Part shown: one piece after another, positions 1 to 64,000 of the stretch
Position numbering within the stretch: position 1 is the stretch's first letter
How the letters are laid out: the number at the start of each line of letters is the position of its first letter
Assembly (NCBI GenBank): GCA_040954595.2
Contig: JBECUI020000047.1
Span: 1 to 64,000 of the forward strand
Reading direction: 5' to 3'
Length of the DNA: 64,000 bases
Source: Balanoglossus misakiensis
Taxonomy: Eukaryota > Animalia > Hemichordata
Made by a program: the position numbers and the translations under genes
Notes under the pieces: model-generated
Seen by the model: only the letters and a program-made list of their open reading frames with translations
The model's database searches: none
What the model was told of the DNA's origin: nothing

Positions 1-2283
1 GCCATTGGACAAAGTTGGAAGCCGTAGTTCAGCCCACCCTTACACTCACTGGCTTGGAGGCAGGAATGGAGTATTCTATTCGCATACAAGCCATCAGCAC
101 CTTTGACGCCAACATGGTCAGTGACTGGACAGAAGCAGGGCCATTTGCTGCAAATGGAATTAGGCCCTTAGAAATCCATGATACTAGTGGAGCCATCAGC
201 GAACTGACTCTTGCAATCGGAGAGACCCGGACGCTGAGTGTCCCAGAAAGCTTCTGGGTCAACGTAGAGGATACCTCCGTAAACTGGGTAAGTAGTGATA
301 ACACCACTGTAGAAGTAACAGATGGCATGGTTGAGGCAATAACAGAGGGAAGTGCCGCAATAACGGCAACATCAGGAGCAGACCCGGCCAATGCGGCATC
401 GATAACGGTGAATGTTCCAAGTTTAAGCAATTTGGTTCTGTATGATGAGGATAGCCTTACTATTCCCTATGGAGAAAGCGATCCCCTTATCCTCACACCG
501 AGTGATCTACTCTTACCAGGATTGTCTTTAACCTACACAAGTTCGGGCACTGTAGCGGGCATTACCGTGGGAACCGATGGAACCATAACTATTGATAACA
601 CAACACTAGTAGGCACGTATACCCTGGACATAACAGCAAGTGCGGATGGCTACACGAGTACGGCAAGCCATCAGATAGCCATAACGATCAGTCAGAGGGC
701 AACAGAAGAGTATATGGTCTATGCAGAAGGAGATTTTATCAGAGGAGGGGTATATGCACCAGCTACAGCTGCCCCACAGGGAGCTGGATTGGGTTATGCC
801 ATGGATCCAACTCCGACTGGATGGAGCATTGAGGCAACAACTGGGACCATCTCTATAGCTTCAGATGCACCAGCTGGGGTAGAACAAACGGTTACTGTAA
901 CGGCAAGTCCAATCAATACTAACTATGCCTCTGGCAGTGTAGAATTGACTAAGTCTGTTGTCGACCCGTTTAGTGCTGGTCCCGACTCGTCGTTCTTTAT
1001 AACACTATGGGAAACAACAGATGTAAATCAAACAGTGGAGATTCCCGTGGGAGGCAGAACAGCAAGCTATGATATAGACTGGGGCGATGGAACGGCAGAA
1101 AGACTTTCCGGCACAGCAAGCCATGTCTATACAGCTGCGGGCGAATATACGGTCAGGATAACCGATAGTTTCCAGCGAATACGGTTGCTAGATACAACAG
1201 CAGAAATAGCAGCACGCCTTAAGTCCATTGATCAGTGGGGCACAGCACAATGGATTAGTATGGGGGGGGCATTTGCCAAGGCCATCAACATGACGATGGC
1301 AGCAACCGACATTCCTGATCTCTCAGGAGTAGCCGATATGAGTTCCATGTTTTACTCGGGAGGGGTAAGTGTCTTCAATGGTGCCTTCAATGGAGATATC
1401 GATGGCTGGGACACGTCAAATGTGACCAATATGGCTAAGATGTTCTATGGGGTAACTGTCTTCAATAGAGATATCAGCAACTGGAAAACATCAAATGTAA
1501 CGGATATGAATTCCATGTTCGTTATGCATCTAGTTTCAATCAAGACTTGAGTCGCTGGGACACCGGCGAGGTAACCAATATGACTGGGATGTTCTTGGGC
1601 GCAACCGCCTTCAATGGAGATATCAGTAGCTGGGACACCGCCAAGGTAACCAATATGGGTAATATGTTCGATCAGGCACATAGTTTCAATCAAGACTTGA
1701 GTCGCTGGGACACCGCCAAGGTAACGGATATGAATTCCATGTTCTTTGAGGCACGTAGTTTCAATCAAGACTTGAGTCGCTGGGACACCGGCGAGGTAAC
1801 CGATATGACTGGGATGTTCTCTAGTGCAAGTGTCTTCAATGGAGATATCAGTAGCTGGAACACCGCCAAGGTAACCGATATGACATGGATGTTCGCTAGT
1901 GCAAGTGTCTTCAATGGAGATATCAGTAACTGGAACATCACCAAGGTAACCGATATGACTGAAATGTTCGTTGATGCAACGAGATTCGCTCAAAACCTCG
2001 GACCATGGTATATTACCTTACCGCAGACCACCATCTCGGTAGACACGCCATTAACCATTGCAGCACAGAATAGCATCCTTGCAGGACAGCTGGAAAATCC
2101 GCAGTACAGTCTGCCGACCGATGCCACGCTCGACAACGATAGTTTAGCATTACCGACGGAACGACCTTGAAAGTCAATAATGGTACTGATCCCGGCAACT
2201 ATACTATAAGCATACAAACAACAAGTGCCGATTTTAGTACACCACTCGACCCAATTGTGCAGTTTATGATAACGGTACAGTAG
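1..2283 (+). CDS. Surface lipoprotein paralogue A (5' end outside window): FN3, Big_2, PKD-like, 9 DUF285/BspA-like repeats; two 1-nt frameshifts
   Basis: ORFs 15..1550 and 1547..2170 are colinear with intact paralogues such as 40517..42991. The conserved ...MITVQ-TAG end is at 2281-2283. Frameshifts lie near 1525 and 2140 (gat-agttt vs gataagttt). Confidence 0.8.
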
Positions 2284-2292
2284 CCATTTCCG

Positions 2293-2328
2293 AACAACAG
2301 CGGGGCTTTAGTGCTCCGCTGTTATTTT
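2293..2328 (+). terminator. Intrinsic terminator hairpin
   Basis: AACAGCGGGGC-TTTAGT-GCTCCGCTGTT followed by a T-rich tail, about 10 nt after the stop codon; repeated after most paralogues. Confidence 0.7.
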
Positions 2329-2424
2329 GACTATAGTTTTACCCCCTCCACAGCCCCCCATTGTGCTAACAATAACTCCTGCGCAATCTATCTGATTTGA
2401 TTGAAACTTTCCCTTTGGCATTAT

Positions 2425-2750
2425 CTTTTTAAGGCTCTTGGGCTGATAGGGGACTCTGTCTCGGGTTACAAAGATGTGGCTGCTCTGCTTGCTTATAGCC
2501 AAAGCAGCCAAACGGACAGCTATACCACCGGGAGTTGGGTAGTTTACAAGGTACCATAACCAACAGCTACCGCTACGACAAGCAGACCCCCCCCTGACAA
2601 CATCACCCCCAAGACCTCTGGCAGCGCCGTAGTTCTGAAGCAACTCACCCCCAACCCGGTACACCTCCACCGAAACTGGCAATCCAGGCTGGACCTCCGA
2701 TAACTGGATCATCGCTGGCCCGGTACCCCCCCCCCCCCCCCCCCGGCCAG
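2425..2750 (+). pseudogene. Decayed GLUG-like protein remnant within the intergenic cassette (repeated in every cassette)
   Basis: Broken frames of this segment read ...GLIGDSVSGYKDVAALLAYSQSSQTGSYATGIVSGGGSLQGTITNSY... (ORF 26567..26779), resembling GLUG-type repeats. It is frameshifted differently in each copy. Confidence 0.4.
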
Positions 2751-3080
2751 CCCGACATCAATAACCTCCCTAGCAAGCCCCCAGGCCCCCCACTCCTGGC
2801 GGGCCCTGGGAGGCTTCCCGAAAAAGATAAATATGCCCCACCTCACCCCCCCAGACTGGCCCCCCCACTCCTGGCAAGCCCCCCCAAGCCCCCCCACTCT
2901 GGCGGGCCTTGGGGGCTGCCGCAAAAAGATAAATATGTCCCACCTCACCCCCCAGACTGGCCCCCCCCACTCCTGGCAAGCCCCCCCAAGGCCCCCCACT
3001 CTGGCGGGCCTTGGGGGCTGCCGCAAAAAGATAAATATGCCCCACCTCACCCCCCCAGACCGGACCACCCCACTCCAAAC
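2725..3080. repeat. C-rich (minus-strand G-rich) repeat block, core CCCCACTCCTGGC, with ~102-bp tandem units
   Basis: Units start at ~2821, ~2923 and ~3025 (AAAAAGATAAATATG.CCCACCTCACCCCCC...); many C4-C7 runs. Confidence 0.8.
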
Positions 3081-3174
3081 CAATAAAACAGAAAATAATC
3101 TTAAAAAACTTGGTTATTCCTCTAAAACGTAATAAGCTTTTATACAGTAGTGTCCTTATAGCTTCTTAATCAAA

Positions 3175-3257
3175 AAGTCTTGTACTTATAAGAAAAGACT
3201 TGACAAAAAGTGTCACTACGAATAGGATAGACCAAACAAAACCAAATTTTTAAGGAG
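3175..3257 (+). promoter_or_regulatory. sigma70-type promoter with overlapping palindromes, plus RBS
   Basis: TTGACA 3200-3205, 17-bp spacer, TAGGAT 3223-3228; AAGGAG 3252-3257 before ATG 3267. Inverted repeats AAGTCTT..AAGACTT (3175-3201) and TGACA-N5-TGTCA (3201-3215). Confidence 0.7.
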
Positions 3258-3266
3258 ATCCACCAT

Positions 3267-3846
3267 ATGAATTCATTTATCAACTCACTCACTCACTCAC
3301 TCACTCACTCACTCACTCACTCACTCACTCACTCACTCACTCACTCACTCACGCGTTAGGACATCATAGGAATACCCTAGCTGAAGCTAAAAAACCTCTT
3401 CTTTTTCCCCTCGCCTTTCTTCTTGTTGTATTTGCCTTGTTATTTTCTTGTGATGGTTCTGGTACCACGGCCGCTCCACAGGAAGAGGCACCACCAGCCA
3501 TTGATGTCCAAACAATCGCCAAGGATGAAACCGAGCAAGGACTCGGTTCTCTGAAGCTCACCTGGGTTGCGGTCCAGGGAAAGAATGCCGAGGGAAACTT
3601 GGTTGATAGTACCTACATGGTAGAGTATCGCCTTTCTACAGAGAGCCATTGGACAAAGTTGGAAGCCGTAGATCAGCCCACCCTTACACTCACTGGCCTG
3701 GAGGCAGGAATGGAGTATTCTATTCGCATACAAGCCATCAGCACCTTTGACGCCAACATGGTCAGTGACTGGACAGAAGCAGGGCCATTTGCTGCAAATG
3801 GAATTAGGCCTTAGAAATCCATGATACTAGTGGAGCCATCAGCGAA
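3267..3846 (+). pseudogene. Truncated SSR-class lipoprotein paralogue B (signal, lipobox LFSC, first FN3 only)
   Basis: Near-identical to the 5' ends of paralogues up to ...GCCATCAGCGAA, where it joins an IS256 end remnant. Confidence 0.8.
3283..3350 (+). repeat. (ACTC)17 simple sequence repeat, out of frame (OFF)
   Basis: 68 nt perfect tract starting 16 nt after ATG 3267; this frame reads ACG CGT TAG right after the tract. Confidence 0.95.
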
Positions 3847-3960
3847 ATGGAGTACAGAAAAGTATTTGAATATGGACTTCTTTAAAGCGATAAGGCAAGA
3901 TGTAAGTTAGGCTCTTTCAACATTGGAGATTTGAAAGTGTGCAAAATTCTTGACACTACC
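3845..3960 (+). mobile_element. IS256-family remnant (transposase 3' end plus terminal inverted repeat)
   Basis: Near-exact reverse complement of 59303..~59418; encodes KWSTEKYLNMD and ends ...AAAATTCTTGACACTACC. Confidence 0.85.
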
Positions 3961-3990
3961 TAAAACATAGGACAAAGAGGTCGGCAGACG

Positions 3991-4569
3991 ATGAAGCAAC
4001 TGTTTAGTGAGAAGATCTGGACTCAAACGAGTAAAAAATTTGTTACTCATAAAACATCATCTTTATTTTTACGTGTTGTATTGAACTCTTCTATTTTTCT
4101 TTACATCCTCTTGGCAATCCTTGCATTTTTGACTGCTTGTGAGAATGCGGGCACATTACCCATGGAAGAAGTATTGAAGATTTCCAATGTGCATGTTACC
4201 CAAGGTGGAAAAACCTATGATACGAGTATCGCAGGCTTTCGGGCGCATATTAATCAGGCAGAAGAATCTACTCCCGGAACCATTGATATTATTTTGCCGG
4301 ATAATGCCATAGTTGATCCGACTGCATACGATGAACTCGCAACTGATCTCATTACAGCAGATACCCCATTAAGTTTTACATTATATAAAAAGAACATTGC
4401 AGACTTTACTATTACGAAGGTTTCGGGAAGTACCTTTGCCGGTAACTCAGAGAAACGTGGAGTAGTGCAGTATAAGTTTATCAAAAAAGATGCACCAGAT
4501 ACATCGTGTATACAATATTACTATTACTCAGGGGCAGCCTCTTATTGTTACCGGTCTAACTATTATTGA
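3991..4569 (+). CDS. Lipoprotein C, N-terminal part (signal peptide, lipobox LTAC); probably continuous with 4490..7615
   Basis: Hydrophobic stretch ending FLTAC; RBS-like AGAGG upstream; overlaps the next ORF at an apparent frameshift ~4490-4505. Confidence 0.6.
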   Translation: MKQLFSEKIWTQTSKKFVTHKTSSLFLRVVLNSSIFLYILLAILAFLTACENAGTLPMEEVLKISNVHVTQGGKTYDTSIAGFRAHINQAEESTPGTIDIILPDNAIVDPTAYDELATDLITADTPLSFTLYKKNIADFTITKVSGSTFAGNSEKRGVVQYKFIKKDAPDTSCIQYYYYSGAASYCYRSNYY

Positions 4570-7500
4570 TGCCGATCGGCGGTATAATACAGCAGAAGGA
4601 CAGGTTATTATATCATCATATACACAACCAAAGAGCATACATGCCACCCTTCCCTTGAGTGCCGAGATCCCAAGCAGCTCTTTACAAAGATTTGCGTTAT
4701 CTTCTATGGTTTTTACCTATAATAGTAACCATCCTGTTATTGTTACTCCTACCCAAGTAAGAGACCTACGTACTGGAGTAGAGTACACTTTTTTTGATGC
4801 CATCAATAATCGATCTGTTTCCTATGTTCTACGCATAGGGTATCCCGAATTACGGGTAATAGCCGCAGAAGATTCCAGTGGAAGACTGGCAAATGTTATT
4901 CAAGAGGATCGACGGATAGAATTACCCATACCGGAGGATATGGATCCTCGTACTCCTTTTGATCTATCTACTTTACAATTTACCTATGATGGAGTATATG
5001 CCAATGCCCATCTTGCTGTTTCCATAGTTGGTCAGCTGGGAAATTCTAATAATATAGTTGATGCCAGCAATGGCGTCCCTCTTCTTTTTCGTTATTTTGG
5101 GCATGATTTTCTGGAGAGGCAGAGTGCTAGATACATGTTTATTGTAGTACGAGAGAATACCAGCCCAACAGCACCCGATAAAATCTCCAACGCACCGCTG
5201 GCAGAAATTATGGAAGAAAGAGAAGTGCTGCTGACATGGGAGACACCGTATCATGGAGGTATTCCCATTACAGGGTATGAGATCTATTACTCAGATGAAG
5301 GCACTATCCCCACCAAGGACGCAAGAGTCGATTTATCAGTCAGAGCCGACCAAGATCTTATGCCACAAGCCATATTAACTGGCTTAGACTGGCGCAAGAG
5401 TTATACATTTACAGTTGCGGCAATAAATGAAATAGGAACTGCGGAACATAGTGAAGCAACTATGCCGATAAAACTTGCTCAACCCATACCACAGGTAAAA
5501 AAGGCAAGAGTGTTGCCAAACGGCAATATAATGCTGTTCATTTCCGAGCAGGTAGTAGACAGGGGAACAGATCCAAGTGCATTTCATATATCGGGCACTG
5601 AAAATGATTTGACAGTTACGGACGTAAGTATGGTAGATGCCATGCAAATACTGTTAACGTTGGATAATGGGACCGGACAAATAGGCGAGGTAGAAATACC
5701 GCGAATATCCTACACGGGCGATACATTAGTTAGTGCTTCAACAGGAGTTATGCTGGAATCCTTTGTCGACCAGGAAGCTATTCATATACATGCCTTTGTC
5801 AGCACGTGGAACATAGCAAGTGATGGAGAAATATTTGAGTTACCTATTAGCGGCGTTAATATCGCTATTAATTGGGGCGATGGTTCTGCAATAGAAACCC
5901 TTGCGTCTGCGACAGTAGATATTCCACAAAGGCATACCTATACGGTAGCGAAGACCTACACCGTACTCGTATCATCAGCTATAACACGGATGAAACTAGG
6001 AGCGGAATATTCAAACTACTATTCACCATCCGGAAAAAAGTTACAAAGCATTGAGCAATGGGGTAGTGCACAATGGGCAAATATGGAGCAGATGTTTAGA
6101 GGATCGACCAATATGCAAGTTGAATCCTCCGATGTTCCCAATCTTGATAGAGTACGTAATATGAGAGAAATGTTTTCTCGTGTTGCAGCATTACATGGAA
6201 ATTTTAATGACTGGAATGTATCCAATGTAAGCAATATGGAAGGTTTGTTTTCTTATATTGATACGCTGGACATAGACATTAGCGATTGGGACGTATCCAA
6301 TGTAACTACTATGAAAGGTATGTTTTCCACCATTGATACGCTAAACATAGACATTAGCAACTGGGACGTATCCAATGTAACTAATATGGAACATATGTTT
6401 ATCACTACTGATGCGCAGTACATAGGCATTAGCAACTGGGACGTATCCAATGTAACAAGCATGGCAGGCATGTTTGCGTATTCACGCAATTTTAATGAAG
6501 AGATTGGTAGGTGGGACGTTGGAAATGTGCTTGATATGACATCCATGTTTCAAGATGCAAGTTCCTTTAATGGGAATATCAGTAGCTGGAATGTAAGCAA
6601 TGTAAGCAATATGAGCAGTATGTTTCAGTATGCGAGAGCTTTTAATGCTGATATTAGCAGCTGGAACGTTGAGAACGTTATATCTATGGATTCCATGTTT
6701 ACTGGTGCAGCAAGTTTTAATGCAGATATTTCTAACTGGAAAGTTTCCAATGTAGTTAGCATGTATTTTATGTTTGCAGGTGCAAGCTCATTTAGTAGAA
6801 ACTTGGAAGGTTGGGATGTTTCTCATGTAAAAAACATGGCGTACATGTTCAGTAATGCATACCTTTTTAATGGAAATATTGGCAGTTGGGATGTGGGGAA
6901 TGTAGTTGATATGCAGTACATGTTTAATCAGGCGAATTCCTTTAATGGAAATATTGCTGCATGGAATCTGAGCAAAGTAACCAATATGAAAGGTATGTTT
7001 TTAGATGCCAGCTCTTTTAATGCCGACATAGGGGGGTGGAATGTTCGTAATGTAAGCAATATGGGAGACATGTTCCAAAATGCTGTTTCTTTTAATGCCG
7101 ATATAAGCGGCTGGGATGTGCGAAACGTAGATCATGCACGCGACATGTTTACTGGAGCGAGGAGTTTCAATCAAAATCTTGGTCCTTGGTACATTGTACC
7201 GGGTACGGAACCTCTTATTGTAAATGATCTATCTCCTGTTCACCTTACCACTCAGAGTAATGTTTTTACCGAACATTTGAGCAGAACTTCTCCGTACGTA
7301 TTACCAACAGGGCTTGTCGACAATGATCTATTCATATTCAATGGTACAATTCTTTCTGTTCCATCCAGTCTGCAGTCCGATCAGTATACAGTTACTATTC
7401 AAGCAAACGGAAATACATTTGGCACATCACCCCCGGAAATAACAGTTACTATTCATGTAGCAGAGGACAGGCTAGAGGCAATAAGCGGATTAATAGATCA

Positions 7501-7615
7501 AGATGGCAGTTTATTGATTACTTTGAGTGAAGAAGCAGAAGTGCTTGGAACAGATCCCAGTGCCTTCCGTATATCAGGGTCGAAGATAACCCGACGGTTA
7601 CTGCAGTTACAGTAG
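4490..7615 (+). CDS. Lipoprotein C, central part: FN3, PKD-like, long DUF285/BspA-like repeat domain
   Basis: FN3 motif (LTWETPYHGGIPITGYEIYY), INWGDG, and repeated FNxxIxxWxVxNVxxMxxMF ending in NLGPWYI. Confidence 0.8.
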   Translation: MHQIHRVYNITITQGQPLIVTGLTIIDADRRYNTAEGQVIISSYTQPKSIHATLPLSAEIPSSSLQRFALSSMVFTYNSNHPVIVTPTQVRDLRTGVEYTFFDAINNRSVSYVLRIGYPELRVIAAEDSSGRLANVIQEDRRIELPIPEDMDPRTPFDLSTLQFTYDGVYANAHLAVSIVGQLGNSNNIVDASNGVPLLFRYFGHDFLERQSARYMFIVVRENTSPTAPDKISNAPLAEIMEEREVLLTWETPYHGGIPITGYEIYYSDEGTIPTKDARVDLSVRADQDLMPQAILTGLDWRKSYTFTVAAINEIGTAEHSEATMPIKLAQPIPQVKKARVLPNGNIMLFISEQVVDRGTDPSAFHISGTENDLTVTDVSMVDAMQILLTLDNGTGQIGEVEIPRISYTGDTLVSASTGVMLESFVDQEAIHIHAFVSTWNIASDGEIFELPISGVNIAINWGDGSAIETLASATVDIPQRHTYTVAKTYTVLVSSAITRMKLGAEYSNYYSPSGKKLQSIEQWGSAQWANMEQMFRGSTNMQVESSDVPNLDRVRNMREMFSRVAALHGNFNDWNVSNVSNMEGLFSYIDTLDIDISDWDVSNVTTMKGMFSTIDTLNIDISNWDVSNVTNMEHMFITTDAQYIGISNWDVSNVTSMAGMFAYSRNFNEEIGRWDVGNVLDMTSMFQDASSFNGNISSWNVSNVSNMSSMFQYARAFNADISSWNVENVISMDSMFTGAASFNADISNWKVSNVVSMYFMFAGASSFSRNLEGWDVSHVKNMAYMFSNAYLFNGNIGSWDVGNVVDMQYMFNQANSFNGNIAAWNLSKVTNMKGMFLDASSFNADIGGWNVRNVSNMGDMFQNAVSFNADISGWDVRNVDHARDMFTGARSFNQNLGPWYIVPGTEPLIVNDLSPVHLTTQSNVFTEHLSRTSPYVLPTGLVDNDLFIFNGTILSVPSSLQSDQYTVTIQANGNTFGTSPPEITVTIHVAEDRLEAISGLIDQDGSLLITLSEEAEVLGTDPSAFRISGSKITRRLLQLQ

Positions 7616-7620
7616 AGCCC

Positions 7621-9342
7621 ATGGATGCAACGATACTGCGACTAATAATTAGTCGGCCGATAAGAAAAGTAGAGCTTCCACTCATATCCTATACGGGAGA
7701 TACAATAGTCAGCAAGAACAATCAGACAGCACTAAAAAACATAGTAGAGCTGGAAGCCACGAGTACGGATGTATTTATAACTGACTGGTACTATTACTAC
7801 AACCGCTTGACCAGTCTTCATGCTGTAGAACTACCCATTGCTGGAAGTAACATAGAGATTAATTGGGGAGATGGCACTCCAATAGAGATAGTTACTGCCG
7901 CTACACTTAATAATCCGCAAAGCCATATATATTATGTAACAGGCAATTACACAATACGAATATCATCCGAAATAACCCAGATGCAATGTATGCCAACATA
8001 TGCGTCACTCAGCAATGTGGTACAGTGGGGAACAGCAGAATGGACCAGCATGGAAGGCATGTTTTCAGGTGCTTTTAACATGCGCATGAGTGCAACAGAT
8101 GTTCCCAACCTGAGTAAAGTAGAAAATCTATCTTATATGTTTTATAATGCCAGCAATTTTAATGCCAATATTAATGCTTGGGATGTAAGTAATGTATCGG
8201 ACATGTCTTATATGTTTTATGGTGCCCGAAGGTTTAACGGAAATATAAGTTCATGGAAGGTAGGTAATGTAACGAACATGTCCCATATGTTCCATGGTGG
8301 AGATGCTTTTAACGCAAACATAAGTTCTTGGGATGTAGGTAATGTAACGGATATGTCCCATATGTTTCGTGAAGCCAATAGCTTTAGCGGCAATATTGGG
8401 TTCTGGAATGTCAGTCAAGTAGTAGATATGTCTCATATGTTTGATAATGCCCCTAATTTTAATGAGAATCTTGCACTCTGGGATGTGCGTAATGTAAGGA
8501 ACATGTCTTCCATGTTCCAAGCTGCAGCAATCTTTAATGGAAATATTAGCGGGTGGAATGTAGGTCAGGTAGTCGACATGTCTTATATGTTCAAGAATGC
8601 CCGTGCTTTTAACAGGGATCTTAACAACTGGAACGTAGAGAATGTAAGCAATATGCAGCAGATGTTCAATTATGCCACTTCTTTTAATGGAAATATTAGT
8701 GGATGGGATGTAGGACAGGTAACCGACATGTCTTATATGTTCAAGGATGCCAGTGCTTTTAACAGGGATCTTAACAACTGGAACGTAGGGACTGTAAGCA
8801 ATATGCAACGCATGTTTGACGTTGCATTATCTTTTAATGGGGATATTGCTAATTGGAATGTGGAGAATGTAATTAATATGGAAGGCATGTTTAGTGAGGC
8901 CATGTCATTTACTACGGATATTGCTAACTGGAATGTGGGGAATGTAACTAATATGCAAAGGATGTTTAATTATGCCCTATCTTTTAATGCGGACATTAGT
9001 AGGTGGAATGTCCGGGCGGTAACGGAAGCGCGTAGGATGTTCTACCGAGCAAATTCGTTTAACCAAAACCTTGGTCCTTGGTATATTGTATTGGATACTG
9101 TTACCGTACAAGAGGAAATAGTGCTTACAGCACAGAGTAATGCATTTATGGAGCATCTCAACGCAGAGAGCCCCTATATTCTTCCGACAGATGTTGAAGA
9201 TAACAACTACTTTTCTATTGATGGCAATACTATATCGGTACTCGCAGGAACCCCCCCATCCGTGTACACTATTGTAATCCAGGCAAACACTTTGGATTAT
9301 GTTACTCCCCCGGAAGTAAGTGTTGCCATTACAGTTCAATAG
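7621..9342 (+). CDS. Lipoprotein C, C-terminal part: second PKD-like + DUF285 repeat domain; probably frameshift-fused to 4490..7615
   Basis: Second INWGDG...VQWGTAEWTSM...NLGPWYI module. Restoring one base at ~7578 gives ISGxEDNPTVTAVTVEPMDA, parallel to the earlier ISGTENDLTVTDVSMVDA. Confidence 0.8.
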   Translation: MDATILRLIISRPIRKVELPLISYTGDTIVSKNNQTALKNIVELEATSTDVFITDWYYYYNRLTSLHAVELPIAGSNIEINWGDGTPIEIVTAATLNNPQSHIYYVTGNYTIRISSEITQMQCMPTYASLSNVVQWGTAEWTSMEGMFSGAFNMRMSATDVPNLSKVENLSYMFYNASNFNANINAWDVSNVSDMSYMFYGARRFNGNISSWKVGNVTNMSHMFHGGDAFNANISSWDVGNVTDMSHMFREANSFSGNIGFWNVSQVVDMSHMFDNAPNFNENLALWDVRNVRNMSSMFQAAAIFNGNISGWNVGQVVDMSYMFKNARAFNRDLNNWNVENVSNMQQMFNYATSFNGNISGWDVGQVTDMSYMFKDASAFNRDLNNWNVGTVSNMQRMFDVALSFNGDIANWNVENVINMEGMFSEAMSFTTDIANWNVGNVTNMQRMFNYALSFNADISRWNVRAVTEARRMFYRANSFNQNLGPWYIVLDTVTVQEEIVLTAQSNAFMEHLNAESPYILPTDVEDNNYFSIDGNTISVLAGTPPSVYTIVIQANTLDYVTPPEVSVAITVQ

Positions 9343-9476
9343 TTTTCCGGAATGAGACTGCTGTGATTTTGTACCGATTTGGCAAGTATGTAGCTTTTAT
9401 ATCGCATAAAAGTGCAATTTTTTAAATTTCCACTTGCCATTTACGCATTGTGTACCATAATTTCCCCATAGATATT

Positions 9477-9921
9477 ATGTTTGCAAAACGAATAAGCGTA
9501 AAACAAGTAGAAGAAGGCAAGGATTTTGCGCCGAAATTTAACAAGCACAATCTTATTCCCGTTGTTACTACCGACTACCGTAGTGGCGAAGTATTAATGC
9601 ATGGATATATGAATCCTGATGCGTTGAAAGAAACAATTCAGAGTGGAAATGCCGTGTATTATAGTAGAAGTCGAAACGCACTGTGGCGTAAGGGAGAGAG
9701 TAGCGGGTTAAGGCAGAAGATATGCGAGATGCGTATTGATGACGATCAGGATACTTGTTGAAATTTCAGGTGGTGCAAGTTGCCACGCGGGGTATCGGAG
9801 TTGTTTTTATCGTTCGGTATGTCATAATGGTGATGGCACCGTACAGCTGGAATTAAATGTATTTTGCGTTTACCTTTGTGGAGTTTGCTGCATACACACA
9901 CAATACATCGCTAAAAAATAA
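9477..9921 (+). pseudogene. hisI: Phosphoribosyl-AMP cyclohydrolase, disrupted
   Basis: LIPVVTTDYRSGEVLMHGYMN...YYSRSRNALWRKGESSG...EMRIDDDQD, then a frameshift/small deletion at ~9755, then GGASCHAGYRSCFYR in another frame. Confidence 0.85.
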
Positions 9922-9995
9922 ATATTAGAAAATGGTGAGTATATTGGTTTTTTGCATTATACTATGTATACTCTTTTATTTTCTTGGAGGGTATT

Positions 9996-12044
9996 ATGCG
10001 TTCAGTTTGCATCACAGCCACTTCTCTTGTTGTTTTGTTCGCCTTTCTTTTTTCTTGTGGAGGTGCCAATACTACACCTGCTCCCCAAGTAAATCCTGCT
10101 ACTGATCTCTCCGTTCGCTTCTCGGCTGCTGATGAGATTTCTGTTTCATGGACTGCACCCGATCTGGAAACATACACCTATACCGTTACCCTAAAGGATC
10201 CAGATGGCAACACTGTTGCAGAAGGACCGGGAGTGCTCACTACTACTCATACGTTTACTGGACTTACTCTTTCGCCAAATACGGCCTACACCGTAGAGGT
10301 TACCGTACACAAAGGTGGGGGAACTTCGGAAGTAATTACCGTTTCTACCCCACAAACAGGTGAGGTTGTTGATGCGGGAAGTACTGCCAAGCAGATTGCT
10401 GCTCTACCGGGCAATAATCCCTTTGAAGAAATTATCGTTACTTGGGAGTCTCCCAGCAGTCCTGCACAAGAACCGATTGGATATATTATTCATCTGACCC
10501 CAACTGGCGGTGAAACACAGGAAATTCTGATTGATGATGCCTCACAACTAAGCCATGCCATATCAGGGTTAGAACTGGGGATTGAGTATTCTGTTGCCGT
10601 GAGTGTACGTTATGATAACGGGCTATCGACGATCATCACCGCACCAGAACGCATTAAAACATTTGTCGGCACCTTGCACATCGAATATGATCTTTCTGTT
10701 TCCAAAATCAATCTGAGTTGGAGCCCCATTGCTCCTGATCTGACCTACTTTGTCTATCTCACAACAGAAGAACCGTCCTCGGTTGATATTCTCATAGACG
10801 ATTCTTACAAACAGGAAGCACCGATATACGATACCGTACTCAATAAATGGGTTTTATACCTCGATGGGTTCACCCCAGCAACTCCCTATTATATTACGGT
10901 AACCGCAACAGGCGGGGATATTGTTGAAAACAGTGGTGTTCTTCCTATTCAAACACTAGAAGCAAAAGAACACCCCCCTGGTGTCATCTCGTCCATAACA
11001 AAGTTCCTCAGCGAAAAGGCAATCGACTCACTAACAATCGTCTGGGAAGGGGAATTACAACAAGGAACCGATGTCGATGGAAATTTTATTTCAAGCCTCT
11101 ACCAAGTGCAATACAGAAAAGAGGGGGCAATAGACTGGCTCAGTGCTCCTGAAGGATCAATTGGAGATGCTCTCAGCAGAACACTCAGTGGATTGGATGG
11201 AATAGAAAACTATGAAGTCCGGATACGGGCACTCAATAGTGGGAACCTGGCATTGGTAAGTGATTGGACTGAGGCCGGACCATTCCAAGCCAGCGGAATC
11301 CATAATCTGGTTATCCACGACAGCAATGGTGCAGTTTTGCCCATGACTCTTCCAGCAGGAGAGAGTACACAGCTTTTGATTCCAGAAGATACCTGGGTCA
11401 ATGTGGAGAATACCGATGTTATCTGGACAAGCAGCGATCCGAGCATCATTCGGGTGAGCAACGGACTGGTAACAGCCTTATCAGACGGAAGTGCCACTGT
11501 TCAAGCAGTAGCTGCAGCAGATGACACGAAGAGGGCAGAAATATCGGTTTTTGTTCCCGGATTTGGAATTATTGCTCCAAGAGTAACAAGGACAAGCATA
11601 GATTTTAACTGGGCGAGCCTCTCGTCTGCGCCACTGACTTACGGTGTCTATCTCTCGACAAGTGAAACTGATCTTATTAGTGAAGCAAACAAACATACGC
11701 CGATATTAGTGGGAAATACATGGAGTGTACTCCTGAGCGGCTTGAGTCCAGGAACCAACTACTTTGTAGTCATTACGGCAACAGATATTGACATTTCGGT
11801 TCAAAGCGCCGTACTTACGTTACGCACCAACGATTCGCAGGCAGAAGCACCACCGAGTGTCGGTACTATTGAAAAAGATCTGGAAGAGAAGGGGTTAGGA
11901 GCATTAAAGATTACTTGGGATGAAGTTCATGGAAGGATGTTGATGGGGATCTGGTTCCTAGCCAGTACAATATTCAGTATCGCGTGCATGGCACAAGCGA
12001 CACGTGGACCGATGCCGTTTCGAATAGTCCGAGCATTACTCTGA
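9996..12044 (+). CDS. Lipoprotein D, N-terminal part (MRSVC...FLFSC lipobox, multiple FN3, Big_2)
   Basis: GGAGG RBS 9986-9990, ATG 9996; homologous to the N-terminus of 16161..20246; frameshift at ~11933 continues into 11984..13027. Confidence 0.8.
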   Translation: MRSVCITATSLVVLFAFLFSCGGANTTPAPQVNPATDLSVRFSAADEISVSWTAPDLETYTYTVTLKDPDGNTVAEGPGVLTTTHTFTGLTLSPNTAYTVEVTVHKGGGTSEVITVSTPQTGEVVDAGSTAKQIAALPGNNPFEEIIVTWESPSSPAQEPIGYIIHLTPTGGETQEILIDDASQLSHAISGLELGIEYSVAVSVRYDNGLSTIITAPERIKTFVGTLHIEYDLSVSKINLSWSPIAPDLTYFVYLTTEEPSSVDILIDDSYKQEAPIYDTVLNKWVLYLDGFTPATPYYITVTATGGDIVENSGVLPIQTLEAKEHPPGVISSITKFLSEKAIDSLTIVWEGELQQGTDVDGNFISSLYQVQYRKEGAIDWLSAPEGSIGDALSRTLSGLDGIENYEVRIRALNSGNLALVSDWTEAGPFQASGIHNLVIHDSNGAVLPMTLPAGESTQLLIPEDTWVNVENTDVIWTSSDPSIIRVSNGLVTALSDGSATVQAVAAADDTKRAEISVFVPGFGIIAPRVTRTSIDFNWASLSSAPLTYGVYLSTSETDLISEANKHTPILVGNTWSVLLSGLSPGTNYFVVITATDIDISVQSAVLTLRTNDSQAEAPPSVGTIEKDLEEKGLGALKITWDEVHGRMLMGIWFLASTIFSIACMAQATRGPMPFRIVRALL

Positions 12045-13027
12045 GCAATTTAGTAGGCACGGAACAATATGATGTACAAATCATGGCAGTAAACAGAGCT
12101 GTTTCTCATTTGACCAGTAGCTGGTCCCCAGTAGTAACCCTGACTGCAAACGGGGTCTATTCTATCCATATAACCAAGGAAAATGGCAGTGCGTTGACCG
12201 AAGAGGATAAAAGCATACCCGCTTCTACTACTCTTGCATTAGCAGCAGATCTTGTAACAGAAAATATCAGTGATCTCGGAGTACAGTGGGGAGTAGAAAA
12301 CGAGAATCCTACTGTAGCCGGAGAAACGGTTGCTACCATAGGCACTGATGGGCTAGTAACTGCAGTATCAACAGGAACGCTTGAGGTAACAGTAGTTTCG
12401 ACCCTTGATACCAGCAAAAGTGACCGGATAACATTGACCATCCTACAGGCGGCTACTCCTCCCGCCGTGCCGAGTATAGGGAATATAAATTTTGAAGGAG
12501 TCGATCCGGACAGAAGGTATCGAGTAACGGTGGAGTGGACTGCTCCGACTGATCCGGGAACTCTTGTTGGTGGTGGGGCTGCAACAATAACTGGATATAC
12601 TCTTTCGTGGGGAAGGGTGGATTGGGCGGCGAGGATTGTGAGAGATGTGGGTGATGTCTTGTCGTACCCCATAGCGGGATTAGACCCCCAAGCCGTCTAC
12701 GAAATAACTATCATTGCACGAAATAGGGATGCAAAATCACCTCCATCAGCTGCAGAGCATACAAGAAGAGTTGTCAGTGTACCGGAGAACCCCTATTATA
12801 CCCAACCTATTTCAAAAGTTTACGGTACTGAGGGCATATACCATTTAGACAATAGAGAACCTCTTCTGAACATTGCTCAGGAGAACATGAGTGGAACTAT
12901 GAACTTCACAGTGTTTCCCCAGAACAGTCAGGATTTTCTGTTGCGGATTATAGTTCCAATCAATATCACAACTATTATGGTAGATTATTCGTCAACAAGA
13001 CTGTCCCAGTGGGAACATATCAGATAG
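11984..13027 (+). CDS. Lipoprotein D, middle part (FN3, Big_2)
   Basis: FN3 (VEWTAPTDPG...ITGYTLSW) and Big_2 (VATIGTDGLVTAVSTG) motifs; frameshift at ~12918 continues into the next ORF. Confidence 0.7.
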   Translation: MHGTSDTWTDAVSNSPSITLSNLVGTEQYDVQIMAVNRAVSHLTSSWSPVVTLTANGVYSIHITKENGSALTEEDKSIPASTTLALAADLVTENISDLGVQWGVENENPTVAGETVATIGTDGLVTAVSTGTLEVTVVSTLDTSKSDRITLTILQAATPPAVPSIGNINFEGVDPDRRYRVTVEWTAPTDPGTLVGGGAATITGYTLSWGRVDWAARIVRDVGDVLSYPIAGLDPQAVYEITIIARNRDAKSPPSAAEHTRRVVSVPENPYYTQPISKVYGTEGIYHLDNREPLLNIAQENMSGTMNFTVFPQNSQDFLLRIIVPINITTIMVDYSSTRLSQWEHIR

Positions 13028-15717
13028 AAACTAAAATAACCCACGATACCTATTGGGGTGAAATAATTGTTAGTGCAACCGTATCAGTAACTCTTATCCA
13101 GCTTAACACGTACCACTTGGCATACGGGACACTTCCCGATGCACGAGAGGGAGTAGCTCAATCCTATCCGCCGATCAGGAATACCATTCCTACTGCAGCA
13201 GCTCCGACGTATAGCATTACTGCTATTTCAGGTAGCCTTCCAGCTGAAATTAGTATTGATGCTGACGGAACAATACAAGTAGCAGCTTCCGTTGCATCTG
13301 GAACCTATCCGGTACGGGTAACTGCAAGCCCGACAAATAGCAATTATGGCGGAACACGTACCGCCGAACTGACTATTATTGTTGTGGGATCGAATGCCAT
13401 AACTGGGTCCATAAACTATCCGGTTATTGATCATCCGTATAACGATGTAGCCCCGAAAACCTATACGGCAACAGTGGAAGATCTGCCGAGCGGATTAACA
13501 GCCGATCTCTTGAGTTACCGTATTGCATCGGTACGCCGAAACGACATTGTTCTTCCCTCTTTTACCGGGATAGTAACAATCGATACAACTGGTATGGTAA
13601 CAATGGCTACTAATGCACCAGCAGGAAGGTATGAGATACAGATAGAAGCGACAAATAGTGGCTATAGCGGAGTTCTCGTGACAGCTCTTTCAGGAACAGT
13701 GGCAAAAATTTCACTGCCTGCGGATGCATTCGACTATGGCATTCTTGCTCGAGTGCCGAGTAATACCACGACGACTTATTTGCCGCAAACAAATAACCTT
13801 CCCACTGATACTGGAACAAAGATATACAGCTTGGCTCCTTCTATCTCGGGTATAAGCATTAATGGAGGAACAGGGGAAATAACAGTGGATGATACCACTG
13901 TTCCGAGTGGATACCAACTGCAAGTTACTCTGTTTACGGACAACTATGAGGATAAAACAGTTGATCTGTATCTCTATATTGGAGACAGTAATCTGATATA
14001 CAAAGGAAACTTTCATGCAGTATCACAGGCATACTTTAGCATTGGAGATATTGCCAATCCTTTCCTTTTTAGTCTTGCAGACAGTACGGGAACGGGAACA
14101 ACAGCAAAGATAGAGATAGGAGATGGAACGAGCATCTTCTACGATAGTGGCGATACCACAGATACTGTTACAGTTGATTCGGCAGGGAATGTCGGCATAG
14201 GTCCTATCGGAGCAAATCAGCAAAACATGGATTGGAACTGGGCTGCCTTGAATGGAATAACAACCGTTCAGATAAGAGTCAGTGTAACCGAGGGGAGTAA
14301 TTCCGACAGTAAGACAGTTTCGATAAGCAAGAGTGGTGATGGAGATATATACACATGGCGAGACCTTCAGGCAATGGCAGACAAGCTGGATGGTACATAC
14401 GAGCTGAAAGCAAATATTGACTTTCCTCCTCTGGGAATAAGCGGGCTACCGTCTACTGGATTTATACCGGTAGGAAGGACCTCTGCTGCCTTTACTGGTA
14501 GCTTGAACGGAGGGGCAGGATATGTTATTCGCAATTTTGCCATAAACGACACAACTAGAACACGAGCGGGACTATTTGGGCTTGCTACAGGAAATTTTGC
14601 AAGCAATCTTGTTTTTATTGATCCATCGGTGTATGCAAAGAGGATAGCAGGGGTCCTTGCTGGTGAAGGAAGAAGCGGAACAGTAGACTCCGTTCATATT
14701 CGGGTAACCAAACCTCAAGACGTTGTAAGAACAACCGGTGTAATAACTCTTAATGTCTATTACACTGGCACTTATATTGGGGGCATAATGGGTATAAGTA
14801 ATGGTATGCATTTGAGGCAGGTTGAAAATGCAGGAAATGTGAATGGTGCGGTAGGGGGTATGGTTGGTGGACTTGTTGGACAAGCCAAAGATGCACATGT
14901 GGAGGGGTGGACAAGTGGGGATGTCATTGGACAGGACCATACAGGAGGGCTTGCGGGAGAGATTTTCGAAGAACCCCAAGATTCCGAAGAAAGTGAGACT
15001 CGTCTTGCTGGATACTCGCTTGGAAATATTACTGGTGAGGAGTATGTAGGAGGGCTTGCCGGATATGCAGGCTGCAATGTCTACGGCTATTCGCAAGGGG
15101 AAGTGAGTGGAACAAACCGTATAGGGGGACTAGTAGGAGCTCTTTGGAATTGGGATGCTTTTGGATATAGTACTGCCACGATCGAAGTGAGAAGAACAAA
15201 TTCCTATCCTGCCTATGGTGGGATAGCCGGGCAGTCGGAGAATGCCAGAGTAATAACAGGCCTTTCATTTATTACACGACTAGGATTGGATCAAGCAAGA
15301 TTTGGAGGATTAACGGGTGATATATGGCATGCAAACAAACAAGAACTATATGGGTATTATAGTGCCGTAACTACTGGATTATCCGCCGGCCGGGCCTACT
15401 ATGCACTGGATAGTTCGAATACTATAATCAATCACGAATATGGACTGCTTAGCAGTGAGCGAAACCTTGAAAGACGAGGATCGGGTACTCCCGACGATCC
15501 GTACACCTATTGGGACGATGATGGCGATTCTACTACCACAACTGCTGGTAAGGAACTGTTTACGAATACACATGGGTTTACCATTCATCAAAACTCAGGA
15601 GGAACTACGGATCATTTTGGAGACTGGGTCTGGTTGGGAAACGGCAAAGCACCAGGGCTTTGGGATACGGATGAGAAACGCTACTTTGGCGATCAACCCA
15701 TATATAAGGAAGATTAG
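13009..15717 (+). CDS. Lipoprotein D, C-terminal part: Ig-like repeats and GLUG-motif domain
   Basis: IYTWRDLQAM...YELKANIDF...FIPVG...FTGSLNG entry motif, then repeated VGGLVG/TGGLAG/VGGLAG/IGGLVG motifs. Confidence 0.75.
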   Translation: MGTYQIETKITHDTYWGEIIVSATVSVTLIQLNTYHLAYGTLPDAREGVAQSYPPIRNTIPTAAAPTYSITAISGSLPAEISIDADGTIQVAASVASGTYPVRVTASPTNSNYGGTRTAELTIIVVGSNAITGSINYPVIDHPYNDVAPKTYTATVEDLPSGLTADLLSYRIASVRRNDIVLPSFTGIVTIDTTGMVTMATNAPAGRYEIQIEATNSGYSGVLVTALSGTVAKISLPADAFDYGILARVPSNTTTTYLPQTNNLPTDTGTKIYSLAPSISGISINGGTGEITVDDTTVPSGYQLQVTLFTDNYEDKTVDLYLYIGDSNLIYKGNFHAVSQAYFSIGDIANPFLFSLADSTGTGTTAKIEIGDGTSIFYDSGDTTDTVTVDSAGNVGIGPIGANQQNMDWNWAALNGITTVQIRVSVTEGSNSDSKTVSISKSGDGDIYTWRDLQAMADKLDGTYELKANIDFPPLGISGLPSTGFIPVGRTSAAFTGSLNGGAGYVIRNFAINDTTRTRAGLFGLATGNFASNLVFIDPSVYAKRIAGVLAGEGRSGTVDSVHIRVTKPQDVVRTTGVITLNVYYTGTYIGGIMGISNGMHLRQVENAGNVNGAVGGMVGGLVGQAKDAHVEGWTSGDVIGQDHTGGLAGEIFEEPQDSEESETRLAGYSLGNITGEEYVGGLAGYAGCNVYGYSQGEVSGTNRIGGLVGALWNWDAFGYSTATIEVRRTNSYPAYGGIAGQSENARVITGLSFITRLGLDQARFGGLTGDIWHANKQELYGYYSAVTTGLSAGRAYYALDSSNTIINHEYGLLSSERNLERRGSGTPDDPYTYWDDDGDSTTTTAGKELFTNTHGFTIHQNSGGTTDHFGDWVWLGNGKAPGLWDTDEKRYFGDQPIYKED

Positions 15718-16160
15718 GTAAAAATAAGTACAGCCTTTTTCCCCCTGGGGATTCTCGTGGGTGTGTTATTTGATTTTTACTTAATTGTGTACTTAAAATT
15801 TATATAAGCCCCCATCCGCCACCCCCACCCTCAAGGGGGTGGTATTGGGAACTACTGCAAAAAGTGGCTGTTTGATTGATCTTTTTCCATGCCGTTCATA
15901 AAAAAATCAAATCTTTCTTAAAAAAGTAAAAAAATGAGCTCCGTGCAAGAACATTTTCGCTGAAATTACCCGTAGTGAATCCCAAAAACAAAACATATCA
16001 TAGCGTTTTTCCTCTTTACTATCTATTTCGACATCCCAAAAAGCTCCATTTCATGAGTTTTTTGGAGGGATGTGCTTTTTTTTCAGTATTATACTTGAAA
16101 CTTTTACCTTTCTGCATTAAACTTCTTCGTTAGTACTTTATACTGCTTTGGAGGATTATA

Positions 16161-19100
16161 ATGCGCTCAGTCATTATTGCTGTTGCTACAACTTTTCTTG
16201 TTGTAGCGTTTGCTTTTGTTATTTCTTGTGGAGGTGTCGGTACTACAACTGCTCCTCTAGTAAATCCTGCGACTGATCTCTCAGTTACCTTTTCGGCTGC
16301 TGATGAGATTGCTGTTTCATGGGCTGCACCCGATCAGGAAACATACACCTATACCGTTACTCTGCAGGATCCGGATGGCAACATTGTTGCAGAAGAACTG
16401 GCAGAGACCACTACTCATACGTTTACTGGACTCACTCTTTCGCCAAAAACGGTCTACACCGTAGAGGTTACCGTACACAAAGGTGGGGGAACTTCGGAAG
16501 TAATTACCCTTCCCACACCACAAACAGGTGATGTCGTCTCTCCAGGAAGTAGTGTTACGGATGTGCAAGTGCCACAAGCAGAAGAAAGAGGACTGACCGT
16601 TACCTGGACAGCTCCGACAACAACAACACCAGTAGAACACCATCTCATTCGTTTGACACCAAAAGGTGGAACGGCACTGGAAGATATTATAGTACCTGGT
16701 GACGTAAACGAGTATCTCGTCACTGGCTTGGAGCCGGGAACAGAGTATACGGTGTCTGTCATAACCGTCTATACAGAAGGACAGAGCACCGCCATACAGA
16801 CCGAGGTGCAAACAGGGATTGGAACCCTGCAAATTGATCATTTTGAAGCATCAGCAACAGCTATTGATATCTGGTGGCAAGACATTGCACCGCAGGAACT
16901 GACCTATAGCGTCTATTTTTCTTTGGATGAGGCAACGGTCAAAGATGAGGCAAACAAACAAGAAGGTGTAACATACGATGATGCCCAAAGTATGTGGAAA
17001 CTCAGCCTAACCGGACTCACTCCAGAGACTGTCTACCATGTATTTATTCAGGCAACAGGAGCAATTACTGCAGAAAGTGTGGTGGAGCAAGTCACAACAG
17101 GGACATCGGGAGCAGCAGCACCCCCGGCAGTTTCTGTAGATACAATCATCAAAGATGAAACCGAGAAAGAGGTTGGTTCTTTGAAACTGAACTGGGGTCC
17201 TGTCCGAGGAAAGGATGCCGAGGGAAACTTTGTTGATAGTACCTACATGGTAGAGTATAGCCTTCCCCCAGAGACCAATTGGATCAGTGAAACCGTACTT
17301 GTACCCTCCATCACCCTTACTGGGTTAGAGGAAGCAAGTGAGTATAATATTCGCATACAAGCAATCAGTACCTTTGACACAAACATGATGAGTGACTGGA
17401 CCGAAGTATCACTTTTTACGAATGGCATTCGTCCATTAGCGATACACGATAGCAGTGGAGCAATTACTGAGTTAACCATATCAGCAGGAGAAAAAAAGCA
17501 GTTAAGCGTTCCTGCATCCCTCTGGATCAATGTGGATGATACGGCCGTAACATGGACAAGTAGTAGTGATGCAGTGGTAAGGGTCGTTGATGGAGAGGTA
17601 GAAGCAGTAACAGAAGGAACAGCAAGCATAACCGCAACGGCTGTTGCAGATATTCAGAAAACAGTAACCATCGATGTTACGGTGCCCGGATTTGGTCTGA
17701 TTGGATCTGAAGTATCGGCAACGGGTATAAATCTGAACTGGAGTGCCGTCTCAACTGCATTGTTGACATACGAGGTCTATCTCTCGAATAACGAGAACGG
17801 TCTTGTTGAAGCGGGGAATAAGCAGGACGTTCCGGTATTGGATGAGGTAACAAATCGATGGACACTGAGCATAATTGGACTACATCCCGAAACGACCTAC
17901 TATGTTGTTGTTCGTGCAATAGGAGATGGGGGAGTCAGTGTAGAAACAAACACCACCACCATCACGACCGCCCAATCAGGAGCACGAGCACCGGCAGCAG
18001 TTGATGAACATAGCGTTAGCAAGGATGAAGCCGTAAAGGAGATTGGATCACTCAAACTGAACTGGGTTGCTGTCCAGGGAACCGATGTAAATGGAAACTT
18101 CGTTGACAGTACCTATAATGTGGAGTATCGCCTCAGTAGCAGTACTGGATCATGGACGGGGGCATCGCCAAGCTCCAGTCCTACCATTACCCTCACCGGG
18201 TTAACGGGGGCAAGTGAATACTATATTCGTATTCAGGCAGTCAATACTGCTGATTCAAACTTGTCCAGTGCCACAATAGAAGCAGGGCCATTTTTTGCGA
18301 ACGGGATCCACGCATTAGATATCCATGATGCTCAAGGTTACCACGTCACCGAATTGACTCTTACTGTTGGTGAGAGCCAAACGCTGAATGTCCCTGGAAG
18401 ATACTGGGTCAATGTAGAGAATACCTCAGTAAGCTGGGTAAGTAGTGACAATACCATTGTAGAAGTAACAGATGGAAGGGTTGAGGCAATAACAGATGGA
18501 AGTGCCACAATAACGGCAGCGGCAGAAGCAGACTTAACCAATTCTACATCGATAACGGTTACAGTTCCAGGATTAAGCAATGTGGTTCTGTATGGTGAGA
18601 CTAGCCTTACTACTACCTATGGAGAAACAGTTTCGCTTGTTCCTGCACCAACTAATCTACCGGCAGCAGGATTGTCGTTGACCTACACAGGTACGGACAC
18701 TGTCGCGGGCATTACCGTGGCAAACGATGGAACCATAACTATTGGTGACACCACATCGGCAGGGGATCATACCCTGACCATAACAGCGAGTGCCGATGGC
18801 TACACGAGTACGGCAAGTCATCAGATAGCCATAACAGTCAATCCGAAGGCAACGGATGAGTATCTGGTCTATCCAGAAGGAGAATTTACTAGGGGAGAGG
18901 CATATACACCAACTAGATCTGCCCCACCGGAAGCTGGATTGAGTTATGCCATGAATCCAATTCCGACTGGATGGAGCATTGACACAACAAGTGGGACCAT
19001 CTCTATCGCTTCAGATGCAGAAGCTGGGCTACAAACGGTTACTGTAACGGCAAGTCCAAGCAGTACTAACTATGCCCCTGGCAGTGTTGAGTTGTCTAAG

Positions 19101-20246
19101 ACAATTGCCGACCTGACGTCCTTTATAACACGATGGGAAACAACAGAAGCCAATCAAAGGGTGGTGATTCCCGTGGGAGGCGGTACAGCAAGCTATAATA
19201 TAGACTGGGGCGATGGAGCAGCGGTAGAAACACTTTCTGTCACAGCAGGCCATACCTATGCAGAAGCAGGAGAATACACCGTTACGATAAGTAATAGTTT
19301 CCAGCAGATACGGCTGGGAGAAACAACAGCAGAAATAGCAGCACTCCTTAAGTCCATTGATCAGTGGGGCACCGCACAATGGATTAGTATGGGGTTGGCA
19401 TTTGCCAATGCCAGCAACATGACGATGGCAGCAACCGACATTCCTGATCTCTCAGGAGTAACCGATATGTCTTCCATGTTTTCCTCTGCCAGCAGCTTCA
19501 ATGGAGCTATCGGTGGCTGGGACACCTCCAATGTAACCGATATGCGTAACATGTTCTCTGGGACAAGCGTCTTTAATCAGGACTTGAGCAACTGGGACAC
19601 TAGCGCGGTAACCGATATGTCTTTCATGTTTTCCTCTGCCAGCAGCTTCAATGGAGCTATCGGTGGCTGGGACACCTCCAAGGTAACCAAGATGAATAGC
19701 ATGTTCTCTGGGGCAAGCGTCTTTAATCAGGACTTGAGCAACTGGAGCACTAGCGCGGTCACCGATATGAATAACATGTTCGTTGGGGCAAGTGCTTTTA
19801 ATCAGGACTTGAGCAACTGGAACACCTCCAATGTAACCGATATGAGTTTCATGTTCCTTGGGGCAATTGTCTTTAATCAGGACTTGAGCAAGTGGAACAT
19901 CTCCCAGGTAACCAATATGACTAGCATGTTCCTTAATGCAAACCAATTCGTTCAAGACCTCGGTCCATGGTATATTACCTTACCGCAGACGACCATCTCG
20001 GTAGGCACGCCATTAACCATTGCAGCACAGAATAACGTCCTTGAAGCACAACTGGGCAATCCGAAGTACATTCTGCCGGTAGATAGTACAACCGACAACG
20101 ATAAGTTCAGCATTACCAGCGGAACAACCTTGAATGTCGAGAACAGTACTCTGTCTGGTCCCTATACGATAAAGATAGAAGCAGCAGATGCCGATTTTAG
20201 TACACCACTGAACCCAACTGTGGAGTTTAATATAACGGTACCGTAG
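16161..20246 (+). CDS. Long-stalk lipoprotein E (1361 aa, intact): lipobox VISC, multiple FN3, 2 Big_2, PKD-like, 7 DUF285 repeats; no SSR
   Basis: Single ORF with GGAGG RBS; candidate promoter TTGAAA-17-TAAACT at ~16095-16123. Confidence 0.9.
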   Translation: MRSVIIAVATTFLVVAFAFVISCGGVGTTTAPLVNPATDLSVTFSAADEIAVSWAAPDQETYTYTVTLQDPDGNIVAEELAETTTHTFTGLTLSPKTVYTVEVTVHKGGGTSEVITLPTPQTGDVVSPGSSVTDVQVPQAEERGLTVTWTAPTTTTPVEHHLIRLTPKGGTALEDIIVPGDVNEYLVTGLEPGTEYTVSVITVYTEGQSTAIQTEVQTGIGTLQIDHFEASATAIDIWWQDIAPQELTYSVYFSLDEATVKDEANKQEGVTYDDAQSMWKLSLTGLTPETVYHVFIQATGAITAESVVEQVTTGTSGAAAPPAVSVDTIIKDETEKEVGSLKLNWGPVRGKDAEGNFVDSTYMVEYSLPPETNWISETVLVPSITLTGLEEASEYNIRIQAISTFDTNMMSDWTEVSLFTNGIRPLAIHDSSGAITELTISAGEKKQLSVPASLWINVDDTAVTWTSSSDAVVRVVDGEVEAVTEGTASITATAVADIQKTVTIDVTVPGFGLIGSEVSATGINLNWSAVSTALLTYEVYLSNNENGLVEAGNKQDVPVLDEVTNRWTLSIIGLHPETTYYVVVRAIGDGGVSVETNTTTITTAQSGARAPAAVDEHSVSKDEAVKEIGSLKLNWVAVQGTDVNGNFVDSTYNVEYRLSSSTGSWTGASPSSSPTITLTGLTGASEYYIRIQAVNTADSNLSSATIEAGPFFANGIHALDIHDAQGYHVTELTLTVGESQTLNVPGRYWVNVENTSVSWVSSDNTIVEVTDGRVEAITDGSATITAAAEADLTNSTSITVTVPGLSNVVLYGETSLTTTYGETVSLVPAPTNLPAAGLSLTYTGTDTVAGITVANDGTITIGDTTSAGDHTLTITASADGYTSTASHQIAITVNPKATDEYLVYPEGEFTRGEAYTPTRSAPPEAGLSYAMNPIPTGWSIDTTSGTISIASDAEAGLQTVTVTASPSSTNYAPGSVELSKTIADLTSFITRWETTEANQRVVIPVGGGTASYNIDWGDGAAVETLSVTAGHTYAEAGEYTVTISNSFQQIRLGETTAEIAALLKSIDQWGTAQWISMGLAFANASNMTMAATDIPDLSGVTDMSSMFSSASSFNGAIGGWDTSNVTDMRNMFSGTSVFNQDLSNWDTSAVTDMSFMFSSASSFNGAIGGWDTSKVTKMNSMFSGASVFNQDLSNWSTSAVTDMNNMFVGASAFNQDLSNWNTSNVTDMSFMFLGAIVFNQDLSKWNISQVTNMTSMFLNANQFVQDLGPWYITLPQTTISVGTPLTIAAQNNVLEAQLGNPKYILPVDSTTDNDKFSITSGTTLNVENSTLSGPYTIKIEAADADFSTPLNPTVEFNITVP

Positions 20247-20255
20247 CCATTTCCG

Positions 20256-20292
20256 AAAAACAGCGGGGCTTTAGTGCTCCGCTGTTTTTTTG
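20256..20292 (+). terminator. Intrinsic terminator
   Basis: AAAAACAGCGGGGC-TTTAGT-GCTCCGCTG followed by T8. Confidence 0.8.
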
Positions 20293-20569
20293 ACTATAGT
20301 TTTATCCCCTCCACAGCCCCCCCATTGTTGTATCAATAACCCCTGCGCAATCTATCTGATTTGATTGAAACTTTCCCTTTGCGCATTATCTTTTTAAGGC
20401 TCTTGGGCTGATAGGGGACTCTGTCTCGGGTTACAAAGATGTGGCTGCTCTGCTTGCTTATAGCCAAAGCAGCCAAACGGACAGCTATGCCACCGGGATT
20501 GTCTCTGGGGGGTAGTTTACAAGGTACCATAACCAACAGCTACCGCTACGACAAGCAGATCATCCCCTG

Positions 20570-21659
20570 AGCAATACTAACTATGCAGGGGGGAGTGTTG
20601 CATTGACTAAGTCTGTTGCCGCCCCGTCGTCCTTTGTAACACTACCTGGGAAACAACAGCAGCCAATCAAAGCGTGGTGATTCCCGTGGGAAGTCGTACA
20701 GCAAGTTATGATATAGACTGGGGCGATGGAACGGTAGAAACACTTTCTCCACAGCAAGCATACCTATGCAGCAGCAGGGGAATACACAGTTACGATAAGT
20801 AATAGTTTCCACTAGATACGGCTGACAGATACAACAGCAGAAATAGCAGCACGCCTTAAGTCCATTGATCAGTGGGGCACAGCACAATGGATTAGTATGG
20901 GGGGGGCATTTGCCAATGCCAGCAACATGACGATGGCAGCAACCGACATTCCTGATCTCTCAGGAGTAGCCGATATGGGTTCCATGTTTGCCTCTGCAAG
21001 CAGCTTCAATGGAGCTGTCGGTGGCTGGGATACGTCAAATGTAACTGATATGGGTAGCATGTTCTCTGGGGCAAGTGCCTTCAATGGAGCACTTAGTGGT
21101 TGGGATACGTCAGTGGAATAAACCATATAGGGGGATTAGTAGAAGTATTTGGGCTTGGAGTGTTTTGGATATAGTACTGCCACGATCGAAGCGAGAAGCG
21201 CAGATATATCCTATTCTGCCTATGGTGGGTTAGTCGGGAAGTTGGAGGATGCCAGAGTACTAACTTTCCTTTATTACACGAACAGGATTGCAACAAGCAG
21301 ACATTGGAGGATTAACGGGTGATATATTTAATGCAAACAGACAAGAACTATATGGGTATTATAGTGCCGTAACTACTGGATTATCCGCCGACCAGGCCTA
21401 CTATGAACTGAAAGACGAGGATGGGCACTCCCGACAATATCCTGTACACCTATTGGGACGACGATGGCGATTCTACTACCACAACTGCTGGTACGGAACT
21501 GTTTGCGAATACATGTGGGTTTACCATTCATCAAAACTCAGGCGGAACTGCGACCATTTTGGAGACTGGGTCTGGTTGGGAAACGGCAAAGCACCAAGAC
21601 TCTGGGATACGGATGAGAAACGCTACCTTGGCGATCAGCCCATACACAAGGAAGAATAG
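20570..21659 (+). pseudogene. Chimeric relic: PKD/DUF285 fragment fused to a GLUG C-terminal fragment
   Basis: 20570-21110 matches the PKD + first DUF285 repeats with stops; 21110-21659 matches 15105-15717 (HFGDWVWLGNGKAP...DEKRY.GDQPI). Confidence 0.75.
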
Positions 21660-21839
21660 TAGAGAAAATGCTTTACCCCCCTTATCCTTATAATCTCTAT
21701 TTCGACATCCCAAAAACCTCCGTTTTATAAGCTTTTTTTTGGGGGGGGATTTGCTTCTTTCACAGTATTATACTTGAAACTTTTACCTTTCTGCATTAAA
21801 CTTCTTCGTTAGTACTTTATACTGCTTTGGAGGTTTATA

Positions 21840-24800
21840 ATGCGCTCAGTCATTATTGCTGTTGCTACAACTTTTCTTGTTGTAGCGTTTGCTTTTGTTA
21901 TTTCTTGTGGAGGTGTCGGTACTACAACTGCTCCTCTAGTAAATCCTGCGACTGATCTCTCAGTTTCCTTTTCGGCTGCTGATGAGATTGCTGTTTCATG
22001 GGCTGCACCCGATCAGGAAACATACACCTATACCGTTACCCTGCAGGATCCGGATGGCAACATTGTTGCAGAAGAACTGGCAGAGACCACTACTCATACG
22101 TTTACTGGACTCACTCTTTCGCCAAAAAACGGTCTACACCGTAGAGGTTACCGTACACAAAGGTGGGGGGAACTTCGGAAGTAATTACCCTTCCCACACC
22201 ACAAACAGGTGATGTCGTCTCTCTAGGAGTAGTGTTACGGATGTGCAAGTGCCACAAGCAGAAGAAAGAGGACTGACCGTTACCTGGACAGCTCCGACAA
22301 CAACAACACCAGTAGAACACCATCTCATTCGTTTGACACCAAAAGGTGGAACGGCACTGGAAGATATTATAGTACCTGGTGACGTAAACGAGTATGTCGT
22401 CACTGGCTTGGAGCCGGGAACAGAGTATACGGTGTCTGTCATAACCGTCTATACAGAAGGACAGAGCACCGCCATACAGACCGAGGTGCAAACAGGGATT
22501 GGAACCCTGCAAATTGATCATTTTGAAGCATCAGCAACAGCTATTGATATCTGGTGGCAAGACATTGCACCGCAGGAACTGACCTATAGCGTCTATTTTT
22601 CTTTGGATGAGGCAACGGTCAAAGATGAGGCAAACAAACAAGAAGGTGTAACATACGATGATGCCCAAAGTATGTGGAAACTCAGCCTAACCGGACTCAC
22701 TCCAGAGACTGTCTACCATGTATTTATTCAGGCAACAGGAGCAATTACTGCAGAAAAGTGTGGTGGAGCAAGTCACAACAGGGACATCGGGAGCAGCAGC
22801 ACCTCCGGCAGTTTCTGTAGATACAATCAGCAAAGATGAAACCGAGAAAGAGGTTGGTTCTTTGAAACTGAACTGGGGTCCTGTCCGAGGAAAGGATGCC
22901 GAGGGAAACTTTGTTGATAGTACCTACATGGTAGAGTATAGCCTTCCCCCAGAGACCAATTGGATCAGTGAAACCGTACTTGTACCCTCCATCACCCTTA
23001 CTGGGTTAGAGGAAGCAAGTGAGTATAATATTCGCATACAAGCAATCAGTACCTTTGACACAAACATGATGAGTGACTGGACCGAAGTTATCACTTTTTA
23101 CGAATGGCATTCGTCCATTAGCGATACACGATAGCAGTGGAGCAATTACTGAGTTAACCATATCAGCAGGAGAAAAAAAGCAGTTAAGCGTTCCTGCATC
23201 CCTCTGGATCAATGTGGATGATACGGCCGTAACATGGACAAGTAGTAGTGATGCAGTGGTAAGGGTCGTTGATGGAGAGGTAGAAGCAGTAACAGAAGGA
23301 ACAGCAAGCATAACCGCAACGGCTGTTGCAGATATTCAGAAAACAGTAACCATCGATGTTACGGTGCCCGGATTTGGTCTGATTGGTTCTGAAGTATCGG
23401 CAACGGGTATAAATCTGAACTGGAGTGCCGTCTCAACTGCATTGTTGACATACGAGGTCTATCTCTCGAATATCGAGAACGGTCTTGTTGAAGCGGGGAA
23501 TAAGCAGGACGTTCCGGTATTGGATGAGGTAACAAATCGATGGACACTGAGCATAATTGGACTATCTCCCGCAACGACCTACTATGTTGTTGTTCGTGCA
23601 ATAGGAGATGGGGGAGTCAGTGTAGAAACAAACACCACCACCATCACGACCGCCGAATCAGGAGCACGAGCACCGGCAGCAGTTGATGAACATAGCGTTA
23701 GCAAGGATGAAGCCGTAAAGGAGATTGGATCACTCAAACTGAACTGGGTTGCTGTCCAGGGAACCGATGTAAATGGAACCTTCGTTGACAGTACCTATAA
23801 TGTGGAGTATCGCCTCAGTAGCAGTACTGGAACATGGACGGGGGCATCGCCAAGCTCCAGTCCTACCATTACCCTCACCGGGTTAACGGGGGCAAGTGAA
23901 TACTATATTCGTATTCAGGCAGTCAATACTGCTGATTCAAACTTGTCCAGTGCCACAATAGAAGCAGGGCCATTTTTTGCGAACGGGATCCACGCATTAG
24001 ATATCCATGATGCTCAAGGTTATCACGTCACCGAATTGACTCTTACTGTTGGTGAGAGCCAAACGCTGAATGTCCCTGGAAGATACTGGGTCAATGTAGA
24101 GAATACCTCAGTAAGCTGGTTAAGTAGTGAAAATACCATTGTAGAAGTAACAGATGGAAGGGTTGAGGCAATAACAGATGGAAGTGCCACAATAACGGCA
24201 GCGGCAGAAGCAGACTTAACAATTCTGCATCGATAACGGTTACAGTTCCAGGATTAAGCAATGTGGTTCTGTATGGTGAGACTAGCCTTGCTACTACCTA
24301 TGGAGAAACAGTTTCGCTTGTTCCTGCACCAACTAATCTACCGGCAGTAGGATTGTCGTTGACCTACACAGGTACGGACACTGTCGCGGGCATTACCGTG
24401 GCAAACGATGGAACCATAACTATTGGTGACACCACATCGGCAGGGGATCATAACCTGACCATAACAGCGAGTGCCGATGGCTACACGAGTACGGCAAGTC
24501 ATCAGATAGCCATAACAGTCAATCCGAAGGCAACGGATGAGTATCTGGTCTATCCAGAAGGAGAATTTACTAGGGGAGAGGCATATACACCAACTAGATC
24601 TGCCCCACCGGAAGCTGGATTGAGTTATGCCATGAATCCAACTCCGACTGGATGGAGCATTGACACAACAAGTGGGACCATCTCTATAGCTTCAGATGCA
24701 CAAGCTGGGGTAGAACAAACGGTTACTGTAACGGCAAGTCCAAACAATCCTAACTATGCCCCTGGCAGTGTTGAGTTGTCTAAGACAATTGCCGACCTGA

Positions 24801-26452
24801 CGTCCTTTATAACACGATGGGAAACAACAGAAGCCAATCAAATGGTGGTGATTCCCGTGGGAGACGGTACAGCAAGCTATAATATAGACTGGGGCGATGG
24901 AACGGAAGAAACACATGCTGTCACAGCAAGTCATACCTATGGAGAAGCAGGAGAATACACCGTTACAATAAGTAATAGTTTCCAGCAGATACGGCTGGTA
25001 GAAACAACACAAGAAATAGCAGCACGCCTTAAGTCCATTGATCAGTGGGGCACCGCACAATGGATTAGTATGGAGGGGGCATTTGCCAATGCCAGCAACA
25101 TGACGATGGCAGCAACCGACATTCCTGATCTCTCAGGAGTAACCGAGATGTCTTCCATGTTTGCCTCTGCCATCAGCTTCAATGGAGCTATCGGTGGCTG
25201 GGACACGTCAAATGTAACCGATATGTCTTACATGTTTGCCTCTGCTAGCAGCTTCAATGGAGCTATCGGTGGCTGGAACACGTCCAAAGTAACCAATATG
25301 GCTGGCATGTTCTCTGGGACCAACGTCTTTGATCAGGACTTGAACAACTGGGACACTAGCGCGGTCACCGATATGTCTTACATGTTTGCCTCTGCCATCA
25401 GCTTCAATGGAGCTATCGGTGGCTGGGACACGTCAAATGTAACCAATATGAATGGCATGTTTGCCTCTGCTAGCAGCTTCAATGGAGCTATCGGTGGCTG
25501 GAACACGTCCAAAGTAACCAATATGGATAGTATGTTCTCTGGGAACCAACGTCTTTGATCAGGACTTGAACAACTGGGACACTAGCGCGGTCACCGATAT
25601 GTCTTACATGTTTGCCTCTGCCATCAGCTTCAATGGAGCTATCGGTGGCTGGGACACGTCAAATGTAACCAATATGAATGGCATGTTTGCCTCTGCTAGC
25701 AGCTTCAATGGAGCTATCGGTGGCTGGAACACGTCCAAAGTAACCAATATGGATAGCATGTTCTCTGGGACCAACGTCTTTGATCAGGACTTGAACAACT
25801 GGGACACCTAGCGCGGTCACCGATATGTCTTACATGTTTGCCTCTGCCATCAGCTTCAATGGAGCTATCGGTGGCTGGGACACCTCCAATGTAACCACTA
25901 TGCGTAACATGTTCTCTGGGGCAAGCGTCTTTGATCAGGACTTGAACAACTGGAGCACTAGCGCAGTCACCGATATGTATAGCATGTTCGCTGGGGCAAG
26001 TGCTTTTAATCAGGACTTGAGCAACTGGAACACCTCCAATGTAACCGATATGGTTTTCATGTTCCTTGGGCAATTACCTTTAATCAGGACTTGAGCAAGT
26101 GGAACATCTCCCAGGTAACCGATATGAATGCCATGTTCTTTGGGGCAAACGAATTCGTTCAAGACCTCGGTCCATGGTATATTACCTTACCGCAGACGAC
26201 CATCTCGGTAGGCACGCCATTAACCATTGCAGCACAGAATAACGTCCTTGAAGCACAACTGGCAATCCGAAGTACATTCTGCCGGTAGATAGTACAACCG
26301 ACAACGATAAGTTCAGCATTACCAGCGGAACAACCTTGAATGTCGAGAACAGTACTCTGTCTGGTTTCTATACGATAAAGATAGAAGCAGCAGATGCCGA
26401 TTTTAGTACACCACTGAACCCAACTGTGGAGTTTAATATAACGGTACCGTAG
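21840..26452 (+). CDS. Long-stalk lipoprotein F, near-copy of E with 14 DUF285 repeats; many 1-nt frameshifts (pseudogene or sequencing errors)
   Basis: Colinear with 16161..20246 through ORF pieces 21840-22184, 22243-22839, 22718-23134, 23073-24236, 24263-25558, 25566-25811, 25825-26094 and 26091-26288; conserved ...ITVP-TAG at 26450-26452. Confidence 0.75.
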
Positions 26453-26461
26453 CCATTTCCG

Positions 26462-26497
26462 AAAAACAGCGGGGCTTTAGTGCTCCGCTGTTTTTTT
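26462..26497 (+). terminator. Intrinsic terminator
   Basis: Same hairpin followed by T7. Confidence 0.8.
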
Positions 26498-26779
26498 GAC
26501 TATAGTTTTACCCCCTCCACAGCCCCCCCATTGTTGTATCAATAACCCCTGCGCAATCTATCTGATTTGATAGAAACTTTGCCCTTTGAGCATTATCTTT
26601 TTAAGGCTCTTGGGCTGATAGGGGACTCTGTCTCGGGTTACAAAGATGTGGCCGCTCTGCTTGCTTATAGCCAAAGCAGCCAAACGGGCAGCTATGCCAC
26701 CGGGATTGTCTCTGGGGGGGGTAGTTTACAAGGTACCATAACCAACAGCTACCGCTACGACAAGCAGATCATCCCCTGA

Positions 26780-27870
26780 GCAATACTAACTATGCAGGGG
26801 GGAGTGTTGCATTGACTAAGTCTGTTGCCGCCCCGTCGTCCTTTGTAACACTACCTGGGAAACAACAGCAGCCAATCAAAGCGTGGTGATTCCCGTGGGA
26901 AGCCGTACAGCAAGTTATGATATAGACTGGGGCGATGGAACGGTAGAAACACTTTCTCCACAGCAAGCCATACCTATGCAGCAGCAGGGGAATACACAGT
27001 TACGATAAGTAATAGTTTCCACTAGATACGGCTGACAGATACAACAGCAGAAATAGCAGCACGCCTTAAGTCCATTGATCAGTGGGGCACAGCACAATGG
27101 ATTAGTATGGGGGGGCATTTGCCAATGCCAGCAACATGACGATGGCAGCAACCGACATTCCTGATCTCTCAGGAGTAGCCGATATGGGTTCCATGTTTGC
27201 CTCTGCAAGCAGCTTCAATGGAGCTGTCGGTGGCTGGGATACGTCAAATGTAACTGATATGGGTAGCATGTTCTCTGGGGCAAGTGCCTTCAATGGAGCA
27301 CTTAGTGGTTGGGATACGTCAGTGGAATAAACCATATAGGGGATTAGTAGAAGTATTTGGGCTTGGAGTGTTTTTGGATATAGTACTGCCACGATCGAAG
27401 CGAGAAGCGCAGATATATCCTATTCTGCCTATGGTGGGTTAGTCGGGAAGTTGGAGGATGCCAGAGTACTAACTTTCCTTTATTACACGAACAGGATTGC
27501 AACAAGCAGACATTGGAGGATTAACGGGTGATATATTTAATGCAAACAGACAAGAACTATATGGGTATTATAGTGCCGGTAACTACTGGATTATCCGCCG
27601 ACCAGGCCTACTATGAACTGGAAAGACGAGGATGGGCACTCCCGACAATATCCTGTACACCTATTGGGACGACGATGGCGATTCTACTACCACAACTGCT
27701 GGTACGGAACTGTTTGCGAATACATGTGGGTTTACCATTCATCAAAACTCAGGCGGAACTGCGACCATTTTGGAGACTGGGTCTGGTTGGGAAACGGCAA
27801 AGCACCAAGACTCTGGGATACGGATGAGAAACGCTACCTTGGCGATCAGCCCATACACAAGGAAGAATAG
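26780..27870 (+). pseudogene. Second copy of the chimeric DUF285/GLUG relic
   Basis: Near-identical to 20570..21659. Confidence 0.75.
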
Positions 27871-28052
27871 TAGAGAAAATGCTTTACCCCCCCTTATCCT
27901 TATAATCTCTATTTCGACATCCCAAAAACCTCCGTTTTATAAGCTTTTTCTTGGGGGGGGGATTTGCTTCTTTCACAGTATTATACTTGAAACTTTTACC
28001 TTTCTGCATTAAACTTCTTCGTTAGTATTTTATACTGCTTTGGAGGGTTATA

Positions 28053-31000
28053 ATGCGCTCAGTCATTATTGCTGTTGCTACAACTTTTCTTGTTGTAGCG
28101 TTTGCTTTTGTTATTTCTTGTGGAGGTGTCGGTACTACAACTGCTCCTCTAGTAAATCCTGCGACTGATCTCTCAGTTTCCTTTTCGGCTGCTGATGAGA
28201 TTGCTGTTTCATGGGCTGCACCCGATCAGGAAACATACACCTATACCGTTACCCTGCAGGATCCGGATGGCAACATTGTTGCAGAAGAACTGGCAGAGAC
28301 CACTACTCATACGTTTACTGGACTCACTCTTTCGCCAAAAACGGTCTACACCGTAGAGGTTACCGTACACAAAGGTGGGGGAACTTCGGAAGTAATTACC
28401 CTTCCCACACCACAAACAGGTGATGTCGTCTCTCTAGGAAGTAGTGTTACGGATGTGCAAGTGCCACAAGCAGAAGAAAGAGGACTGACCGTTACCTGGA
28501 CAGCTCCGACAACAACAACACCAGTAGAACACCATCTCATTCGTTTGACACCAAAAGGTGGAACGGCACTGGAAGATATTATAGTACCTGGTGACGTAAA
28601 CGAGTATGTCGTCACTGGCTTGGAGCCGGGAACAGAGTATACGGTGTCTGTCATAACCGTCTATACAGAAGGACAGAGCACCGCCATACAGACCGAGGTG
28701 CAAACAGGGATTGGGACCCTGCAAATTGATCATTTTGAAGCATCAGCAACAGCTATTGATATCTGGTGGCAAGACATTGCACCGCAGGAACTGACCTATA
28801 GCGTCTATTTTTCTTTGGATGAGGCAACGGTCAAAGATGAGGCAAACAAACAAGAAGGTGTAACATACGATGATGCCCAAAGTATGTGGAAACTCAGCCT
28901 AACCGGACTCACTCCAGAGACTGTCTACCATGTATTTATTCAGGCAACAGGAGCAATTACTGCAGAAAGTGTGGTGGAGCAAGTCACAACAGGGACATCG
29001 GGAGCAGCAGCACCTCCGGCAGTTTCTGTAGATACAATCAGCAAAGATGAAACCGAGAAAGAGGTTGGTTCTTTGAAACTGAACTGGGGTCCTGTCCGAG
29101 GAAAGGATGCCGAGGGAAACTTTGTTGATAGTACCTACATGGTAGAGTATAGCCTTCCCCCAGAGACCAATTGGATCAGTGAAACCGTACTTGTACCCTC
29201 CATCACCCTTACTGGGTTAGAGGAAGCAAGTGAGTATAATATTCGCATACAAGCAATCAGTACCTTTGACACAAACATGATGAGTGACTGGACCGAAGTA
29301 TCACTTTTTACGAATGGCATTCGTCCATTAGCGATACACGATAGCAGTGGAGCAATTACTGAGTTAACCATATCAGCAGGAGAAAAAAAGCAGTTAAGCG
29401 TTCCTGCATCCCTCTGGATCAATGTGGATGATACGGGCCGTAACATGGACAAGTAGTAGTGATGCAGTGGTAAGGGTCGTTGATGGAGAGGTAGAAGCAG
29501 TAACAGAAGGAACAGCAAGCATAACCGCAACGGCTGTTGCAGATATTCAGAAAACAGTAACCATCGATGTTACGGTGCCCGGATTTGGTCTGATTGGATC
29601 TGAAGTATCGGCAACGGGTATAAATCTGAACTGGAGTGCCGTCTCAACTGCATTGTTGACATACGAGGTCTATCTCTCGAAATAACGAGAACGGTCTTGT
29701 TGAAGCGGGGAATAAGCAGGACGTTCCGGTATTGGATGAGGTAACAAATCGATGGACACTGAGCATAATTGGACTACATCCCGAAACGACCTACTATGTT
29801 GTTGTTCGTGCAATAGGAGATGGGGGAGTCAGTGTAGAAACAAACACCACCACCATCACGACCGCCCAATCAGGAGCACGAGCACCGGCAGCAGTTGATG
29901 AACATAGCGTTAGCAAGGATGAAGCCGTAAAGGAGATTGGATCACTCAAACTGAACTGGATTGCTGTCCAGGGAACCGATGTAAATGGAAACTTCGTTGA
30001 CAGTACCTATAATGTGGAGTATCGCCTCAGTAGCAGTACTGGATCATGGACGGGGGCATCGCCAAGCTCCAGTCCTACCATTACCCTCACCGGGTTAACG
30101 GGGGCAAGTGAATACTATATTCGTATTCAGGCAGTCAATACTGCTGATTCAAACTTGTCCAGTGCCACAATAGAAGCAGGGCCATTTTTTGCGAACGGGA
30201 TCCACGCATTAGATATCCATGATGCTCAAGGTTACCACGTCACCGAATTGACTCTTACTGTTGGTGAGAGCCAAACGCTGAATGTCCCTGGAAGATACTG
30301 GGTCAATGTAGAGAATACCTCAGTAAGCTGGGTAAGTAGTGACAATACCATTGTAGAAGTAACAGATGGAAGGGTTGAGGCAATAACAGATGGAAGTGCC
30401 ACAATAACGGCAGCGGCAGAAGCAGACTTAACCAATTCTACATCGATAACGGTTACAGTTCCAGGATTAAGCAATGTGGTTCTGTATGGTGAGACTAGCC
30501 TTACTACTACCTATGGAGAAACAGTTTCGCTTGTTCCTGCACCAACTAATCTACCGGCAGCAGGATTGTCGTTGACCTACACAGGTACGGACACTGTCGC
30601 GGGCATTACCGTGGCAAACGATGGAACCATAACTATTGGTGACACCACATCGGCAGGGGATCATAACCTGACCATAACAGCGAGTGCCGATGGCTACACG
30701 AGTACGGCAAGTCATCAGATAGCCATAACAGTCAATCCGAAGGCAACAGAAGAGTATCTGGTCTATGCGGAAGGAGATTTTACCAGAGGAGTAAGCTATG
30801 CACCAGCTACAGCTGCCCCACCGGAAGCTGGATTGAGTTATGCCATGAATCCAACTCCGACTGGATGGAGCATTGACACAACAAGTGGGACCATCTCTAT
30901 AGCTTCAGATGCACAAGCTGGGGTAGAACAAACGGTTACTGTAACGGCAAGTCCAAGCAATCCTAACTATGCCCCTGGCAGTGTTGAGTTGTCTAAGACA

Positions 31001-32299
31001 ATTGCCGACCTGACGTCCTTTATAACACGATGGGAAACAACAGAAGCCAATCAAAGCGTGGAGATTCCCGTGGGAAGCAGTACAGCAAGCTATGATATAG
31101 ACTGGGGTGATGGAACGGTAGAAACACTTTCTGCCACAGCAAGTCATGTCTATGCAGAAGCAGGAGAATACACAGTTACAATAAGTAATAGTTTCCAGCA
31201 GATACGGCTGCTAGATACAACAGCAGAAATAGCAGCACGCCTTAAGTCCATTGATCAGTGGGGCACAGCACAATGGATTAGTATGGGGGGGGCATTTGCC
31301 AATGCCAGCAACATGACGATGGCAGCAACCGACATTCCTGATCTCTCAGGAGTAGCCGATATGAGTTACATGTTTTTCTCGTACATTTTGACAAGTGCCT
31401 TCAATGGAGATATCGATAGCTGGGACACCTCCAATGTAACGAATATGGATCGCATGTTCTCTGGGGCAGCTAACTTTAATCGGGACTTAAACAACTGGGA
31501 CACCTCCAAGGTAACGACTATGGCTCGCATGTTTTCCGGCGCAACCGCCTTCAATGGGAATATCAAAGACTGGAATACGTCAAGTGTAACCACTATGCAT
31601 TACATGTTTAGCTTTGCAAGTGCCTTCAATGGAGATATCAGTGGCTGGGAGACGTCAAATGTAACCGATATGGCAGGTATGTTCCAGAGTACAGTCTACT
31701 TTAATGCAGATATCCGTCACTGGAAGGTTGGCGAGGTAACAGATATGAGAGATATGTTCCAAGCTGCAGTTGCTTTTAATAGGCTTATCGGTGACTGGGA
31801 TACGTCAAGTGTAACAGATATGAGAGGTATGTTCCGTTCCGCAAGTGTTTTTAATAGGGATATCGGTCGCTGGGATACGTCAAGTGTAACAGATATGAGA
31901 GATATGTTCCATCACGCAGGTAGCTTTAATGCAGATATCAGTAACTGGAACATCACCAAGGTAACCAATATGACTGACATGTTCGTTGAGGCAAGGAGAT
32001 TCACTCAAAACCTCGGCCCATGGTATATTACCTTACCGCAGACCACCATCTCGGTAGACACGCCATTAACCATTGCAGCAAAGAATAACGTCCTTGCAGG
32101 ACAGCTGGAAAATCCACAGTACAGTCTGCCGACCGATGCCACGACCGACAACGATAAGTTCAGCATTACCAACGGAACAACCTTGAATGTCAATAATGGT
32201 ACTGATCCCGGCGACTATACCATAAGCATACAAACAACAAGTGCCGATTTTAGCACACCACAGAGTCCGATTGTGCAGTTTATGATAACGGTACAGTAG
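28053..32299 (+). CDS. Chimeric lipoprotein G: long E-type stalk + SSR-class DUF285 head (9 repeats); two +1 frameshifts
   Basis: ORFs 28053-29456, 29422-29685 and 29732-32299; extra bases at ~29435 and ~29680; head and tail (…[13 protein letters not shown]) are like H-L and P. Confidence 0.8.
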
Positions 32300-32308
32300 C
32301 CATTTCCG

Positions 32309-32344
32309 AACAACAGCGGTGCTTTAGAGTTCCGCTGTTGTTTT
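32309..32344 (+). terminator. Terminator hairpin variant
   Basis: AACAACAGCGG-TGCTTTAGAGTT-CCGCTGTTGTTTT. Confidence 0.65.
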
Positions 32345-32744
32345 GACTATAGTTTTACCCCTCCACAGCTCCCCCTTTGTGGTATCAATAACTCCTGCGC
32401 AATCTATCTGATTTGATAGAAACTTTGCCCTTTGAGCATTATCTTTTTAAGGCTCTTGGGCTGATAGGGGACTCTGTCTCGGGTTACCAAGATGTGGCTG
32501 CTCTGCTTGCTTATAGCCAAAGCAGCCAAACGGGCAGCTATGCCACCGGGAGTTGGGTAGTTTACAAGGTACCATAACCAACAGCTACCGCTACGACAAG
32601 CAGATCATCCCCTGACAACATCACCCCCAAGACCTCTGGCAGCGCCGTAATTCTGAAGCAACTCACCCCCAACCCGGTACACCTCCACCGAAACTGGCAA
32701 TCCAGGCTGGACCTCCGATAACTGGATCATCGCTGGCCAGGTAA

Positions 32745-33080
32745 ATGCCCCCCCGGCCAGCCCGACATCAATAACCTCCCTAGCAAGCCCCCAAGGCCCT
32801 CACTCCTGGCAGCCCCCCCCACTCCTGGCAAGCCCCCCACTCCTGGCAAGCCCCCCACTCCCGGCAAGCCCCCCACTCCCGGCAAGCCCCCCACTCCCGG
32901 CAAGCCCCCCACTCCTGGCAGCCTCCCCCAAGGCCCCCACTCCCGGCAGCCCCCCCCCAAGGCTCCCCATTCCTGGCACCCCCCCCAAGGCCCCCCACTC
33001 CTGGCGGGCCTTGGGGGCTGCCGCAAAAAGATCAATATGTCTCACCTCACCCCCCCAGACCGGACCACCCCCACTCCAAA
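32745..33080. repeat. C-rich repeat block with tandem ~20-bp CCCCCACTCC(T/C)GGCAAG units
   Basis: About six consecutive units at ~32800-32920. Confidence 0.8.
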
Positions 33081-33200
33081 CCAATAAAACAGAAAATAAT
33101 CTTAAAAAACTTGGTTATTCTTCTAAAACGTAATAAGCTTTTATACCGTAGTGTCCTTATAGCTTCTTAATCAAAAAGTCTTGTACTTATAAGAAAAGAC

Positions 33201-33258
33201 TTGACAAAAAGTGTCACTACGAGTAGGATAGACCAAACAAAACCAAATTTTTAAGGAG
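33201..33258 (+). promoter_or_regulatory. sigma70-type promoter plus RBS
   Basis: TTGACA 33201-33206, 17 bp, TAGGAT 33224-33229; AAGGAG before ATG 33268. Confidence 0.7.
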
Positions 33259-33267
33259 ATCCAGCCT

Positions 33268-35904
33268 ATGAATTCATTTATCAACTCACTCACTCACTCA
33301 CTCACTCACTCACTCACTCACTCACTCACTCACTCACGCGTTAGGACATCATAGGAATACCCTAGCTGAAGCTAAAAAACCTCTTCTTTTTCCCCTCGCC
33401 TTTCTTCTTGTTGTATTTGCCTTGTTATTTTCTTGTGGTGGTTCTGGTACCACGGCCGCTCCACAGGAAGAGGCACCACCAGCCATTGATGTCCAGACAA
33501 TCGCCAAGGATGAAACCGAGCAAGGACTCGGTTCTCTGAAGCTCACCTGGGTTGCTGTCCAAGGAAAGAATGCCGAGGGAAACTTGATTGATAGTACCTA
33601 CTTGGTAGAGTATCGCCTTTCTACAGAGAGCAATTGGACAAAGTTGGAAGCCGTAGATCAGCCCACCCTTACACTCACTGGCCTGGAGGCAGGAATGGAG
33701 TATTCTATTCGCATACAAGCCATCAGCACCTTTGACGCCAACATGGTCAGTGACTGGACAGAGGCAGGGCCATTTGCTGCAAATGGAATTAGGCCCTTAG
33801 AAATCCATGATACTAGTGGAGCCATCAGCGAACTGACTCTTGCAATCGGAGAGACCCGGACGCTGAGTGTCCCAGAAAGCTTCTGGGTCAACGTAGAGGA
33901 TACCTCAGTAAGCTGGGCAAGTAGTGATAACACCACTGTAGAAGTAACAGATGGCATGGTTGAGGCAATAACAGAGGGAAGTGCCGCAATAACGGCAACA
34001 TCAGGAGCAGACCCGACCAATGCGGCATCGATAACGGTGAATGTTCCAAGTTTAAGCAATGTGGTTCTGTATGATGAGGATAGCCTTACTATTCCCTATG
34101 GAGAAAGCGATCCCCTTATCCTCACACCGAGTGATCTACTCTTACCAGGATTGTCTTTAACCTACACAAGTTCGGGCACTGTCTCGGGCATTACCGTGGG
34201 AACCGATGGAACCATAACTATTGATAACACAACATTAGTAGGCACGTATACCCTGGACATAACAGCAAGTGCGGATGGCTACACGAATACGGCAAGCCAT
34301 CAGATAGCCATAACGATCAGTCAGAGGGCAACAGAAGAGTATATGGTCTATGCAGAAGGAGATTTTATCAGAGGAAAGGCATATGCACCAGCTACAGCTG
34401 CCCACAGGGAGCTGGAGTGAGTTATGCCATGAATCCAACTCCGACTGGATGGAGCATTGACGCAACAAGTGGGACAATCTCTATAGCTTCAGATGCACCA
34501 GCTGGGGTAGAACAAACAGTTACTGTAACGGCAAGTCCAATCAATACGAACTATGCCTCTGGCAGTGTAGAATTGACTAAGTCTGTTGTCGACCCGTTTA
34601 GTGCTGGTCCCGACTCGTCGTTCTTTATAACACGATGGGAAACAACAGATGTAAATCAAACAGTGGAGATTCCCGTGGGAGGCAGAACAGCAAGCTATGA
34701 TATAGACTGGGGCGATGGAACGGCAGAAAGACTTTCCGGCACAGCAAGCCATGTCTATGCAGCTGCGGGCGAATATACGGTCAGGATAACCGATAGTTTC
34801 CAGCGAATACGGTTGCTAGATACAACAGCAGAAATAGCAGCACGCCTTAAGTCCATTGATCAGTGGGGCACAGCACAATGGATTAGTATGGGGGGGGCAT
34901 TTGCCAATGCCAGCAACATGACGATGGCAGCAACCGACATTCCTGATCTCTCAAGAGTAGCCGATATGAGTGCCATGTTTGCCTCGTACAGTGGGGCAAG
35001 TGCCTTCAATGGAGATATCGATAGCTGGGACACGTCAAATGTAACTAATATGATTGACATGTTCTATAGGGCAGTTAACTTTAATCGGGACTTAAACAAC
35101 TGGGAGACCTCCAAAGTAACGACTATGGTTCGCATGTTCTCTGGGGCAGCTAACTTTAATCGGGACTTAAACAACTGGGACACCTCCAAGGTAACGACTA
35201 TGGCTAGCATGTTTTTCGGCGCAACCGCCTTCAATGGAGATATCAGTGGCTGGGACACGTCAAATGTAACCAATATGAGAGGTATGTTCCTGAGTGCAGG
35301 CTCCTTTAATGCAGATATCAGTAACTGGAAGGTTGGCGATGTAACAGATATGGGAGGGATGTTCCAATCTGCAGTTGCTTTTAATAGGGATATCGGTGAC
35401 TGGGATACGTCAAGTGTAACAGATATGGAAGAGATGTTCCGTTCCGCAACTGCTTTTAATAGGGATATCGGTCGCTGGGATACGTCAAATGTAACCTATA
35501 CGAGAGATATGTTCCGTCACGCATGGGCCTTTAATGCAGATATCAGTAACTGGAACGTTGGCAAGGTAACCAATATGACTGACATGTTCTTTGATGCAAT
35601 CAGATTCGCTCAAGACCTTGGCCCATGGTATATTACCTTACCGCAGACCACCATCTCGGTAGACACGCAATTAACCATTGCAGCAAAGAATAACGTCCTT
35701 GCAGGACAGCTGGAAAATCCACAGTACAGTCTGCCGACCGATGCCACGATCGACAACGATAAGTTCAGCATTACCGACGGAACGACCTTGAAAGTCAATA
35801 ATGGTATTAATCCCGGCAACTATACTATAAGCATACAAACAACAAGTGCCGATTTTAGCACACCACAGAGTCCGATTGTGCAGTTTATGATAACGGTACA
35901 GTAG
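33268..35904 (+). CDS. SSR-class phase-variable lipoprotein H (FN3, Big_2, PKD-like, 9 DUF285 repeats)
   Basis: True start inferred at ATG 33268; ORFs 33422-34420 and 34417-35904 with a -1 indel at ~34402. Confidence 0.85.
33284..33335 (+). repeat. (ACTC)13 SSR, OFF
   Basis: 52 nt; this frame reads CGC GTT AGG ACA TCA TAG after the tract. Confidence 0.95.
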
Positions 35905-35913
35905 CCATTTCCG

Positions 35914-35949
35914 AACAACAGCGGTGCCTTAGAGTTCCGCTGTTGTTTT
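35914..35949 (+). terminator. Terminator hairpin variant
   Basis: Same conserved hairpin after the stop codon. Confidence 0.65.
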
Positions 35950-36352
35950 GACTATAGTTTTACCCCCTCCACAGCCCCCCCATTGTGGTATCAATAACTC
36001 CTGCGCAATCTATCTGATTTGATAGAAACTTTGCCCTTTGAGCATTATCTTTTTAAGGCTCTTGGGCTGATAGGGGACTCTGTCTCGGGTTACAAAGATG
36101 TGGCTGCTCTGCTTGCTTATAGCCAAAGCAGCCAAACGGGCAGCTATGCCACCGGGAGTTGGGTAGTTTACAAGGTACCATAACCAACAGCTACCGCTAC
36201 GACAAGCAGACCCCCCCTGACAACATCACCCCCAAGACCTCTGGCAGCGCCGTAGTTCTGAAGCAACTCACCCCCAACCCGGTACAACCTCTACCGAAAC
36301 TGGCAATCCAGGCTGGACCTCCGATAACTGGATCATCGCTGGCCAGGTAAAT

Positions 36353-36570
36353 GCCCCCCCGGCCAGCCCGACATCAATAACCTCCCCCTAGCAAGCCCCC
36401 CAGGCCCCCCACTCCTGGCAGCCCCCCAAGGCCTCCACTCTCCTGGCAAGCCCCCCACTCCCGGCAGTCCCCCCCCCAAGGCCCCCCACTTCTGGCGGGC
36501 CCTGGGAGGCTTCCGCAAAAAGATAAATATGTCCCACCTCACCCTCACAGACTGCCCCCCCCACTCCAAA
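36353..36570. repeat. C-rich repeat block (short version)
   Basis: CCCCACTCCTGGC units and one AAAAAGATAAATATGTCCCACCTCACC unit. Confidence 0.75.
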
Positions 36571-36690
36571 CCAATAAAACAGAAAATAATCTTAAAAAAC
36601 TTGGTTATTCCTCTAAAACGTAATAAGCTTTTATACCGTAGTGTCTTTATAGCTGCTTAATCAAAAAGTCTTGTACTTATAAGAAAAGAC

Positions 36691-36748
36691 TTGACAAAAA
36701 GTGTCACTACGAATAGGATAGACCAAACAAAACCAAATTTTTAAGGAG
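36691..36748 (+). promoter_or_regulatory. sigma70-type promoter plus RBS
   Basis: TTGACA 36691-36696, 17 bp, TAGGAT 36714-36719. Confidence 0.7.
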
Positions 36749-36757
36749 ATCCAGCAT

Positions 36758-39387
36758 ATGAATTCATTTATCAACTCACTCACTCACTCACTCACTCACT
36801 CACTCACTCACTCACTCACGCGTTAGGACATCATAGGAATACCCTAGCTGAAGCTAAAAAACCTCTTCTTTTTCCCCTCGCCTTTCTTCTTGTTGTATTT
36901 GCCTTGTTATTTTCTTGTGGTGGTTCTGGTACCACGGCCGCTCCACAGGAAGAGGCACCACCAGCCATTGATGTCCAGACAATCGCCAAGGATGAAACCG
37001 AGCAAGGACTCGGTTCTCTGAAGCTCACCTGGGTTGCTGTCCAAGGAAAGAATGCCGAGGGAAACTTGATTGATAGTACCTACATGGTAGAGTATCGCCT
37101 TTCTACAGAGAGCAATTGGACAAAGTTGGAAGCCGTAGCTCAGCCCACCCTTACCCTCACTGGCCTGGAGGCAGGGGGAGTACTACATTCGCATACAAGC
37201 CATCAGCACCTTTGACGCCAACATGGTCAGTGACTGGACAGAGGCAGGGCCATTTGCTGCAAATGGAATTAGGCCCTTAGAAATCCATGATACTAGTGGA
37301 GCCATCAGCGAACTGACTCTTGCAATCGGAGAGACCCGGACGCTGAGTGTCCCAGAAAGCTTCTGGGTCAACGTAGAGGATACCTCAGTAAGCTGGGTAA
37401 GTAGTGATAACACCACTGTAGAAGTAACAGATGGCATGGTTGAGGCAATAACAGAGGGAAGTGCCGAAATAACGGCAACATCAGGAGCAGACCCGACCAA
37501 TGCGGCATCGATAACGGTGAATGTTCCAAGTTTAAGCAATGTGGTTCTGTATGATGAGGATAGCCTTACTATTCCCTATGGAGAAGCGATCCCCTTATCC
37601 TCACACCGAGTGATCTACTCTTACCAGGATTGTCTTTAACCTACACAAGTTCGGGCACTGTCTCGGGCATTACCGTGGGAACCGATGGAACCATAACTAT
37701 TGATAACACAACATTAGTAGGCACGTATACCCTGGACATAACAGCAAGTGCGGATGGCTACACGAATACGGCAAGCCATCAGATAGCCATAACGATCAGT
37801 CAGAGGGCAACAGAAGAGTATATGGTCTATGCAGAAGGAGATTTTATCAGAGGAGAGGCATATGCACCAGCTACAGCTGCCCCACAGGGAGCTGGAGTGA
37901 GTTATGCCATGAATCCAACTCCGACTGGATGGAGCATTGACGCAACAAGTGGGACAATCTCTATAGCTTCAGATGCACCAGCTGGGGTAGAACAAACAGT
38001 TACTGTAACGGCAAGTCCAATCAATACTAACTATGCCGCTGGCAGTGTAGAATTGACTAAGTCTGTTGTCGACCCGTTTAGTGCTGGTCCCGACTCGTCG
38101 TTCTTTATAACACGATGGGAAACAACAGATGTAAATCAAACAGTGGAGATTCCCGTGGGAGGCAGTACAGCAATCTATGATATAGACTGGGGTGATGGAA
38201 CGGTAGAAACACTTTCTGCCACAGCACGCCATACCTATGCAGAAGCAGGAGAATACACAGTTACAATAAGTAATAGTTTCCAGCAGATACGGCTGCTAGA
38301 TACAACAGCAGAAATAGCAGCACGCCTTAAGTCTATTGATCAGTGGGGCACAGCACAATGGATTAGTATGGGGGGGGCCTTTGCCAATGCCGGCAACATG
38401 ACGATGGCAGCAACCGACATTCCTGATCTCTCAGGAGTAGCCGATATGAGTTACATGTTTGCCTTGTACAGTGGTGGGGTAAGTGCCTTCAATGGAGATA
38501 TCGATAGCTGGGACACGTCAAATGTAACTAATATGGCTCAGATGTTCTATGGGGCAACTAACTTTAATCGGGACTTAAACAACTGGGACACCTCCAAGGT
38601 AACGACTATGGCTAGCATGTTCTCTGGGGCAGCTAACTTTAATCGGGACTTAAACAACTGGGACACCTCCAAGGTAACGACTATGGCTAGCATGTTTTTC
38701 GGCGCAACCGCCTTCAATGGAGATATCAGTGGCTGGGACACGTCAAATGTAACCGATATGGCAGGTATGTTCCAGAGAGCAGGCTTCTTTAATGCAGATA
38801 TCCGTAACTGGAAGGTTGGCGAGGTAACAGATATGAGAGATATGTTCCAATCTGCAGTTGCTTTTAATAGGGATATCGGTGACTGGGATACGTCAAGTGT
38901 AACAACTATGGGAGGTATGTTCCATACCGCAGGTGTTTTTAATAGGGATATCGGTCGCTGGAATACGTCAAGTGTAACAGATATGAGAGATATGTTCCAT
39001 CACGCATGGGCCTTTAATGCAGATATCAGTAACTGGAACGTTGGCAAGGTAACCAATATGACTGACATGTTCTTTGAAGCAATCAGATTCGCTCAAGACC
39101 TTGGCCCATGGTATATTACCTTACCGCAGACCACCATCTCGGTAGACACGCAATTAACCATTGCAGCAAAGAATAACGTCCTTGCAGGACAGCTGGAAAA
39201 TCCACAGTACAGTCTGCCGACCGATGCCACGATCGACAACGATAAGTTCAGCATTACCGACGGAACGACCTTGAAAGTCAATAATGGTATTAATCCCGGC
39301 AACTATACTATAAGCATACAAACAACAAGTGCCGATTTTAGCACACCACAGAGTCCGATTGTGCAGTTTATGATAACGGTACAGTAG
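36758..39387 (+). CDS. SSR-class phase-variable lipoprotein I (9 DUF285 repeats)
   Basis: ORFs 36904-37215, 37223-37639 and 37630-39387; homopolymer indels at ~37175 (G5) and ~37585. Confidence 0.8.
36774..36817 (+). repeat. (ACTC)11 SSR, OFF
   Basis: 44 nt after ATG 36758. Confidence 0.95.
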
Positions 39388-39396
39388 CCATTTCCG

Positions 39397-39432
39397 AACA
39401 ACAGCGGTGCCTTAGAGTTCCGCTGTTGTTTT
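39397..39432 (+). terminator. Terminator hairpin variant
   Basis: Same conserved hairpin after the stop codon. Confidence 0.65.
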
Positions 39433-39845
39433 GACTATAGTTTTACCCCCTCCACAGCCCCCCCATTGTGGTATCAATAACTCCTGCGTAATCTATCTGA
39501 TTTGATTGAAACTTTCCCTTTGGCATTATCTTTTTAAGGCTCTTGGGCTGATAGGGGACTCTGTCTCGGGTTACAAAGATGTGGCCGCTCTGCTTGCCTA
39601 TAGCCAAAGCAGCCAAACGGATAGCTATACCACCGGGATTGTCTCTGGGGGGGGAGTAGTTTACAAGGTACCATAACCAACAGCTACCGCTACGACAAGC
39701 AGACCCCCCCCTGACAACACTCCCCCCAAGACCTCTGGCAGCGCCGTAATTCTGAAGCAACTAAACCCCAACCCGGTACACCTCCACCGAAACTGGCAAT
39801 CCAGGCTGGACCGCCGATAACTGGATCATCGCTGGCCAGGTAAAT

Positions 39846-40170
39846 GCCCCCCCGGCCAGCCCGACATCAATAACCTCCCCCTGGCAAGCCCCCAAGGCTC
39901 CCACTCTTGGCAGCCCCCCCCACTCCTGGCAGCCCCCCCCAAGGCTCCCCATTCCTGGCAAGCCCCCCACTCCCGGCAGCCCCCCACTCCTGGCGGGCCC
40001 TGGGAGGCTTCCCGAAAAAGATAAATATGTCCCACCTCACCCCCCCCAGACTGGCCCCCCCCCACTCCCGCAGCCCCCAAGGCCCCCACTCCTGGCGGGC
40101 CTTGGGGGCTGCCGCAAAAAGATCAATATGTCCCACCTCACCCCCCCAGACCGGACCACCCCCACTCCAA
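39846..40170. repeat. C-rich repeat block
   Basis: Multiple CCCCACTCC(T/C)GGC units and two AAAAAGAT.AATATGTCCCACCTCACC units. Confidence 0.8.
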
Positions 40171-40291
40171 ACCAATAAAACAGAAAATAATCTTAAAAAA
40201 CTTGGTTATTCCTTTAAAACGTAATAAGCTTTTATACCGTAGTGTCCTTATAGCTGCTTAATCAAAAAATCTTCTACTTATAAGAAAAGAC

Positions 40292-40349
40292 TTGACAAAA
40301 AGTGTCACTACGAATAGGATAGACCAAACAAAACCAAATTTTTAAGGAG
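40292..40349 (+). promoter_or_regulatory. sigma70-type promoter plus RBS
   Basis: TTGACA 40292-40297, 17 bp, TAGGAT 40315-40320. Confidence 0.7.
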
Positions 40350-40358
40350 ATCCAGTCT

Positions 40359-42991
40359 ATGAATTCATTTATCAACTCACTCACTCACTCACTCACTCAC
40401 TCACTCACTCACTCACTCACTCACTCACTCACGCGTTAGGACATCATAGGAATACCCTAGCTAAAGCTAAAAAACCTCTTCTCTTTCCCCTTACCTTTCT
40501 TCTTGTTGTATTTGCGTTGTTATTTTCTTGTGATGGCACGGCCGCTCCAAAGGAAGAGGCACCACCAGCCATTGATGTCCAAACAATCGCCAAGGATGAA
40601 ACCGAGAAAGAAATCGGTTCTCTGAAGCTCACCTGGGTTGCTGTCCAGGGAAAGAATGCCGAGGGAAACTTGGTTGATAGTACCTACATGGTAGAGTATC
40701 GCCTTTCTACAGAGAGCAATTGGACAAAGTTGGAAGCCGTAGATCAGCCCACCCTTACACTCACTGGCCTGGAGGCAGGAATGGAGTATTCTATTCGCAT
40801 ACAAGCCATCAGCACCTTTGACGCCAACATGGTCAGTGACTGGACAGAGGCAGGGCCATTTGCGGCAAATGGAATTAGGCCCTTAGAAATCCATGATACT
40901 AGTGGAGCCATCAGCGAACTGACTCTTGCAATCGGAGAGACCCGGACGCTGAGTGTCCCGGGAAGCCTCTGGGTCAACGTAGAGGATACCTCAGTAAGCT
41001 GGGCAAGTAGTGATAACACCACTGTAGAAGTAACAGATGGCATGGTTGAGGCAATAACAGAGGGAAGTGCCGAAATAACGGCAACATCAGGAGCAGACCC
41101 GACCAATGCGGCATCAATAACGGTGAATGTTCCAAGCTTAAGTGATGTGGTTCTGTATGATGAGGATAGCCTTACTATTCCCTATGGAGAAAGCGATCCC
41201 CTTATCCTCACACCGAGTGATCTACTCTTACCAGGATTGTCTTTAACCTACACAAGTTCGGGCACTGTCTCGGGCATTACCGTGGGAACCGATGGAACCA
41301 TAACTATTGATAACACAACATTAGTAGGCACGTATACCCTGGACATAACAGCAAGTGCGGATGGCTACACGAATACGGCAAGCCATCAGATAGCCATAAC
41401 GATCAGTCAGAGGGCAACAGAAGAGTATATGGTCTATGCAGAAGGAGATTTTATCAGAGGAAAGGCATATGCACCAGCTACAGCTGCCCCACAGGGAGCT
41501 GGAGTGAGTTATGCCATGAATCCAACTCCGACTGGATGGAGCATTGACGCAACAAGTGGGACAATCTCTATAGCTTCAGATGCACCAGCTGGGGTAGAAC
41601 AAACAGTTACTGTAACGGCAAGTCCAATCAATACGAACTATGCCTCTGGCAGTGTAGAATTGACTAAGTCTGTTGTCGACCCGTTTAGTGCTGGTCCCGA
41701 CTCGTCGTTCTTTATAACACGATGGGAAACAACAGATGTAAATCAAACAGTGGAGATTCCCGTGGGAGGCAGTACAGCAATCTATGATATAGACTGGGGC
41801 GATGGAACGGCAGAAAGACTTTCCGGCACAGCAAGCCATGTCTATACAGCTGCGGGCGAATATACGGTCAGGATAACCGATAGTTTCCAGCGGATACGGT
41901 TGCTAGATACAACAGTAGAAATAGCAGCACGCCTTAAGTCCATTGATCAGTGGGGCACAGCACAATGGATTAGTATGGGGGGGGCATTTGCCAATGCCAG
42001 CAACATGACGATGGCAGCAACCGACATTCCTGATCTCTCAGGAGTAGCCGATATGAGTGCCATGTTTGCCTCGTACAGTGGGGCAAGTGCCTTCAATGGA
42101 GATATCGATAGCTGGGACACGTCAAATGTAACTAATATGATTGACATGTTCTATGGGGCAGCTAACTTTAATCGGGACTTAAACAACTGGGAGACCTCCA
42201 AGGTAACGACTATGGCTCGCATGTTTTCCGGAGCAAGCGCCTTCAATGGGAATATCAAAGACTGGAATACGTTAAGTGTAACGAATATGGCTTACATGTT
42301 TAACTATGCAGTCAATTTCAATGGAGATATCAGTGGCTGGGACACGTCAAATGTAACCGATATGGCAGGTATGTTCCAGCGAGCAGGCTCCTTTAATGCA
42401 GATATCAGTAACTGGAAGGTTGGCGAGGTAACAGATATGAGAGAGATGTTCCAATCTGCAGTTGCTTTTAATAGGGATATCGGTGACTGGGATACGTCAA
42501 GTGTAACAAATATGAGAAATATGTTCCGTTCCGCAGGTGTTTTTAATAGGGATATCGGTCGCTGGAATACGTCAAGTGTAACAGATATGAGAGATATGTT
42601 CCATCACGCAGGTAGCTTTAATGCAGATATCAGTAACTGGAACATCACCAAGGTAACCAAGATGACTGACATGTTCGTTGAGGCAAGGAGATTCGCTCAA
42701 AACCTTGGACCATGGTATATTACCTTACCGCAGACCACCATCTCGATAGACACGCCATTAACCATTGCAGCACAGAATAGCATCCTTGCAGGACAGCTGG
42801 AAAATCCGCAGTACAGTCTTCCGACCGATGCCACGCTCGACAACGATAAGTTCAGCATTACCGACGGAACGACCTTGAAAGTCAATAATGGTACTGATCC
42901 CGGCAACTATACTATAAGCATACAAACAACAAGTGCCGATTTTAGTACACCACTCGACCCAATTGTGCAGTTTATGATAACGGTACAGTAG
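40359..42991 (+). CDS. SSR-class phase-variable lipoprotein J (9 DUF285 repeats); intact apart from SSR phase
   Basis: Single ORF 40517..42991 downstream of the SSR; signal peptide ...[12 protein letters not shown] in the same frame. Confidence 0.9.
40375..40430 (+). repeat. (ACTC)14 SSR, OFF
   Basis: 56 nt after ATG 40359. Confidence 0.95.
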
Positions 42992-43000
42992 CCATTTCCG

Positions 43001-43036
43001 AACAACAGCGGGGCTTTAGTGCTCCGCTGTTTTTTT
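43001..43036 (+). terminator. Intrinsic terminator
   Basis: AACAGCGGGGC-TTTAGT-GCTCCGCTG followed by a T run. Confidence 0.8.
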
Positions 43037-43450
43037 GACTATAGTTTTACCCCCTCCACAGCCCCCCCATTGTGGTATCAATAACTCCTGCGTAATCTAT
43101 CTGATTTGATTGAAACTTTCCCTTTGGCATTATCTTTTTAAGGCTCTTGGGCTGATAGGGGACTCTGTCTCGGGTTACAAAGATGTGGCCGCTCTGCTTG
43201 CCTATAGCCAAAGCAGCCAAACGGACAGCTATACCACCGGGATTGTCTCTGGGGGGGGAGTAGTTTACAAGGTACCATAACCAACAGCTACCGCTACGAC
43301 AAGCAGTTCATCCCCTGACAACATCACCCCCAAGACCTCTGGCAGCGCCGTAATTCTGAAGCAATTAAAACCCAACCCGGTACAACCTCTACCGAAACTG
43401 GCAATCCAGGCTGGACCTCCGATAACTGGATCATCGCTGGCCCGGTAAAC

Positions 43451-43670
43451 GCCCCCCCGGCCAGCCCGACATCAATAACCTCCCCCTAGCAAGCCCCCCA
43501 GGCCCCCCACTCCTGGCAGCCCCCCAAGGCCTCCACTCTCCTGGCAAGCCCCCCACTCCCGGCAGTCCCCCCCCCAAGGCCCCCCACTTCTGGCGGGCCT
43601 TGGGGGGCTTCCGCAAAAAGATCAATATGTCCCACCTCACCCCCCCCCAGACCGGCCCCCCCCACTCCAA
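43451..43670. repeat. C-rich repeat block (short version, like 36353..36570)
   Basis: Same unit order as the block before gene I. Confidence 0.75.
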
Positions 43671-43792
43671 ACCAATAAAACAGAAAATAATCTTAAAAAA
43701 AATCGGTTATTCCTCTAAAACGTAATAAGCTTTTATACAGTAGTGTCCTTATAGCTTCTTAATCAAAAAGTCTTGTACTTATAAGAAAAGAC

Positions 43793-43851
43793 TTGACAAA
43801 AAAGTGTCACTACGAATAGGATAGACCAAACAAAACCAAATTTTTAAGGAG
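43793..43851 (+). promoter_or_regulatory. sigma70-type promoter (18-bp spacer, A6 run) plus RBS
   Basis: TTGACA 43793-43798, TAGGAT 43817-43822. Confidence 0.65.
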
Positions 43852-43860
43852 ATCCAGCCT

Positions 43861-46471
43861 ATGAATTCATTTATCAACTCACTCACTCACTCACTCACTC
43901 ACTCACTCACTCACTCACTCACTCACTCACGCGTTAGGACATCATAGGAATACCCTAGCTGAAGCTAAAAAACCTCTTCTTTTCCCCCTTGCCTTTCTTC
44001 TTGTTGTATTTGCCTTGTTATTTTCTTGTGATGGTTCTGGTACCACGGCCGCTCCACAGGAAGAGGCACCACCAGCCATTGATGTCCAGACAATCGCCAA
44101 GGATGAAACCGAGAAAGAAATCGGTTCTCTGAAGCTCACCTGGGTTGCTGTCCAGGGAAAGAATGCCGAGGGAAACTTGGTTGATAGTACCTACATGGTA
44201 GAGTATCGCCTTTCTACAGAGAGCAATTGGACAAAGTTGGAAGCCGTAGAGGTGCCCAGCATTACCCTCACTGGCCTGGAGGCAGGGGAGTACTACATTC
44301 GCATACAAGCCATCAGCACCTTTGACGCCAACATGGTCAGTGACTGGACAGAAGCAGGACCATTTGCTGCAAATGGAATTAGGCCCTTAGAAATCCATGA
44401 TACTAGTGGAGCCATCAGCGAACTGACTCTTGCAATCGGAGAGACCCGGACGCTGAGTGTCCCAGAAAGCCTCTGGGTCAACGTAGAGGATACCTCCGTA
44501 AGCTGGGTAAGTAGTGATAACACCATTGTAGAAGTAACAGATGGCATGGTTGAGGCAATAACAGAGGGAAGTGCCACAATAACGGCAACATCAGGAGCAG
44601 ACCCGACCAATGCGGCATCGATAACGGTGAATGTTCCAAGTTTAAGCAATGTGGTTCTGTATGATGAGGATAGCCTTACTATTCCCTATGGAGAAAGCGG
44701 TTCGCTTCTTCCTGCACCGAGTCATCTACCATCAGCAGGATTGTCGTTAACCTACACAAGTTCGGGCACTGTCTCGGGCCTTACCGTGGGAACCGATGGA
44801 ACCATAACTATTGATAACACGACCCCAGCAGGAAGCTATACCCTGCACATAACAGCAAGTGCGGATGGCTACACGAGTACGGCAAGGCATGAGATAGCCA
44901 TAACGGTCAGTCAGAAGGCAACAGAAGAGTATCTGGTCTATGCGGAAGGAGATTTTACCAGAGGAGTAAGCTATGCACCAGCTACAGCTGCCCCACAGGG
45001 AGCTGGATTGGGTTATGCCATGAATCCAACTCCGACTGGATGGAGCATTGACGCAACAAGTGGGACAATCTCTATAGCTTCAGATGCACCAGCTGGGGTA
45101 GAACAAACGGTTACTGTAACGGCAAGTCCCATCAATACTAACTATGCCTCTGGCAGTGTTGAGTTGACTAAGTCTGTTGTCGTCTCGACGTCCTTTATAA
45201 CACGATGGGAAACAACAGATGTAAATCAAACAGTGGTGATTCCCGTGGGAGGCAGTACAGCAAGCTATGATATAGACTGGGGTGATGGAACGGTAGAAAC
45301 ACTTTCTGCCACAGCAAGTCATGTCTATGCAGAAGCAGGAGAATACACAGTTACAATAAGTAATAGTTTCCAGCAGATACGGCTGCTAGATACAACAGCA
45401 GAAATAGCAGCACGCCTTAAGTCTATTGATCAGTGGGGCACAGCACAATGGATTAGTATGGGGGGGGCATTTGCCAATGCCATCAACATGACGATGGCAG
45501 CAACCGACATTCCTGATCTCTCAGGAGTAGCCGATATGAGTTACATGTTTTACTCGGGAGGGGTAAGTGCCTTCAATGGAGATATCGATAGCTGGGACAC
45601 GTCAAAAGTAACTAATATGGCTTACATGTTCTCTGGAGCAGTTAACTTTAATCGGGACTTAAACAACTGGGAGACCTCCAAGGTAACGACTATGGCTCGC
45701 ATGTTTTCCGGAGCAAGCGCCTTCAATGGGAATATCAAAGACTGGAATACGTTAAGTGTAACGAATATGGCTTACATGTTTAACTATGCAGTCAATTTCA
45801 ATGGAGATATCAGTGGCTGGGACACGTCAAATGTAACCGATATGGCAGGTATGTTCCAGCGAGCAGGCTCCTTTAATGCAGATATCAGTAACTGGAAGGT
45901 TGGCGAGGTAACAGATATGAGAGAGATGTTCCAATCTGCAGTTGCTTTTAATAGGGATATCGGTGACTGGGATACGTCAAGTGTAACAAATATGAGAAAT
46001 ATGTTCCGTTCCGCAGGTGTTTTTAATAGGGATATCGGTCGCTGGGTTACGTCAAGTGTAACAGATATGGAAAATATGTTCCACAGGGCAAGTGCCTTTA
46101 ATGCAGATATCAGTAACTGGAATATCACCAAGGTAACCAATATGACTGACATGTTCGCTTATGCAATCAGATTCGCTCAAGACCTTGGCCCATGGTATAT
46201 TACCTTACCGCAGACCACCATCTCGGTAGACACGCCATTAACCATTGCAGCAAAGAATAACGTCCTTGCAGGACAGCTGGAAAATCCACAGTACAGTCTT
46301 CCGACCGATGCCACGACCGACAACGATAAGTTCAGCATTACCGACGGAACGACCTTGAAAGTCAATAATGGTACTGATCCCGGCGACTATACCATAAGCA
46401 TACAAACAACAAGTGCCGATTTTAGTACACCACAGGATCCAATTGTGCAGTTTATGATAACGGTACAGTAG
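43861..46471 (+). CDS. SSR-class phase-variable lipoprotein K (9 DUF285 repeats); intact apart from SSR phase
   Basis: Single ORF 44015..46471 downstream of the SSR. Confidence 0.9.
43877..43928 (+). repeat. (ACTC)13 SSR, OFF
   Basis: 52 nt after ATG 43861. Confidence 0.95.
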
Positions 46472-46480
46472 CCATTTCCG

Positions 46481-46516
46481 AACAACAGCGGTGCTTTAGT
46501 GTTCCGCTGTTGTTTT
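46481..46516 (+). terminator. Terminator hairpin variant
   Basis: Same conserved hairpin after the stop codon. Confidence 0.65.
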
Positions 46517-46931
46517 GACTATAGTTTTACCCCCTCCACAGCCCCCCCATTGTGGTATCAATAACTCCTGCGTAATCTATCTGATTTGATTGAAACTTGC
46601 CCCTTGAGTATTATCTTTTTAAGGCTCTTGGGCTGATAGGGGACTCTGTCTCGGGTTAGAAAGATGTGGCTGCTCTGCTTGCTTATAGCCAAAGCAGCCA
46701 AACGGGCAGCTATGCCACCGGGATTGTCTCTGGGGGGGGGAGTAGTTTACAAGGTACCATAACCAACAGCTACCGCTACGACAAGCAGACCCCCCCCTGA
46801 CAACACTCCCCCCAAGACCTCTGGCAGCGCCGTAATTCTGAAGCAACTAAAACCCAACCCGGTACACCTCCACCGAAACTGGCAATCCAGGCTGGACCGC
46901 CGATAACTGGATCATCGCTGGCCCGGTAAAC

Positions 46932-47400
46932 GCCCCCCCCGGCCAGCCCGACATCAATAACCTCCCTGGTAACCCCAAGGCTCCCCATTCCTGGCAGCCC
47001 CCCCCAGACCCCCCACTCCTGGCAGCCCCCCCCAAGGCCCCCCACTCCTGGCGGGCCCTGGGAGGCTTCCCGAAAAAGATAAATATGTCCCACCTCACCC
47101 CCACTCCCGGCAGCCCACCTTCAAGGCCCTCACTCCCGGCAGCCCCCAAGGCCCCCACTCCTGGCAGCCCCCCCCAAGGCCCCCCACTCCTGGCGGGCCC
47201 TGGGAGGCTTCCCGAAAAAGATAAATATGTCCCACCTCACCCCCACTCCCGGCAGCCCACCTTCAAGGCCCTCACTCCCGGCAGCCCCCAAGGCCCCCAC
47301 TCCCGGCAGCCCCCCACTTCTGGCGGGCCTTGGGGGCTGCCGCAAAAAGATCAATATGTCCCACCTCACCCCCCCAGACCGGACCACCCCCACTCCAAAC
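46932..47400. repeat. C-rich repeat block (longest, with ~140-bp internal tandem duplication)
   Basis: GGCGGGCCCTGGGAGGCTTCCCGAAAAAGATAAATATGTCCCACCTCACCCCCACTCCCGGCAGCCCACCTTCAAGG occurs at ~47050 and ~47192. Confidence 0.8.
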
Positions 47401-47520
47401 CAATAAAACAGAAAATAATCTTAAAAAAAATCGGTTATTCCTCTAAAACGTAATAAGCTTTTATAGCGTAGTGTCCTTATAGCTTCTTAATCAAAAAGTC
47501 TTGTACTTATAAGAAAAGAC

Positions 47521-47578
47521 TTGACAAAAAGTGTCACTACGAATAGGATAGACCAAACAAAACCAAATTTTTAAGGAG
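47521..47578 (+). promoter_or_regulatory. sigma70-type promoter plus RBS
   Basis: TTGACA 47521-47526, 17 bp, TAGGAT 47544-47549. Confidence 0.7.
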
Positions 47579-47587
47579 ATCCAGCAT

Positions 47588-50363
47588 ATGAATTCATTTA
47601 TCAACTCACTCACTCACTCACTCACTCACTCACTCACTCACTCACTCACTCACTCACTCACTCACTCACGCGTTAGGACATCATAGGAATACCCTAGCTG
47701 AAGCTAAAAAACCTCTTCTTTTTCCCCTCGCCTTTCTTCTTGTTGTATTTGCCTTGTTATTTTCTTGTGGTGGTTCTGGTACCACGGCCGCTCCACAGGA
47801 AGAGGCACCACCAGCCATTGATGTCCAGACAATCGCCAAGGATGAAACCGAGAAAGAAATCGGTTCTCTGAAGCTCACCTGGGTTGCTGTCCAAGGAAAG
47901 AATGCCGAGGGAAACTTGGTTGATAGTACCTACATGGTAGAGTATCGCCTTTCTACAGAGAGCAATTGGACAAAGTTGGAAGCCGTAGATCAGCCCACCC
48001 TTACACTCACTGGCCTGGAGGCAGGGGAGTACTACATTCGCATACAAGCCATCAGCACCTTTGACGACAACATGGTCAGTGACTGGACAGAAGCAGGACC
48101 ATTTGCTGCAAATGGAATTAGGCCCTTAGAAATCCATGATACTAGTGGAGCCATCAGCGAACTGACTCTTGCAATCGGAGAGACCCGGACGCTGAGTGTC
48201 CCGGGAAGCCTCTGGGTCAACGTAGAGGATACCTCAGTAAACTGGGTAAGTAGTGATAACACCATTGTAGAAGTAACAGATGGCATGGTTGAGGCAATAA
48301 CAGAGGGAAGTGCCACAATAACGGCAACATCAGGAGCAGACCCGGCCAATGCGGCATCGATAACGGTGAATGTTCCAAGCTTAAGTGATGTGGTTCTGTA
48401 TGATGAGGATAGCCTTACTATTCCCTATGGAGAAAGCGGTTCGCTTCTTCCTGCACCGAGTCATCTACCATCAGCAGGATTGTCGTTAACCTACACAAGT
48501 TCGGGCACTGTCTCGGGCCTTACCGTGGGAACCGATGGAACCATAACTATTGATAACACGACCCCAGCAGGAACCTATACCCTGAACATAACAGCAAGTG
48601 CCGCTGGCTACACGAGTACGGCAAGGCATGAGATAGCCATAACGGTCAGTCAGAGGGCAACAGAAGAGTATCTGGTCTATGCGGAAGGAGATTTTACCAG
48701 AGGAGTAAGCTATGCACCAGCTACAGCTCCCCCACAGGAAGCTGTAGTGAGTTATACCATGAATCCAACTCCGACTGGATGGAGCATTGACGCAACAAGT
48801 GGGACAATCTCTATAGCTTCAGATGCACCAGCTGGGGTAGAACAAACGGTTACTGTAACGGCAAGTCCAAGCAATCCTAACTATGCCTCTGGCAGTGTTG
48901 AGTTGACTAAGTCTGTTGTCGTCCCGACGTCCTTTATAACACGATGGGAAACAACAGCAGCCAATCAAAGCGTGGTGATTCCCGTGGGAAGCAGTACAGC
49001 AAGCTATGATATAGACTGGGGTGATGGAACGGTAGAAACACTTTCTGCCACAGCAAGTCATGTCTATGCAGAAGCAGGAGAATACACAGTTACAATAAGT
49101 AATAGTTTCCAGCAGATACGGCTGCTAGATACAACAGCAAAAATAGCAGCACGCCTTAAGTCTATTGATCAGTGGGGCACAGCACAATGGATTAGTATGG
49201 GGGGGGCATTTGCCAATGCCATCAACATGACGATGGCAGCAACCGACGTTCCTGATCTCTCAGGAGTAGCCGATATGAGTTACATGTTTTACTCGTACCT
49301 TGGGACAAGTGCCTTCAATGGAGATATCGATAGCTGGGACACGTCAAATGTAACTAATATGGCTTACATGTTCTATGGGGCAGTTAACTTTAATCGGGAC
49401 TTAAACAACTGGGACACCTCCAATGTAACGAATATGGCTTACATGTTCTTTGGGGCAGCTAACTTTAATCGGGACTTAAACAACTGGGACACCTCCAATG
49501 TAACGAATATGGCCCGCATGTTTTCCGGCGCAACCGCCTTCAATGGGAATATCAAAGACTGGAATACGTTAAGTGTAACGAATATGGCTTACATGTTTAA
49601 CTATGCAGTCAATTTCAATGGAGATATCAGTGGCTGGGACACGTCAAGTGTAACCAATATGGGAGGTATGTTCCTGAGTGCAGGCTCCTTTAATGCAGAT
49701 ATCAGTAACTGGAAGGTTGGCGCGGTAACAGATATGGGAGGGATGTTCCAAGCTGCAGTTGCTTTTAATAGGGATATCGGTCGCTGGGATACGTCAAATG
49801 TAGCAGATATGGACAGTATGTTCCATACCGCAAGAGCTTTTAATAGTGATATCGGTCGCTGGGATACGTCAAATGTAGCAGATATGGGAGAGATGTTCCA
49901 TACCGCAAGAGCTTTTAATAGGGATATCGGTCGCTGGGATACGTCAAATGTAACAGATATGGGAGATATGTTCCGTTCCGCAAGTATCTTTAATGCAGAT
50001 ATCAGTAACTGGAACATCACTAAGGTAACCAATATGACTGACATGTTCGTTGAGGCATGGAGATTCGCTCAAAACCTTGGCCCATGGTATATTACCTTAC
50101 CGCAGACCACCATCTCGGTAGACACGCCATTAACCATTGCAGCACAGAATAGCATCCTTGCAGGACAGCTGGAAAATCCACAGTACAGTCTGCCGACCGA
50201 TGCCACGCTCGACAACGATAAGTTTAGCATTACCGACGGAACGACCTTGAAAGTCAATAATGGTACTGATCCCGGCAACTATACTATAAGCATACAAACA
50301 ACAAGTGCCGATTTTAGTACACCACTCGACCCAATTGTGCAGTTTATGATAACGGTACAGTAG
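47588..50363 (+). CDS. SSR-class phase-variable lipoprotein L (11 DUF285 repeats); intact apart from SSR phase
   Basis: Single ORF 47754..50363 downstream of the SSR. Confidence 0.9.
47604..47667 (+). repeat. (ACTC)16 SSR, OFF
   Basis: 64 nt after ATG 47588. Confidence 0.95.
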
Positions 50364-50372
50364 CCATTTCCG

Positions 50373-50408
50373 AACAACAGCGGGGCTTTAGTGCTCCGCT
50401 GTTGTTTT
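50373..50408 (+). terminator. Terminator hairpin
   Basis: Same conserved hairpin after the stop codon. Confidence 0.7.
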
Positions 50409-50820
50409 GACTATAGTTTTACCCCCTCCACAGCCCCCCCATTGTGGTATCAATAACTCCTGCGTAATCTATCTGATTTGATAGAAACTTTTCCCTTTGG
50501 CATTATCTTTTTAAGGCTCTTGGGCTGATAGGGGACTCTGTCTCGGGTTACAAAGATGTGGCTGCTCTGCTTGCTTATAGCCAAAGCAGCCAAAGGGACA
50601 GCTATACCACCGGGATTGTCTCTGGGGGGGGTAGTTTACAAGGTACCATAGCCAACAGCTACCGCTACGACAAGCAGACCCCCCCCTGACACCATCACCC
50701 CCAAGACCTCTGGAAGCGCCGTAATTCTGAAGCAACTAACCCCCAACCCGGTACACCTCCACCGAAACTGGCAATCCAGGCTGGACCGCCGATAACTGGA
50801 TCATCGCTGGCCCGGTAAAC

Positions 50821-51075
50821 GCCCCGGCCAGCCCGACATCAATAACCTCCCTGGCAAGCCCCCAAGGCCCCCACTCCTGGCAAGCCCCCCCCACTCCCGC
50901 AGCCCCCAAGGCCCCCCCACTCCTGGCAAGCCCCCCCCACTCCTGGCAGCCCCCCCCAAGGCCCCCCACTCCCGCAGCCCCCAAGGCCCCCCACTTCTGG
51001 CGGGCCTTGGGAGGCTTCCCGAAAAAGATAAATATGTCCCACCTCACCCCCCAGACCGGACCACCCCCACTCCAA
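50821..51075. repeat. C-rich repeat block
   Basis: Repeated CCCCACTCCTGGCAAG / CCCCACTCCCGCAG units. Confidence 0.75.
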
Positions 51076-51197
51076 GCCAATAAAACAGAAAATAATCTTA
51101 AAAAAACTTGGTTATTCTTCTAAAACGTAATAAGCTTTTATACCGTAGTATCCTTATAGCTGCTTAATCAAAAAGTCTTGTACCTATAGGAGAAGAC

Positions 51198-51257
51198 TTG
51201 ACAAAAAAAGTGTCACTACGAATAGGATAGACTAAACAAAACCAAATTTTTAAGGAG
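51198..51257 (+). promoter_or_regulatory. sigma70-type promoter with 19-bp spacer (A7 run) plus RBS
   Basis: TTGACA 51198-51203, TAGGAT 51223-51228. Confidence 0.55.
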
Positions 51258-51266
51258 CTCCAGCCT

Positions 51267-54091
51267 ATGAATTCATTAATCAACCCACTCACCCACGCGT
51301 TAGGACATCATAGGAATACCCTAGGGGATACCCTAGCTGAAGCTAAAAAACCTCTTGTTTTTCCCCTTGCCTTTCTTCTTGTTGTATTTGCCTTGTTATT
51401 TTCTTGTGGTGGTTCTGGTACCACGGCCGCTCCACAGGAAGAGGCACCACCAGCCATTGATGTCCAGACAATCGCCAAGGATGAAACCGAGCAAGGACTC
51501 GGTTCTCTGAAGTTCACCTGGGTTGCTGTCCAGGGAAAGAATGCCGAGGGAAACTTGGTTGATAGTACCTACATGGTAGAGTATCGCCTTTCTACAGAGA
51601 GCAATTGGACAAAGTTGGAAGCCGTAGATCAGCCCACCCTTACACTCACTGGCTTGGAGGCAGGAATGGAGTATTCTATTCGCATACAAGCCATCAGCAC
51701 CTTTGACGCCAACATGGTCAGTGACTGGACAGAGGCAGGGCCATTTGCTGCAAATGGAATTAGGCCCTTAGAAATCCATGATACTAGTGGAGCCATCAGC
51801 GAACTGACTCTTGCAATCGGAGAGACCCGGACGCTGAGTGTCCCAGAAAGCTTCTGGGTCAACGTAGAGGATACCTCCGTAAACTGGGTAAGTAGTGATA
51901 ATACCATTGTAGAAGTAACAGATGGCATGGTTGAGGCAATAACAGAGGGAAGTGCCACAATAACGGCAACATCAGGAGCAGACCCGGCCAATGCGGCATC
52001 GATAACGGTGAATGTTCCAAGTTTAAGCAATGTGGTTCTGTATGTTGAGGATAGCCTTACTATTCCCTATGGAGAAAGCGGTTCGCTTCTTCCTGCACTG
52101 AGTCAACTACCATCAGCAGGATTGTCTTTAACCTACACAAGTTCGGGCACTGTAGCGGGCCTTACCGTGGGAACCGATGGAACCATAACTATTGATAACA
52201 CGACCCCAGCAGGAACCTATAACCTGAACATAACAGCAAGTGCGGATGGCTACACGAGTACGGCAAGCCATCAGATAGCCATAACGATCAGTCAGAGGGC
52301 AACAGAAGAGTATCTGGTCTATGCAGAAGGAGATTTTATCAGAGGAGTAAGCTATACACCAGCTACAGCTGCCCCACAGGGAGCTGGATTGGGTTATGCC
52401 ATGGATCCAACTCCGACTGGATGGAGCATTGAGGCAACAACTGGGACCATATCTATAGCTTCAGATGCACAAGTTGGGGTAGAACAAACGGTTACTGTAA
52501 CGGCAAGTCCAAGCAATCCTAACTATGCCGCTGGCAGTGTTGAATTGACTAAGTCTGTTGTCGACCCGTTTAGTGCTGGTCCCGACTCGTCGTTCTTTAT
52601 AACACGATGGGAAACAACAGATGTAAATCAAACAGTGGAGATTCCCGTGGGAGGCAGTACAGCAAGCTATGATATAGACTGGGGCGATGGAAGGGCAGAA
52701 AGACTTTCTGACACAGCAAGCCATGTCTATGCAGCTGCGGGAGAATATACAGTCAAGATAGCCGATAGTTTTCAGCGGATACGATTGGCGGATACAACAG
52801 GAGCAATAGCAGCGCGCCTGAAGTCTATTGATCAGTGGGGCACAGCACAATGGATTAGTATGGAGGGGGCATTTGCCAATGCCAGAAACATGACTATGGC
52901 AGCAACCGACATCCCTGATCTTTCAGAGGTAGAAAGTATGCAGAAGATGTTCTACAATGCAACCATCTTTAATGGTGATATCAACAACTGGAACACCTCT
53001 CAGGTAACCAATATGAGTGAGATGTTTGACACTGCAGTCGCCTTCAATCAAGACTTGAGAGATTGGAACACCACTAAGGTAACCAATATGAGTTACATGT
53101 TTTATAATGCACGTGCCTTCAATGGAGATGTCAGTACTTGGGACACCACTAAGGTAACCAATATGAGTTACATGTTTTCCAATGCAATTAGCTTTAATGG
53201 AAATATCAGCACTTGGAAGACCTCTCAGGTAACTGATATGAGTAGCATGTTCCACAATGCAACCGTCTTTAATAGTGATATCAGCAACTGGAACACCATC
53301 GCGGTAACCAATATGAGTCACCTGTTCTACAATGCACGTGCCTTTAATGGTGATATCAGCAACTGGAACACCTCAGAAGTAACCGATATGAATTCCATGT
53401 TCTACTATGCATCTTCATTTCATCAGAACTTGAGCAACTGGAAGACATCAAAAGTAACTACTATGAATTCCATGTTTGACTCTGCACTTGCCTTTAATGG
53501 TGACATCAGCACCTGGGACACCTCAGAAGTAACCAATATGAGTCGCATGTTCTACAATGCGACTAACTTTAATGGAAACATCGGCAACTGGAACACCATC
53601 GCGGTAACCAATATGAGTCACATGTTCTACAATGCGCGTGCCTTTAATGGTGATATCAGCAACTGGAACACCTCAGAAGTAACCGATATGAGTAATATGT
53701 TTAGTGGTGCATCCTTCTTCAATCAAGATTTGAGTCGCTGGGACATACCAAAAGTAACCGATATGAGTAATATGTTTAGTGGGCGTCGGCCTTTAGTCAG
53801 AACCTCGGTCCATGGTATATTACATTACCGCAGAAAACCATTCCGATAGGCACTTCACTGACTATTGCAACACAGAACAATGTCCTTGCAGGACATTTGC
53901 TACCTCCGCAGTACAATCTACCTACAGATGCTACAACTCACAACAATAAGTTTAACATTACCGACGGAACGAACTTGAATGCCAATAATGGTACTAATGC
54001 TGGCGAATATACCATAAAGATACAAACAAGAGGTGCCGATTTCAGTTGGCCATCGAACCCTATTGTGGAGTTTACTATACCGATACAGTAG
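51267..54091 (+). CDS. Lipoprotein M: cassette-class leader with degenerate in-frame repeat (ACCC ACTC ACCC); divergent head with 12 DUF285 repeats; frameshift near 53781
   Basis: ORF 51267..53849 starts [19 protein letters not shown]...[12 protein letters not shown]; the tail continues in 53897..54091. Confidence 0.85.
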
Positions 54092-54228
54092 AGATATTCT
54101 GGAAAACAGCCACATTTCGCGGTAGTTTCTAATATCACCCCTGAATGAGTGGGGGTTGTGGATGGGGAAAATCATAAAAAATTCTGTGTCTTCAACATCA
54201 CAACTGCTATTGCTTTTTAAAAACACGT

Positions 54229-56353
54229 GTGAAGAAAATTTTTGACTTTTCTATATATTGTGTATATATAGAAAATATATATTTCTCTTATGAAGGGTTT
54301 ATTTTTGCCAAAATCTTAGTGAAATCAGTGGTGCTTTTTGTTGCTCTGTTTAGTGTTTCTTGTGACAGTACCGGCACCAGCAGTGTGCTGAGTCCCCCGA
54401 TTAGCAACCTCGCCGTTCGATTTGTTGCGGAGGACAGTATCCATATAACATGGAGCCCTCCCACACTCGCACCTGATATATATAATATCATCCTTAAGGC
54501 CAATGACGCCACAATAAGCGAAAAGAACATACTTGCTGACGATCCAGCTATTATTTCCACCGAATCCGGTCTGTCATACACTCTTACCACGGATATTCTT
54601 GATCCAGCTACTACCTACTCCATAGAAGTCCGGACAATGCTTGGCAGTACCTACTCGATCGTCGTATCCTCACTTCCGCTAAAAACTGGTATCACGGATT
54701 CTGCCGTATCAAACATAGAAGTAACGGAAACTCAACCTGATAGCATTACTCTCTAATGGCAGCAGGCAGATCCTGTAGAACGTTCAGCCCACTCCTATAT
54801 CATTCGTCTCACCGATGAATCAGGACAAAAACTCACACAAAACATACTTGCTGCAGACCTCACTCCCGATGCATCAGGTCTTATTCGTTATACCTTACTA
54901 AATCTTGACCCTGGGAAATCCTATCGGGTGGAAATTATTACCCAGTTAGACGAAGCAGGAAACGACCTCAGTACGCCAATAGAACCAGCTATCCCGGTAG
55001 CAACAGCGCCGCCATCATCAGTAAATGTTGGCACTGCTGCGCCGATTGCATCAGTCAGCACAAGGACAATCATGCTGAGATGGGATGCAGTATCACCCGG
55101 CAAAACCGACCAGGGGTATGCCCTTCCTACTCGCTACTCTGTCTACATATCGTTAGTAGATGGAACTGTCTCGGATATTGCAGTGCAAGAGAATCTTGTG
55201 CACAGGCTGCCAACTTCTGCCCTAGGCACATATGAAGTGCAGATAACGCAATTAAAAGACGGAATGTTGTTGGCACCTCCAACAACATATTTCATTGTTA
55301 TACAATCTGAAGCAGTAGATGGAGGAATCACTAGTAGTACGAGTTACACAAGCACAACAGCAATAACTACCGACCCGGAAGCAAGTAGAGCACCCGGATC
55401 AGTTGATCCTTTGACCATAGTCAAAGATGAAACCGAAAAAACTATCAAGACTCTGACACTAAGCTGGGCGGCAGAAGAAGTAGGATTAGATGCGGAAGGA
55501 AACATTGTACCAACCCTCTATGTCATTCGTTACCTTCCCAGCACACACACCGAGCGAAGAAGACTGGAACAATGCACCAACAGTAGAAACGGAAGACACA
55601 CACTATACCCTGACCAATCTGGAAGGTGCAGAGCAATATCAGATACGCATCCAGTCTGAAAATACCGTAGATAGAACATCAACCTCCATATGGACGGAAT
55701 CAAAAGAGTTTTCAAGTAACGGTGTTACTGGAATAGAGGATAATAAGATAAGCAATAGTTTTCAGCGAATACGATTGGCAGATACGACAGAAGAAATAGC
55801 CGCACGATTGAAGTCTATTGATCAGTGGGGCACAGCAAGCTGGGTTAGCATGGAGTCGGCATTGTTTAAGGCAAGCAGCATGACTATGGCTGCAACCGAC
55901 ATTCCTGATCTCTCAGGAGTAGAAAATATGAGTAAGATGTTCAGAGATGCATCCTCATTCAATGGAGATATCAGCAACTGGAACACTGCCAATGTAACCA
56001 ATATGCTTGTAATGTTCAATGGGGCAAGTGCATTCAATCAGGACTTGAGTGGCTGGGTTGTCTCCCAGGTAACCACTATGATAGGAATGTTCAGTAGGGC
56101 AGACAACTTCAAACAGGATTTCGGACCATGGTATATTACATTGCCGCAGACGACCATCTTGGTAGACACTCCACTGACCATTGCAGCACAGAACGACTCC
56201 CTTGCAGGACAGCTGGGAAATCCACAGTACAGTCTTCCGACCGATGCTACAACTGACAACGGTGAGTATACCATAAGCAGACAAACAACAAGCGCCGATT
56301 TTAGCACGCCACAGGAACCAATTGTGCAGTTTACTATAACGGTAGAACAGTAA
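54229..56353 (+). pseudogene. Degraded lipoprotein N (lipobox SVSC, FN3 repeats, internally deleted stalk, 3 DUF285 repeats)
   Basis: In-frame TAA at 54754-54756, frameshift ~55550; FN3 end (NGVTGI) joins directly to ISNSFQRIRL, lacking Big_2/PKD; deletion in the tail. Confidence 0.75.
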
Positions 56354-56363
56354 AAATTCCCAG

Positions 56364-56397
56364 AAAACAGCGGGGCTTTAGTGCTCTGCTGTTTTTT
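56364..56397 (+). terminator. Intrinsic terminator
   Basis: AAAACAGCGGGGC-TTTAGT-GCTCTGCTGTTTTTT. Confidence 0.75.
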
Positions 56398-56469
56398 GAC
56401 TATAGTTTTGCCCCCTCCACAGCCCCCCATTGTGGTATCAATAACCCCTGCGCAATCTATCTGATTTGA

Positions 56470-56517
56470 TTGAAATTTTGCCCTTTGAGCATTATACTCC
56501 CCTTAACTCATTGGAGG
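56470..56517 (+). promoter_or_regulatory. Candidate sigma70 promoter TTGAAA-17-TATACT plus GGAGG RBS
   Basis: TTGAAA TTTTGCCCTTTGAGCAT TATACT, then GGAGG 5 nt before ATG 56523; same design as upstream of gene E. Confidence 0.6.
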
Positions 56518-56522
56518 TCATT

Positions 56523-59100
56523 ATGCGTTCAATTTTTATTGCAACAACTTTTCTTCTTGTTGTATTTGCCTTGTTATTTTCTTGTGATGGCACGGCCGCT
56601 CCACAGGAAGAGGCACCACCAGCCATTGATGTCCAGACAATCGCCAAGGATGAAACCGAGAAAGAAATCGGTTCTCTGAAGCTCACCTGGGTTGCTGTCC
56701 AAGGAAAGAATGCCGAGGGAAACTTGGTTGATAGTACCTACTTGGTAGAGTATCGCCTTTCTACAGAGAGCAATTGGACAAAGTTGGAAGCCGTAGATCA
56801 GCCCACCCTTACACTCACTGGCTTGGAGGCAGGAATGGAGTATTCTATTCGCATACAAGCCATCAGCACCTTTGACGCCAACATGGTCAGTGACTGGACA
56901 GAAGCAGGACAATTTGCTGCAAATGGAATTAGGCCCTTAGAAATCCATGATACTAGTGGAGCCATCAGCGAACTGACTCTTGCAATCGGAGAGACCCGGA
57001 CGCTGAGTGTCCCAGAAAGCTTCTGGGTCAACGTAGAGGATACCTCAGTAAGCTGGGTAAGTAGTGATAACACCACTGTAGAAGTAACAGATGGCATGGT
57101 TGAGGCAATAACAGAGGGAAGTGCCACAATAACGGCAACATCAGGAGCAGACCCGACCAATGCGGCATCGATAACGGTGAATGTTCCAAGTTTAAGCAAT
57201 GTGGTTCTGTATGATGAGGATAGCCTTACTATTCCCTATGGAGAAAGCGATCCCTTATCCTCACACCGAGTGATCTACTCTTACCAGGATTGTCTTTAAC
57301 CTACACAAGTTCGGGCACTGTAGCGGGCATTACCGTGGGAACCGATGGAACCATAACTATTGATAACACAACACAAGTAGGCACGTATACCCTGGACATA
57401 ACAGCAAGTGCGGATGGCTACACGAATACGGCAAGCCATCAGATAGCCATAACGATCAGTCAGAGGGCAACAGAAGAGTATATGGTCTATGCAGAAGGAG
57501 AATTTACCAGGGGAGAGGCATATGCACCAGCTACAGCTGCCCCACAGGGAGCTGGAGTGAGTTATGCCATGAATCCAACTCCGACTGGATGGAGCATTGA
57601 CGCAACAAGTGGGACCATCTCTATCGCTTCAGATGCACCAGCTGGGGTAGAACAAACGGTTACTGTAACGGCAAGTCCAAGCAATCCTAACTATGCCGCT
57701 GGCAGTGTTGAGTTGACTAAGTCTGTTGCCGCCCCGCCGTCCTTTATAACACGATGGGAAACAACAGAAGCCAATCAAAGCGTGGAGATTCCCGTGGGAA
57801 GCAGTACAGCAAGCTATGATATATCCTGGGGCGATGGAACGGAAGACACACTCTCTGGTATAGCACGCCATACCTATGCAGAAGCAGGAGAATACACAGT
57901 TACAATAAGTAATAGTTTCCAGCAGATACGGCTGCTAGATACAACAGAAGAAATAGCCGCACGATTGAAGTCTATTGATCAGTGGGGCACAGCACAATGG
58001 ATTAGTATGGAGGGGGCATTTGCTAATGCCATCAACATGACGATGGCAGCAACCGACGTTCCTGATCTCTCAAGAGTAGCCAATATGGGTTTCATGTTTA
58101 CCTCCTACATTGGGGCAAGTGCCTTCAATGAAGATCTCAACAATTGGGATACGTCAAATGTGACCAATATGGCTAACATGTTCTATGGGGCAAATGCCTT
58201 CAATGGAGATATCAGTAGCTGGAACACAGAAAAAGTAATCAATATGGCTTTGATGTTCTATGGGGCAAGTGTCTTCAATGGAGATATCAGCAACTGGAAA
58301 ACATCAAATGTAACAGTTATGAGTTCCATGTTTGGTTTTGCACGTAGTTTCAATCAAGACTTGAGTCGCTGGGACACCGCCAAGGTAACGGATATGCGTG
58401 GGATGTTCCAGAGCGCAACCGCCTTCAATGGAGATATCAGTCGCTGGAACACCGACGAGGTAACCCGTATGGATGAAATGTTCTATGGGGCAAGTGTCTT
58501 CAATGGAGATATCAGTAGCTGGAACACAGAAAAAGTAACCAATATGAGTAACATGTTCAGTGGGGCAACCTCATTCAATGGAGATATCAGCAACTGGAAC
58601 ACAGAAAAAGCAACCAATATGCGTAGGATGTTCTATGGGGCAAATGCCTTCAATGGAGATATCAGCAACTGGAACACAGAAAAAGTAACCGATATGAGTC
58701 TTATGTTCAATGGGGCAGGAGCATTCAATCAGGACTTGAGTGGCTGGGTTGTCTCCCAGGTAACCAATATGTTTGTAATGTTCAATGGGGCAGACAACTT
58801 TAAACAGGATCTCGGACCATGGTATATTACCTTACCGCCGACCACCATCTCGGTAGACACGCAATTAACCATTGCAGCACAGAATAGCATCCTTGCAGGA
58901 CAGCTGGGAAATCCGCAGTATAGTCTGCCGACCGATGCCACGACCGACAACGATAAGTTCAGCATTAGCAACGGAACAACCTTGAATGTCAATAATGGTA
59001 CTGATCCCGGCGACTATACCATAAGCATACAAACAACAAGTGCCGATTTAGCACGCCACAGGAGCCAATTGTGCGGTTTGCTATAACGGTAGTACCGTAA
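56523..59100 (+). CDS. Lipoprotein O: short-stalk body with SSR-free leader [21 protein letters not shown]; 10 DUF285 repeats; two 1-nt indels
   Basis: ORFs 56466-57299 and 57290-59086; indels at ~57252 and ~59047; stop TAA 59098-59100. Confidence 0.8.
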
Positions 59101-59110
59101 AGATTCCCAG

Positions 59111-59144
59111 AAAACAGCGGGGCTTTAGTGCTCCGCTGTTTTTT
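59111..59144 (+). terminator. Intrinsic terminator
   Basis: AAAACAGCGGGGC-TTTAGT-GCTCCGCTGTTTTTT. Confidence 0.75.
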
Positions 59145-59352
59145 GACTATAGTTTTACCCCCTCCACAGCCAGCCCCCCCACTGTGGTATCAATAACTCC
59201 TGCGCAATCTATCTGATTTGATAGAAACTTTGCCCTTTGAGCATTATCTTTTTAAGGCTCTTGGGCTGATAGGGGACTCTGTCTCGGGTTACAAAGATGT
59301 GGGGTAGTGTCAAGAATTTTGCGCACTTTCAAATCTCCAATGTTGAAAGAGC

Positions 59353-60378
59353 CTAACGTACATCTTGCCTTATCGCTTCAAGTAAGTCCATATTCAAATA
59401 CTTTTCTGTACTCCATTTTGTTCCCATGATGTACCTGAGCCTGGCAGCTGATAGCATAAGGGCCGAATCCCCATCGGGGAAATGTTCTGCTAGTATGGTT
59501 CTTCGAACCAGGGTTCTTCGAACCAGGGTTCTTCGAACCAGGGTTCTGCGTTTGATTTCTTTCATGATTCTTTCAAGAGGATTATTAGTCCTGATCCGAA
59601 TCCAATGTTCCTGAGGGAAATACCTATGCTCAAGAGTTTCGTGGATATAGTTTTTCACCATGTTAGCAGCCTTGGAAGTTCCATATTGCGGAGTTTCGCT
59701 TCAATCAGTTGAGCCTTCTCAAGAGCAGCATCACGATCTTCTTGCGCATAAGAATTGCCTTCTCAGCATTGCTGCAACTTCACGGACCTTCTCACGGGGA
59801 ACCACCTGAGAATACATTCCGGTAATAGTGAACAACGCATCGTTGCCATCGTGCTTTAGGGAAAAACTTTTCGATGGATTCAGGCCAATCCGATGCATTT
59901 GTCGCTGCCGAAGTAGGGACAGGTCGCGACCTGTCCCTACTCCTTGATGAGTTGATTCCGCCAAGTATTGATTCTCTACTAAGAGATCCTGGTTCAAATT
60001 GCTCATTGTCCCAGGGCTTTATCTTGGTTCCCCAAAGGGCCTCGGTAATATCTTTAACTCGGCGCACTGAAACACCAGCTAAATACATTTCAACTAAGGC
60101 TTCTTCAACGGATGTTTCCTGGCGTTTATAACGCTCAATAATTGCTGTTTCGAATGGAAGCCGAAGTAGGGATATCCAACTTCCTGGTGTAATGTCCGGC
60201 ACGAGTATCTTTTCGTGCATCCGTAGGTTCGTATTTTTCAGCCTGAAGTAAAGGATCTGCCTCCGCATTGAGCATGGCATTCAAGGTTTCCTCATACGGT
60301 TTCTTTAACCATTTGGCTGCTCTGTAGGAGATCTTCATCGATCTGTATGATCTCTCCCCGTGGGGTCTCTGACTTCAT
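59353..60378 (-). pseudogene. IS256-family (Mutator-type) transposase pseudogene
   Basis: ATG 60378 with GGAGG RBS; split over several frames; central region deleted near 59912-59945. Confidence 0.85.
59912..59941. repeat. Perfect 30-bp palindrome (GTAG-type REP-like)
   Basis: AGTAGGGACAGGTCG|CGACCTGTCCCTACT. Confidence 0.8.
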
Positions 60379-60482
60379 TTTGTCCTCCGTGTGAATGGTT
60401 TTACATTCGATTCCATTTCAACATTGGAGGACATTTTTTTTCAATGCCTTTTTAGAATGTGCGCAATTTTTTAAACACTACC

Positions 60483-60680
60483 CTCCTGGCACCCCCCCCC
60501 ACTCCTGGCAGCCTCCAAGGCCCCCACTCCTGGCAGCCCCCAAGGCCCCCCACTCCTGGCAGCCCCCCCCCAGGCCCCCTCTCCCGGCAGCCCCCCACTC
60601 CTGGCGGGCCCTGGGAGGCTTCCTGAAAAAGATCAATATGTCCCACCTCATCCCACAGACCGGATCACCCCACTCCAAAC
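60483..60680. repeat. C-rich repeat block, left part removed at the IS boundary
   Basis: CCCCACTCCTGGCAG units start directly at the IS end. Confidence 0.75.
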
Positions 60681-60799
60681 CAATAAAACAGAAAATAATC
60701 TTAAAAAACTTGGTTATTCCTCTAAAACGTAATAAGCTTTTATACCGTAGTGTCCTTATAGCTTCTTAATCAAAAAGTCTTCTGCTTATAAGAAAAGAC

Positions 60800-60857
60800 T
60801 TGACAAAAAGTGTCACTACGAATAGGATAGACCAAACAAAACCAAATTTTTAAGGAG
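60800..60857 (+). promoter_or_regulatory. sigma70-type promoter plus RBS
   Basis: TTGACA 60800-60805, 17 bp, TAGGAT 60823-60828. Confidence 0.7.
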
Positions 60858-60866
60858 ATCCAGCAT

Positions 60867-63499
60867 ATGAATTCATTTATCAACTCACTCACTCACTCAC
60901 TCACTCACTCACTCACTCACTCACTCACGCGTTAGGACATCATAGGAATACCCTAGGGAATACCCTAGGGAATACCCTAGCTAAAGCTAAAAAACCTCTT
61001 CTTTTTCCCCTTGCCTTTCTTCTTGTTGTATTTGCCTTGTTATTTTCTTGTGATGGTTCTGGTACCACGACCGCTCCACAGGAAGAGGCACCACCAGCCA
61101 TTGATGTCCAGACAATCGCCAAGGATGAAACCGAGCAAGGACTCGGTTCTCTGAAGCTCACCTGGGTTGCTGTCCAGGGAAAGAATGCCGAGGGAAACTT
61201 GATTGATAGTACCTACTTGGTAGAGTATCGCCTTTCTACAGAGAGCAATTGGACAAAGTTGGAAGCCGTAGCTCAGCCCACCATTACACTCACTGGCTTG
61301 GAGGCAGGAAGGGAGTATTCTATTCGCATACAAGCCATCAGCACCTTTGATGCCAGCATGGTCAGTGACTGGACAGAAGCAGGGCCCTTTACTGTGAATG
61401 GAATTCGGCCCTTAGAAATCCATGATACTAGTGGAGCCATCAGCGAACTGACTCTTGCAATCGGAGAGACCCGGACGCTGAGTGTCCCGGGAAGCCTCTG
61501 GGTCAACGTAGAGGATACCTCAGTAAGCTGGATAAGTAGTGATAACACCATTGTAGAAGTAACAGATGGCATGGTTGAGGCAATAACAGAGGGAAGTGCC
61601 ACAATAACGGCAACATCAGGAGCAGACCCGACCAATGCGGCATCGATAACGGTGAATGTTCCAAGTTTAAGCAATGTGGTTCTGTATGATGAGGATAGCC
61701 TTACTATTCCCTATGGAGAAAGCGGTTCGCTTCTTCCTGCACCGAGTCATCTACCATCAGCAGGATTGTCGTTAACCTACACAAGTTCGGGCACTGTCTC
61801 GGGCCTTACCGTGGGAACCGATGGAACCATAACTATTGATAACACGACCCCAGCAGGAACCTATACCCTGGACATAACAGCAAGTGCGGATGGCTACACG
61901 AGTACGGCAAGGCATGAGATAGCCATAACGGTCAGTCAGAAGGCAACAGAAGAGTATCTGGTCTATGCGGAAGGAGATTTTACCAGAGGAGTAAGCTATG
62001 CACCAGCTACAGCTGCCCCACAGGGAGCTGGATTGGGTTATGCCATGAATCCAACTCCGACTGGATGGAGCATTGACGCAACAAGTGGGACCATCTCTAT
62101 AGCTTCAGATGCACCAGCTGGGGTAGAACAAACGGTTACTGTAACGGCAAGTCCAATCAATACTAACTATGCCGCTGGCAGTGTTGAGTTGACTAAGTCT
62201 GTTGTCGTCTCGACGTCCTTTATAACACGATGGGAAACAACAGCAGCCAATCAAAGCGTGGAGATTCCCGTGGGAAGCAGTACAGCAAGCTATGATATAG
62301 ACTGGGGCGATGGAACGGTAGAAACACTTTCTGCCACAGCAAGTCATGTCTATGCAGAAGCAGGAGAATACACAGTTGCAATAAGTAATAGTTTCCAGCA
62401 GATACGATTGCTAGATACAACAGAAGAAATAGCAGCACGCCTTAAGTCTATTGATCAGTGGGGCACGGCAAGCTGGGTTAGCATGGAGTCGGCATTTGCC
62501 AATGCCAGCAACATGACGATGGCAGCAACCGACGTTCCTGATCTCTCAGGAGTAGCCGATATGAGTGCCATGTTTGCCTCGTACAGTGGGGCAAGTGCCT
62601 TCAATGGAGATATCGATAGCTGGGACACGTCAAATGTAACTAATATGACTGACATGTTCTATGGGGCAGTTAACTTTAATCGGGACTTAAACAACTGGGA
62701 GACCTCCAAAGTAACGACTATGGTTCGCATGTTCTCTGGGGCAGCTAACTTTAATCGGGACTTAAACAACTGGGACACCTCCAAAGTAACGACTATGGGT
62801 CGCATGTTTTTCGGCGCAACCGCCTTCAATGGAGATATCAGTGGCTGGGACACGTCAAATGTAACCAATATGGGAGGTATGTTCCGGCGTGCAGGCTCCT
62901 TCAATGCAGATATCAGTAACTGGAAGGTTGGCGCGGTAACAGATATGGGAGGGATGTTCGAATTGGCAGTTGCTTTTAATAGGGATATCGGTGACTGGGA
63001 TACGTCAAGTGTAACAGATATGAGAGAGATGTTCTTTTCCGCAGCTGCTTTTAATTGGGATATCGGTCGTTGGGTTACGTCAAATGTAACCGATATGGGA
63101 AATATGTTCCACAGGGCAAGTGCCTTTAATGCAGATATCAGTAACTGGAACATCACCAAGGTAACCAATATGACTGACATGTTCGTTTATGCAACGAGAT
63201 TCGCTCAAAACCTCGGCCCATGGTATATTACCTTACCGCAGACCACCATCTCGGTAGCCACGCCATTAACCATTGCAGCACAGAATAGCTTCCTTGCAGG
63301 ACAGCTGGAAAATCCACAGTACAGTCTGCCGACCGATGCCACGACCGACAACGATAAGTTCAGCATTACCAACGGAACAACCTTGAATGTCAATAATGGT
63401 ACTGATCCCGGCGACTATACCATAAGCATACAAACAACAAGTGCCGATTTTAGCACACCACAGAGTCCGATTGTGCAGTTTATGATAACGGTACAGTAG
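60867..63499 (+). CDS. SSR-class phase-variable lipoprotein P (9 DUF285 repeats); intact apart from SSR phase
   Basis: Single ORF 61037..63499 downstream of the SSR; the leader has three in-frame copies of GGAATACCCTAG (60945-60980). Confidence 0.9.
60883..60926 (+). repeat. (ACTC)11 SSR, OFF
   Basis: 44 nt after ATG 60867. Confidence 0.95.
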
Positions 63500-63508
63500 C
63501 CATTTCCG

Positions 63509-64000
63509 AACAACAGCGGTGCCTTAGAGTTCCGCTGTTGTTTTGACTATAGTTTTACCCCCTCCACAGCCCCCCCATTGTGGTATCAATAACTCCTGCG
63601 TAATCTATCTGATTTGATTGAAACTTTCCCTTTGGCATTATCTTTTTAAGGCTCTTGGGCTGATAGGGGACTCTGCCTCGGGTTACCAAGATGTGGCCGC
63701 TCTGCTTGCCTATAGCCAAAGCAGCCAAACGGACAGCTATACCACCGGGATTGTCTCTGGGGGGTAGTTTACAAGGTACCATAACCAACAGCTACCGCTA
63801 CGACAAGCAGATCATCCCCTGACAACTTCACCCCCAAGACCTCTGGCAGCGCCGTAGTTCTGAAGCAACTCACCCCCAACCCGGTACACCTCCACCGAAA
63901 CTGGCAATCCAGGCTGGACCGCCGATAACTGGATCATCGCTGGCCCGGTAAACGCCCCCCGGCCAGCCCGACATCAATAACCTCCCCCTGGCAAGCCCCC
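63509..64000 (+). repeat. Start of another intergenic cassette (terminator 63509-63544, GLUG-like remnant, start of C-rich block); the array probably continues
   Basis: Colinear with 2284..2780 up to the window end. Confidence 0.8.

Follow-up and report, generated by a model that had tools for sequence, protein, structure and literature searches.

The window, i.e. the whole 64-kb stretch of DNA that was analysed, carried a tandem array of predicted lipoprotein genes with Fn3, Big_2, PKD and DUF285 (PARCEL) domains, which are surface-protein genes of a bacterium. Seven of them, near-identical to one another (the tract copies), contained a pure ACTC repeat behind the start codon. The features were as follows.

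1..2283, plus strand: further paralog, 3' part only, the 5' end lying beyond the window edge
3200..3845, plus strand: tract copy 1, with ATG at 3267, (ACTC)17 at 3283-3350, signal peptide and lipobox; the gene ends at about 3845
3200 and 3252, plus strand: signals of copy 1, a promoter-like TTGACA-17-TAGGAT at 3200 and an SD at 3252, by consensus match
3845..3960, minus strand: IS256-like end cutting off copy 1, sharing 116 nt at 96% identity with the terminus of the 59296-60480 element
16161..32299, plus strand: three tract-less DUF285 lipoprotein paralogs, longer and rich in Fn3, starting at 16161, 21840 and 28053
33201..35904, plus strand: tract copy 2, (ACTC)13 at 33284-33335, OFF; as assembled, frame shifted by 1 nt at a homopolymer near 34400
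36691..39387, plus strand: tract copy 3, (ACTC)11 at 36774-36817, OFF; homopolymer frameshifts at about 37176 and 37583 as assembled
40292..42991, plus strand: tract copy 4, (ACTC)14 at 40375-40430, OFF; frame of 852 aa intact behind the tract
43793..46471, plus strand: tract copy 5, (ACTC)13 at 43877-43928, OFF; intact, 846 aa; promoter spacer of 18 nt
46922..47391, minus strand: C-run arrays, a G-quadruplex-type motif on this strand, upstream of the copy 6 promoter
47521..50363, plus strand: tract copy 6, (ACTC)16 at 47604-47667, OFF; intact, 897 aa; Big_2, PKD-like and DUF285 repeats
50364..50412, plus strand: terminator-like hairpin past the TAG of copy 6
51198..54091, plus strand: eighth paralog, whose 3-unit tract is interrupted; read in frame from the ATG at 51267; lipobox LLFSC
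56523..59100, plus strand: paralog without tract; its signal peptide is short and ordinary (MRSIFIAT...LLFSC); frame shifted at two homopolymers as assembled
59296..60480, minus strand: IS256-family transposase, fragmented
60800..63499, plus strand: tract copy 7, (ACTC)11 at 60883-60926, OFF; downstream frame intact, 856 aa

Each copy was provided with its own predicted expression signals (TTGACA-17/18-TAGGAT, SD and hairpin), which are consensus matches only. The promoter spacer was 19 nt in the eighth paralog (51267), and its frame was shifted near 53785 as assembled. The hairpin of copy 6 was missed by the consensus terminator scan, and similar hairpins (-21.7 to -28 kcal/mol) followed the other five complete copies. 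C-run arrays stood ahead of all eight promoters. The tract-less paralog (56523..59100) had the same h-region and lipobox as the tract copies, and only the 16161 gene of the longer Fn3-rich paralogs was intact as assembled. The interrupted tract of the eighth paralog was in frame, so the reading frame of the tract copies could be fixed. In copy 7, an in-frame 12-nt repeat was present three times (60945-60980).

Exactly seven (ACTC)n tracts of at least 3 units were found in the 64-kb window, every one of them on the plus strand, while the minus strand had none; shuffling the window 200 times gave ACTC runs of 3 units at most. The tracts had 17 (3283), 13 (33284), 11 (36774), 14 (40375), 13 (43877), 16 (47604) and 11 (60883) units, and all seven were out of frame on recount, as an earlier note on this DNA had stated with the same unit numbers. 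In 7/7 cases a long perfect non-triplet repeat (11-17 units) separated the start codon from the remaining ORF, beginning 16 nt past the A of the ATG, with flanks identical in design. When n mod 3 was 2 (four copies), the native frame ended in ...SLTR*, and when it was 1 (three copies), in ...SRVRTS*, so that the native OFF-frame products were peptides of 22-32 aa. The stops came within 2 and 5 codons, which agreed with the claim that both OFF frames are closed by immediate TAG codons. The claim that a TTG is the only in-frame alternative start was also borne out: ATG, GTG, TTG, CTG, ATT, ATC, ATA and ACG were screened between the tract and the lipobox Cys, and the sole in-frame start codon was a TTG four codons before this Cys (7/7 copies). 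Annotation pipelines would mis-start the tract genes at MLFSC and so overlook the signal peptide as well as the putative switch.

No substitution was observed in the 380 tract bases, compared with 1.6-2.2% in the flanks (P 0.002-0.0003). Five distinct tract lengths occurred in the seven copies, whose flanks differed by about 2%. Downstream of the tract, the frame was intact in four of the seven copies, without any stop codon, shifted at homopolymers in two (possible assembly errors) and cut off in one. The differences in tract length observed were those among the paralogs of this array and those among alleles at ACTC loci elsewhere.

ACTC leaders were also present in other genomes. A rescuable frame of at least 150 aa was found at 34 of the 54 ACTC sites in GTDB, and a hydrophobic leader was present in 29/34 of these frames versus 25/54 control ORFs. 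One ACTC gene elsewhere had alleles of 97-99% identity with n=7 (ON), 8 (OFF) and 9 (OFF), and alleles naturally ON with 20-22 units exist elsewhere. Early stops were enriched at other ACTC loci (16/21 versus 1/25), less so in the metagenome set (6/11, p=0.027; 0.11 for leader-bearing genes), and in this array, being one ancestral design, the enrichment reached only p of about 0.1. The ACTC-leader design spans many phyla, including a cultured, completely sequenced Orbaceae strain (G001). Literature searches found no ACTC/TCAC/CACT/CTCA repeats in phase variation and no phase-variable jumbo-phage methyltransferase, and nothing relevant on phase variation in Orbaceae or on contingency loci in free-living/MAG bacteria.

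For the encoded proteins, surface and secretion features (h-region and LLFSC lipobox, maximum hydropathy 3.3) were read from the sequence. PF03382 (DUF285) was matched with 524 bits (cut-off 25) and TIGR02167 with 208 bits (cut-off 30), and the repeats were 25 residues long and in tandem. Two proteins matched NF045896 (Mbov_0838 family PARCEL lipoprotein) with 258 and 169 bits, below its 500-bit cut-off. An AlphaFold model (pLDDT 87) was LRR-like, with Z of 15-18 at 4-11% identity; the matches from Foldseek were limited to weak LRR ones (TM 0.11-0.29), and no solved-structure relative of the PARCEL part was found by sequence. In the four intact copies pN/pS was 0.42-0.81 for the Ig part versus 0.95-2.11 for PARCEL, and it reached 4.5 at the PARCEL variable positions versus 0.57 elsewhere. 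These positions were set independently, on the basis of 44 other proteins with 276 repeats in all; they superseded a first "face" set, which was dropped because it had been chosen post hoc. The whole-repeat value (about 1.8) was not significantly above 1 (p=0.12). Surface positions of PARCEL are diversifying, on what is predicted to be an LRR-like solenoid, and the array products are predicted to be a diversified set of putative binding proteins.

The array lineage is without close relative in the collections searched. No relatives were found in the GTDB protein scan or by tblastn against all retrieved loci, the exact 5' pattern of the tract genes was not matched in metagenomes, and an exact look-up of 10 array proteins found none; these searches also gave no second assembly of the array genes. 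The N-terminal word search returned one weak match, HMMER over representatives gave domain-level matches only (27-42%), and ESM Atlas gave only generic Ig/Fn3 clusters.

The ACTC tracts probably act as slipped-strand on/off switches of surface-lipoprotein genes, of the type of opa, hgp and autB, as judged from the DNA. Each array unit would be transcribed from its own sigma-70-type promoter, and replication slippage would add or drop whole ACTC units. In two of the three frame states, translation would stop after a peptide of 22-32 aa. The third would yield a lipoprotein whose n-region is long and SLTH-rich and which also has an Ig-like stalk and an LRR-like solenoid; the binding face of this solenoid would differ from copy to copy. 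A given gene could then be expressed only where slippage had brought its tract to a unit number divisible by three, so that a single cell would display few members of the array, each locus would be OFF in most cells, and binding or antigenic variants could be kept as a repertoire in the population. This frameshift-switch reading, already proposed in the earlier note, was strengthened by the in-frame paralog at 51267, the substitution-free tracts, and the same design elsewhere, where orthologous alleles cover all three frame states.

The tract lengths might instead be long-read consensus errors, with some or most genes really in frame. Nine private +-1 frameshifts, each in a single copy and in short homopolymer runs, were counted in 23.6 kb of paralog coding DNA; they look like unpolished long-read sequence, and unit counts may be off. 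The argument that lengths in exact multiples of 4 speak against indel error proved weak, since whole-unit miscounts would also stay multiples of 4 and the assembly indel rate predicts none in 380 bases (P=0.86). However, the ACTC tract contains no homopolymer, random unit miscounts would leave about one third of the genes ON and none was, errors would not make seven long pure tracts, and the OFF design recurs in many independent assemblies, all of which makes such errors an unlikely explanation. It is similarly improbable that the tract copies are permanently silent, as decaying pseudogenes or gene-conversion donors for tract-less or in-frame copies. The IS256 cut in copy 1, the pseudogene fragments and truncated hisI of the window, the G4-type motifs upstream of every unit, and a nearest neighbour that shifts along the gene between copies, as in mosaics, would fit silent copies, but a promoter-like site, SD, ATG, terminator-like hairpin and pure tract are kept per copy, and four frames are intact without nonsense codon. 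In addition, the in-frame eighth paralog differs strongly from the tract copies in its PARCEL region (pS about 0.5) and hence does not take up sequence from them. Least credible is a bypass of the tract: translation could begin at a non-canonical ATT close to the SD, re-initiate at the TTG, or shift frame on the ribosome, and unit number would then only tune expression. ATT triplets do lie 4 and 8 nt past the A of the start codon ATG, one in each of the other frames, though ATT start codons are generally weak, the TTG product would be without signal peptide, and in G001 no SD-backed start was found between tract and cleavage site in any of 33 genes (0/33), where the in-frame class is depleted.

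Whether OFF is selected is a separate matter from the switches. That the OFF state is favoured beyond the neutral two thirds seems slightly the better supposition; that real but unselected switches gave 0/7 ON by chance, which rivals this sub-claim only, has somewhat less than an even chance. The selection for OFF suggested earlier was not carried by the window alone (0/7 ON, one-sided p=0.059, rising to 0.13 with five independent copies), and copies of equal n have the same SD-ATG spacer allele (the two with n=13, and the two with n=11). Scattered single loci spoke against it: those in GTDB were about neutral with 7-10/34 ON (two-sided p 0.15-0.72), metagenome/viral clusters had 3/11 ON, and two Phycisphaerae paralog sets 2/6 and 1/3 in a strict count. 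It was supported by the one large ACTC family examined, that of G001, where 1/33 genes is ON (p=2.7e-5), so an OFF bias is plausible. Against chance stands also meningococcal autB, nearly always OFF according to PMC5118866.

The switching mechanism is textbook. In the present array it would gate a clustered repertoire of putative repeat-protein binders that has a diversifying face. Neisseria opa genes carry CTCTT repeats in many self-contained copies that are each switched in the leader, their exposed parts being hypervariable and subject to mosaic exchange, much as in this array; the opa unit is a pentamer and the products are beta-barrels from dispersed loci. In Neisseria autA/autB, AAGC repeats lie in the signal-sequence DNA, so that a tetranucleotide tract likewise stands right past the start codon inside the signal sequence, with OFF as the state in most genomes and the remaining gene intact (PMC5118866); these are single autotransporter loci, unlike the tandem lipoprotein paralogs with an ACTC unit here. 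The Haemophilus influenzae hgp family (CCAA repeats, 1-4 haem-uptake receptors) also comprises paralogous surface-protein genes, each with a variable-length tetranucleotide tract and some with interrupted tracts; the present array has at least seven clustered PARCEL lipoproteins, and PMC2651432 gave no match for ACTC/TGAG. PARCEL lipoproteins with VNTRs have been described in mycoplasmas, with homopolymer or TA tracts in the 5' flanks and a proposed poly-G frameshift tract for M. agalactiae MAG1330/MAG3260 (PMC2996958). The same repeat domain is there carried on lipoproteins, whereas here the putative switch is an in-frame tetranucleotide, the stalk is Fn3/Big_2/PKD, GC is 47%, the genes form a tandem array, and only 258 of the 500 bits needed for the Mbov_0838 family were reached.

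More tentatively, the array could be a stochastic display library, in which LRR-like PARCEL binders, positively selected on one face and reshuffled by G-quadruplex-assisted gene conversion, would be gated by ACTC tracts selected to leave roughly one copy ON in each cell. ACTC leaders that bring their own early stops might then be a recurrent, undescribed cross-phylum solution, with up to 33 genes and exactly one ON in the Orbaceae isolate. How large contingency families hold most members OFF is an old question that, with 1/33 ON in G001, could be put to the test in a tractable isolate.

Pseudogene fragments and a truncated hisI were also present in the window. The HisI fragment had 65-74% identity to mostly unnamed proteins, and the named matches belonged to Balneolaceae, Planctomycetota and Rhodospirillaceae.

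Exactly seven runs of at least three ACTC units were present in the window, all on the plus strand, with 17, 13, 11, 14, 13, 16 and 11 units at 3283, 33284, 36774, 40375, 43877, 47604 and 60883, which agreed with the places and counts of the earlier note; in 200 rounds of shuffling the window, the longest ACTC run had 3 units. Each tract started 16 nt past the A of an ATG preceded by AAGGAG, and the flanking sequence was common to all seven. Natively read, four copies terminated as SLTR* and three as SRVRTS*, encoding OFF peptides of 22-32 aa, and the remaining frame ran through a basic stretch and then a hydrophobic stretch into LLFSC. Thus the claim that all seven were out of frame, with the OFF frames stopping early, was borne out and describes a real feature, and in 7/7 copies the sole in-frame candidate start from tract to Cys was indeed a TTG lying four codons ahead of the latter. 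Against a synonymous-recoding null, early OFF-frame closure of the window's own design gave p=0.11. By the genetic code, the ACTC repeat has no stop in any of three frames and its reverse complement has one, which accounts for the strand on which the tracts lie.

Each tract headed a unit of about 3.5 kb, in the order C-run array, TTGACA-17-TAGGAT, SD, ATG, tract, lipoprotein gene, TAG and hairpin, with a spacer of 18 instead of 17 in one tract copy. Fn3-like, Big_2, PKD-like and DUF285/PARCEL domains were found in the encoded proteins. The downstream frame was uninterrupted (846-897 aa) in four of the seven copies and carried ±1 frameshifts in two. The C-run arrays and the truncated copy were as follows.

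2719-3071, minus-strand G4-type, C-run array 1
32813-32996, minus-strand G4-type, C-run array 2
36384-36562, minus-strand G4-type, C-run array 3
39877-40163, minus-strand G4-type, C-run array 4
43441-43663, minus-strand G4-type, C-run array 5
46922-47391, minus-strand G4-type, C-run array 6
50849-50992, minus-strand G4-type, C-run array 7
60521-60611, minus-strand G4-type, C-run array 8
ends at about 3845, plus strand, tract copy 1, cut by an IS256 end

All 24 C-run motifs lay upstream of the eight promoters, and the plus strand had 1 G4-type motif. The pilE G4 promotes recombination, and by analogy the C-run motifs might do the same. A poly-C run of 19 was located upstream of copy 1 (2726-2744).

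Two sister genes are natural controls for the tract. The copy at 51267 had the upstream region of the tract copies and an interrupted 3-unit tract, and was in frame; it may be poorly expressed because of its 19-nt promoter spacer and a frameshift near 53785 as assembled. The copy at 56523 had an ordinary short signal peptide without tract, with the same h-region as the tract copies. The A-run between -35 and -10 was 5, 6 or 7 long (spacer 17, 18 or 19; 43793, 51198), possibly a second switch at promoter level, or homopolymer error. An in-frame 12-nt repeat (three times at 60945-60980, twice and imperfect in the 51267 copy) made the leader longer and kept the frame.

No substitution was found in 380 tract bases, the flanks departing from the majority base at 1.6% and 2.2% of positions (P=0.002 and 0.0003 for the difference), and five lengths occurred among the seven copies; such purity and length spread would fit ongoing slippage. 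The multiple-of-4 lengths, previously taken as evidence against indel error, proved a weak argument. Paralog coding DNA totalling 23.6 kb contained nine ±1 frameshifts, every one confined to a single copy. Eight of them appeared in alignment and sit in short homopolymer runs, one of these eight being judged from its own sequence; tblastn gave the ninth. At this rate zero indels in the 380 tract bases would be expected with P=0.86, so the exact multiples of 4 carry little weight. These private frameshifts look like residual long-read error. They might instead be real decay, which does occur to some extent in the region, since decayed PKD/PARCEL fragments in a duplicated block (20570-21830 and 26779-28050) had identical lesions. 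Random unit miscounts would drift to one third ON, not zero.

No nonsense codon occurred in the four intact OFF copies. Their Ig part had a pN/pS (here and below simple counts, recombination left uncontrolled) of 0.42-0.81, their C-terminus 0.07-0.56 and their PARCEL array 0.95-2.11. In same-slot repeats of six copies, the variable PARCEL positions (7, 17, 18, 21, 22 and 24, those varying most across 276 repeats from 44 other proteins) gave 4.5 against all synonymous changes, and other positions 0.57; variable positions alone, with their own synonymous changes, gave about 2.3, and the whole repeat about 1.8, non-significant (p=0.12). The nearest neighbour of a copy shifted along the gene, mosaic-like. 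The C-terminal 485 aa, modelled with AlphaFold (pLDDT 87), resembled LRR solenoids (Z 15-18, 4-11% identity), with weak Foldseek matches; fold and residue types suggest a binding role.

The strongest comparator is the complete genome of Orbaceae bacterium ac157xtp (G001), where four end-anchored patterns collected 33 dispersed tracts (G001:C1, loci L208-L240; n = 8-40), each followed by a paralogous frame, 434-486 aa or longer, for a secreted protein; the family gave a weak Invasin_D4 match. In 33/33, a stop was reached within 6 codons in both OFF frames. From the conserved start, 1 tract was in frame, and 19 and 13 were out (p=2.7e-5 vs one third); one further gene had an in-frame TTG upstream, and no SD-backed start after the tract was found in the 33 genes. 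The conserved start region also looks like an extended -10 box. Large ACTC families can thus be strongly OFF-biased and scattered ACTC loci are not, because G001 had 1/33 ON and scattered loci were near one third. For the window, 0/7 ON (p=0.059, or 0.13 if five copies are taken as independent) suits a biased or an unbiased regime and tilts towards the biased one; selection for OFF as favoured state is slightly preferred here.

Across GTDB, SD-ATG-(ACTC)6 was found at 55 loci (54 distinct sites, one gene shared with the G001 family), of which 34 with a downstream frame of at least 150 aa were kept and 20 dropped. A hydrophobic leader was present in 29/34 vs 25/54 control ORFs (p=3e-4), and 7/34 (strict) or 10/34 (loose) were ON, compatible with one third. 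Hand-pruning left 21 loci, a single one for each genome or family; in 16-17 of these a stop was reached within 16 codons in both OFF frames, vs 1/25 leader-bearing controls, and closure came earlier than in synonymous recodings (p=1e-4). A second set comprised at least 119 metagenome and 3 viral loci; among the matches listed, 59 sites were too close to a contig end and 45 lacked a long frame. The 18 retained fell into 11 clusters, of which 3 were ON and 6 showed early closure (p=0.027, or 0.11 when only leader-bearing genes are counted). One cluster was a DNA methylase gene whose alleles, 97-99% identical, carried 7 (ON), 8 and 9 units, which shows directly that alleles of such tracts can differ by whole units. 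An N6/N4 DNA methylase gene with a 5' (ACTC)7-12 tract and ON and OFF alleles was seen at L175:1216-2040 (minus strand), L176, L177, L061, L064, L080 and L114; L175 and L177 sit on IMG/VR contigs of about 233 kb, so a large phage-like element may carry this methylase in phase-variable form.

Layout, frames, early stops, controls and diversification were directly observed, and the ACTC tracts probably act as frameshift switches. Slippage would alter the unit count; two of three states would give short peptides, and in the remaining state a lipoprotein with a lengthened SLTH leader would be made. ON alleles of 20-22 units occur naturally elsewhere. Each cell would then display few members of the repertoire, most copies being kept OFF through selection by host, phage or cost. 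The window switches may work like autA/autB, hgp and opa. The signal sequence of autA/autB contains AAGC repeats, with the OFF state in almost all meningococci and 28% in frame in Haemophilus (PMC5118866), and hgp can likewise be likened to the window switches (PMC2651432). Contingency-switched PARCEL lipoproteins are already known from mycoplasmas, with homopolymer or TA tracts, one a proposed poly-G frameshift (PMC2996958). A search covering few subscription journals found no published description of ACTC-type switches.

Overlapping ORFs in successive frames (3991-7615 and 9984-15717) suggest single large lipoprotein genes broken by frameshifts, with no Pfam match in 13009-15717, and a truncated hisI (94 aa, 9477-9761) lay within the surface-protein cluster. 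RCC1-like secreted paralogs with ACTC leaders were seen in Phycisphaerae MAGs (L004, L010, L014, L017, L020, L022, L031 and L044), this family having 3/9 ON by strict count.
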